Assembly: GCF_006345805.1 (NCBI RefSeq)
Contig: NC_042998.1
Coordinates: 174,096,001-174,160,000 of the forward strand
Direction: 5' to 3'
Source: Octopus sinensis
Taxonomy: Eukaryota
Length of the DNA stretch: 64,000 nt
Shown here: one piece after another, positions 1 to 64,000 of the stretch
Layout of the letters: every line of letters begins with the position of its first letter
Numbering within the stretch: the stretch's first letter is position 1
Notes under the pieces: model-generated
Seen by the model: only the letters and a program-made list of their open reading frames with translations
What the model was told of the DNA's origin: nothing
Databases searched by the model: none
Translations under genes and position numbers: made by a program

Positions 1-968
1 TGTTCAGGTCGTTTGGGAAAAGTTGGCGGTATATTCTCCACATCGTACAAATGATGTACCGCTCACGGCGACGCTGGAGAGAGTAGAGTTTCAAGGCTTT
101 AAGGCGATCCCAATAATCGAGAGCAGCCATGCCTTCAATTCGTTTAGTGAGTGCTCTCTGGGGTGATTCAATCCTCGAGATGTTTTGTCTTGTATGGGGA
201 GACCACAGTGGGCAGCAGTATTCGAGGTGTGGCCGTACAAAGGAGGAGAAAATTGGTATGATGACACCTTGTTCTCTGGACTGGAAAGGTCTTAAGATCC
301 AGGAACTCATCCTACGAGCTATATCGACCTTCTTGTTGAGGTGTACACTCCAACTGAGATCGTCATCAACAATTACACCCAGGTCGCTGATATTGTTAGA
401 GGCTGTGAGCGGTTCCCCTGAAGGAAGAGAGTATGGCTGTTTTAGTGAGGAATTTCTTCCAAAATACATCAGATCAAATTTTCCCTCATTCAGTTGTATT
501 TTGTTTCTGTCTGCCCATTGACTCACAGCATATAGATCAGACTGGAGTTGAGTTCGGTCTGCTTCTTCATTGACGATTTGCTGGAGCTTAGTGTCATCAG
601 CAAATATTTTCACTTTGCAGTAATGTACGACACTGGAAAGGTCGTTTATGTAGATTATGAAGAGTAGCGGACCCAAGACAGTCCCCTGGGGGACACCGCT
701 GGTGACTTTTTACTGGGCTTGAGTGGACTCCATCAACTACAACATGTTGTGTTCTATTCGCCAGGAAACACTTGATGCAGTGTAGAACTTTTCCACGGAT
801 TCCAACATTTGCCAATTTTGAGAGTAGGATATTATGGTCTACCCTGTCGAACACTTTACTGAAGTCAAGGTATATGACATCAGAGTTCGAACCTGTTCCC
901 AAGGCTTTGAGTACATCTTCAATGTGGTGTAAGAGCTGTGTTAGACAGTCCCTGCCACAGCGAAAGCG
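1..968 (-). mobile_element. Non-LTR retrotransposon (CR1/L2-like) reverse transcriptase fragment, frameshifted, runs off window start
   Basis: Minus-strand translation gives DVIYLDFSKVFDRVDHNILLSKL...RTQHVVVDG, then after a frameshift near 710 SGVPQGTVLGPLLFIIYINDL...KIFADDTK...DLGVIVDDDLSW...FVRPHLEYCCPLWSP...LYSLQRRRER. These are RT core and C-terminal motifs of CR1/L2-type LINEs. Confidence 0.9.
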
Positions 969-2222
969 ATACATAAAAAGTAAAAGAAATATATCCTTGT
1001 TTCTTTTTTTGTTTTGTTTTTTTTTTACCTCAAGACTACAGATATAAAAAATATCAATATCCATATTGATGCAACACGTATTTTGTCAGTGAACAGGTCA
1101 AATGTTCTTGATTTGTTGCAAGATTTAAAAGAAATATATAGAGATATACACTATATTGTAAATGTCTATAGTGATATCTGAAATCGTACTCTTTATATAA
1201 TAAATTCTTAAATATTTAACTGTCAAACTCTCAAACTTGTACTTCTTTAAATATGGCATAAAACCTCAGAAAACCTATTTTACGCAAGTAAGTTGTCACA
1301 CAAAAGGAGAATTTGTGATAAAAATTCTATTCAAATCATTCTGAATCAGCAGTCCCCTCTAGGAGGACAAAACAATTCTTTATCATTTGTATTTCCAAAT
1401 AGCTCGCTCTAGATATGTGTTTATATAATGACGAGGAATGAATACACTGGTATTTGCCTGCGGTCTAATGTGATATCAACTGATACACTAGTTTTCTCTT
1501 CAGATAATAAGAAGTGAATTCACAAATAATTACAGATAATAAGTATTAGTGAGAATAATTTACAAAAATGGAATTGGAAACAATGTTTAAGTCATATTTC
1601 TCTACTTCATAGTCACACAACTTGCGTAAGATTTGCAAAATATATCAATAATCTATAGCGAAATAAATATTTAGCCTATTTATTTCAATACAATATCCAA
1701 GACATTCAGTTCAAAGCGTCTTTTTATTCATCGGTTGTCAGCAAGTAATGCATTGTTAACTAGTAATACATAAATAGACACCGATATATGAAGCATCAAG
1801 AGACCGGGGAGTCCCTCTGTAATTACCCGTTCTACAAAAGTTTGAAACCAGAATTCCATCATATCATACACTACTAGCTTAAAATTATAAACAAAAACAA
1901 AGAAAAGACATCGAATAAAATAGTTCAATATATACCACCTAAAGTATAGACGGAATGTTCATGACTGAAATACCTTCGATCAAAGAAAGGTTACACATTC
2001 AGAGCTGATCTAGAGTTTGTAGAACGACTGTGCGAAAGGAGAGGTGACGCATCAATGACTCCTTTAATACATCGCACGGTTGCTAACAATAAAAGCAAAA
2101 AATGGATAAATGAGTATGAGTGCCAGAAGGAAAAGTAAGACGACACAACCGTAGAATGTTAAAAGAAAGGGTTTTATTGAGATGTTAACATGTGTGTGTC
2201 TGTGTGTGCAACATAATTACAT

Positions 2223-2264
<42 letters not shown>

Positions 2265-2295
2265 GACAGGCCGCCATGCATACATAAAGTGTATG

Positions 2296-2981
2296 TGTGT
2301 ACAAACAAGTGTTTATGCGTGTGAGATAAAATACAGAGCATAGAAAGAGTCTATAACAGGACGCTAGAATTTCAGACACAATGAAGATAGATACCAGTTC
2401 GTAGTAAGGTACACAATAGTTGAAGTACTGTAACAAGATGTTGTGGCTACAATGCAGAGCCGGTTGAAGCACGTGCCGTGTAAGCGGTTGTGGCTACAAT
2501 GCAGAGCCGGTTACTTGATACAGGAAGATCTCGCAGGTTGTACTTTCTGTTAACCACGGTGAAAAATAATTCACAAACCGTGAGGAGTTGGGCCTGAGTG
2601 AATTTTGAGGTGTACGTAGAGATGTTGTTCGCGATGTTAAGATGAAGGCGACGGAGATGGAGGTCCTAAATGCTGCTGGTGTTGTCTGTCGCTGGAACTG
2701 GCTCTCTGGTCAGTGGTTAGAACTTAGAAGGTCTAGAACCAAAGACGAAATACGGTGAATCGCTGAAGTTTTATAGCAAATTATCGGCTCAAACAGAGCT
2801 TTAGAAAAACTGTGTCACGGGACCCTATCAGAAGTTTGCGATTGGTTGGATTGCATATTGGCGCGTAATAGAGGAAGAGACAAATTGCGCCAATACCAAC
2901 CAATCAGAGTAGTGGACACAACAGGGTCCAGGTGACCGAAGGTTAGCTGTTATCTGCTACGTCCGTATTTATGTTATATAT

Positions 2982-2984
<3 letters not shown>
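2296..2984 (-). mobile_element. Putative solo LTR / LTR-like repeat
   Basis: Block is more GC-rich than its flanks and bounded by TG...CA on the minus strand. It has CCAAT boxes at 2840-2906, CTATAAAA (minus) near 2770-2777 and an internal 26-bp direct repeat. No TSD identified. Confidence 0.35.
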
Positions 2985-3022
<38 letters not shown>

Positions 3023-3789
3023 TCACTAAGCGTACGCTACAAGTTAAATTTTGGCAATAATGTTAAGAAAATCAATACATTTATTCGACTCAACAAAGGC
3101 GAGTTCACCTGGTTGTTTGACTAGCTAGAAATAGCAACCAAATCTTTTTCAAGCCATATCTTGCCGTCTAAAATGCTACACTTTGAATAAAGTTGTCCGG
3201 TGTACGCTATGTCTGAAAAAGATGCGATGGTCGTAGATGGAATGACTTTGGCCATACGTCTGCTCATTCAGGAATGACTGGGAGCCAATCAATAACAACA
3301 TCAATTTTAGTAAAAGACAGCTCTATCAAAATATAATAGATAGAGATTTGTATAAAGTGAAGCATAACTATCCATATCACTTTCACTGATCGTGGATCTT
3401 TACTGTTTCATTCACGATGACCAAGTTTTCTCACTAAGTTTTCTTCACTAATATGATTTAGCATTCTAATTACGAAGATTACATTCAGTTTCGATACAGT
3501 CATAATAAAAAAAGTTATAATCATGTAAACTGTGACGACTGGTGTATCGATAATAGAGTGTTTCGGTTGGCTCAAATCTCAACATATGAAGTTTTGTAAT
3601 TTTTATTATTACTGTGTATCAAAAATGAATGACACTTCGTAATTAGCATGCGAAATTAAATGTATCGAACATTTGAATTAAATCAGACACTACGAATGAA
3701 ACGACAAAGACTGTAAACCATTACCCGCATTACATGCTACTTTATATGTTAATTTATATATTTTATTTTTTATGACATTTTCTAGCATA

Positions 3790-3960
3790 GACATAAGTCC
3801 TGAAATTTGAAAGGAGGGGTCAGCCAACCCAAATACTTGACTGGCAGTTTATTTTATCATCCTCAAAAAGTCGAAAAGTAAAAGTTGTCCTTGGATAGAT
3901 TTGAACTCAGAATGTTAAGAGCCGGACCAAAGCATTTTATATGACAATCTAACTACCACT
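3790..3960 (-). mobile_element. Degenerate Nin-domain tRNA-SINE
   Basis: Diverged match to the copies at 45887 and 57097 (tttatcatcctc...aaagttgtccttggatagatttgaactcagaatgt). Confidence 0.6.
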
Positions 3961-4592
3961 TTTTTGCCAATTTCAGACTTAAAGCGGGGGATAAATGAGA
4001 TTTTGTACTGTTAGTATTGTCAAACTTATTTGGATTATCTTATGAAATAAATTTGTACAACCAAGTATAAAAATGTAGCTTCTATCAGAACTAGGCGAGT
4101 TAGCAAGTGCACTACGTGACTAAATTTTTCAAATGTATGAGTATCTGAAAGCTTTTCTTTTTTTTTTTTTTTTTTTGGTTACTTTTTAACAGTACTAATA
4201 TGAAGCTTTTAAAAATTGACGCTGAAGTTACGTTTCAACCAATAAATCACACAGTAAGCCATCTTGTTCACACAACTCATGTGGTTAAGATTGATTGTTT
4301 CGTATCTTAAGGTGTGTGTGTGTGTGTATGCGTGTGTGTGTGTGCGTGTGTATGTGCATGTGTGTGTGTGTGTGTATGTGCGTATGTGTGTGTGTGTGAC
4401 TCTGTTCTGTATCTCATTTCAGTAAATGAACATGTTGCAAAAATGTAAGTTGAAGAGTTTATAAACCTTACTGGGCGAAGGTGAGAGACCCTGTCGAAAA
4501 AGACCAAGTCATCAATAGTAGATACAAGCAAGAAAAGGAAACGGCAAATATTATGCAAGAATATAGAATGATTTCCTACATATAAAATATTC

Positions 4593-5016
4593 GGATCTTT
4601 TCGGTTTGAACGGCAGTTTTTAACATAATTTCTAGGTAACTAAAAAATTTTAAACTTCGTATTCTGATAGAATGTGTTTATAAAACATCTTTTTCTCTCG
4701 GCTTTATTGAGAAAATTCTATAGTTTGTAAGATATTTGTTGTTATTTATTTCTTCAATTTCTGCAATTTCAACCAATTGAGGTAAAAAAAAACATTCTGT
4801 GCCGTATGAATATTCCCTCGTTTAAGAAACAGATTCGGTTTATTTACATTTGTGAAGAATAAAAGATACCCTTCCCCCCACCCCTAACCCTAACCTTAAC
4901 TAACCCTAACCCTAAAACAGATTGAAATGAAATAGATTGATACTAGGGTCATAATTATGGGTGACAATTTCATATGACACCGCTAGAAAAAACTGCCGTT
5001 CAAACCGAAAGGATCC
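4593..5016. mobile_element. Merlin-type MITE (non-autonomous DNA transposon) with 8-bp TSD
   Basis: About 29-bp TIRs, GGATCTTTTCGGTTTGAACGGCAGTTTTT / AAAAACTGCCGTTCAAACCGAAAGGATCC. Identical 8-bp direct repeat AAATATTC at 4585-4592 and 5017-5024. GG termini with 8-9 bp TSDs are Merlin/IS1016 hallmarks. Confidence 0.8.
4881..4915 (+). repeat. Short imperfect (CCCTAA)n telomere-like tract inside the MITE
   Basis: cccctaaccctaaccttaactaaccctaaccctaa. Confidence 0.85.
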
Positions 5017-7289
5017 AAATATTCTCTTTTTATATATCAATTGTTATATTTACCAAATTGAAACACAAACACTGACACACAGCACAATCACACACACACA
5101 CACACACGCACACACACACACACACACACACCACAGAAACACATGCACGCATAATAATCCCCACAATGAACTCGACTTAAAACAGTTGAATACAAATTCT
5201 TGTATGAAAAGAAACGCGTAACAGAAAATATTCTGAAATGAAAACAACGTAGAAGTTCAACAATAATGATAAACAACAGAAAAATGTAAAGGAACATCGT
5301 GGGCGTAAAAATAATAGTTGGTAACATATGGTCCGAACAAAACCTTAATAACTATGTTTATTGCTACGAAACAATTTATATAATTAACAAATGTTTATTG
5401 TTTTCAATAATTAGCATTTTGTTCAATGGGAGATATTTTCTATAGATTTCAAGACCAGCGAAGATAACTGCAGCAATAAAATACCTTGCCACAAGCAATG
5501 CAACCAGTGCAAACAATATGTAACACATATCTAAAATCTGTAATTTAAAATCTTAAGCTTTTTTTTTCTTTTACTCTTAATTATATGATTCCTCAAACTG
5601 AGATGTTCTAATTAATTTGCGTGTTAAGCGCTTATTTTTATTGTATGGTGTCCTTTCTAAGATTATTATTTTTGTTGAAGATTTCATTGTGATAAGAATA
5701 TGGACATGCTATAAAACTCCTGTTTTTCTATTTTATTTTCACATATTTAATGATTAGGGTTATATTTTGTATATAATTTTAGATTTGTAATCGACACCAT
5801 TAATCAATATTGGATTAACCAATGCACTCAGTTTTATTCAAGTAAAATATGTTTTCTTCAAGGAAAATATCCTGATATTTTACGCGTTGTAGTTATCATT
5901 AGCAGCTAGTAATAAAGGGAATGACAATCATATGAAGCATCAAGAAACTTGATCGACTGAGTATAATCTTAGTAAAAAGCAGCAAAATTTCCCTCGAATC
6001 ATACTCTACTGTCCTATAATAAGAAAAAGAGGTTCAAGCATTAAACAACATGGCCCTAGAGACACAGTTTGAAATAAGCGCGAGATATCTCTTGCAGGAC
6101 TGCTTCTGATTGTAAATCAGTTCATTGAGAGCTTACCTCTGGATAAACAACAATAATAACAAGGTCAACAAATTCCAGCAAGGAAATTCGTACCCTTTCG
6201 TTCAAATAAGAAAGAGAGTTGCCACTGAGTCTCTAGAAATATTTGTCAAATCTCCCTCAATTCATATAGTACTATCATATAAAAAAAGGTGGGAAGGAGA
6301 ATTTGGATAATGTATTTCTTGATATACCATACAGGAAAACAAGAGTTGGTGATCACCCTTAGAATGCTTTTGAACATAGGTTTGACGCGGGCCTAAGCAA
6401 CAAAGAAAGCGGCCAAAGAATGACCTTTATGATCGCTACTACAGTTGTTAGTGCAGTGGTTTTTATCTCTTCAACTAAATTCTTGCCATCTTTTAAAATG
6501 GAGAAATTGTGCTTAATTTCTAAGTTAGACAATAACAAAACATTATGGCCACAAGTTGAAATGCTAATCAAATACTACGGCGCCATATTTTAGGTGCCTG
6601 AAGCAAAAATATTCGAGGACATTGTCAATAAAGGTTATGTAGAATGTCATTTAATAACTAAACTACCAAAGAATCAGTAAACATATATGAATTACACTTA
6701 TATAGAAATTTTAACAACGTTAAATGATTCCACTCAATAGCATTGGTACATTTTCTTATTCTAAAACTAATATTTCTTTTCGGTGAATAAATATACATTA
6801 AGAAAGTGGCAATCTAACGATGCTTGTTTTAAGTTAACTTAAAAATGTTGATATAGACCATATAAGCATATGTACACTCTTTTCGCTTAAGACATTTTAT
6901 TCTAAATATCTCTGGCCAGCTAGCTGTAGGAACAGGTTCTACACCGTACTGGAATTTCGATTGTAGCTAATAAACACCTTTACGATACTAGATAACTTAT
7001 AGCGAAATTTAGCTGTTGGCCAAACATCTCTTCTCATTCAGATGCAAACTGACGGGGGAAAATATAAAAGTTAATAGATATGTGATAAAAGACGGAGCAA
7101 AGTAGATTCTTCGAGATCATCCGACATCAACAAGTAACTGATCTGATATCAGCAGGAGTCAAATATGGTAGGACTTTGATTGAACAAGGTGGGGGAAAAC
7201 CTATTATAAAGAGAAAACTGTTTAATATAGGTTTTTGCAGTTATTTTCGTACGTTTGTCATTCAATTTGATAATCGGGTCATTCAAAGG

Positions 7290-8760
7290 AGCGGGAGCAG
7301 ATCTCTTGGCCCCTTTAATCAGGCTTCAGTTGCAACAATAACATCCAATTTCCGTGCCCTAACGTCATTTAGGAAACGCCCTTGCTTCGACGTTAGGCCA
7401 CGTACATTTATACAACCAACGTGAATAGTCATTAAGTCTTTCCTAGTAATTGGTGGTGGGGGGCGGAGGAGAGTCTCTCTCTGTTTCTTTTTCCCGGTCT
7501 CGTGGGATTGAAGAAAGTAGGCCCTCGTAAATTTGAGACAACAAATCCAACATCAGAGTGCTCACATCATTTCTGTAGTCGTTTGCCAGAATATTATAGT
7601 TCTTTTGGTCTATGCGGTATACCGCAATATTGTCTATACATTTCTCTTCAATCTGCTTGACATAATTGCCAAGCGACCGCCACGTAATACTCCTCTTATT
7701 TGTTTTTGCTGTTTTTTTATTAGCTTTTTTAATCTCTATTTTTCGGGTTTTTCTGAGGATGGTGGTTTTATTTTATTTTCTCGATGTTGCCCATCCCTCC
7801 TCCTCGTTGCTGTTTATTGGCGTCATGCTACTGCTTTCTCCAGTTTCGCTGCTCTCAGGCATTGTGGTTTCTTTTACCAGTACAACCTCCTCCTTCTCTT
7901 GAGCAGGGTTGCACTCTGCTCTGATGTGGGCTTCCGGCCTTCCACCATCACTATCAGTCGGCTTTCCACCACGTGCAATACCTCAGAAATTTCCTCTAAG
8001 GCTTATATCGTCATTCTTACGCTTTGCTCCTGCCAGTTTTTTTTCTCAGTCGCCACTGCTTCTAGCAGTGTTATTTTCTCCTCTAGGTCCAACATTACAG
8101 CTGTCACTAACCACTCTGGATCATCCACCGGTGGCACATTGTTACTTCTTATTCGGGATGTTCTCCTCCCCATACAAATGGGCAGGAGAATCACCTCTTC
8201 TGTTCTTAAAGGATCCACCGAATGGAGCCTTGCCTTTTCTGGAGACTCCATTCTGACTTCTACAGTCACGAACCTCTTACCTCTTGTGAGGTAATTAATG
8301 TCTCTCCCCATCGGCTGAGGACATTTTCCAATTTCTGTTTGCTTTTTACGTGGTATCTCTTATATACCACTGTCCTTTTCATAACATCTTCAGCTAAGCT
8401 TTCCGGACAGGCTACTTTGACTCCCGTCCCCTCCTTGGTGAGCATGTATTTGTACTTGTGTAACTCCTCCGTATTTAGTTTTCTCACTTTATTGCCATCT
8501 ACCGATGCAAAATTCAGTTTTTCTGCTCTACTTGTCGACTCGTCAGTGGCTAGATTTGCCACCTCAATGTTCTTTCTAATACTATGCTTCTATGGTGAAC
8601 CATTCTCTTTTACCGACTCAACCTCCAGTTTTCTCGGTGATACATTTCTACGGATAGTTGCAAGTGACTCACCGGTTGATGTGCTCGGTACACACTTTTC
8701 TTTGACATTTTCTTTAAAGTTTTCATTAATATTCTTTAATATTCTTTTTTGGTGACAGTT
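7290..8760 (-). mobile_element. Tx1-clade LINE relic: ORF1 plus start of ORF2 endonuclease, 3'-truncated
   Basis: KLNFASV...EELHKYKYMLTKEG...RTVVYKRY and RFVTVEVRMESPEKARLHS...EEVILLPICMGRRTSRI align with ORF1 of the element at 34.6 kb. MTIHVGCINVRGLTSKQGRFLNDVRARKLDVIVATE (ATG at 7432) aligns with its APE start (LGCINIRGL...QGYLLNDLRSHRLDVVVITE). The 5' boundary is uncertain and may extend to about 9600. Confidence 0.85.
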
Positions 8761-11700
8761 CTAGGGTATTCAGGGTTTCTATGTTGGAACAATACGGCCA
8801 CACGCCTGAAAAAAGTATTCATAATTTTCGGCTTAACGCCGCACAGAACAATATTTTTTAAACACAGTAACAAAACTAATACCCCCCCCTTGCGCGGGGG
8901 AATTAACAACAAATTACTTTTAAAAAAGCAATAACAGTTTTTACAACAATAAAGACAACAAACAACTATAACGATAGCAATCAAGCTCTCCTTCAAATAA
9001 CACAGCCAAAGTAATCCAGCCACCAAAAAAACACCATGTTGCAATGAAAAAGACTTGGATTTTCTATTACCTACAAGGAGTCACATAGAGGAGACAATAC
9101 AAAATATATGGGGACAAAAACAAAGGGAAAAAATCGAAAACTGTATGACAGCAAGATGAGATGAAAAATGAAAAATTGAAAAATGTATTGAAGCTTTTCA
9201 CCCCCATCTACGAGCGGCTTTATTTATACTTTACTTCTATCTGAGTTCCAGCAACAATGTTAGTTTTGTATTCCGTAATCTATGTAATCTGGAAGCTCAC
9301 TTATATCCATTTTTATCTTCTAATATTTAAATCCATCCTTGTATTCCATTACTTTTGCTAATTGCTCCTGGGTCACCAGCAAGCAACTATAGCACCCTTG
9401 TATATTGGTATACGCTTTTGAACCCACTGTAACCGTGTCTTCCCAAGTGCTCAATTCTTTGACGAGTTCCTCATTTGACTTGTCATATAGCACTCCATAG
9501 TTATTTTTTCCTCGGCCAAGGAAGGGGAAGTTTGGGGGTTCTTGTGTGTATGTGCTCTTCTTGGTTTTGGAGGGATGTGGGGAGGTTTGCTGTTTTTAGG
9601 GAGAGGATGGAGCAATGAAATATTTTTAAAAAGTTAATCATTTTAATCCTGGCAGAGTACAACATTTGCAGAAGAGAAAATGGAACAATAAATCTTTAAA
9701 TCAAATAATTTTTAAAGTTTTATTTCAATTTAAATTACAACGTTTTGATTAAATCATTCCACTCGTTTCTAGATTAAATACAAGTTTTTTAGCATCAGAT
9801 GCAATACACAGCTGGAAATTACCATGCATTCATTTCGTTCTTTCCATGTCGAGATGAAAATTTAACTCTTGTAAAATATCCAGTAAGGAATTAGGAAAAT
9901 AGCAGATATGAAGTCTGGCGAATAATGCTTTCAAATGAATATGCTCTTATTTAATCTGCATGCATCCATTTCATAGTAAAACCTAACATACTAGCCTATT
10001 TCTTCCAACCTGACTTAAAACAACTTTTTACCTACCATGTTCTAATTTCGTGTTTATGAATAAACAAAGGACAACTACTAAAGACATAACCAAATGAAAT
10101 TCTCGGTAACCTGATTACTACTAGGAATTATTGATATGAATAGGCCTGCGTGCATCCTTTCATTATCACAATTTTGGGGGAAACCACATTGAAACACAGA
10201 ATATGAATAATATTTTTAATTAGCAGGTTGTCTTATTATTATAGATAAATATCTACCGGAACTATTTCAGCTGATGTATTCTTTATCTAATGCTTTTAAT
10301 TTCAATGTCATTTTAGATCAAATCATCATATATGGAAAATTACGTAATTGAAACCAGGAATATACTGTCAAATTTACAATAACGGCTGATAAATTAAGAT
10401 CTTTGTATAGATTTTAATACATCTCAGTTGGAGATGAAAATCAATAAATATTCTTTACAACCAACAAATTTACCTCTCCAAACGTTTAAGAAAATTTTGG
10501 ATGTGTTCGCAACAAATTCTAAATAGAATCTTGAAAATAAGAAGATATTAACTTGTTCTATCTTAAAACATGTAACCCAATCTTCAATTCTAGCTTTACG
10601 TTAAATAATGGTAACTGTTTAAAGCTAGTTAGTTATATTTCTCGGGTATATATGTGCATTTAGATTGATCCATACAGCATTTCTAAACCCGTTATCTACG
10701 TGCATTCATCTGAATAAAAGATATGTTGTAAACAGCTGCTAAATCTCCTTTAAATCACATCATACCGTCTTAAAGAAAGAGATAAGGGTACAGTGGAAAA
10801 TGTAGTATCTTATATACAATGGTACTGGATAACCACGACTGGAACTACTATGATTGAAGGACTATACAATCAGGGCCAAATGAAACTAAATAACAACTTT
10901 AACAACAAACAAATTCATATATATTAAGAAAAATTTGAAAACAAATTAGAGTGTAATCTTGAGTAAAACTCACTTATGCCGTCAAAAGATAATGCGTCTT
11001 GGGAATAACGTACTTTCTGTGTTTACGATATTGTTGATGATTCTGTGGTGGGTTTGATCACAAATTTCATACAGTTAAAGGGAGATGATTACACTTGGCA
11101 ACTGGTTTCAATATATCTTTAGATTTCGGCGTTCATAATGTATTAGATTGTCCTATATAATTTGCACAACTCGTGTGTTGAGATCAAGTATAAATCCATT
11201 TCAATTATTTCTTTTGTACCCTACGGCAGAAAAGCATTCATTGTGTTTTTAAAAAAATAGATGGCACTTGTAGGATACAAAAGAGAATATTCGAAATGTA
11301 TTTTCATCGATTTATCAAAATTTTAGAATTCTGTAAATATGTTGATATTAGTTACGCTAAGTAAATAAGAAAACATTTTTGAATGTATTTCTATTTGTTT
11401 TGTCTTTAGTTAGAAATGCTGTCGAATGCACTCCACAGCCATATTGATTTAGGTAAATTCGAACTCACTCCCAAAATATAAGGAGCAAGATATTAAAGCA
11501 TAAGTTATTAGAATTTATTGATCCACGTGTTATCTTTTGATGGTGTTGTTTGTATAAAGTCAGCTGGGATTGAGTAAGAATCGACTTTGAACACGTTCCA
11601 GCCGTTATCAACCTACTATTTTTCCCAGCATTGTACAATATAGAATAACTCTCGGCTCATAATTTTTCATGTCTAGTAAGTCGAGCGGCAAAAGTTGTGC

Positions 11701-12779
11701 AGTGACATTATTACTATTAGTAGCATGGCGTGGATTAGGGGAAACAATAGAGTGACAGACAAAATGCCTTGTGATATTTAGTAATGCCCGCTTACATTCT
11801 CAGCTCAAATTCCACTGTCAACTTTCATCAGTTTTCGGCTAAAAGGTTAGTTTCAGAACTTAGCTGTAATGATTCAAATAATTTGCATGGTATGTGTAGA
11901 AGAGCACCGTGAACAAATCTAATCAATATTTATTCACAAATAAGCATTATGAGAAGCCTATGATAACTTTAAGCTACTGTTTTTCCTTTTGTGGTTTTCG
12001 TTGTGAAACATTAAATATCTTATTTCTCTCGACTCATAAGAAGCCACAACTCCAAAGACAAGTGGAACTCATAGTCAGGCAATTTTGATAGGGCAATCGC
12101 AAGCTAGACGCAGTTGAACGTCTTAGTGAATTTAAGAACAACAGCACCGATTTTACCAATTCTCTCTAAATATAAAATCCGCATATATACCTTAAATATT
12201 TTCAATGACAATTCTACGCTAATAATGAGATCACGGGAATTAAATGCGATTAATCATGAAAACAGTCTATGCAATAATAAATAAGGTGGCAAATAAATTT
12301 TCTACAAGAAACATTAAGAAACAACAGCAGATAGGAATATTTCAAAGACAATATCATTTGTAAACCGACACCATGTTTTCACAATATATTTTGAGCATAT
12401 AAAGGCAAAAACATAATTGTGTGTGCTAATATTTTACACTTTTAAACATATTTTGGTAAGATTTTACTTTAAAATATGTTTTATGTCGGTTTTATATTTC
12501 GGTACATAAAACAATGTTTCAAAACCAATATAAAAACCAATAGCAAATAAGGGCCTCAAGGCTATCACTACCGTTTAATATTTGTTATCGATTTAAACTT
12601 GACTCTCTATATTTTCATGCAAACAACTTTAAAAAAACATGTAAACATATTTATCGGTTATTCCTTATTTACGAATAGCTCACCTCCAACTAAAATGGCA
12701 CAAATAAACGATTATTCATATTCAATGTACTTCATTATGTGTATGGAGGATATATATATGTATATATATAGAGAGAGAG

Positions 12780-12866
<87 letters not shown>

Positions 12867-12870
12867 CAGA
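12780..12870 (+). repeat. (GATA)n microsatellite
   Basis: Seen directly. Other (GATA)n tracts at about 14876-14935, 52977-53063, 55241-55306 and 63520-63645. Confidence 0.95.
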
Positions 12871-12924
12871 TATATGCGCTTCTATATATGTAAATGTACT
12901 CAGGTAAATATATATATACATATA

Positions 12925-13515
12925 TTCATGTCAGAAAATACAGCAAATCTGGACTCACTGGATGCTAGTGCCCTCTCCACCATCTCACTGGCCCAATCTT
13001 TTCGCCGTTTTATATTGGTTGGTCGAAGAAGTGGCTTCCTTTTTGCTCTGTCATAGTAATCAAGTTCGTGGAGATACCTGATAGCTGTTCTGTGACTGAT
13101 ACTAACTTGTCCTGCTATATCAGAGGCCTTGCAACGAGGATTATCCTCCACACTTCTCTTAACAAAGAAAGGGTCCTGTCAGAGGGCCCTGGTCAACATG
13201 GTCGAGGTGATGTGAATTCTTCCTCTCTCTCTCTAGTGCACAATCACTCCATTAATTGTAGAAAGCAAGTCCCAACGTTTTCTGAAATTTTGCGCTAAAA
13301 ATACCTTCAGAATGACCTACAATATGGCCTCTTTGAAATTCAGACAGTTCCAAGGCTTGTTTATTACATGGCAGGATAAAACAGTCAGATATAGAACCTG
13401 AAACATAAAAATGTCAAATAATAAAAAATATAAACCTTTGCAAGTTAGAATAAACGTAAAACGATGTTTTATGGGATGTCTATTTACTTCTGTTACGTTT
13501 GTGAGTATACAGTCT
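12925..13515 (-). mobile_element. Tc1-like transposon relic (N-terminal transposase)
   Basis: EDNPRCKASDIAGQVSISHRTAIRYLHELDYYDRAKRKPLLRPTNIKRRKDWA...SESRF matches the Tc1 HTH, RKPLL and (D)ESRF motifs. Confidence 0.8.
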
Positions 13516-13522
13516 GTCAATT

Positions 13523-13568
<46 letters not shown>

Positions 13569-14099
13569 AAAATTGAGGGAATGGAGCAGGTAAAATGCAA
13601 GCCATACATATCTTTCCTAACTCGTAGAACCTCGGAAATAGTAATTACTCAACGAGTGGTACTCTACTATCTATTCATCAGGACGATTATAACTTAGTTA
13701 AATAAAGTTTACATTGTCGTCAAGGAATCCAAAGTTAACACGCAGGAGATGTGATTTGAAATTTTATTCACATTTATATCAACCTTAAATGCTAATTGTG
13801 AACTATGAAATAACTTTTTGCAGCTTATCGAACTTCGATATGGAAAACCTACAATCTTCTATGCCAAAACTATTGTTCCTGAAAGTTGGTTTTTATAACT
13901 AATATGGACTGGTCGAAGGTTACTAGCTCCCTACACATAGATTCTTAGATCTTACAATTACATATTATTATATTATGTAAGCGCCTAACCAGATTCAAAT
14001 GGCCGTAGGCACATAATCACAGTTACTTGAGTCTGATGGGTTGACTATACAGCAAAGAACTTTATAGGTGCAAAACCAATGGCCATTCAGTGACCGACC

Positions 14100-14575
14100 A
14101 TAACAATCATCTTCCTAAAAATATATTACTGCTCTAATAGGCTAGAAATTGGGGCTCATGAAGTTGTAGAAATTCTCCGACATACTCATCTCGCTCTTTC
14201 TGAAGATATGGCAAGGAACTGAACCCTGCTGCTATACGTATGGCCTCTCCAGCAATGCTTTGACCACAGTCTCCAGGAGCTTCATTGGGCCGTCTGAATT
14301 GAGCTTGGCGTCTTGTTTATCGGATGTTGGATAAACACCAGCGTGCAGACGCAGTCAGATGTTGGCATTTTGATACCAGCCAGGGATCAACATGGTACAA
14401 GTTACTCTTTTCCTGTATTCAGAAAGCTTCCAGTCCTCCATGTCAGCTAACTTTCCCTCAACTAGAGCGTAAATTTCTATGCTCCTCAACGTCGTTCATT
14501 GTTGACCAATGTATCAAGCTATTCCTGAAAAAAGAAATAAAGATAAAATTGTCATATTTAACCTGAATACCCTTA
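14100..14575 (-). mobile_element. Internally deleted maT/DD37D-like (Tc1/mariner) relic
   Basis: Minus-strand LLETVVKALLERPYV*QQGSVPCHIFRKSEMSMSENFYNFMSPNF*P resembles the (W)QQDSAPCH...WPP region. The end GGTATTCAGGTTAAAT resembles the other maT termini in the window. Confidence 0.6.
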
Positions 14576-14875
14576 GTTACGTAGGTAGATAGATAGAGAG
14601 AGAGAGAGAGATGAAGAGAGAAAGAAATAAGGAGATAGAGATAGAAAGACAACGACAGATACAGGGATAAAGATAGAGAGAGATGTATGTATATGTACGC
14701 ATGTGTATATATGTTAGTGTGTATATGTGTGTATGTGTGTGAGTGTTTGTGTGTGTGTGTGAGTGTGTGTGCGCGCACACACAAATCCATCGATAGATCG
14801 AGCGATAGATAGATAGATAGAAAACAAACTAAATACACGTAGACAGAAAGGCAGGCAGACAGACAGACAGGTAGG

Positions 14876-14987
<112 letters not shown>

Positions 14988-15523
14988 TAGATAGACAGAC
15001 AGAGAAACATTTAGACAGAAAGACAAGTATATATACAGATAGACAGATAGCTAGCTTGCTAGATGGATGGATGGATGGATGGATCTTGGTCTGCTGTTTC
15101 GAAGTGAGAGAGTGAGTGAGTTAGGATGAAAAGAAATTAGCTAGAAATTAGAAAGCTAAATATGTAAGTAGGTAGGTAAGACCGACGAGGTAAAATAAAA
15201 TCATATGTAAAAGAAACGAAATAACAGGGAGAGGAAGAATGACTGAGAGAGAGGGAGAAAGAGAGAGAGCGACAGAGAGAAATGGAGATGACAATATAAC
15301 TAACATTAATTTATATATCTATTAGAAATTCTGTAATCATATTATGTCCCTACATAACTCGAAATAGAAACATGAAAATTATGATTGTAATCTAACGATA
15401 GTTTTGTGGCTTCTAATACATGTCATTTTCCCTGTTTCTCACTTCCTCTCTCTTTCGGTCTCTCTCTCATGCTCTCTCTCTCTCCTTCTCTTCCCCTCAA
15501 TCTCTCTCCCTCTCTCTTAATCG

Positions 15524-15562
<39 letters not shown>

Positions 15563-15565
<3 letters not shown>

Positions 15566-15802
15566 CAAGTAAAGTTAATCGCCACATCAATGTGGGTTTC
15601 CATGTTACTACTAGTTTAACCTGTGATCCTTGGTCGCAATCTTGTCGTTTGCTGGGGGACAGCAGGGGTTCGCTCCCCTGCTGGCAATATATGTTCATGG
15701 TGCAGTGCTACACCAATGACCAACTGGCGGACAACCTTCTTGGGGTTAAACAAGTAGTAATATGGAACAACCACTTTGATGTAGCGATTAACTTTACTTG
15801 TT
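15563..15802. mobile_element. Fold-back MITE with ~60-bp imperfect TIRs
   Basis: agcaagtaaagttaatcgccacatcaa...tttaacc is the reverse complement of ggttaaacaagtagtaat...gcgattaactttacttgtt. Internal GC-rich hairpin cagcagggg/cccctgctg. Confidence 0.75.
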
Positions 15803-15886
15803 AGTATAATTACTACTCTTATCTCTTAATGAGATTTTACAACTAACTATTTTGGTTAGGGATGATTCACAGTCATATGTTTTATA

Positions 15887-15971
15887 GGCGCAGGCATGGT
15901 TGTGTAATAAGAAGCTTGCTTCCCAACCACATGGTTCCGGATTCAATCCCAATACGTAGCACCTTGGGCAA

Positions 15972-15974
<3 letters not shown>
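15887..15974 (+). mobile_element. tRNA-derived SINE head (octopus OR-like family), 5' part only
   Basis: ggcgcaggcatggttgtgtaataagaagcttgcttcccaaccacatggttccggattcaatccc..., the same family as 31689. Confidence 0.8.
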
Positions 15975-16010
<36 letters not shown>

Positions 16011-16017
16011 CATGCAC

Positions 16018-16082
<65 letters not shown>

Positions 16083-16085
<3 letters not shown>

Positions 16086-17332
16086 GCTGTAACAGGTAAA
16101 TTAAATTAAATCTTGGTATAATTTAGAAAACTCAAAAACACTACAAGTTTTATGTTTATACCAATTTATTGTGGAGAGTTTAGCAATTTGTTCAATGTGA
16201 CCGTCATTTGCTTTCTTTACCAATTCAATCCGTTTACGAAATGATGCTCGTGTCTTAACTATTTCTTCCTTTTTCATTTTACCGAATTCTCGCTTGATCG
16301 AATGCTTCAGTGAAAACACACAGTTGTGAGAAGTTGCGTTGGACATTGCTTCAGCTGCACCCCATAACCAAAACTCACAAAGATCCAAATCTGGCGAGCT
16401 AGATGGACTGATACATTTAAGAATAAACTTGGTCAAATCCTTCTTCAAAATATCTTGCACTTTTTTCTGAGGAATAGGCGGGCGCAGAGTTCTGTACAAA
16501 CATGACTCAATTGGCATCCATAAATCTGCCCAATCCAAAGCAAAAAAACTTCTAAGATTTTCATATACTCTCCTATTTTGATTTGAAGAACTGTTTTAAT
16601 AAAATTCAAAGGCATCAATTACCCATCACTTGTAAAGCTCCAAAGACCCTAATAGAAGCCGGATTCTTGCTATGCATAGCTGAAGGACCTTGGAAAGGTT
16701 CATACGTTATTACTCATGAGTTTTGACGATTTGAACTTCTACCATGAACTTTCAATCTACGAAGTTGCGAACATCTCCGCCAAGATGTTTCAGATGGCTA
16801 AGAAGTTTGGGACTTCTTTCAGCTCGAATGGCTTTGGAGCAGACAGTTAGGACGTTACAGTGTCACTCAAGTACGATTTCACATGGAGGTCTTGTCCCAC
16901 ATCCCTAGAAATAGTCGTTTTACTGATATCTCGATCTTGAGCCAACTTCGCAACCGATTTTGATGGGTTTGACTCAATCTATCTTTCAAGTCCTGTTAAG
17001 AAGCGAATTGTGCATTATTGGTCACTAGATGTACTGTGAGGCTTTCTCTGAACATCCTGATTTTATTTCAAATTGGCTACAACTCTAAAAACAATAGATT
17101 TGGCATACTTTGTGGCTCTAATAATCTTCCCAACACTTTTGCCGGCTCGGAATAATTCGGCAGTTACTCTTCTACGGTCTAATTCTTTATTAATAGATTG
17201 TTCAATCTGAAATACAAAATACCACAAGTGATTATTCAAGCTGGCAATATTTAAAATTTAAGCACCAATAAAATCTATATAAGTAGAAATATACTCTTTT
17301 GAAATTTGTTCCAATTTACCTGTTATACCCAT
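16083..17332 (-). mobile_element. maT/DD37D-like Tc1/mariner element with TIRs, transposase pseudogene
   Basis: Imperfect TIRs tgggctgtaacaggtaaatt / aatttacctgttataccca. C-terminus SPSSSPDLDLCEFWLWG...NATSHN...FRKRIELVKKANDGHIE and N-terminal RKRVTAELFRAGKS...IESNPSKSVAKLA. Multiple stops and frameshifts. Confidence 0.85.
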
Positions 17333-17446
17333 TCTATATATACATGTGTTGTATGTGTATAAATCCCTTTCTCTAACCTGTTTTCCCTCTTTCCCTGTGT
17401 TCATATGTGTGTGTGTGTGTGTGTGTCTAGAGAGAGAGATGGGGGA

Positions 17447-17880
17447 TAGGTGTGGCTGCGTGGTAAGAAGCTTGTTTCCAACCACATTGTTCCGGTTTCA
17501 ATCCCACTGTGTCCTCCACTATAGCTTCGGGGCGACCAAAACCTTGCAAGTGGAATATGTAGACAGAAACTGAAAAAAGCCCGACACATGTGTGAGTCTG
17601 TTTGTGTCTGTGTGTGAGTTTATGTGCGTGTTTGTATTTATGTAATCGTGTGTGCTCGTGTGCCTTTATGTGCATGCGTTTATCCCTGTTTGTCTCCCAC
17701 CACTGCTGGTGTTGACGCCTTTATATCCCCGAAACTTAGTGCCTTTATATCCCCCAAAAAACGATAGAATAAATACCACACTTAAAATAAGTACTGGCGT
17801 CGATTTGTTTGACAAAACATTCTTCGAGGCGTTGCCCCAGCATAGCCGCAGCCTGATGAATGAGATAAGTAAAAGACAAA
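17447..17880 (+). mobile_element. tRNA-derived SINE (OR-like), diverged full-length
   Basis: Head gtggctgcgtggtaagaagcttg, internal (TG)n tract, and tail ccagcatagccgcag...ataagtaaaaga. Confidence 0.8.
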
Positions 17881-18499
17881 AAAATCTGTGCGTGTATGTG
17901 CGTGCGTGCGTGTGCACGCGTATGTGTATGTGTGTGTATGGGGTGGGGTTGTACGTGTGTAATGTTGCCAGAACTACAAAGCAATACTTAATATATTTCG
18001 TGCAATATTTATTTTTACTTAATCAAGAGAAATTAGGTCTTCATTTAAAGATTTTACGCAATCAGATGGTAGCTTCAACGCTTTCTGCTGCAGCTTACTT
18101 TGTCTTTCTCTGTCTTCCTCTATCTCATTCTCTCAACACGTGCACTCACAAACACACAAACACACATAGACGCACATTCATAGGGTTTCAATACATACAA
18201 GCAAGTCAAAATACAACTTAATTAGTACGAGATTGATAGAATTCTTTTCAAAGCGCTCCGAGAACTGTTTAAAGATCTTGAGCTATGGCAATGGTTTACG
18301 TAAGCGAAATGAAAGGAGACACAGATGCAAGAGTTATTCTATACGAAGTAGAGATGTTAACAACTTATTAAATTACGGATTATTTAGTGTTTCAGCTAGT
18401 TGCTATTTACGTATCATCTCCAAGACTAAGAGACGAACATGATATCTTACATAGCCTGCTTTATATAATGGCAACTTACTAAGCAGCCTCAGGCGACCT

Positions 18500-20190
18500 T
18501 CAATAGAACAAGAGAACTAAGTTGTTAAATAGGATGGACTGTTGTGGTTAACCAGCATTTGAAACCGTCTTAAAAGCTCTTATCTTTTTAATTTTTTCTG
18601 TGTGGTAAGACTCCATATCATCTCTCTTGTATATGCTTTCTTCCAGATTGTTGGTTAATTTGATGTGTTCGGAAATTCGACTCTGCCATCCTTTTCTGTT
18701 CCTTATACCGGGACGTTGACTCATCCGGTGTCGTAGATGGGAGAGCGTCAAATTCCCTCTAGAAAACACCTATACTCTGTAGGTTTCTTAATTCTTTTGA
18801 AAGAATTTTGAAGATCTGTGGACCATTGATCCCCAAGCTATTGAAATTCCCGATCCTCACTTTAGATGAATTGGATGGTGCCTTTTCTATTATGCAAAGA
18901 TGTCCAGAATGGGCATTTGTATAACCTTTGAAACCAAAGTTATGTAACAGCACTAACTTTTCCACATGTAAAATGTTATCTCCCTCGAATCTCCGCTCAA
19001 AGTCGTAATTTTCTTTCCAAGATCTTCCTGTAATTCATCTGATACAGTGTGACAATCGTTTTAGTGTAGTAGCGTTGATTCGCTTAAAAGTGCGCAGTTA
19101 GTTTGACTCTATGCTGTGACAACAGCTAAGGGAAATAGTTCGGACGAGGTGACTAGAACAAAGGTTTTGCACAGGGTCAAATTGTCTTACTCGTCTCTTG
19201 TCTTGAAGGCCTTTAGCCCCCAACTTGCCAATTGTTTACAATTTGTTACCGTCTTGGTAATGTGCACATGACATACTAAAGCATTACACATACTGATCTC
19301 CAAGTCTCTCACGATCTGTCACTCTGAGATTGCAGTGCCTTTGGTCCTGTAAAGGCAAATTGTAGTTCATGTGTGAGCTGATAGCGCACTTCTTGAAATT
19401 TACCAGCATAATGTATATCTTACTTGTGTATTACATAGGTATTACTGCAAGCTTGTGACATCAGCAGAGTACTTTATTGCCTGTGATACTTTTGTGTCAT
19501 CGGGGACTTCATTCGGAATTTGTGTTCCCTACAGAGGGCACCATTGTCTTGAATGCTAAGTGATGTACCCACTCTCCTTCTATATCACTTATGCCAAAAT
19601 CTGGCAGCTTATGACATATCATGCCATGACCCACATTGTAATAGGCCATTACAAAGACAAGATACCTCACATCAACATTTGATTGATCAAGCAGTGGCTT
19701 CAAAAACCTAGTCATAGTGCAGTAAGAACAGTGTGAAGCAGCTTCTTCCCGGACGGAAACCATGCAGAAAATCATTCAATCGGTCATTTTCGTCAGGAGA
19801 CGTTATCAGTTTCCTTCTAGCGATTCGTTGCATGACTTTGCTGATATGCAAAATCAGGGAGATGGGCCTCTCCTTTTAGTTTTATAAGAAGTTTATTACT
19901 TGTAAGGGAAATCTGGAAAGTATCTGAAGTCGTTTGATTAAATTCTGCTTACATGACTTCGGGAGAATAGCTGGAAACCATCGGGATCTTCAACTCAATT
20001 CATCTATGACCACTATGATATCTACCTCCTCAATACAGACGTAATGGATGGCTACCGCCTTCTTCTTATCCTCTGTAATGTCAAAGAACTCAGCCGTGTT
20101 ATTTATTTGCTTGTGTCCCAGTGGGCAGGTGAAGACACTTTTGAATTGTTCACTGAGTATGTTACGTATCCTTTTGAGGTCCACAAATAC
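18500..20190 (-). mobile_element. Highly decayed CR1/L2-like LINE ORF2 (RT and C-terminal region)
   Basis: Minus-strand pieces ILSEQFKSVFT, VDVRYL...VGHGMICHKL...I.G.WV, DDTKVSQAI, VRDLEI, NSLGINGPQIFKILSKELRNL. Many stops. Confidence 0.75.
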
Positions 20191-20318
20191 AAACTATATA
20201 TATATATATGTATATATGTATACATGCAAAACGAGAGGAAACAAAAGGTGGGATCTTTAGATGATGAATTTTTAAGTATAAATATATAGATTTTATACTA
20301 ATAGGGCCAACGTGCACA

Positions 20319-20358
<40 letters not shown>

Positions 20359-20374
20359 TATATATCTAATATAG

Positions 20375-20599
20375 GATAGAATTTTTCGAAGAAAATTCTA
20401 TCAATGGTCAGCATATTAAAAAATACCTTTAAAGGTTAAATTTATAAACAATTTATAAGGGCAAAAGAAAAATTTCTAATGCCAAAATATGCCGAAAATC
20501 GACACTACGTCAATAACGTAGTGTCAATTATTGACGTAGTGTCGATTTTAGGTATATTTTGGCATTGGAATTTTTTCTGTTGCCATTACTTATAAATTG

Positions 20600-20601
<2 letters not shown>
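20375..20601. repeat. Fold-back repeat: ~70-bp inverted arms plus a small adjacent hairpin
   Basis: Arms 20447-20516 and 20528-20601. Separate palindrome gatagaattttt-cgaag-aaaattctatc at 20375-20402. Confidence 0.8.
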
Positions 20602-20663
<62 letters not shown>

Positions 20664-21312
20664 AACTAGGTCATGGGGTATAGGGGAGAAATGACTAGGG
20701 AGAGAATAAAACATTTAGAGAGGTGAGGATGATTTTAAAATATTCATTTACACGTAAAGCTGGAGAGTCATTTCAAAAGACATTTTCCCACAGGAGACAA
20801 ATATGCTGTTGTTGACTATGTGAGGTTAATACAAATCCATATTTGAAATATTCTAAATTTTATTAGTTACTCTTCTTGTTTCTGTGTAACGGCCATATTT
20901 CAGAATAGCAAAAGTACATGACACAATAATGTAGACAAGAATGCAAAGCTAAAATATAAAATAATTAAGAACTAATTAATATTTAGATTTACGTAACAGG
21001 AAATACGATATATAGTCAACTTTTCGTAGTTTCAATTTATACACATTGAATGCATATAAGTATAGGTATTAATCACAAACAAGATACTTATCATGCATGA
21101 AGATGTCTACTTCTTCAAGCCAGTATCAATTTTAAAAACATTTAAAGTGTTTTATAAATCTCTTGAAATTTTTCTTTTTTACTTTTTTGACAAATAACTC
21201 GGATTTCAAAATCAAAACCAGGAGCGTTAATATTCCAAAATTATTTGATTTTAATATAGTTTTGGATAAATTACAGTTAACTAAATCGTGCAAATAAACA
21301 TGTTTTAAATTA

Positions 21313-23402
21313 CACTGGTCAACAAATGAAACTTTTTTAATCATCAGAGTTGCTGATTGACTTTTCTGGGTTAATTTTTGATGCTGATTACGAATCTGAG
21401 GTTCGATTACCTCTACCAGGTCACATTTTCATGTTAATGACACCTGCTGTTTTCACTTATAGGATATGTAGAGCATGTCTATATAAAGGTCTTTTTATTG
21501 TACAAAATTAAAATGATTACGTACAGATAAGTTAGAATACACTCAAATGCATAACAACTTAAAATCTTTGGGATTTTGGACTTTCTATGGTGTTTAGTCT
21601 CAGGTTCATCCCTGTATACCATCCAACAGTAGCCAGCTAACATTCCTGCATTCCAAAATCCTTGATATCGTTGTTCCATCGATGCGATGTCTTGATGAAA
21701 GCTTTCCCCTGGATCATCAGACACTGCTACAAGGTTCTCTGCTAAAGAGTCCAGATGTGAATCAAGGAAATGGACTTTTACTGACATCCAACAGTCCATT
21801 GCAGCGTAGAAGTCTAGAAGATATTTCACTCCATTTCCAAATTCTAGAGATCTCTTGTTGCCTAGGAAATTTTCACAGGCTTTAAGCTCAATTCCATCCA
21901 GTGTTGTGAAGCAGTGGTTGACCTTCAGGAGTTCTTTTATCTGCAGAACTATGAAACTTGCTCTCCTTCAGTTTTGCCTCGGTGATTTCTGAAAATTTGG
22001 CCTTCACATATTCAAAACCTTTCGAGCTTTTCCTGGCAAGTGTCTTCACGAATTGTTTCATGAGGCCAAGCTTTATGTGAAGAGGAGGAAGAAGAATATT
22101 TTCTGGGTTTAAAAGTGGCTTACTCTGGACGCTAGAAACACCTGGCTCATGTGATTTTCACAAAGGCCACTCTGATTGCACATAGTGCTTGTTAGTTGCA
22201 CGACTCTCCCATAGGCATAAAAAGCAATAATATTTGGTGAACGCAGATTGCATTCCCATCAACATTCCAATCATCTTCGAATCTCCACATATTTTCCAGC
22301 TGTAGGTTTTATTCTTTAAAGCATTGAGGAGTACTTGCATGTTTTCATAAAAACTCCTTCATGTGCACTGAATGTCCCATGGGAATGGATGGTTTCTTAT
22401 TACCGTTGTGTAGTACTACTGCCTTGAGGCTTCTCTTAGATGAATCAATGAATATGCGCCATTCAGCTGGAACTTACTCTTGGAACAAACAGCGAAATAA
22501 CTCATCAGTGTTATTACTGAAACAAAGTGGTCCATCAACAGAGAAGCATGAAGTCAGACCCCTATTTCTCTTCCTGAAATGAGTAATACAAACATCTTTC
22601 TTAAGCAGACACTTTTCTTGTAGGCTAATAGTTCAGCTTTATCCTTCGACAATGACAAGTCTCTCGTTAAATCATTTAACTCACCTTGAGAAAATTTCCG
22701 TGGTACGTCTTCATTTTCAATCGTGAAATCTGCACCCACTTCGGTGTCTTCGACAGCAGTAATATTTTCTTCAGGAAATACTTCTTCGTCAGACATCTGA
22801 AGGCCATTTTCTGGTGGTATTGGAATAGGAAGATCATCATCGTTGTGTGGTACTGGTCTTCTTGCTAATTCCAAGTTGGGATACACAATCTTATGCTTGG
22901 TCTTTACAATAAACCCGCATACATTAAAGTTGCAGAAATAACAGCCCATGAAATGATCCTTTGGCTCTCTCCATATAGTTATTGCAAACGGCATTACTCT
23001 CTTCCTCTTATTTAGCCAATCCCTTAGTCCAGTTAAACAAACTGAGCAGGTAACATGCGGGGCCCAACTCTTATGTTGTTCCCCGAGAGTGCAGCCAAAG
23101 TATAACTGGTAGATCTTAATTTCACTTGTGATGGCACGTTACTGAGCTTTGGTGGTAAATGAACCACAGAGATGACAAAATATAGCAGGACTGTTCTTGC
23201 AATACCTTAACATAGTCAGAATTTACCTGTATAAGACTTTTACGTGTAGCGATACTACTGATGGGAGTTATATACCTCTCTTATCTCATCAGAAAAACTG
23301 TCTCGGATAGAAAGAAACCGATTACATTTCTGAAATCTGCGGACAAAACTACATATAAAACGCCATATAATGTCCCTGATGAAAATTGGCTGTTGACCAG
23401 TG
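21313..23402 (-). mobile_element. Chapaev3 (CMC) DNA transposon, both ends intact, transposase pseudogenised
   Basis: Termini CACTGGTCAAC / GTTGACCAGTG with TTA at both 21310-21312 and 23403-23405. Protein from ATG 23213: CKNSPAIFCHLCG...YFGC...WAPH...IWREPKDHFMGCYFC...FSQGELNDLTRDLSLSKDKAELL...WKICGD...TKYYCFLCLWESRA...LPPLHIKLGLMKQFVK...SVKVHFLDSHLD...DDPGESFHQDI..ME.RYQG.WNAGMLAGYCW. Confidence 0.92.
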
Positions 23403-24139
23403 TTATATAAAATAAAATGAACTCTCGAATTACAGCATTATTTATTCAGACGTGAAAAACATTGCAAATTAACTTTCAGAGAAAAATTATATCTATATAA
23501 TCACAACAAATAAATATGAAACGATAGTTGCCGCATATTACATATAACAATCCCCAGTCCCTTCAGCATAATTCAAGCATAGAACTGCAAAATGCTGGTT
23601 CATATGTGTTGCTCTTTAAGCTCTGATAGTAAGGAACTTTTCATATGTAAGAAGCGTCTTTAATTTTATACCATCATACAATACTAAATATATTTTTATA
23701 GAGCATATGATCCAGACATTTGGTAGGCCCAGAAGGGAATTTTTATGGTGAAATTGAGTAATGTTGTAGCTAATTTGCGGTCATTCCTTTAATTGTGCGT
23801 AACAAACCAACCGGGAGTTAATTTAATAAGAAATACTAAATTAAGCTCCTCGTTTTTATTCTAATTGATCACAATGTTGTTCATGTTTATGAGCAATTAA
23901 TATTAAATCATACTTCTGTTGAATTCATTAAGATTTCGAAAAAGGAAAAACGAACACACTTCTAGACAACAAACCAATACAGCAATAAATATTAGATATA
24001 CACTTCAGAGAAAAGAAAGCTTAGAAACAATTTGGAAAACTCTAAATGTGAAGAAGTCATGACATCATGAATGTTAAACTCTAAAATATACAACTCAATA
24101 GAAACAAGAATATGATTATAAATATATTTTTAAGACAAT

Positions 24140-25185
24140 TAATTTGTCATATGTTTGAAACGTTTTTATATCTGTTTATTTATATAGATATATATGATTA
24201 GGTTGTATGAAAATGTGATTCTGTGACAATATGTATGAGTAAGTAATACAGATATATTAGACTAAAATAAGAACATTCCATTACTTTATTTTAAAAAATA
24301 ACCTCTGTTTTCATTTGTTTCATCTTTTGTTTTTAAAGACTATTCGAAATGTAACTTAAATTGGACGAAAATTATTTTAATTAATGATATAGTTATTTAA
24401 CGTTGCTTTTATCTTCATTCTAAAATATTAATTGAAAGAATTATCAATAATTCAATCAACTTAATATATAAAAATCAATACATTTATGTATGTTCCACAT
24501 AGTACGGTTTTTCACCTAGTTATCTAAATTTTTGCATAGCAGCACATCTTTTCAAGAGGAAGATCATGCGTTAAATGGATTTTTCCTATAGCTGAGCAAA
24601 ACTTGAACTAAATAAACTAGGCACAAGGCCCGAAATTTTGGTGGAGGGTGGGCAGTCGATTAGATCGACCCCAGTACGCAACTTGTTCTTAATTTATTGA
24701 TCTCGAAAGGATGAAAGCCAAAGTCGAACTCGGAGGAATTGAGGAATGTATATTACAGAAGGAAATTGCTTTTACAATGAAGAAAGACAAACAGATAAAG
24801 TTTTAGTGAGAGTGGGGAATCAAATACGAACAATTATATTCTACAAATATTGGTATTCCTTACCCGTTTATATACGATATATGTATTATAAATAGAAAGT
24901 CGTTTTAGTACTGGCAAATGTATATTTTCTAAGAACGAAAATTGATTTTTGAATATAAAATCTTCAACATTAGAAGTCCGAATAGTCTTTAAAAACAAGA
25001 AATGAAACAAATGAAAGCACAAGTTATTTTTTAAAAATAAAGTAATGGAATGTCCTTATTTTAGTCTAATATATTGTATTACTTACTCATACATATTGTC
25101 ACAGAATCACATTTTCGTACAACCTAATCATATATATCTATATACATAAACAGATATAAAAACGTTTCAAAGATATGACAAATTA
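24140..25185. repeat. Long inverted repeat, ~207-bp arms separated by ~630 bp
   Basis: 24140-24346 is the near reverse complement of 24979-25185, with scattered mismatches. Confidence 0.9.
24615..24740 (-). mobile_element. Partial Nin-domain SINE inside the inverted-repeat spacer
   Basis: gatcgaccccagtacgcaact...aatttattgatctcgaaaggatgaaagccaaagtcgaactcgg matches the reverse complement of the 45887 SINE core. Confidence 0.75.
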
Positions 25186-26994
25186 TTTTTACATGAACCA
25201 TATAGAAAACAACTTTAGCCAATGTGCTCGAGAGTACAAATATATAATTCGATTTATCACGTTTATTCAATTATTTATTTTTATTAATGGAATTTTTATT
25301 AATATTTTTCTGTAGACAATTTAATTCAGACTGCAGACAGCATACAGAAAATGTGTATATGAAACGGTCTCAAGACTCATTAGTTTCTCAGTAAGCAATT
25401 CACAGATTCAGTAATAAACTGTGCATAATTTATTTGTTACAAAGACGTTTCTTTCAGTATTTGTGTAAACATAGAAGAAAATAGAATATTCTGGAAAGCG
25501 CAACTTTAAAATCATGTGTTTTACTGCAACGTTAGGAAATACGCAGGTAAATCAAATCTTCAAAATAGTGGTAAATTGAGTGAAAAATACACAAAAAATA
25601 GAGGTCATATTTAGATAGAAGTTATATTTAAATAGAAGTTATATTTAAAAGTACCATCAAACGCTTTCATAATTCAGTCTTGTAGCATGTTATTTTCTGA
25701 TGATCTAAAATTTCAGCGAACTTGTTTAATCATACTTTAAACACAGTAACGGAATGATTAAGTTCAACAAAAAAATTTACGTAGTCGATTAGAAAAAAAA
25801 TCAGCAATAAATTGTTTTTTAAATTTTGCAATGTTAAAATGTTATATCGTTAAATGTAGCCTTTATAGAAGTTTTAAAAGGAATAAAATTGGAGAACACC
25901 ACCGCCGCCTCCGGTCATTTGAAGTACATTTTAAAAGCATTTCGGTATCTAATCTTAAAAAGAATATATTTAATACAAAGTCATCTTTTAAATCATAAAT
26001 TTCAGCATATAAAATAGTTATACCAGAACCTGTTAAAACAAACTAAAAATAAATGAAGTTGGTGAAATATATTTTCACGGCTGATTTATATTTAAAAAAG
26101 CAATCACTGAATTACTGCTCTGCAAGGGGAAAAAATGATTACACATTTTGTAAGAGTAAAAGGATAGAAACATGTAATAATCTGCTACAAGTCGCTTTTT
26201 AAATTCTATGAAAGCTACGTGTGTTATCACAGTAGACGCTTTGTTAATTAAAATTAATTATCATGACCGGATGGGCAGTCTGTATTAGCCGTTATTGCAA
26301 TCAATGGCATGTGATTAATGTAGTCACGGAGTTACGAATTCCTGTAAATTAACTTTTATTATTAAAACAAAGCAACTATTTCGATACGTATAATATTTAA
26401 TATTCGAATTTTAAAAAGATACTAAATCAGTTTTCTGCTAGACTGAGACAAACGGCGCAGTATCGTTACAAACGGCGCAGTACCGTGGGCAGAATTCGGG
26501 ATTTGAGCTATATATTAGTAATTCTAGTTGGAATAGTGACGATTGACAACATTGAATAATAAGAAACGATAACTTTGAAACTGACTGATATAGAAATCTA
26601 TGAATATTTTAGTTAAATTGCAACCAAATGGGAATTAACAAAATATTAGTTAATTTGATACACAGACACAGAACGCATATACTGGTACAAATATATGTAG
26701 ACACAATATCGACCTACCTACCTACATATGTATCTATCTGTCTGTCCGACTATCTATCTACCTATTAACCAGTCAACCTACCTATCTTTCTATCTATCTA
26801 CTTTTTGGAACCTCACCCAAAATAAACGAAAACAATGTTCACCTCTTCTAAATAAAACCCCAAAAATATCTGTTTTATATAAATGAACAAGCTGTTCGTT
26901 CACAAAATTCTAATTGACAAGTTCGAGAAACGAACGAAAGCGCTAATAACAATCAATAAATAAAAGGATTCTTTTACAAAGTTCAAGCGACCAT

Positions 26995-27038
<44 letters not shown>

Positions 27039-27090
27039 TGTGTGTCTGTGTGTCTGTGTGTGTGTCTGTGTGTGTGTGTACATACATATA

Positions 27091-27299
27091 AGAGTGATGA
27101 CCATTATGTAGACAACCCTTATGCTTGAAGTAGATCCGCTAAGAAATGTTCTCAAGAAAATTTAGCAAACACTTATCATTTGTCTTGCTTCGCTTACGTT
27201 CTGGTGTTTGCAAAATTTTCTTGAGAACATTTCTTAGTGGTAAGACCATAGCGGATCTACTTCTAGCATAAGGGTTGTCCACAGAATGGCCATCCCTCT
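27091..27299. mobile_element. Fold-back MITE-like element in a microsatellite
   Basis: About 80-95-bp arms, agagtgatgaccatt...gcaaacac / gtgtttgc...aatggccatccctct, with a ~30-bp spacer. Confidence 0.75.
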
Positions 27300-27483
27300 C
27301 ATATATATGTATTACAATTTACTAAACCTTCAGTAAATTGTAATACATATATTCAACAACATCCAGAATTTGAATGACTTAATTGTCGCACGCTGAAAAC
27401 ATCTAATCATATGTATATTTATATATACATATGTATACACACACAGACACACAGACACAGACACACACACACACACACACACA

Positions 27484-27565
<82 letters not shown>

Positions 27566-27663
27566 AATAGTAAAAAGTGAAAAAACTACAGAAGGCTTAA
27601 AGGTTAAAAATATATATATATTTGCGTCAATATGTCTGAAGAATATTAAAATTTTTTTCCTTA

Positions 27664-27698
27664 CAAAGACCGGTTTCGCTTTTAGCTTTTCAAATTTC
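27664..27698 (-). ncRNA. Degenerate minimal type I hammerhead ribozyme motif in the Penelope pseudo-LTR
   Basis: Minus strand gaaat-TTGAAAA-gct-aaa-agc-GAAA-ccg-GTC-tttgt. The core differs from CUGANGA at two positions, and stem III is palindromic (ACCGGT). Confidence 0.45.
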
Positions 27699-28210
27699 TT
27701 ACGACGTTATGTTTATGTTGAATAGAGTTATCGTTATGTTTATGTTTAAAAGAGTTCTAAATAAGGGGAGGTAATGAGTGATTTCTTCCGGTGTAAGGAA
27801 GATAATCGCTTAAAATTTTTTTCCTTTCCCTTGGTGTGAATTTCTCTGTATCAGTATGTTGGCATGGTTAAGTCTGGGCTTGTACTTTTCAATGAAGAAT
27901 GTTTCCTTGTTTAGTCTAATTTGTGTTGATGATCCGATAGCACATTGGTAACATGGAAAGATTTAAAATTGTAGTAGTAGTTGCTTTGCGCATTTCTCAA
28001 TGTGCTCACTAAAAGGTATCATTCTGTATTCTGGGAATGCAATCTGTTGTCGATGCAGTGTGCATCTACGTCTGAGTGATAGTCCCGTGGATCCCACGTA
28101 GTCTTGGTGGCAGCCCGAGCATTTTATGAGATAAATTATGTTTTCAGAGGCACAAGTAAATTTAGATTTGATCTTGAAATTCTCTCCCTCTTTAAAGAGG
28201 AATTCTGATC

Positions 28211-28424
28211 CTCACAAAGACAAAATTGTTGGACATGTTGCACAGTTCGATCTACCACATTTTTTTACTTTTGCATCACTTAGCGGTTCGGCAAAAGAGA
28301 CCGATATAATAAGCCCAGTACTTATTCTATCGGTCTCTTTTGCCGAACCGCTAAGTGATGCAAAAGTAAAAAAAATGTGGTGGATCGAACTGTGCAACAT
28401 GTCCAACAATTTTGCCTTTGTGAG
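28211..28424. repeat. Near-perfect ~103-bp-arm hairpin interrupting the Penelope ORF, containing a SINE fragment
   Basis: Arms 28211-28313 and 28321-28424, 7-nt loop, about 3-4 differences. Confidence 0.95.
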
Positions 28425-29439
28425 AATCTTTTTAGGTTGTTTGTAGCTTTTAATAATTTGGTGTATGTTTAGAATTTCCTTTAATTTGGGGTCCTTATGA
28501 AGTATTGGTAAATTCTGGGTGATGATGGTGAAGGCTTCTTTGTTTCTGGGGTTGTATGTAGATATGTAAGGTAGTATTTTCGGGGAAGGTGTGTTGTTGT
28601 GTTGAACTTTTCTTAAAGTTTCTATGTTGATTTCTGTTGCACGTCTGATCCCATCCTCTATGAGTTGAGCTGGGTAATGTCTGTAAATTAGGGTGTTTTT
28701 TAGTTCTTGCAGTCTAAAGTTCCTGGTCTTTCTTCTAAACTATGTCATTGTAAGGAAAAAAAAATTTTAATATTCTTCAGACATATTGATGCAAATATAT
28801 ATATTTTTTAACCTTTAAGCCTTCTGTAGTTTTTTCACTTTTTACTATTTTCTATCTATTCAACCACGTGCTTTCACAAACCAACTTTCTTATCTATATA
28901 TATATACATGTATATATACTTTAAAAGTACCAGGAACACCATCCAACTACATCTATATATTCAAACCAGTTTGCCAACGGCACTTCAGTAACAACGCACA
29001 CTGATACGCTCAGTGACTACAACTAAATTCAGACACGACAGACAGAGTGGATGTTCTTCAAGCCGAGGATCGAAAACTTACGAAGACAATGGAGACACAA
29101 CTAGATCTCATTATGCAGGGAAACAGTTACATAATCAAGTAGCTGCACTCCTGGAGAACTATGTTGCGTGAAAACAATTGCAGCGATTAAAAAATAAACC
29201 ATACCCCTTTTTGTTGACTCCAATGTTTTCAATTACCTATTCACACACGACAGATGCCCAAGTACAAACCTGGAAGTACGTATAAAACTACTAATGGATA
29301 GCATAGGGTAAATCTGAAGCTGGGTGATCTTTATTCTGTACTCTACTACGTTCTTAACATAATATACCATAACTATATATGTGTGTATACATACACACAT
29401 ATATATGTTAATGTGTGCGAGTGCTTACACACACACACA

Positions 29440-31150
29440 GTCCAGATGAAACTTAATATCTCAGCAAAACTGGATATTATAATAAATTTGACTAAATTTT
29501 AATGTTGAATCTGTTATTGCTTTTAAAATAGCTTTAAAATAACATTTAATAAATACTTATATACATTCATTTCATAGTGGCTTCTTTATAGTAGACTATA
29601 CAAATGAGATTATCATAAACTTTACCGTCAGAATCTTAATTTTACTGTTAGATTTATACGTCGTGTGTTGTTGAGTTTCATTTGTAATATATGTTGTCCA
29701 CGTTCTTATTTCAGCATTAATTGAGTATTGCATGAAGCACAGGTTATTTCAATGGAGAGTTCTGTTGATTTAATGAGTTGTCTTCTAATGTCTGCCCCAC
29801 CTGGTTTTGTTTTGTGTTGCATTGCTCCTTGTAGCAAATTTATAATAAGTCGGAAGGCTGTCGTACTTGTATGACCAATATGAAAGTTGGACTTGTGATG
29901 TATATAAATGTCAAATTTTGCGATAGAATTTATGAATTCCCCTGGTCACCTGTTCGCGTGGTGACATGCTTGAGGTTTGTAGTTATTAAAGAAATTTTGT
30001 TTATTTACACTTCCTATTATTTGTAGTTATTTATAAAAGCTTGTTTATTTACACGTTCTGTTAATGCCTATTATAAAGCTTTGGTGTAATTTTCTTCTTC
30101 CTAGGCTGGTAGGAGAAATTGAGGAAGATATCCTCAAACCAGAGACCAGATCCCAATGCTTGCAAAGGCACCCAATGACCAGGTTTTCGTTATTAAATGA
30201 TATGGCGAGCTAAGTCTAACATACAAGTTTTATAAGTATTTTATTTTCTCAATTTATTGTTATCTTCCATAGTCATAATGCATTTCATTTATTTAAAACA
30301 CTTCATGTGCGATTTGTGCAAAGAAATATACGACCGGGCACATTTAGCAGACAACACGAAAACCGTGATTCTAATCGAAATTAATAAAGTCATCTGGTTG
30401 TGCTAACAAATACTCGATACCATATACGTGTGGATATTGGTAACATGTCCTTCAACCATACAAAATTCCATGTCCATTTTTATGGAGAGTAAAACAGAAG
30501 AGAAATGTTCCACTGCGATCGAAACAAGAAAACAGTTCAGAATTCTAGATATTTTGGTGAAATGGGTGGAATTATGTCGTCGGTTTCATCTTTCTTCAAA
30601 TATATTCGCATAATGTCAATCAGGTGCGAGGTCACTGCAACTGGGTACAGAAAGCTTTTACAAGGAGATGTCCGATAGTAATGCTAACGCTGAAGAAAAT
30701 CTTTGTTCTATGTTGAAAATGTACTCAAAGCTTTTGTCTCCTAGTGGCCCAGGTATTTTCTGTTGGCTAAAAATATTAGAAAAGCGTTCAGAAAACAACA
30801 CTTTAAAGTGAACACCACCTCACTTAACATTCTTTTCTCTCTGTAACGGCGTTGAATATAGGTGATGTTGTGTTTGTGGCAGATTATTCAAATTTTTTGT
30901 TAAACAAAGCAATGAATACACGAAAGGAATTAAGAGTACCAAGATATCACAGGACTTTCATCATCAAACTATCGCATGAGGAACATATGACTTAACTGTT
31001 GACGTTTTAAGAGCTGTAATTCTCTAACTGCAGTTTACAGCACATTTCCCAAATTCCTTCCAAGATTTTTAAATGATACAAAGATGCATTTTTGTCTAGA
31101 TCCATCTTGGATCAGTTATTTCGAAAAGATTACGACCAAACAGAGCAGAC
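29440..31150 (+). mobile_element. Possible very decayed DNA transposon relic (Academ-like N-terminus?)
   Basis: Broken coding-like stretches TSCAICAK and IRVDIGNMSFNHTKFH loosely resemble the Academ GD.iA.eaKYH motif. Weak. Confidence 0.2.
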
Positions 31151-31209
31151 TCAAACCTATATACGTAGATATACATATACTTTATTGAAAAGTAGCAAAA
31201 ATATCACGG

Positions 31210-31253
31210 AAACTGTTACTCAGAGTTTCACGTTCCCGTTCATCGGACAGCTT
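31210..31253 (-). ncRNA. Type I hammerhead ribozyme motif, near-canonical
   Basis: Minus strand AAGCTGT-CCGATGA-ACG-GGAA-CGT-GAAA-CTC-T-GAG-TA-ACAGTTT. Stem I has 7 bp, stem II 3 bp plus tetraloop, stem III is quasi-palindromic, and the cleavage triplet is GUA. The only core change is U4C. Confidence 0.8.
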
Positions 31254-31688
31254 TGTTTAGAATAGAACAAAATAAGGTTATATGTATAAATATACAATTA
31301 GTTTGATCGATGCACATTTGAAAATATTTTTGTTTCATTGGTCATTTCAACTAACATTATATTCAATGACCGGTTACATGAAATTACAATTGCGTTTTAA
31401 AATCGTATTATTATAAAAATCGAAGAAAACATTAGATCAAAAATAGCCATATAGAAGGAAAAAAGACCTGAATACCCAGGATAAATAATTAGTGGTAAAA
31501 GATAATAATAAATTTAAAGAAATTAAAAGATATATCATGACTCGGTTTTAATACAACCGAAATTCTTTCCGATACCCCGAGAAGAGGACAGCAACAAGTC
31601 TTGCAAAACATGTCTGGCAATTGAGAGAGAATGACACCTGTTCTTTCAATATAAGCTGGACAATTTTGGAAAAAGCACATCATATATA

Positions 31689-32086
31689 GGCGCAGGAGTG
31701 ATGTTTGGTAAGTAGCTTGTTTACCAACCACATGGTTCCGTGTTCAGTCCCACTGCGTGGCACCTTGAACACGTGTCTTCTACTATAGCCTCGGGCCGAC
31801 CAAAGCCTTGTGAGTGGATTTGGTAGACGGAAACTGAAAGAAGATCGCCTTATATGTGTGTGTGGGGGGGTTATGTCTGTGTACCTATTTTTGTCTCCCC
31901 GCTATTGTTTGACAACCGATCCTGGTGTGTTTACGTTCCCGTAACATAGCGGTTCGGCAAAGATAACCGATAGAATAAGTACTAGGCTTACAAATCATAA
32001 GTTCTGGGGTCGATTTGTTCGACTAAAGGCGGTGCTCCACCATGGCCACAGGCAAATGACTGAAACAAGTAAAAGAGTAAAAGAAT
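31689..32086 (+). mobile_element. Full-length tRNA-derived SINE (octopus OR-like family)
   Basis: tRNA-like head with A/B-box-like motifs, core gccttgtgagtggatttggtagacggaaactgaaag, internal TG tract, and 3' gcggttcggcaaa...aatgactgaaacaagtaaaagagtaaaaga tail. Confidence 0.9.
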
Positions 32087-32519
32087 ACAAACATGGAGCT
32101 TATAGAAAACCTATGAAATGTGATCTTAGCTTCCCAGAAAAGTTCTTCATCCAGTTCCAGGATAAACATCCATTGAACCAGAGACGCGAGCTCTTAAATT
32201 CATGCATGCATTTAAATTTGGCTTTACGCCTTATATATACTTAATTTTGTATTACAATGCTAGAACATATTACGACTTCACATTTTATATTATACATCCG
32301 ACTTTTAAGAAAGCCTTCGACTGTTTTACAAATTTAAACCTAAGTTTCGGCGAGGTTTATTTTGTACTCATTTTTACTCTTTTTTATATATTCAAATTTT
32401 ATATCTTAAATTAATATATTTACCTTATATTACATTTAATTATGTTATATTAATTATTGCACATATTTTAATATTCTATACATCAGACACATTTTTATGA
32501 GTGCCTATAACATATATAC

Positions 32520-32579
<60 letters not shown>

Positions 32580-33075
32580 TATATATATATGTATGCGTAT
32601 ATACATATATATACACACACATACTTACATATATATATATATATATATATACATATATATGTACACCCATATACATATATACTATGCATGCACGTAGAAT
32701 GGTTCTTCGCTGGAATTTCACTTAACGTATTTCACCCTTCATTAGACAGGATTCATTAAAAATCAGATACTTTTTACCAACTTTCGTTGTTATTAGTATA
32801 TTGTCACATCCTCGAGTATCACATTTCAAATTTAATTATTACCTTGCCACCATGTTCGAAGAATTTTACTATAATTCCAATAAAGCGATATTCTTCTGCC
32901 AATATATTTAGTTCAAGAATCATTTAGAAGTAGCAATTATGGAAACTGTATGAAAGACTAACGATGCATTAATACCACCATATAATCAAACTGTATTCAT
33001 CAGTGTTGAATACTATTTCAAAATATATACATCATACATACGTGTGTGCGTGTATATGTATGTATGTATGCATAC

Positions 33076-33129
<54 letters not shown>

Positions 33130-33140
33130 ATGTGTGTGTG

Positions 33141-33178
<38 letters not shown>

Positions 33179-33980
33179 TGTGTGTGTGGTGTGTGTGTGT
33201 GTGTGTGTGTGTGTATTCTTTACTCAGACATCAGATCTTGTGAAATAAGTAGAATTTAATTTTTCTTTACTTTTCATTTTCAGCATGTATTTAAAAGTTC
33301 TGCAGATATATCTTACTCGGAGGCAAGGCCCATTATTCACGAGAGAAAGAATCAGCTCTTTATTAGTATAATACAACGAAGTGTACATACTAAGTGTCAA
33401 AAGAATATAATTAACAGAAACCTTTCAAGCAAGACATCGGAATTAATTACAGAATTTACTTTCGATTCTATACATTTCGGGTTAAAATACCAACGAATGT
33501 TGCTAATTACTTTTCATGAATTCGGTTTCGCTAAAATATATATTAGCAACACTCTAGCGCAGATTCACCTTACCGAGTAGCCTACATTGATTATATGTTT
33601 ACATAGCAGACACGAGTCTGTTGTTTGTAAGAGATTGTACATATACAGGTTACTGACTTCATCATTGGAGACATTTTACAATAGTTATATCTACATAACG
33701 TTTCGATCAGTTTAAATCCGATCGTCACCAGGAATCTTTTTATTTCTAAGCTCAGTGTAAGGATGTCTGTATCAATTAGGCCACACCTCATATACACTCA
33801 TATATACAGAAATGTGGTGTGTGATATGAGTTTATTTATCTACACTCGCACACACATATATGCATGTATGATGTATGCATAAGTTGAGATATATATGCAT
33901 ATACATACATATACGTATATATGTAAATATATAAATATATGTGTGTGTGCATGTTTGTGTATACATACACATATATATAT

Positions 33981-34051
<71 letters not shown>

Positions 34052-34070
34052 ATATATTATATATATATAT

Positions 34071-34141
<71 letters not shown>

Positions 34142-34159
34142 CGGACAAAATGGTAAAGA

Positions 34160-34425
34160 CGCCCTCGGTCATAACGACCATGGTACTGCGCCTTGAAAAT
34201 TCCCCTCCAAAGCACAAGTCTGGGTAATGTTGTTTGTAGAAAACCTACAGTTCCCCATGCATACCAGCCTCCCCTCTCCACGCAACTCATTTCTACAGCT
34301 GAATGATCTGGAGCAACGTGAAGTTAAGTGTCTTGCTCAAGAAAACCACACACAGCCCGGTCCAGGAATCGAAATCATTACTTCATGAGTGCGCCCGACG
34401 CTCTAACCACCTAGCCATGCACCTT
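34160..34425 (-). mobile_element. tRNA-derived SINE (Meta/Ceph-like core)
   Basis: Minus-strand head aaggtgcatggctaggtggttagagcgtc...ttcgattcctggaccggg followed by ttcttgagcaagacacttaacttcacgttgctccag. Confidence 0.75.
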
Positions 34426-34615
34426 TTCCGCTCTCTCTCTCTCTCACTCTTTCTGATCGGTCGTGTTATTCTTTGCTCCGCAGTGAAATATTGTTTTTGT
34501 GCTGAAAAGTTTGAAAATTTGCTGTTTTGGTCGTCGAGGCCACTTCTTTTCTGCTGTTGCAGCAGAGTTCTGCTGTTCTTTCCCCCTTGTTTCAAGGGGG
34601 AAGTGACGAAAAGAC

Positions 34616-35939
34616 ATGAATTTGCAACCAATCTCCTCCGAGTCGGAGGAAAACGTTGAAAATTCGTTTGAAGGCATGAAGGCGAAAATGCGGGAGGAGG
34701 AAGGTAAAAGTAAAGAGACGTCTCACGCGCTCGTTACAAAAGCAGACGACAATATGTCTGGCGAAGCTAGTAAACGACAAGAAAAGGCAAAAATAAATTT
34801 TGCGAGTGCAGCAACTCGCCCCTGTGAAAATATAGTCATCAACAAGGAAGAATTAAAGAAATACCAAGGACTACTAAAAAAAGAAGGTGATAATGTGAAG
34901 TTGTTCCCTCCCAGTGAATTGATTTACGCGACGGAGAGAAAAACTGTAATTTACAAGACTTATAATGTCAAAAATAAGAAAATTGACTTCATACAGAGAG
35001 AAGCCATTGAAAAATGTTTGAGGCCGATATGGCAACAAACAAGTTATAAACAAGGGGTAGTCGCTTCGGCACGGTAGAGGTGCGTTTCCCTAGCGAAGAA
35101 ATAGCTAGGGAACATTCAACAAGAACGTTGAAGTCGGAAGAGGTAGTTCTTTTACCATTTTATTTAGGAATGAGAACTAGTAGAATAACGGTTACGGACA
35201 TTCCGCCCGAAATAGATGTGAACTTCATAACAGCAGCGATTCTTTAGGCAAAGAGGAAGAAATTGCCATTCTTCAGTCTAAAAGATATCGCCCCACAACC
35301 TGGTATGGACAGGACTTAGAGCTTGTGATCCAAGCGAACCCCTCGGACTTGGAAAAATTGCCAAGCTCCCTCACCATTGGAGATACCACCTTGATGGTAA
35401 TAGTCGAGGGAAGAAAACCGAGATGCTATAAATGTGGCGAGAAAGGCCACATACGGTCGAGCTGCAAGAAGACAGCGAAAGAAAATACTACAGAGGCAAG
35501 CACGACGCCGAAAACAACTTCACCGCTAGAAATAGCAGCCACGTCGCGCACCCCAATTGCCGAAATTCAGCCGACAACGGGAGAAAACAACGACAACAAC
35601 GATGACAACAACAACAACAACATCCAGGAGTGGGTCAACGTGGAAGCTTCAAAAAGAAGACGGAAACGGAAAAATCCACCCTCTTCGGATACACAGGACT
35701 ATACTCTGACACAGACAAGCACACCCACACCCACAAATACAGTCGCAAACACACACGTAGCCAAAAAAACACACACACTGGAAAAAGCACACACAAACAC
35801 TCACACACCTACCACAAGCACGCACACACCTACAGACACCCACGCTTCTACAAGCACACACACACCCACAAACACACACACACACAGCCCCCTCCACAAT
35901 CACCTAACAAAAAAAAAAGAAACACCTTCACGGCGATAA
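34616..35939 (+). pseudogene. Tx1 ORF1 (gag-like, CCHC zinc knuckle), frameshifted
   Basis: ORF pieces 34616-35077, about 35060-35250 and 35325-35939. Knuckle VEGRKPRCYKCGEKGHIRSSC. Confidence 0.85.
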
Positions 35940-36249
35940 ATAAAAACAATAACCCATTAAGGAAAAAATTAATTTACTGAAATCGGCGAAAAAAATATCG
36001 CAACAGATATAAATAGTATTATATCCGAAAATGTAGAATTTATACGATAGATAACGAGGATTATTTTGAAATTAAAAAATCTTTTGCGGAGGATGTAGGT
36101 CCGTTACAGATGAACTTTTCAAGCCATCTGTACAAGCAATTCGCAAAAAAACTGACCTCGCAAAACACAACACTCACAGACAGAAAAGATGAGGGTGAAA
36201 CTACACCCTCTCTTCCGTTAAAACAGTAAGTTTTAAACATTCAACTAAA

Positions 36250-39200
36250 TTTTCACATTCTCGTTTAAACTCGGTTGTATAAATATTCGCGGCCTGGGGT
36301 CGTATTGGAAGCAAGGCTACCTCCTTAACGACCTTAGGTCGCATCGTTTGGATGTAGTGGTAATTACCGAATCCAGACTGAGTGGGCTGCAGGCTTTTTC
36401 GCCCCTTCTAAACGGCTACGAGAAATACATTTCTCCCTGTCGACCTGGAGGGGGAGGAGGAGTGGCAGTGCTGGTCAGGAAAACCTGGATTTAGAGATTA
36501 GAACTGTCTTTATAGATCCGGAAGGCAGGTTGGTCGTTTTGGATGTGACGCACAGCAGTGGTAAAGTGTTCAGGCTGGTCGCTGTCTATGCTCCCTGCGA
36601 GGAAAAGCCGGGCAGAAAGAGTATTTCAAAAGCCTAGAGAATTTTCTTGGCACGTCGAACACGTTAGTATTGCTAGGTGACTTCAACATAATTTGCGATG
36701 CAAGCGTAGATTATGTTGGCTCAAGAAAGAATACGAGGGGATTACCTCACCTCAACGATATGCTAAGTCGTTTCGAATTGGCAGATAGATTCAGACTGGA
36801 CCATCCAGACATTCCAGAGTGGACCTGGGCAAGAAACGACGGGTCGTCCAGATCTTATATCGATAGAATCATAACTAGAAGGAAAGATAAGAGAATACTT
36901 AGCTGTCCACAACACCATATCGTCAGCTACAGCGATCACAAATTAGTGACATGTACGCTCGACATAGATAGCATGTGTAGACGAGGTACCGGCTACTGGA
37001 AGCTAAACAAGTCACTATTGGACTGTGAAGCCTACAGGAATCGGATTAAACAATTAGTAATGAGGGCGTTAACCGGATCCATTATCAACAATAAATGGTG
37101 GTACGCCCTGAAAAGAGCCATCAAATTTGAGCCAATTAGGTTTAGCAAAGAACTAGCTAGTGCTAGAAACAAAGTAGAAAAGGAACTAGTTAAGGCTATA
37201 GAGGAGGCAATGAGGTCAGGCTGTGCATCGAAAGTGTTAGCGGCGAGGTTAGCACTAGACCAACATCTCCAAGCTAAACATGAAGGGTGCATTATTAGGG
37301 CTAAGATCCGTGCAATGAGACAGGAAGGGATCAACGCAGCCGGATGGGCCCGGGTGGTAGAGGCCAGCGTGGCAACAACTCAACCATTCGATCCTTGACG
37401 GGCCCAAATGGTCGATTAGTAAACGAACCCGAGGAGATGTGCAAGGTGTTTCATGATCATTTCGCCCAGCTATTCGGGAGGAGCGGCGAGCTGGAGCGCG
37501 GGGAGAAGCTCGCAGACTTCCTAGCCGGTTCGCCGCGTCTATCGGGGCCGACACGGAATCTTGTGAGGCGCCGATCACAGCCAAAGAAGTCGAGGATATG
37601 TTGGCAGAATGCGGCGGGGACAAATCGCCGGGACTCGATGGTCTGCCTTACGAACTCTATAGTAGCATGCCAGCTTGTTTGGGCACCTACTTGCATGCGT
37701 GTACACCAACTGGCAGCAGAACGGGAGAATTCCTAAGTCTGTGAGCCGAGGGGTGGTAGCGTTGTTAAGAAAGGACCCAAACAAGGGGGATTTAATTGAT
37801 AATTTCCGGCCTATCACTCTGCTTAACGCAGAGTTGAAGATCTTGGCCAAGGTCTTAGCAAAAAGGTTGGCGAGGGTCGTGGGTGAACTTGTTGGCGAGG
37901 CGCAAACTTGCGCCATCCCTGGAAGGACCATCCACGACAATCTCCACTTTCTACGCTATGCCTTAGAAAGGGTAAATAGGATTCCTGGCAAGGGTGGGGC
38001 TATGGTCCACTTGGACCAATCGAAAGCGTTTGATAGGGTGGACCATCAGTATCTGGCGGCGGTCCTCGCGGCGGCTGGCTTCGGCCCGACCTTCCGCGGA
38101 TGGATCATCGCTTTATACAGCAACATCGAATCGGTAGTTCGTGTAAATGGTTTCCTTTCGGAGCCGTTCAGCATTGAACGTTCGGTACGTCAAGGGTGTC
38201 CTCTCTCCCCGCTTCTCTACGTTTTGGCCCTCGAGCCGTTGCTGAGGAGGTTGGAAACTATGAGAGGCACCCCGCAAGATCTAGGGTGCGGAAAGTCAGC
38301 TTCGGCGTATGCGGACGACATCACCGTCATCGTTTCCCGAGTCGAGCACCTACAGTGGGTGGGTGAGGCCTTAAGGACTACGAAGCGGTGGCAGGAGCGA
38401 AAGTCAACCGGGATAAATCGGTCGGCTTGCAACTCGGCACCTGGAGGGGCAAGTCGATGTCTTCCGACAGCGTCGTAGGACGTTGGACGGAAGGACCGGT
38501 GAAAATGCTTGGGATCTGGTTAGGTCCAGATCTCCAGATAGAGAAGAATTGGAGCGAGGTGGCGAGAAAGGTGGCTCTCCTAACTCAGACATGGTCTGAA
38601 CGGAATCTGTCCTTGAAAGGGAAGGCGGAGGTTGCAGAAGTGTTTATCGCCTCTGTAATCACTTACCGCCTAACCGTAGTGCCTTGCCCCGATTCGTGGC
38701 TGAACAAACTGGAACGCATGCTCTTTCGCTTTTTGTGGAGGGGCAGCAGACCTCTTGTAAGGCGCTCTATTTGCTGCCAAAAGCCGCTGAACGGTGGGTT
38801 AGGGATGCCGTGGCTAAAAATGCGCAGACATGCGCTCAGGCTTAGGCACCTCTGGATTTACCTGGACGGTGAGCAGGTGTGGTCTCCGTTTGTCAAGCTG
38901 TTATTTCCACAGTTCACATCGTTTAACGAACTGAACCCATGGATCAAGTGTAGACCGAGGTTGGGCATGTGGCATGCAGAGTGCTATCAGGCACTCGTGC
39001 TTCTCTCCCAGTCGGGCAACGCCGGTGGCGGGGCTACTACACACCGCGTTCTTCTATAGAGGGTTAGTAGAGTTTAAGTGTGACGACGTCCTAGGAGAAA
39101 CTCTGGGCTTCGACGAAAATCAACTGGCCAGCCTGTTCCAAAGAACATTCGGTCCGGGGCCTATGGATAATTACCAAAAGTCCCTGGCCTGGCAATGTTA

Positions 39201-39662
39201 CAGAGGAGCTTTACCGGTTCGAGATAAGCTCTTTAGACATGGGTGTGCACCTTCGCCGATTTGTGCAAGATGTAAGAGGGACAGTGAAACTGTCCTGCAC
39301 GCGATTGTGCAATGCCCCAAGGTGACTGAACTCTGGACTTATGTCGAACACCTGCTGTCGCATTCGAGAAGAGTACAACTGTCGAGCGAATCTGTAATTA
39401 AGATAGTTCCGCCGACCTTCCTGAATAGGGAGGAGCGAGCCTGTTTTCTTTCGGTAGTTGCTATGGCGAAAGAAGTAGTGTGGAAGACGAGAGTAAAAGG
39501 AATTGCAACAGGCATGTTTATCTCCAGTCTCGAGCTAATCGACTTTTTCGTTTTCCACATGAAACGGAAAATAAGGCTGGAGAAGAATGCCTGTCGCAAA
39601 GTGTGTTTCGTAAAAGATGGAAGTCTATAGCAAGTATGTTGCGAGTGAAAGAACCTATTTAA
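36250..39662 (+). pseudogene. Tx1 ORF2 (APE endonuclease, RT, C-terminal zinc finger), several frameshifts
   Basis: GCINIRG, VYAP, LGDFN, SYIDRI, SDHKLV, GYWKLN, KSPGLDGL, FRPITLLNAELKILAK, LDQSKAFDRVDH, QGCPLSPLLY, YADD, GGLGMP, CARC...ETVLHAIVQC. Confidence 0.93.
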
Positions 39663-40054
39663 TCGAGAATGTAAAAAAGGATAAAGCAAAGTCTTCAGTG
39701 TGAGTATGTTGTTTGTGGGGTCGACCGCGTCCTCCGCTTCATTTTTTGTTAATCACTCATTCTCATTTAATTGTATATATATTAATTGTTTGTTTATTCA
39801 TGTTTCGTCTCATTCGATACCCTGACCCCAACGTTTGTTTTGTCCCCTCTTTTTCTCAACCTTATGGTGAATAAAGAAATACTCTCTCTCTCTCTCTCTC
39901 TTTCTCTCTTTCACTTCATACATATATGTATAAAATATGTGCACCACGGTAGAATACGTTCAAAAGGACAGCCATATTTATGTGGCTACGAATATTACTT
40001 GATAGTACAACTACTGAGTTGATCTCTTAGAGAGTTTTTAGAACTAGCATTTTG

Positions 40055-40076
40055 GCTTATATATATATATGTAGGT

Positions 40077-40149
<73 letters not shown>

Positions 40150-41280
40150 ATATATATATATTATATATATATATGTGTGTGTACGCTTGTGTGTTTATGT
40201 ATATGTAGGTATGTAGAGTTATGTGTGTATGTATGTATGTATATATACATATGTGTAAATAGGTATATATGGGTATGTTTATATGTATGTATCCGTCTGT
40301 ATAATGGGTAACTGCACGTATATATATTATTATTATTATTTGAGTATGCATGTATGTATATATGTATATGCCTGTATGCATGTATGTATTTATGAACATA
40401 AGGAGGCGCGTGTGTGTGTGTGTATGTGTACGCATATATATATATATATGTATATATATATGTATGTATATATATATGTATATATATGTGCGAGTGTGTA
40501 TACATATGTGTATATATATATATATATATGTGTGTGTATGTGTATATATGTATGAATGTATATGTGTATGTATATGTATATTTATATGTGTATGCATATA
40601 TATATGTATATGTGTATGTATATGTATGTATGTGTATGTATGTGTTTGTGTATATGTGTATATATATTTATTAGTGTATATGTATGGACTAGTCTTCTGT
40701 GGGTGTATTGAGGTATGTATGTGTATGCGTGTAGATATGAATCAGTAGGTACGTGTACGTATGTGAATATACGTGAATGTATGTAGATGTATGTGTGTAT
40801 GAATATAACACGTGCGTGTGTGTATGGGTATGAGTGTACGTGTGAGTGTGTGGGCGTGAGTGAGTGTTTGCGTTCGTATCAGTGAGTAGATAGATAAATG
40901 GACTCTTTAGATCATCCCTTGAGACCGGCTGACCGCGGTCAAGATAAAAATAAAGATATAAACAAAAGTAATAATAAAATTAAAATAAGGGAATAAAAAT
41001 GTGTGTGTATGTGTGTGCATGTATATGCATGTGTATATGTGCGTATGTATATATATGTGCGAGTGTGTATACATATGTGTATATATATGTATGTATATGT
41101 GTATTTGTGTGTGTGTACATGGGTATGTGTATATATATGTATATATATGTATATATATATGTAAATGTATGTATGTGTATATATATATGTATGTATATAT
41201 GGGTATGTATGTATATATATAGATATATGTGAATATGTGGGTGTATATATATATATATATATATATATATGTAGATGTAC
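40055..41280. repeat. Compound (TA)n/(TG)n/(TATG)n low-complexity tract
   Basis: Seen directly. Similar tracts at 32510-32690, 33040-33215, 33860-34140, 44810-45240 and 57780-58335. Confidence 0.9.
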
Positions 41281-41493
41281 AAGTGAGAGTCTCCTTACTT
41301 ACCTAAAACTCTATTTTTCTATTTATTCTTTTATTCTTTTATTTATTCTTTTATCTACTTTACCACCGATTCCTTTGACCACTCCCCTAATAATGACAGT
41401 TTTGCGCCATGCCTACCCCCAAAAAAGTCCCCCACCACCACCCATTTAAACCTGCCTAAATGTATAAATGCCAGAACAACTCTTGTCTACTAG

Positions 41494-41537
41494 CTACCTG
41501 ATGATTTCTTTTGAATGAAACAGTTCTAGTCCTGTAG
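41494..41537 (+). ncRNA. Degenerate hammerhead-like motif downstream of a TATA box
   Basis: ctac-CTGATGA-tttc-tttt-gaat-GAAA-cagttctag-TC-ctgtag. Core intact, stems I and III imperfect. TATAAAT at 41463. Confidence 0.45.
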
Positions 41538-41819
41538 AAGCTCCTTCTATATAATATATATATTATATATATATATATATATTATATATATATCTCGGCT
41601 TAAGTCATTTCGATTTAAATCGTTCTGGATTATACGTCGGTTTTCAAGAATAATATATGAAAAAATAAAAATCAAGTTAAGTCATTTTATTCGACCTTAC
41701 GTCTGTCCACTACAAATATTGGAATCGTAAAATCACTAGAAGACCGTTAAAAGCACATAAAATCATGTTACTGTATTTTAGATAAGAATAGACGTCATAT
41801 TTCTTTGCTCAATATCATT

Positions 41820-42335
41820 TTGATTGTTTATTATTGGACATGAGATGATATTACGCACGAGTCTTCCGTCAGTAGTCGAACTAGAATCGTGGATTGGTGT
41901 CGGGAAGTACGCTCCGACAAAATCCCATAGAAATCGGTTGTTTGGATGTTAATGGACAGCCATTAGTTGTAGAAATTGACGAAAGCAAGTTCTTTCATCG
42001 TAAATATCATCGAGGTGAGTGGCGCCCTAGCCATTCGGTGGCATAGAGAGAGTCTCTAAAAAGTGCTTTTTGGTCGAAGTGCCTGACCGTACTCAACAAA
42101 CTTTAACTGTGCCGATACAAAGATGGATTTTACCTGGGACTCACATAGTCAGTGATGGCTGCCGTGCGTATCCTGAATGATGGTGCCTACACGCACGAAG
42201 CGATTATATACCAACAAAATTCTGTTGATCCTCATGATCAACACGTCTACACTCAAAATGTGGCAAGGCGTAATTCCACGGATAAAAACAACACAGTTTT
42301 TTCACTTTCTGGCCGCGATCGTCAGTGTTTATGCT
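41820..42335 (+). mobile_element. Merlin (IS1016/ISXO2-like) transposase relic
   Basis: VVEIDESKFFHRKYHRG...FGGIERVSKKCFLVEVPDRT...RWILPGTHIVSDG...THEAII.QQNSVDP...VYTQNV, frameshifted. Confidence 0.88.
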
Positions 42336-42765
42336 GAGTAAAAAGTAAGTTCTTCCTTAGACTAATCAATCCACCCCTTAATTTTTATTTACTTTTTTAA
42401 TATAACCATATTGAACAATTACCATAAAAGCATATAAAAATCATATGAATATACGTACAGTAAATGTTAAGATACACACCATAAAGAGGTGTTGCTCAGT
42501 GAACGAAATCATGAAATCAGCTGTGCCTTGGCTCCGAGTAAGATATTATATCTGCAGAACTTTTAAATACATGCTGGAAATGAAAACTAAAGAAAAATTA
42601 ATTATCTGTCTTTCGGAGCTCATATTGTACTGTAGTTCCAATATCTACCGTTAGGCGTCATTGCCACTCGTGATTCCCGCGATTGTTTAGAATTCAGATT
42701 TGTTTACGTTTGTTTATCGACTATTTTCTCATTCTCATTCATTTGTGACTTGATTTTTTGCTTCC

Positions 42766-43190
42766 ATCGCTCCTAAGAAAATTCATAGTCAAAGTGCTAA
42801 GCGTCATTCTATAACGCTGGAAGATAAACTGGCTATGATAAAACGCCATGAAAAAGGTGAAAAGGTGGTAGCAATTACACAATCTTTTGGAATGAGTCGC
42901 ACAACTGTATTGACGGTTGTCCGTAATAAGGACAAGATTTTAGCACATATCAAATCTGAAGCCCAAGGAATGAAGAACGCGGTCATCAATAAGAAGAGGG
43001 GCAAACTTTTTGAAGAAATGGAAAGTCTTTTTCACTTCGGATTGTTAGGTTGGATCGTCAAGAGAAAGAGTTGTCTTTGTTTGAGGACCTGAAGAAAAAA
43101 AGCATCCAGATGAGAAAGATGTAGAGTTCAAGACAAGTCAAGGATTGCTCATGAGATTGAAGGAGCGAAAAAGTTCTCATTCCATTGAAA
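42766..43190 (+). mobile_element. Tigger/pogo transposase N-terminal fragment (HTH_psq / CENP-B type)
   Basis: KRHSITLEDKLAMIKRHEKGEKVVAITQSFGMSRTTVLTVVRNKDKI...KKRGKLFEEMESL...FKTSQGLLMRLKER. Confidence 0.85.
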
Positions 43191-43657
43191 TATATTCGTA
43201 AAATACATTCGTAAATTTAGATTACTCTTTTTTTCTACTGTGCTGTATTAAAAAATTTTTTTTAAATATTTGTTTGTAAGCTTGAAATAGTTTTTTTTAT
43301 TAATCATGTATTAACCAAGGAAACGGTTGACAGTGTCTTCAAATTTTCGGAGTAGTTGTCTTCATCGGGATGTGTGACTGGGGCAGCTCAGCTGAAACTT
43401 AGAAATCACTGTCAACATTCACAACGTGTGTGTGCGCGCGTACGTGCGTGTGTATGTGTACATATATACATACATACACACACACATATATATGTGTGTG
43501 TCTGCGTATGTGTGTGTGTATGTGTAAGTATTAATATTTTGGACTAATGGGTATATGTCTATTAGTGTGTTGAAGTGATCACTAGCATAGTCTGGGCTAC
43601 CCGGTGTCATCCGCATTCGGGATATATTACCGTCGGATCTACTTGGAACTCCGCTGG

Positions 43658-43744
<87 letters not shown>

Positions 43745-43757
43745 ATCATTATTATTA

Positions 43758-43837
<80 letters not shown>

Positions 43838-43944
43838 TAATAATAATAATATGACAGCAAAAGAATGAATGGCACCTCGATATTATTATTTAAATAGAGG
43901 AATTTATCTATAAATATAATATAAGACGATCAGTTAGTTGTCAT

Positions 43945-44005
43945 AATAAAACTTAGACTTTCGGATGTCAGGGCTGAAGCCTGCTTCGGTATCTCATCGG
44001 TTATT
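43945..44005 (-). ncRNA. Degenerate hammerhead-like motif with extended stem II
   Basis: Minus strand AATAA-CCGATGA-gatacc gaagc ag gcttc agccctgacatcc-GAAA-gtctaag-TT-TTATT. Shares the CCGAUGA core and a GAAA-(c/g)tct(g/a)ag-t stem III with the 31210 motif. Confidence 0.4.
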
Positions 44006-44339
44006 GAGGTAAAAACGCTATGAAAAAATCCGTCGAATAAAGGGAAGTTACTCCAATAGGCATGGTGAAAGTAAAACTTCGTTCATACAATCTGCTTATG
44101 CACACATGTACACACATATACATACACTTTTCTCTATTTTGTATGTAAGACAGAAAAGATATCAAAAAGACAGGTCGGTTCCTCTCTAATATTTTGTAAA
44201 TTCTTAAATATATCTCCTGTGTATACATATACTACCAAACAAACAGGATTTTTATTGAACTCCTAATACTTTTTGTTGAATACTTTCTTAAATACTTTCT
44301 TGTAAACTGTTTTTAACATTTTGTTATTATTATCAAAGA

Positions 44340-44386
<47 letters not shown>

Positions 44387-44434
44387 AATATTTGTTGTGC
44401 AAGATTTTTTATGTGAAGTCGTGTGTTGAAATAG

Positions 44435-44605
44435 ATATTGTTATATTTCGGATGGTCATATTGCCAGGAGTGTGACGAAAGAACTCTGGCCGAAATAAGA
44501 TTAAGATTAATGTAAAAAATAAATATCACTGAAGCAAAATAACACCAAATATATAGTGCGTGTGTTTTTATTGGCTAAACTGGCAATATGACCATTCTGA
44601 AATAT

Positions 44606-44613
<8 letters not shown>
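44435..44613. mobile_element. Small element with ~33-bp terminal inverted repeats
   Basis: atattgttatatttcggatggtcatattgccag / ctggcaatatgaccattctgaaatataacaatat. A related end occurs near 56368. Confidence 0.7.
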
Positions 44614-44641
<28 letters not shown>

Positions 44642-45026
44642 GTTTTGTGACAACCAGTACTTAACTCAACAAAGCTTATACAAAGATTTACATCTTACTT
44701 TTGACAATCTTGAAACCCGTCAAGCCAATAAACATCTTTTAAATTGCATTTTCAAACCGTCTTGAATATATATTTCCTCTCGTGCGGTACCTTACAACTT
44801 TACTTTGTTATATATATATATATATATTATATATAATATATATATATATAATATATATATATATAATATATATATATATATACATACATACATACATACA
44901 TACATACACATATATTCCTGGGTACATATACATACGCACATAGATATATTCATATACGCACATTTACACACAAACACATACAGAAACACACATACACTCA
45001 CACACACACACATACATATACATACG

Positions 45027-45070
<44 letters not shown>

Positions 45071-45886
45071 CATACAGATATATTTGTATATGCACACTTA
45101 CACACAAACACATACAGAAACACACATACACTCACAAACACTCACAAGTGGATATGTGTGGGTGCATGTGTGTGTGTGTGTGCGTGTGTGTGTGCATGTG
45201 TGTGTGTGTGTCTGTGTGTGTGTGCGTGTGTGTGCATACACTTCTCACTACCCCTTTCTCCATGATACCAACTGTGAGAATTCATCAAATTTCTATCCAA
45301 GTTCATCTCTTCGTTGAAACTAATGACTGCTATTTTGCTTAGCTTTTATCTTTGCACATAAATTATCCAAACTTGTCAGCCACATTAGGTCCCATACGGA
45401 TGTAATTACCTGGAGGAAATTCTCTCTCCGGTGTTTATTATTTGGCTGATATCCTTTAGATTTCATTTTACATAATATGTATTCTTTTTGGTGTGTGTCT
45501 CTGTATTTTGGGAGTAAGGTTTCCGCTGTGCTTTTCTTGATTCTTAATGGCAAAGAGATATTATTGAAGGTGAAATATTATATACTTATTTATTGCCAAT
45601 GATCGAGTTGATGTTTCTTTTATTTTTATTTCTTCTGCTGTCCACTTTTCGCGTTCTTATTCTGCCGTAGAAGTGAATGGGTCTATTTTTATGTTGTTAT
45701 AATAAATAAAAGCGTGCCAGTGTTGATTGTCGAAAGAGCTGTTTCATATTCACTCGATAATAACCATTCCGGGCCAATGTGTATACACACAGACGCACGC
45801 GTGCAAACACATACACACACTAACAGAAACAAACATATAAACACACATTTATAAAGGGGGATGGGGATAGATAGATATAACTGATA

Positions 45887-46114
45887 GGCGAGCTGGCAGA
45901 AACGTTAGCACGCCGGGCGAAATGCTTAGCAGTATTTCGTCTGCCGTTACGTTCTGAGTTCAAATTCCGCCGAGGTCGACTTTGCCTTTCATCCTTTCGG
46001 GGTCGATAAATTAAGTACCAGGTACGCACTGGGGTCGATATAATCGGCTTAATCCGTTTGTCTGTCCTTGTTTGATCTCTCTGTGTTTAGCCCCTTGTGG
46101 GTAGTAAAGAAATA
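45887..46114 (+). mobile_element. Nin-domain tRNA-SINE, full-length, with TSD
   Basis: Head ggcgagctggcagaaacgttagc...gagttcaaattcc and Nin-type core gtcgactttgcctttcatcctttcggggtcgataaattaagtaccag. Flanking direct repeat atagatataactga at 45871-45884 and 46112-46125. Confidence 0.9.
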
Positions 46115-46901
46115 GATATAACTGACAGGTGACAGTTTTAACCATATGTATAAATACACACACACACACGTAAACACATGCAGACACGCGCGCGAGCGCA
46201 CACACACACATAGAGAGAGAAGGAGAGAGAGGAGAAAACTAAAGAATGGACTTTGTTTATAAAAATGTATGTGTGTATGTATGTATGTGTGTATGTATGT
46301 ATGCATGTATGGTTGTATGTATTCGACGTGGAGGAGGAAGAAAAGTTAGTGGCGGAGAAGGACAACGTTGAAAGTTTCAAATTATCCTTTCTAACGAAGA
46401 ACTGAACTGGACACAATATAAGATTTTTTTTTTTTTTTATTTTGTAGCCAACTTGCTAAAATAGAATTAATAATGTAAGAATATCTATACATGTAACCGA
46501 AATATTGCAAACCATTCCTCTTATCACCAGTGACACACTTCCGAAGTACTTCACACTTCACATCACATCTTACACTTAACACCTCCTTGAAAGAGCAAAA
46601 TATAAAGTGAAATAGAACAAGCAGATAAATAGACAGAATGGCGAGGCTTTCACACACTGTAATGCTATCTAACAATATTTTATCCGACGTAGGGGTAACG
46701 CTAATGTATGTCAGTTAGTCTTGATGTTCCACAATATATCTTCCTCACAGTCTCTCTGCCTATATAGTAAATGGCGGACAAATTTCGTTCAAATTACGAC
46801 CTACCATCTAAAATGAAGAATGAATTGAATAATGTAATTTTTGATATACAAGATGTGAATATCACGCCTCAAACGCTCAGATGGTTCTGGTTGTGCAACC
46901 G

Positions 46902-47274
46902 GAGGAAGATGAGAATTAGGATTTAATGTCTTATAATCAAGTTTAAGTATAGTAAAATAAGATTCTTCTCTGCATGCGTTTTTAACATATCAGTACAGAC
47001 CAAAATTTGTAGGATGCCTCACTGTACAGACAACACACATCTCTGTCGCTGCAGAATTATATACTGAAAACAGTAAACTGAAATCGAACAAGGCAAGTGA
47101 AATAAGTCAACCTTTTGACCTTGCATTACCTCCAGGAAGTGTCTGTACACGGTGAGGCAGCATCCGAAAAATTTTAGGCTGTGCTGACATGTTAAAAATG
47201 CATGCAGAGAAGGGTCTTATTTTACTTACTTAGATCTGATTATGAGACATTAAATTCTAATTCCCAACTTCCTC
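46902..47274. mobile_element. Old fold-back element, ~130-bp diverged arms
   Basis: 46902-47032 is the imperfect reverse complement of 47140-47274. Confidence 0.75.
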
Positions 47275-47293
47275 ATATTTCAATGAGACATCT

Positions 47294-48068
47294 GGCGTAG
47301 GAGTGGATGTGTGGTAAGTAGCTTGCTTACCAGCCACACAGTTCCGGGTTCAGTCCCACAGCGTGACACCTTGGCCAAGTGTCTTCTACTATAGCCTCGG
47401 ACCAGAGGCTATAGCCGCGGACCAGAGCCTTGTGAGTGGATTTGGTAGGCGGAAACTGACAGAAGCCCGTCTTATATATGTCGTATAGATGTATATATAT
47501 ATATGTATATATATATGTGTGTGTGTGGAGGCCCAGTGGGTAGGGCAGCGGACAAGCGGTCGTAGGATCGCGGTTTCGATTCCCAGACCGCGCGTTGTGA
47601 GTGTTTGTTGAGCGAAAACACCTAAAAGCTCCACGAGGCTCCGGCAGGGGCTGGTGATCCCTACTGTACTCTTTCACCACTCTTTCTTCTGTTGGCCTGC
47701 TCGCTTAGCCAGCGGGGTGGCGTCATTCGAAGGCTAAAACAATGCGAACGCATTGTGAGCAGCGATGTGTAGCAACATCTGATGGTCTGGTCGGTCACAT
47801 GATCACGTGATATATATATATATGTATATATGTATGTGTGTGTATATGTTTGTGTGTCTGTGTGTGTGTCCCCCCAACATCGCTTGACAACCGATGCTGG
47901 TGTGTTTACGTCCCCGTAACTTAGCGGTTCGGTAAAAGAGGCCGATATAATAAGTACTAGGCTTACAAAGAATAAGTCCTTGTGTCGATTTGATCGACTA
48001 AAGGCGGTGCTCCAGCATGGCCACAGATAAATGACTGAAACAAGTAAAAGAGTAAAAGAAAGTAAGAG
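47294..48068 (+). mobile_element. OR-like SINE with a second SINE nested in its internal microsatellite
   Basis: Head 47294-47480 and tail 47850-48068 match the 31689 copy. Confidence 0.9.
47527..47810 (+). mobile_element. Nested tRNA-derived SINE of a different family
   Basis: ggaggcccagtgggtagggcagcggac...gtttcgattcccagaccg head, ending ...ggtcacatgatcacgtga. Confidence 0.8.
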
Positions 48069-48079
48069 TTATATATATA

Positions 48080-49560
48080 GAAGATTATTGGATATCACAT
48101 CGTAGATGTTGTGAACTACTTATGGTGGATACTTGTCCACATCAGGGACATGAAGCCTCGCATGAAATGATTGAGGATGTGCTTATAAAGTATTCTAAGA
48201 CTTTTCAAAGACCACCAACAAACTTACGATGAATTGATTTGATGAGGTTCACGATCAAGAATATGAAATAGTTCGAGCGGCTTTTCGATGATCGATTCGA
48301 TTCAATCGGTTCAGGAGATGCATTTTGATGATAAGTATCTTCTCCAAGATGATGCATATATCTCCATAAAGTTTTCGAATCTGAGTTTTTCAGCACACAC
48401 AGGTTTTTAGAAGTTACCAGTCTCTTTGAAACTATGAAGAGAGAATAGCCCAAACCTTCTTGAATGATTTTTAAAATTTAAATATTTGATAATTCGATAA
48501 TCACATCTCAACAAATGAACCAGTAACAACAGTGCACACCTTCACAGGTGCAGACTAGAGTAGTAACAGAAATTCGTCGGCATTTCCTTCATCTATTGAA
48601 CAATCAAAAGAAATTTTCTTGGGCGCTAGTCTCTTCAGAAAGCTTCAACAAAGAGTAAACTCTAAGTGGTAAAAGAAGATCAAAGTGTTTCATCATATAT
48701 ATAGTTATATAGAAACAAAGATATGTGTTAACCTAGTTTACATTTGAGATGTAGACTTTCTTCATATCTTCTTGGAATTTGGTAAGGTGAGTTCGCCAAG
48801 CATGAGGTCTGACCTTCTACGATGTCTTGAAAATCCCAAAGCAAGAGAAGCAGTTGCAACATATAGCTACAAAGTCCTGGATGACGACTTTATGGTATCC
48901 GGCAGTCCACAACCATTCTCAATACTTACCACGTATGCGATGACAAGGTATTCATACCTTTTCAAGACAAACTCGGATTGCTACGAAGCTGGATGGTGTA
49001 TAGACACATACGTACCAGACTGTCTCATCAATAAGGGACAGTCCAAACATTGAGCAAGCTGAAAATAGCAAGCAAGTGAATCGTAACATAATAAGTAGGT
49101 GCATATTTCCATTTTCTCTTCCAAGGGTCATGAGTTCGAATAGAATCTTGCTAAAACTGCAAATGTCACATCAGAGCTACCTCCGATAGCTATTACTGTC
49201 GACATCCCTATGCAGAACTGCAATCCAGTCACGAGGAGGCCAATATTAGGGCTGTGGCTGGCGTACTTCATGCTTGGGGAAAATACCATTCAAGTGCCGG
49301 CTGAAGCCGGTGATATCATGCCCACCCTTAGATTCAGCATTAGCTAATATCTGGGTGGCATTAAACTGAGTAATAATTACAATTTTTACCGCACCAACGC
49401 CATCTATGTATTTTGGGAAACTTAAATCATGAGAAAGTAACTGCGTCACTTTCTACAGGACTGCCGTAGACAATGTGTTTTATATGGAATAATTCTTTGA
49501 AGACTAAGTTTTAATATAATGGCATCTTCCAAAAATTACATAAATCGTAGAACACATTAA
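48080..49560 (+). mobile_element. Decayed Academ-like transposase relic
   Basis: SDLLRCLE...YSYKVLDD..., DDKVFIPF and DTYVPDCL resemble the Academ pattern KSDLLxCL...kVlDG...Ya.kvFipy...vwD.Y...SlK. Many stops. Confidence 0.5.
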
Positions 49561-50192
49561 TTCAATATAAAATTAAATATTTATTTCATTGATATTTCAT
49601 CGTTATGAGCATTTCTGGCAAATATGTCCATATAAACTACAAAAAAATACTCTGTAATAACAAAACATCTGGCAAAAATTGCAGTTAACCACGTAGAGAA
49701 ACAAACACAGGCATGCCTAAAGAAAAGTAACCGGTTTTGAGGAAAAACTATTTTCCAAAGAATAAATATTTATCAAAACAGTACAATACACACACAGATA
49801 TACACATGAATAGATACTTGATTATACATTGGTTACGATTCAGTTGATCGACCGACTTTGTTATCTGCTCAGTGAATGAACATATACTGTGGCTGATCAA
49901 TCCATCGACATGTATCCCCTTCGCGTTATTCTCAGTTCAAAACAGGTGGCAAATTTGTATCATCGAATCACAAGTATATAGTCCATGCGACGTGTTTTAA
50001 ACAGCTTCAGTGAAATTTCATTCATTAGGTATGAATCGACATGAGACGTAGAAATGATGTATGCCCCATGATAACACGCATTGGGATCAAATCTGAGACA
50101 TCATTTAAAAATATGTGTGTGTATGTGTGCATACATAACTATATACATGTGTGTGTGTGTATAATATACATACATACATATGTATATATATA

Positions 50193-50730
50193 AGCGCAGG
50201 CGTGACTGTGAGGTAAGAAGGTTGTTTCCCAACCCACAGGGTTCTGGGTTCAGTCCCACTGTGTGGTACATTGGACAAGTGTCTTCTACTATAGCCTCGG
50301 GCTGACCAAAGAATTGTGAGTGGATTTGGTTGACAGAAACTGAAAGAAGCCCGTCTTTTGTATGTGTATGAAACTCGTGTACTTGTGTGTATCTCTGTGT
50401 GCTACTGTGTGTGTATTGTACTGATTTGATAAATATTTATTCTCTGGAATATATTTATTCTCTGGAATATATTTATTCTCTGGAATATATATATATATTC
50501 TCTGGATATATATATATATATACCTATACGTGTGTTTGAGCCCCACCGTCGCTTGACAACCGATGTTGGTGTGTTTACGTCCTCGTAAGCTAGCGGTTTG
50601 GCAAAAGATACCGACAGAATAAGTACTAGACTTACAAAGAATAAGTCCTGAGCTCGATTTGTTCGACTAAATGACTTGCTCCAGCATGGCTGCAGTCAAA
50701 TTACTGAAACAATAAATAAAAGTAAAAGAA
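50193..50730 (+). mobile_element. OR-like SINE, full-length
   Basis: Same head, core and tail as 31689. An opposite-strand partial 3' copy lies at about 50785-50940. Confidence 0.88.
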
Positions 50731-50942
50731 TATATATACATATATATATATAGATATATATAGATATATATATATTATGTTTTACCTTTTATTTGTTTCA
50801 GTCATTTGATTGTGGTCATGTTGGGCCAGTGCCTTGAAGGGTTTCAGTGGAACAAATGGATCCTAGAACTTATTTTTTAAGTCTAGTACTTATTGTATCG
50901 GTCGCTTTTACTAGTATCCAGTTGTCAAGCAGTTTTGGTGGC

Positions 50943-51008
<66 letters not shown>

Positions 51009-51227
51009 AAACACATCATTCATACACCAGCACCACCACCACCAACACCCTTGGTAAGATTTTAGTAACAGTGAATTACTTCCTTTTTGGTTTCAAATTG
51101 CGTTTAGCCACCACGCTATTTTTTAATTTTCCCATTACGATTTTGCAAAATCAGCCATTGATTCCTATGGTAAATTCTATAAATACCGAGAGGCGAAAGT
51201 TCAGCTTCACCACCCGCGATGAAGTAA

Positions 51228-51280
51228 GCATTACTGATGTGCATTAGTTTGTATGCGAAATTAGCACGTTAATCTAATGC
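51228..51280 (+). ncRNA. Type I hammerhead ribozyme motif with A9U core change
   Basis: GCATTA-CTGATGT-GCAT-tagtttgt-ATGC-GAAA-TTAGC-ac-GTTAA-TC-TAATGC. All three stems pair, the triplet is AUC, and TATAAATA lies 50 bp upstream. Confidence 0.75.
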
Positions 51281-51674
51281 ACCTCGTTTCCGGTTATACA
51301 TATATATAAAGAAACACTCGTTATCGCTATGGACTCCGTGTGGGAAGTCATCTAAAAGTTTTTGTTCATCATGATGCTGACATAAGTTCCTTGTCTTTCC
51401 TGATGAGAAGGCGGCATAATGCACCCCTTATTCCTTCGAAATTAGTAATATGCAGTCTTCGAAACATATGTCGAGGATAAAGGAATTTTGTTAAATCGTC
51501 GTTCAACTCCATTCTTTCATTTATTGGTATTAAAAAAAAACACACAAATTTCCACACGAAACACGTGATCTCTGCCCTTGGCATGTAGCTTCAACCGTGT
51601 TTTTCTGACGTGAATTTGCTACCCGGGTATCGGTTAACCGAATTATCCATACTAGGATAATTCATTCAACTACT

Positions 51675-51714
<40 letters not shown>

Positions 51715-52351
51715 AAATAAGCAACAAGGATATCCAGAGGTAATGCAGTACGATCGTTTCATGCGACTCCATTTAATTTGACAATGCAATCATTTTGATT
51801 TTAATCACCTTATTTTAAATTGTATGGATAATACTCTACTAAATTCTGGTGCCTCAACTTAAGTACCATATTCATCTGAATCTAAATTTTTGGCCTATAT
51901 ATATATGTATATATATAAAATATAATATAATATAAATAATATATGTATGCATATATACATACGTATGTGTACATACATCTATACGTATATATATATATAT
52001 ATATATATATGCATATGTGGGCACAGGGCGTCAAATGTGTGCAACGAAATAATACGAAGGAAGGTTACATGGAACATGAACTATTCTTTCGAACAACGAA
52101 AGACACAAATGGAAAACAAAACAAACAACATAAAGAACGACCCTTCTGTTTTTCTCGTCACGTATTTCGAGCATTTAACAACAATATACGCTTTCGATAA
52201 GACACTTGCTCCCACAAAGCAAATTTATATAAAATTTGGCATTTTGCGGAGAATAAGTCCTGGGGTCGATTTGCTCGACTAAAGGCGGTGCTCCAGCATG
52301 GCCACAGTCAAATAACTGAAACAAGTAAAAGAATAAAAGAGTATATATATA

Positions 52352-52397
<46 letters not shown>

Positions 52398-52502
52398 TGT
52401 GTGTGTGTGTGAGTGAGTGTGTCTGTCTATCTGTCTCTGTCTGTCATGTAAGGGATATTAACTATATACTACTGGATGTGTACCTACGTATATATATATA
52501 TA

Positions 52503-52534
<32 letters not shown>

Positions 52535-52535
52535 C

Positions 52536-52723
52536 GTGGCTTTGTAGTAAGAAGCTTGCTGCCCAAGCACATGGTTCCGGGTTCAGTCTCACTGCGTGGC
52601 ACCTTAGGCAAGTATCTTCTTCTATAGCCTCGGGCCGAATAAAGCCTTGTGAGTGGATTTGGTAAGCGAAAACTAAAAGAGTACGTCGTATATATTTATA
52701 TATGTGTGTGTGTGTGTGTGTGT

Positions 52724-52758
<35 letters not shown>

Positions 52759-52973
52759 ATGTGTCTGTACTTCTGTTTGACAACAGATGCTGGTATGTTT
52801 TCGTCACCGTAAAACTTAGCGTTGCGGTAAAATGTATCGATAGAACAAGTAGTAGGCTTACAAAGAATATGTACTGGGGCCGACTTCTTCGACTGAAAAA
52901 AAAAACCCTTTTAAGGCGCTGCTCCATCATGGCTGCAATCAAATGACTGAAACAGGTAAAGAATAAAAGAATA

Positions 52974-52980
<7 letters not shown>
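52536..52980 (+). mobile_element. OR-like SINE (plus an isolated 3' fragment at 52250-52342)
   Basis: Matches the 31689 family. Confidence 0.85.
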
Positions 52981-53060
<80 letters not shown>

Positions 53061-53223
53061 TAGATACATGTATCTAACTATTTATCTACCTACATCTATG
53101 TATGCATATTTGTGCATGTGTTTGTGTTTGTTTGTCGCGCCTCTTGTCTACAGAGCAGATAAAATACGTACTTCACTTTAAAACTGAGTAAGGTTTTAGG
53201 GTTGAATTATTATTATTATTATT

Positions 53224-53665
53224 GAGTGAGAGAGCAGTTCATGCCATCAAAATGACACTGGGGTAAAATATACGAAGCCCAATATACCCATCATGACTAC
53301 CCGTCTGATAAGGGTACACCAGACACATGCATCACAACCATATGTGCGCGACATGGTGATCTCATATCAAGATAAACAGCACATGACCTTGCAGGTGGGG
53401 CCCAGTTAGAATTTTCTTCAGGTTGAGTAGCCCATCCCGCTCAAAAGGTCCCTGAATAAGGGTTGTTTAAGGACGTTGAAAGAACCAACCATGTTTCCAG
53501 AGGTGAATTATTCAAACCCCAAAGAATCCCTCTCAACACATGGCTATGATGCTCCCCCACTACTTCTGCTCGTGATCAGAGATGCACATATCATCAGCCA
53601 CTAAGGGACATGCCCAACTGGTTATTATTATTATTATTATTATTATTATATTATTATTATTATTA

Positions 53666-53715
<50 letters not shown>

Positions 53716-54268
53716 GAGTGAGCGAGCAGAGCATGCCATCAAAGTGACACTGGGGTAAAATATACGAAGCCCAGTATACCCATCATGACTACCGTCTGAT
53801 AAGGGTACACCAGGCACATGCATCACAACCATATGTGCGCGACGTGGTGATCTCATATCAAGATAAACAGCACATGACCTTGCAGGTGGAGCCCAGTTAG
53901 AATTTTCTTCAGATCGAGTAACCCATCCCGCTCAAAAGGTCCCTGAATAAGGGTTGTTTAAGGACGTTGAACGAAACACCCATGTTTCCAGAGGTGAATT
54001 ATTCAAACCCCCAAAGAATCCTTCTCAACACATGGCTATGATGCTCCCCCACTACTTCTGCTCGTGATCAGAGATGCACATATCGTCAGCCACTAAGGGA
54101 CATGCTCAACTGGTTAAGGTCAAACAACTGACAAGCAAATCTGTGGTATTGAGCAGAATATTTGCTGTAGCCCATCTTTTATACCAAGACAAAACAATGT
54201 ACATGATAACACTTCCAATCAGTTAAGATCAGAAGCCATGAGAGCCACTGCCTGGTACTGCATCAGGG

Positions 54269-54270
<2 letters not shown>
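53224..54270 (-). mobile_element. Two tandem copies of a non-coding retroposon embedded in (TAA)n
   Basis: Copies 53224-53623 and 53716-54270 are highly similar, share the same left end, and are each flanked by (ATT)n. The first lacks the right ~150 bp. Confidence 0.85.
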
Positions 54271-54327
<57 letters not shown>

Positions 54328-55237
54328 GCCCCTTCAAATCAGTACTCCGAAACGGTTGCAGTCCAATGAGACAAACAAGTAGGAAAACGAAGAAAAATAT
54401 ATATATAAACACATAATCCTTATTCTGTCTAAGCATTAGGCATGGTAAAAACGATTTAAATATTCTAGTCTACCGATTTTAAGTTAACCGCGTTTTAGAA
54501 GTTTTCAGCATAACTACCATAGGTGTTTACTGTCAACATTTCTTTGCGGTAAATCGCTTAGGTTAGAAAATTCAGTGTTACCGATCCCCAGCAGACAAGA
54601 CCGAATGCATCAGCGTTTTGTTTTCCTTGGCAGTAATCAATTCGGCTCCTACTGCCGTGATCAATCTTTTTTTGCTCCCGCTGCTCCTACACATATAGAT
54701 GTCCACGTACACAATCAATCACATGCACAAAACAAGCGCGCGTGTAACCACATGTGCATGAGAGGAGGGAGAGGAAGGAAGCAAGGAAGGAAAGAAGGAA
54801 GGAAGATTGATGGAGCCAAACAATCACACACACACATAAAGCTAGACGGTTTTGTCTAAACAATCATATACATACATATGAACACAAATATGAACTCAGG
54901 CACACATGCCTAAATATATGATTTATATATATATATATATATATATACATATGTATATATAAATCATCCTGTGTCCATGCATGAGTGCGCGTGCGTGTGT
55001 CTGTGTCTCAGTCTATGGACATGCAGATGTTCGTTCCGACAGAGTGTTCTCTATAATAAACGAAAAATGTCATTATTAATCCCAGTCGCGACCATACATT
55101 TAGAAACATTTGTGTGTGTATGTCTGTATCTGTGTTTGCGTTTGTGTGTCTGTGTTTGTGTCTGTGTGTGTCTGCCTCTGTGTATGTGTGTATATGCGTC
55201 TGTGTGTGTACGTATGAATGTGCTTGTGTATATATGC

Positions 55238-55307
<70 letters not shown>

Positions 55308-55641
55308 TGATTAGAAGATTCACACAGTAGAGGGAGTGAGAGACGGACGTATACATAGACATAAATATATGTGTGCGTCTGTGTGTATGTGTGTGAGCGT
55401 GTGTATGTGTGTGTAATTGTACGTGCGTATGAATGTGCTTGTGTGTAAATATTCGCGTGTATCGTATTTATTTTTCTACTTATTTACATTTACCTGTATA
55501 TGTGTGGTCACGTATGTAGATGTACGTGCGTCCCTGTATGTATATGCATGATTATATATGTGTATGAGTGTGTACCACTGAGCTTATTGAGGCCAATCTC
55601 ATATGCAGGTATGTATCAATGTATATACAAGTGTATATATA

Positions 55642-55698
<57 letters not shown>

Positions 55699-55899
55699 GT
55701 GTGTGTGTGTGTCTGTTTGTCCAGGTTTTAATCTTGTTAATGAGATATTTATTCAAGCGAAGAAAATACTGTTGAGTTAAGCATCTATTGCACAATCCCA
55801 CCGAATCGTAATGACATGTAAAAATCCATCTGAAACGGGTCGTGGCCATTAAAGGATCGTTTGACTTTGACATCTCATCATTATTGATTTCTATAAATG

Positions 55900-56050
55900 A
55901 GACCTAGCAGTCATGATGACAGTCTAACTCTCCTAAGGTCGAAGGTTCGATTCCTGCACTGAATGGTACGTTATGGCCTTGAGGAAGACCATTCCACGTT
56001 GCGTACGCCTACTGCACTGAAATATGTGTCACCTAAGTTGTAATGCAGCC
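55900..56050 (+). mobile_element. Degenerate tRNA-SINE head
   Basis: B-box ggttcgattcc followed by a ccttgaggaagacc...ccacgttgc core similar to the 34160 SINE. Confidence 0.55.
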
Positions 56051-56774
56051 CTCTTTTGCTTGTTTTATCCAGCTATCACATCCTGGACGTCTGCACACTG
56101 GATCAAAAGTTTCGGGCCCGAAAAATCATCTACGTCTTTTCACGACTGACACCTATAATAATTAATGAAATCATGGTGTTTTCTACCAAGTCATCAAATA
56201 TAACACAGTCATTAACAATGCAAATTAAAGCTGGGCTAAAAGATAAATGTCATTTTTAAGAAAAGTTCTTTATGAATGGGTTAGTTGAATAAATAGTTAA
56301 GGACATACCTGTTACCTTTATGTATTTGTTTTGAAAGATTCCTCATGTGAAATCGTATGTTGGGTCAGATATTGTTATATTTGTCGATGGTCATATTTTT
56401 GGTTACTTAACCACATGCACTATATACTGTGTGTATGTGTGTGTGCGTGTGTGCGTGTGTGTGTGAAAATGTGTCTGCATGTGTGGGAGTGAGCGTATGC
56501 TTGCATATATGTAAGTGAGCGTATGTGCGCATGTGAGTGTGTGCGAGTGTGTTTGTGTTTAAGTGTATGCATAACTTAGTTCATATATATTTAAAATTTT
56601 GTTGTTTTTTTCCACCTTGTATGATTAACATTTATTCAAGGAAATATTCGCTGCGTGTAATATTTCCATTGGCCATAAAAAAATAAACAAAAAATCTGCG
56701 ATGGGATGTATTTATGTATGCTTACGAATGGTATTAGATGTGAAATAAAGGCCGTAGCTGCTAATCTTTTATTT

Positions 56775-57492
56775 TATTATTTGCTTCAGTCGTTTGACTG
56801 CAGCCATGCTGAAGCGTCGCCTTTTAGTCGTACAAATCGATCCCATGACTTATTCTTTGAAAGCCTTGTGCTTAGTCTATCGGTTTCTTTTGCCGAATCG
56901 CTAAGTTACGGGGGACGTAAACGCACAAAAATCGGTTGACAAAGACACACAAATACATACGTATATATAATATATAATTTATATATAATATATATATTAC
57001 ACACATATATATCTATATAGTATGTAGTATATATATATAATATATATATATTATATATATATATAATATATATATACGCAGGTACTTTCAATTTCTTATT
57101 TCTTTATTACCCACAAGGGGCTAAACATAGAGGGGACAAACAAGGACAAATAAATGGATTAAGTCCATTACATCGACCCCAGTGCGTAACTGGTACTTAA
57201 TTTATCGACTCCGAAAGGATAAAAGGCAAAGTCGACCTCGGCGGAATTTGAACTCAGAACGTAACGGCAGAAGAAATACAGCTAGCCATTTCACCCGGCG
57301 TGCTAACGTTTCTGCCGTCTAGCCGCCTTTTTTCAATTTCTTTCAATTTCTGTCTACCAAATCCACTCACAAGGCTTCGGTCGGCGCGAGGCTATAGTAG
57401 AAGGCACTTACCGAAGATGCCATGCAGTGGGACTGAGTCCGGAACTATGTGGTTGCGAAGCAAGATTCTAACCATGCAGTCACTCCCGCTCC
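56775..57492 (-). mobile_element. OR-like SINE (minus) interrupted by a full Nin-domain SINE (57097-57329)
   Basis: Tail at 56775-56940 and head at 57340-57492. The inner SINE is flanked by the direct repeat tttcaatttct. Confidence 0.85.
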
Positions 57493-58013
57493 TATGGATA
57501 GAATATGATTCTAATGAATGGTATTTTTATAGCCGAATGATTTTGGTGTATTGTGTTTTTACTGCAATGAAAAAAATATTTGTAATTTATGTTTATTGCC
57601 GTGAGTGCAATGTGATGTGGTGTTGGGAGAGATGGAATTTTGTTTTCTTATCTTGAGGCGATATGTGTTTGTGTGCGCGCGGGCGTAAGTAAAAATTGTC
57701 TTGTGATTTTTTTTATTTCTCTCTTCTCAGTGTTTGTATATATGTGCATTTGAGTGGGCATATCAGGTATATAGAGACACATACATAAACATATATATGT
57801 GTGCGCGTGTGCGTATGTATGTTATATATATATATAATATATATATAATATATATAATATATATATATACATATATATATTTTTATATATGTATATATAC
57901 ATACATATATATATGATATTACATAATATATATATGTATATACACAAAATATATATATATATATTTATACCATACCATACATACGCACATATATTTGTAT
58001 GTGGTTGTGCCTG

Positions 58014-58052
<39 letters not shown>

Positions 58053-58303
58053 TATATACATACATATATATATATAAATACTGCACGTATCTACATACAT
58101 AAATAGATACATACATACGTACATACGTGCACACATACATACATACATACATACATACATACATACATACATACATACATACATACATAAATACATACAT
58201 ACATACATACATACATGCATATATACATACATGCATACTTACATACGTGCATACATACATACATACATACATACATACATACATACATACATACATACAT
58301 ACA

Positions 58304-58334
<31 letters not shown>

Positions 58335-58899
58335 CCGCACACATGCTAGTGTGTATATACAGTTTGTTGCTTATGTTTGGTTTTTGCGAATTCTGTTATC
58401 ATATTTTCAGTTTGCTGACTCGTTGAGCAATTTTAAAATATCAATTTTCATTTGTTTTCTTTCTTATAAGATAACCCGCCGCAGAGGTCCCCATCACTGT
58501 GACCTTTAGAGTCTTCCCGAGATCTTTTAGTTTTACACGCCTGAACATCTGTAGGAAGGTTTACGTAAAAAAAAATTCAAAGGTAGGCAACAAAATAGAG
58601 TGAGAAGTTATAAAGTGGATGTAAATGATGAAGTAGTTAGTGCAAGGCCCGAGAGGTTATATGCAATGAAGATGGTGTGTTGAGGAAATACGAATTGGGT
58701 GGTTAAGCAGTGACTTGTACCGAAAGAATATATTGAAGAGAAAATCGGTGCATTTGCTTTTATGATATTTCAATGGATAAAAGCGATGAAACTCAGAATC
58801 GACAGATCACAGGTAAAATTGTCTTTCTGTCTTGTAATGGAAAAGGAAATTTATAAAGAAACAGTCAAAGGTTTTGCAATATTTTGATAACTTATTTTC

Positions 58900-59553
58900 T
58901 TTAGTCGTCAAGTTACAACAAAAGAAACCTAGCAAGCATTCAAAGCCACCTTTGTGCCAGTTCTTTGATCTCACGCTGATTCCAGTTCTTGTTTTCCAGG
59001 CAAAAAACCCCTTCACTGAAGCTTCCACCACCTCTTAGCTGAGTTGCGTGCGTAGGAGATTATCCATGGATCGGAACGTGTATTAATCCGAGAGAGCAAG
59101 ACCCGGACTACATGCTGGATATGGCTTCATTTCGATTTCACCAAGTTCCTCGAGTTTATTCCGGATCGTTCTAGTGGTATGATATCTTGTGTTGTCTTGC
59201 TGCAGAAGAGCTTACTTTCTGTTAACCAATGCTGGATAATTTTGCTGCACAATGGCATACATCCGCTCCAGCTGTTTGGAGAACAGGATGACATCGATGG
59301 TCAGACTATCTGGAAAGAACTTGTAGTCAATCATGCGATAATTCCAATAGATGCAAAGAAACACCCCGAGCTCGCTCATGTTTTGCGAGAGGTTCCAGAA
59401 GCTGACCCTAACTCAACCACTATTTATGCACTGTTTATGCGGAAAAATATCTCCCACGGATTATTACTTGTCAGTAACTCAATTCCTGCACTTAGGCTGC
59501 TTCAATAAGAAGAGATAAAAGATTCTGTAAAGGAGTTCTTCGTTTCGGAGGAC
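58900..59553 (-). mobile_element. mariner (DD34D) transposase relic, cut by the assembly gap
   Basis: Minus strand SKQLERMYAIVQQNYPALVNRK*ALLQQDNTRYHTTRTIRNKLEEL...PYPACSPGLALSD*YTFRSMDNLL...VEASVKGFFA. Confidence 0.85.
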
Positions 59554-59653
59554 NNNNNNNNNNNNNNNNNNNNNNNNNNNNNNNNNNNNNNNNNNNNNNN
59601 NNNNNNNNNNNNNNNNNNNNNNNNNNNNNNNNNNNNNNNNNNNNNNNNNNNNN
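59554..59653. other. Assembly gap (100 N)
   Basis: Run of exactly 100 N. Confidence 1.
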
Positions 59654-59820
59654 CTTGACAACCGATGCTGGTGTGTTTACGCCCCGTCACTTAGCGGTTC
59701 GGCAAAAGAGACCGATAGAATAAGTACTAGGCTTACAAAGAATAATTCCTGAGGTCGATTTGCTCGACTAAAAGCGGCGCTCCAGCATGGCCACAGTCAA
59801 ATGACTGAAGCAAGTAAATG
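59654..59820 (+). mobile_element. 3' half of OR-like SINE
   Basis: cttgacaaccgatgctggtg...aaatgactgaagcaagtaaa. Confidence 0.9.
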
Positions 59821-59948
59821 AGAGAGAGAGAGAGAGAGAGAGTAAATCAGCAACAAAAAGAGAGAGAGAGAGAGAGATAGTAAATCAGAAACTAATAAAA
59901 GAATAGCTATAATTAACAATTGTTATTAAAACCTTGTAACGATTAAAG

Positions 59949-59987
<39 letters not shown>

Positions 59988-59993
<6 letters not shown>

Positions 59994-60485
59994 GCTATGG
60001 TTAAATTTTTGCCATATTGTATTTTTAATTTCACGCATGTCCATTGTTTGCTCTTGATTTTCTCGACTATACAGTATAGTAGGGTCAGTTGGGCACCGTC
60101 TGTGAGAAAAACACCACCATGACGCACTTCACTCAACCAGAAATTTAGAAACGACATGCTGTACTGCTTGGCATTCGCGCCGGAAGCTCCAATGCGAACA
60201 TTTCAGAGTGTTTACGTGTCAATCTGAAGACAGTGCAGAGGAATCGGAATGAGTTTAATGAGTATAATGGTGATTACGAAGGTGCGGTAGCACGGAAAAC
60301 TCACTTTGATCGTTCTGATAAGAAAAGAACTCTTGGATTACTCGGTGATATCCAGGCAATGATTGACAACGATCCCTCCAAGTCAATCAGGGCCATCTAT
60401 AGGGACATGGGAATGTGTGCATTTCTTATCAGGCAGGTATTGCATGAAACATTTGGTGTTCCTCATACAAGGGGAGAAAGAGCAA
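59988..60485 (+). mobile_element. maT/DD37D-like transposon 5' fragment
   Basis: End tagggtgctatggttaaatt. KRHAVLLGIRAGSSNANISECLRVNLKTVQR...RSDKKRT...IQAMIDNDPSKSIRAIYRDMG. Confidence 0.8.
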
Positions 60486-60539
60486 ATATATATATATACA
60501 TACGTACAAACAAATATTTACATGTAGCACGATGAATAA

Positions 60540-62160
60540 AAAGTGGAATAAAAGAAACAGAGAGAATAGGGGAGAAGGGAAAGGTAGTCTGGTGAAAGCA
60601 TACGTTATTGTTAGTCAGCGTAATCTATCTATGCAGCCAAAAATTAAGTTAGGGATTACAGCTGATCAAACAGAGAGATAGGAACAGTTGAGCGATGAGG
60701 GATTTGAGTAGGGACACGGGTAATGGAGGAAGAAAGTTTGTTGAAATAAGGAGAATATGGTAGACGGAGAAAATACGAAAGAAAATGGTGCTAACATAGC
60801 TAAATAATAAGGGTTTTATCGGCAAGTAGGAACATTTATAAAGAATTTAAGTAATGAGTAAATGTGGAATAAAATTTATGTTACATGAGAAGATTATATG
60901 AAAGAACCTATTGAATAACAATAGCGAAGAATAGCGAACGACTCCTTACAACATAACTTACAAACGTGGTTAGTGTTGTACGGAGAAACCCAACAAACTT
61001 CAAACCAGGATAATGTATGGGAAATATCCTGGCACTTCATGTGGTGTATATATGAAGCTAAGGAAGTAAAGAGATTAGAGGTTCTGTTTGGGATTAAATT
61101 CAGGTGAGCCCAATAGTGATGCTTGAAATCAACGCTGCCACCAATGTAGACCCTAGAGAAGTCGGCAGAAATTGGGTGTTATTACCCAGTATTTATATAC
61201 GACGTTATAGCGTAAACAAAATCCATCTAACTGGCATAGCTCAGAGACCCGACAATTAAAGGCTTTCTCGCTAACGGTGGGCTCAGAATTCGCCCCTATC
61301 CTATACAAAATCATACGATCAATTATCCACGTAATAAGATTGGAGGTGTTATCGTTACTAGAATGGAGCTGCGAAAAGGCATCATCATCGTCACATGTGT
61401 CAGGGTTAAATGTACTGAGAGGTGATGGTACTAATGTCGCTATTATTGAAGGGGGTAGGATTCGTGAAGCTCATACTATTAGTATCTAGCGGGTTAGGTT
61501 GGAGTCCAGATGAGTGATTCGTAGAGACCATAGTCAAGCGGCTAAGATTGCATTTATTGGAAGAAGCAATTTTAGATCTCAAGATTGGTGATGCACAGTA
61601 TGAGATTTTTTGAAGATAGGTAATATTGATGATGTGGTAGGAAATTAGAGCTTAGGATTTTGAAAAATAGCCTAGCTAAAGATTTAACCCGGAGAGATAA
61701 TGGGAACAGAAATGATAAGTTCTGCTTTCTGCCATTGGTAAGGCTTAGAACCAGGCTTAGTGATGAAAATTAATCAACCTCCGAGGTGGCCGGAATACCA
61801 GGTGAGTGCAGGCCGCGGGGAAACTCTGTTGCAGGGTGAGGGGCTGTGGATCGGTAGAGAAAAGCCTGGTGGGCTTAGATTTCGTGCTAGAAAAGAGACG
61901 TTCGATTTTGTTTTTTGTCTGTTAATGGGAGTATATGACACATTCTCGTGGAAACCTCCATTCTAGTTATAGTACTGGATATTCTCATTAGCTGATTTCT
62001 CATTTCGGATTCTATTCGAAACACCAGTGATAATGTAATCAAGGGCAACTCTAGGGTGATCAGATAGAACATTGATATATTGTAACGACTCAAGCGGTTT
62101 ATGGTAAAGGTAAAAGAGATTAGCATCTAAGTCAAGAATCATAACTTCATGTTTTAGTGT
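60540..62160 (-). mobile_element. Decayed Penelope-like element (RT C-terminus, linker, GIY-YIG)
   Basis: Minus strand ILDLDANLFYLYHKPLESLQYINVLSDHP...LFFKILSSNFLPHHQY...NCRVSELCQLDGFCLRYNVVYK...VYIGGSVDFKHHYWAH...TSLASYIHHMK...CKLCCKESFAIL. Confidence 0.82.
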
Positions 62161-62663
62161 TGTTTTCGAATAAGATAGATTATAATTATTAAAAACTTTT
62201 TTAATTCACTAGGCTAGCTTTAACATTATCTTCTCTCCTTCTCTCTCTGTTTCATATATTCTACCTCTGTTCCTTCTTTATTATGTTGTAGAAATCCTCC
62301 TCTATGTGAGTGGTTACTAGTGACATACCTATGATTTTATCCATACTAAATCTGAAATTTATGACGGTTATGATTATTGCGTTACTATAAGCTTCCTCAA
62401 AGAGATGTCGAGTTAAGAAATTGCATATTTTTCTGTATTCTTTGTATTCCATGTAAATATATGTATATGTATATATACGGGAGGGGTTTGGGGAGCGTGG
62501 TGGCTAGGTGTGTTCGCGTGTGTGTATGTCTTTTTGTGAATATATGTAGATATGTATATGTACGTATATGAATATATACATGCGTATGTATATAAGTATG
62601 TATATATGTATCTATATATATATAATATATATATATATATATGTAAATATATATAAATTTAAA

Positions 62664-62964
62664 AAAACACCTTTTATCAATTCAAAATGAACAATTAAAT
62701 TAAACCATCTAGAAAATTACATAAAATAGAAATATTAAAATTAAAGTAACAATAAAATACCGATGATTAAGTAAATTGCAAAGAATAATAATAAAAACGT
62801 ATATAATTGGAACTTTTTTATTATTATTGTTTTATTATTATTTTTTTTGCAATTTACTTAATCATCGGTATTTTATTGTTACTTTAATTTTAATATTTCT
62901 ATTATATGTAATTTTCTAGATGGTGTAATTTAATTGTTCATTTTGAATTGATAAAAGGTGTTTT
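62664..62964. repeat. AT-rich long hairpin, ~133-bp arms, ~33-bp spacer
   Basis: 62664-62796 is the near-perfect reverse complement of 62830-62964. Confidence 0.92.
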
Positions 62965-63549
62965 GTTCTAATTTATATATAGCAGACCAAAAAAATTCTT
63001 TTCTTCTTCTTCCCTCTCCCTACCCCTCTTTTTCTTTAGCACTCATCCCAAATACAAAAACACACACACACACGCACACACACACACGCACACACACACA
63101 CACATGTTCTCTCTCTCACTTTCTCCTCATCCATCACCCTCTTGTACTGTCTTATATTCCTCCCGAACACTACAAACTCAATACCACTATGAAATGGTCA
63201 AAACTCCTCACACAGGAACTTAGTTTGATTTGAAAACCCCACTAGAATGGGAGAAAGCGCTAATACATGATCTAAGTTATATGATATATAAAAAATGTAA
63301 TATGCAAATAAATATCTGTAAATATAAACCATCCGATTTTCTGAGTACCTCATTTCTTCTAATATATAATACCTGTACATCATCTCCACAAACCTTCCAA
63401 TATATATATATATATTATATATATTTATATATATATATTATATTGTGTGAAATTTATGAGTATTTCTAAATTGAATTTTTTCCCTGGAAGTTAGGATAAT
63501 AATCCCTCAAATATTAGATTAGATAGATAGATAGATAGATAGAAGATAG

Positions 63550-63646
<97 letters not shown>

Positions 63647-64000
63647 GTGTGTGTGTACTATACACACAAATTCTTAGATAATACTCAGGGACGTGTGAAA
63701 ATAGATATTTCAGACACTTGTGCTCGTTTGGAAAGAAATGAGACTGTAGAACTAATCGAGCTGTTGCCTAAATCACAAAAAGACTCTGAGGGGTAAAATT
63801 TTGACGGAGTTGCGAAAAATAAACTCTGTGATAATGAGATAAGTCTACCAACGTAAATGGAATTGTGTAGTTGTCTGAGATGAGAAATAGGAATAGCTAA
63901 ATAGTTGTGAGCTAATAAACAATAAAGATGCTTACATGACTCACACATGTCTATGTACCAGGGATATATATATATGTGTGTGAGGAAATAAATTTAGGGA

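What the first reader, a model, noticed from the sequence alone, without database searches (positions are those of the whole stretch)
27561..62964. Possible octopus retrozyme-like system: several hammerhead-bearing repeat families alongside Penelope relics and fold-back ends
Seen: five hammerhead-like motifs within about 24 kb (27664, 31210, 41494, 43945, 51228) in sequence contexts that do not obviously align with one another. Two follow a TATA box by 30-50 bp, most sit beside (TA)n tracts, and only one is attached to an RT/GIY-YIG ORF. Two Penelope relics and several AT-rich long hairpins are also present. Inference: this genome may host a diverse set of non-autonomous, microsatellite-associated, self-cleaving retroelements mobilised by Penelope proteins, possibly via circular RNA. 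I am not aware of these families being described, but cannot verify novelty.
Basis: inference. Interest (0 to 1): 0.72.

Follow-up and report, generated by a model that had tools for sequence, protein, structure and literature searches.

The report
Penelope ends plus one old retrozyme
Five of the six hammerhead (self-cutting RNA) motifs here are cut-off ends of ordinary Penelope-type jumping genes, while the sixth belongs to an old, protein-free 343-base repeat whose copies carry the same insertion marks and were likely pasted by a borrowed Penelope enzyme.

Summary
The five motifs are real type I hammerheads; I found a sixth at 51400. Each marks a separate repeat family (247–2,855 first-look candidates). 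The reading "mostly non-autonomous" fails. Five families are 3' ends/pseudo-LTRs of endonuclease-bearing Penelope-like elements: one Neptune-like, four Hydra-clade. Other copies join them to GIY-YIG or RT frames, and one locus shows hammerhead–ORF–hammerhead. This is in print, including an octopus Hydra family.

The motif at 51234 differs. It lies in an ORF-less 343-nt unit whose majority sequence folds strongly (z about −7.8). Copies are up to 1.8 units long and end at a fixed site about 194 nt past the cut site, at (TA)n. Two-armed copies end at +194 and about +147, like the Penelope "tail". This is a retrozyme-like family, likely copied by a Penelope enzyme, possibly from a circle.

The family is old (16 of 47 cores intact). 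The window copy is truncated and has a changed core base. No helper element and no RNA evidence were found. The scan has noted younger retrozymes with this footprint on other DNA.

The parts
27563..28890 (-). F1: 5'-truncated Neptune-like Penelope element (end of RT thumb plus GIY-YIG, 3' UTR) with an inverted copy of its 3' end (28744-28852) that carries the tail
   Evidence: (GIY-YIG PF01541 E 0.0066, below cut-off)
27663..27700 (-). F1 hammerhead, U3-A8 core variant with palindromic helix III; predicted cut between 27668 and 27667; window copy lacks 18 nt just after the cut, so helix I is broken
   Evidence: alignment of 12 copies; U3-A8 variant known from PMC4209133
28207..28428 (.). 222-nt internal fold-back with a piece of a short interspersed repeat, interrupting the F1 ORF
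   Evidence: (93% self-complementary)
31158..31536 (-). F2: 3' end/pLTR of a Hydra-clade element
31209..31254 (-). F2 hammerhead, C4 core variant, helix I at least 7 bp (8 in the family), GUA triplet; predicted cut between 31217 and 31216
   Evidence: strict hit; (47 distinct rows)
31540..32211 (+). Inverted GIY-YIG fragment of the same F2 element (31540-31677 and 32074-32211), split by a short interspersed repeat
   Evidence: tblastn E 1e-13 and 1e-9; three pieces 80-88% identical to the contiguous EN-HHR stretch of L119
40058..41559 (+). F3: 1.5-kb microsatellite-rich 3' UTR and pLTR of a young Hydra-clade element; TATA box at 41463
41492..41542 (+). F3 hammerhead; predicted cut after 41536; window copy has one helix I mismatch that the 13 other aligned copies lack
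43835..44127 (-). F4: short 3' end of a Hydra-clade element, ending at a (TAA)n/(TA)n tract
43944..44006 (-). F4 hammerhead, long helix II (8 bp in the family), GUU triplet; window copy decayed
   Evidence: 20 distinct rows
51046..51294 (+). F5: remnant (about -228 to +20 relative to the cut site) of an ORF-less 343-nt retrozyme-like unit; TATA box at 51178
51228..51280 (+). F5 hammerhead: helix I 6 bp, helix II 4 bp, palindromic helix III, AUC triplet; predicted cut after 51274; window copy has U in place of A9
51307..51675 (+).
51396..51476 (+). F6 hammerhead: core 51400, 46-nt insert in helix II, GAAA at 51461, palindromic helix III, GUC triplet; predicted cut after 51472
   Evidence: diverged relatives at 67-87% keep the core, helix II base and helix III; same layout in L229
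60540..62450 (-). Second Penelope relic: old Hydra-like RT/EN, heavily decayed, boundaries approximate, no hammerhead found
   Evidence: 87 candidates, other copies 67-78%; RT hits at 61924-62142
62661..62975 (.). AT-rich fold-back: two inverted ~140-nt ends between (TA)n; family copies carry an extra tail on one arm, also seen here at about 63444-63514; no hammerhead seen in the stump, parent element not identified
   Evidence: (1,253 candidates)

Best explanation
The six hammerheads belong to six repeat families: five are 3' ends of endonuclease-coding Penelope-like retrotransposons and one is an ORF-less 343-nt unit that was likely copied by a Penelope-type enzyme. Shown: family membership, links to GIY-YIG/RT frames, fixed 3' ends at (TA)n, inverted second arms with a different fixed end. 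Inferred for the five: the endonuclease nicks (TA)n, reverse transcription starts at one of two internal sites near the RNA's 3' end and usually stops early, leaving hammerhead-bearing stumps and fold-backs (confidence about 0.9). Inferred for F5: a TATA-driven transcript from a copy with two hammerheads is cut to a 343-nt structured RNA. A borrowed Penelope RT starts at +194 (second arm at about +147) and runs past the cut-site junction, giving copies of more than one unit (about 0.75). A circular template is the simplest reading, at about even odds. The family looks long inactive, and the window copies are fossils.
For: Own-family endonuclease in the same locus (tblastn, >=50% identity): F2 5 of 31 loci, F3 5 of 20, F4 5 of 13 (3 same-sense, 2 inverted), F6 2 of 13. 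F1 11 of 11, but that query included the ORF end. L226 holds an F3-type hammerhead, a 688-aa open frame and a second F3-type hammerhead as direct repeats. F2-related ends (69%) flank 727-766-aa frames in 4 loci and F6-related ends (64-69%) follow 747-923-aa frames in 4 loci. Clade motifs follow PMC8557442: RWR/RWK, DKT, CxCX5C and no CCHH in the F2-F4 and F6 families (not every motif in every family); CX4CxxC plus CCHH in F1. F5: period 343 nt. Of 44 independent loci, 25 end at +186 to +199, 35 exceed one unit and 3 run past the upstream cut site. (TA)3 lies at the 3' end in 28 of 44 against 18% background. Of 48 loci 10 are two-armed, and 6 of these pair +189-197 with +138-147. Majority unit folds at -117 to -120 kcal/mol, z -7.4 to -7.8, against z +2.3 to -2.7 for the other five family ends. 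The two repeats within a locus are closer (0.175) than repeats between loci (0.197-0.216) and share more derived bases (2.7% against 1.0-1.3%).
Against: Most fetched copies of F2, F3, F4 and F6 show no ORF in the flank examined, so ORF-less sub-lineages of these ends cannot be excluded; short F6 copies share a clustered 5' start. For F5: no helper was found among 16 RT-bearing loci. Only 16 of 47 copies keep an intact core. An exact pattern for two intact cores one unit apart found 0 matches. Only L162 holds two full hammerhead regions, both decayed. Natural monomers fold only at z about -2. The own partner was nearest in just 7 of 27 loci. One of the two F5 searches used a tandem query, and both favour copies longer than one unit. 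Only 40 candidates are scored per DNA search, so all counts are of top hits. Cleavage was not tested for any motif.
Confidence: 0.8

Rival explanations
1. One reading: all or most motifs are independent non-autonomous retrozyme families moving through circular RNA.
For: Six unrelated families, most copies short and ORF-less in the flanks examined, 3' ends at (TA)n.
Against: Five families are linked to endonuclease frames in other copies. They show no unit-length direct repeats in the loci examined and no strong fold. Solo and inverted hammerheads from truncated Penelope elements are described in PMC4209133.
Confidence: 0.05
2. F5 is ORF-less but was copied from linear read-through RNA of a tandem master locus, with no circle and perhaps no role for self-cleavage.
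For: No copy found is longer than 1.8 units. Hammerhead cleavage was not needed for insertion by a purified Penelope protein, and uncut RNA was the main template (PMC11167929). A homogeneous tandem master would also give similar repeats within a locus.
Against: The whole unit folds back on itself with its two cut ends joined by helix I. Left-left repeats are hardly closer than left-right repeats (0.197 against 0.206), so there is no sign of two distinct master units. No long array appeared among the 48 loci.
Confidence: 0.35
3. F5 is the pLTR of an autonomous Penelope-like family that I did not find, and the repeats are tandem pLTRs.
For: Penelope elements form partial tandems (PMC8557442). 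Vertebrate retrozymes are related to pLTRs (10.64898/2026.07.22.740005). Flanks examined were only 1.5-3 kb for most loci.
Against: None of 47 loci has a contiguous same-sense ORF; the 6 with a Penelope hit are separate insertions. The one shared alternative upstream sequence proved to be a DNA transposon carrying a single F5 insertion.
Confidence: 0.15
4. The motifs are chance matches in AT-rich repeat DNA.
For: Rfam finds no hammerhead. The loosest descriptor is not above shuffles.
Against: Strict hits 2 against 0.028. Family majority sequences are better hammerheads than the window copies. Diverged F6 relatives keep core and helices while the loop changes.
Confidence: 0.01

Closest known systems
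Hydra-clade EN+ Penelope-like elements, including Hydra-1_Obim (Craig et al. 2021, PMC8557442; passages, section 11 and supplement hits read)
   Same: C-terminal GIY-YIG without CCHH, CxCX5C linker, RWK-like and DKT motifs, hammerhead near the 3' end, (TA)n targets, inverted arms and tails. An octopus member with a hammerhead is listed in files S1 and S2.
   Different: By eye the Hydra-1_Obim protein start and hammerhead differ from F2, F3, F4 and F6, so these look like further families. F3 has a 1.5-2.5-kb microsatellite-rich 3' UTR, whereas Hydra elements are described as generally under 3 kb.
Neptune/Nematis-type EN+ Penelope-like elements and their minimal hammerheads (Cervera and de la Pena 2014, PMC4209133; parts 1-2 of 4 read)
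   Same: F1 has the CX2-5CxxC linker and CCHH. U3-A8 cores, palindromic helix III, an extra base beside helix II, solo motifs and opposite-strand pairs are all described.
   Different: F1 has one extra U between helix I and the core. Clade assignment is by motif only, with no tree against reference sequences.
Metazoan non-LTR retrozymes (Cervera and de la Pena 2020, PMC7229834, passages read; Li, Clavereau and Pollet 2026, 10.64898/2026.07.22.740005, parts 1-3 of 5 read)
   Same: F5: no ORF, about 300-nt unit (343), GC under 45% (40.5%), canonical 6-bp helix I and 4-bp helix II, head-to-tail repeat, strongly folded unit.
   Different: Found as dispersed copies of up to 1.8 units, not as dimers to multimers with intact hammerheads. 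Fixed paired ends like a Penelope tail are not described in the parts I read. No RNA evidence. No cephalopod example in my searches.
PAc Poseidon element in vitro (Frangieh et al. 2024, PMC11167929; parts 1-2 of 4 read)
   Same: Two internal RT start sites define the tail; AT-rich targets are cut on both strands. This matches two fixed ends in F1, F3, F5 and F6.
   Different: Shown for an autonomous element on its own RNA, not for an ORF-less RNA in trans.

Membership tests
EN+ Penelope-like elements (F1-F4, F6) | RT followed by C-terminal GIY-YIG endonuclease upstream of the hammerhead end | tested here: met
   Pfam hits weak and below cut-off (RVT_1 E 3.6e-5, GIY-YIG E 0.001)
EN+ Penelope-like elements (F1-F4, F6) | Hammerhead-bearing direct repeats (pLTRs) flanking the ORF | tested here: met
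   L226 for an F3 sister subfamily (87%); L230, L231, L236, L237 for F2 relatives (69%); not shown for F1, F4, F6
EN+ Penelope-like elements (F1-F4, F6) | 5' truncation, inverted second arm and optional tail | tested here: met
Hydra clade (F2, F3, F4, F6) | CxCX5C linker, RWK-like and DKT motifs, no CCHH, (TA)n targets | tested here: met
   linker degenerate in F2 relatives and not seen in F6 relatives
Hydra or Neptune clade | Placement in an RT tree with reference elements | not tested
   no reference set was held as sequence; comparison with supplement text by eye only
Non-LTR retrozyme (F5) | No protein-coding frame | tested here: met
   0 of 47 loci with a contiguous same-sense Penelope ORF
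Non-LTR retrozyme (F5) | Head-to-tail unit of a few hundred nt, low GC, with a type I hammerhead | tested here: met
   343 nt, GC 40.5%, 35 of 44 loci longer than one unit
Non-LTR retrozyme (F5) | [quoted passage not shown] | tested here: not met
   exact pattern 0 matches; only L162 has two hammerhead regions, both decayed; top hits only, so not exhaustive
Non-LTR retrozyme (F5) | Strongly base-paired unit RNA | tested here: met
   majority unit z -7.4 to -7.8; two natural copies z -2.0 and -2.2
Non-LTR retrozyme (F5) | Self-cleavage and accumulation of circular RNA | not testable with these tools
   only assembled contigs were available
Non-LTR retrozyme (F1-F4, F6) | ORF-less tandem unit | tested here: not met
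   linked to endonuclease frames; no unit-length direct repeats in the loci examined

The most novel reading that the evidence does not exclude
F5 is a fossil cephalopod retrozyme whose dispersed copies record a Penelope-type reverse transcriptase priming both nicked strands of (TA)n on one 343-nt circular RNA, at two fixed sites about 47 nt apart, and running past the ligated cut site. This would be direct genomic evidence for how animal retrozyme circles are written into DNA.
Probability: 0.4. Interest if true: 0.6.

Novelty: new member of a known kind. Interest (0 to 1): 0.36.

Why it matters
Most of the finding is known biology: hammerheads at the ends of truncated Penelope-like elements, with an octopus example already catalogued. 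The part worth keeping is F5. Published work proposes that Penelope proteins move animal retrozymes but rests on co-occurrence and sequence kinship, and says the mechanism is open. An ORF-less unit with fixed, paired Penelope-style ends and more-than-unit copies names the template, the start sites and the target for a trans-mobilisation assay. Its age makes it a weaker test object than the young families noted elsewhere in this scan. Separately, a young Hydra family carrying a long microsatellite-like 3' UTR may help explain the density of degenerate (TA/TG) tracts in this genome; that was not quantified.

Tried and rejected
Rfam: no hammerhead model matched; microRNA hits are microsatellite artefacts. 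The repeat finder was swamped by microsatellites, so a masked self-BLAST was used. First pairing of the 51400 motif with the GAAA at 51438 was rejected after diverged relatives. A shared upstream sequence in four F5 loci looked like an autonomous parent. It is a DNA transposon with hAT-like transposase pieces (label from recall) carrying one F5 insertion, so these four loci were dropped from the 48 before counting 44. Exact pattern for an intact F5 dimer: 0 matches. No F5-like end in 16 RT-bearing loci or among the other window families. Sequencing runs: no RNA holder listed. Contigs from runs guessed to be RNA cover parts of the unit at low depth and cannot show ends, strand or circles. In three runs of unrecorded kind no high-depth contig spans the unit, and the one unit-length 'goes back' joint matches the locus itself. 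None of this counts for or against expression. No hammerhead was seen at the 3' end of the second relic family or in the 62661 fold-back. Literature searches for prior description: hammerhead+Penelope+octopus, retrozyme+cephalopod, hammerhead ribozyme+octopus+retrotransposon, retrozyme+Penelope+tail+inverted+target-primed. None listed a cephalopod retrozyme. The supplement of PMC7229834 could not be read, bioRxiv supplements are closed, and the supplements of PMC4209133 and of the octopus repeat annotation PMC13282606 (passages only; no mention of ribozymes) were not opened; any of them, or Repbase/Dfam, may already list these families.
Full report
Observation. All five motifs are in the sequence as type I hammerheads, and a sixth core lies at 51400. 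A strict descriptor gave 2 hits against 0.028 on average in 1,148 shuffles; allowing one core mismatch gave 3 against 0.54; the loosest setting (6 against 3.1) was not beyond chance. The window copies at 27664 and 43945 fail the descriptor and rest on family alignments. Rfam found no hammerhead. The six contexts do not align with one another. TATA boxes precede two of them by 29 and 50 nt.

Families. Each motif marks a dispersed family. First-look candidates: F1 (27664) 1,805; F2 (31246) 1,595; F3 (41498) 1,201; F4 (44000) 2,026; F5 (51234) 247, or 1,006 with a longer query; F6 (51400) 2,855 for a query that also held the F5 remnant. Only 40 candidates are scored per search, so later counts describe top hits. 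Family majority sequences are better hammerheads than the window copies: the deletion after the F1 cut site, the F3 helix I mismatch, the F4 changes and the F5 A9-to-U change are not the family state. F1 has a U3-A8 core, a variant reported for Penelope elements in PMC4209133. F2 has C4. For F6, relatives at 67-87% identity keep the core, the base of helix II, the second GAAA and a palindromic helix III while a 46-nt loop varies.

Five families are Penelope ends. F1 lies 3' of a GIY-YIG frame in the window, with an inverted copy of its end that carries the tail. F2 in the window abuts an inverted endonuclease fragment split by a short repeat; the three pieces match one contiguous stretch in L119. 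An own-family endonuclease lies in 5 of 31 F2 loci, 5 of 20 F3 loci, 5 of 13 F4 loci and 2 of 13 F6 loci. L226 shows hammerhead, 688-aa open frame, hammerhead as direct repeats for an F3 sister subfamily; relatives of F2 and F6 flank or follow long open frames. A protein search with the F3 RT returned 151 matches, many inside long open frames, so helper enzymes exist in the genome. By motifs defined in PMC8557442, F2, F3, F4, F6 and, by similarity to them, the second relic are Hydra-clade, and F1 is Neptune-like; no tree was built. That paper's supplement lists an octopus Hydra family with a hammerhead and (TA)n targets. The fold-backs fit the inverted-arm-plus-tail layout described there, including the 62661 family, whose parent I did not identify.

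One family is different. F5 loci (64 fetched, 48 distinct) show a 343-nt period. Four loci are one insertion carried by a DNA transposon and were set aside. Of the other 44, 25 end at +186 to +199 from the predicted cut, 35 are longer than one unit, 3 extend past the upstream cut site, and 28 have (TA)3 at the 3' end against 18% background. Ten of 48 are two-armed, six pairing an end at +189-197 with one at +138-147; I ran this check after earlier scan notes described paired ends in other families. The majority unit folds at z -7.4 to -7.8, the other five family ends at +2.3 to -2.7, and two natural F5 copies at about -2. Repeats within a locus are modestly closer than repeats between loci (0.175 against 0.197-0.216), but the own partner is nearest in only 7 of 27 loci. 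No contiguous ORF was found in 47 loci and no F5-like end in 16 RT loci. Both F5 queries favour copies longer than one unit.

Mechanism. Shown: the anatomy above. From PMC11167929: a purified Penelope protein cuts AT-rich DNA on both strands and starts reverse transcription at two internal sites that define the tail; hammerhead cleavage was not needed. Inferred: the five Penelope families left truncated and inverted ends by that route. Inferred for F5: the same kind of enzyme, in trans, started at +194 and about +147 on an ORF-less RNA and ran through the cut-site junction. A ligated circle explains this most simply; an uncut linear tandem transcript explains it nearly as well. The family is old: copies are mostly 76-89% identical to the majority unit, 16 of 47 cores are intact, and no intact dimer matched an exact pattern. 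The window copy stops at +20 and has a changed core base, so it would be inactive. Public runs offered only contigs and say nothing on expression.

Comparison and novelty. Hammerheads in truncated Penelope ends are known (PMC4209133). Non-LTR retrozymes are known from coral, mussel, axolotl and many vertebrates, with Penelope mobilisation proposed but not shown (PMC7229834; 10.64898/2026.07.22.740005). F5 works like such a retrozyme and meets the sequence features, but fails the two-intact-hammerhead criterion in the copies found, so I call it retrozyme-like. Searches listed no cephalopod retrozyme and no description of paired fixed ends in retrozymes; unread supplements and repeat libraries may hold these families. 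A sequence look-up in the scan's own notes found nothing like F5, while 140 notes hold the same key words and several describe younger families with this footprint in the same genome (unchecked).

Verdict. Observation partly confirmed; interpretation partly supported. Mostly ordinary Penelope debris, plus one old retrozyme-like family with an informative footprint. New member of a known kind; interest 0.36.

Noticed in passing
window 34300-39900 (+): Near-complete, frameshifted LINE: endonuclease PF03372 at 36565-37395 and RT PF00078 at 37666-38475, with an upstream ORF1-like region; a similar ORF1-like piece lies at about 7900-8600 (-) (by eye).
   Followed up: partly
window 40058-41280; L084, L098: The degenerate (TA/TG) tracts are part of the F3 element's 3' UTR and are shared between copies at about 85-96% identity; retrotransposition may be spreading simple-repeat-like DNA. 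F4 has a similar 700-900-nt tract.
   Followed up: partly
L171-L174, L178-L197: A DNA transposon family with hAT-like transposase pieces (label from recall) carries one 406-nt F5 insertion at a TA tract and has multiplied it.
   Followed up: partly
window 51321-51328; L055-L066: Many short F6 copies begin at nearly the same base, about 15-20 nt below a TATA-like word, often right after (TA)n; they may be copies of a short pLTR-initiated transcript.
   Followed up: no
L236:9096 and 9628; L227:2313/2424; L234:821; L229:522: Further hammerheads with long helix II inserts; the L236 pair is a direct repeat 532 nt apart, a candidate younger retrozyme.
   Followed up: no
window 42754-43089 (+); 60149-60532 (+); about 41900-42300 (+): DNA transposon relics: CENP-B N-terminal domain PF04218 (E 1.5e-11), a weak helix-turn-helix, and a broken frame resembling a Merlin/IS1595-type transposase (last label from recall).
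   Followed up: no
window 53224-54113: Two direct copies of a 398-nt repeat (95% identical), each preceded by (TTA)n; the repeat also occurs in L106, L131 and L116.
   Followed up: no
window 15566-15800, 20448-20600, 27080-27310, 46902-47274; 24137-24346 with 24979-25188: Hairpin-shaped or inverted-end elements that look like miniature DNA transposons; no hammerhead noted.
   Followed up: no
window 21479-23138 (-); 16101-16595 (-): Transposase-like open frames with no Pfam match above cut-off.
   Followed up: no
window about 59555-59654: A 100-base assembly gap (N run) beside a short interspersed repeat.
   Followed up: no
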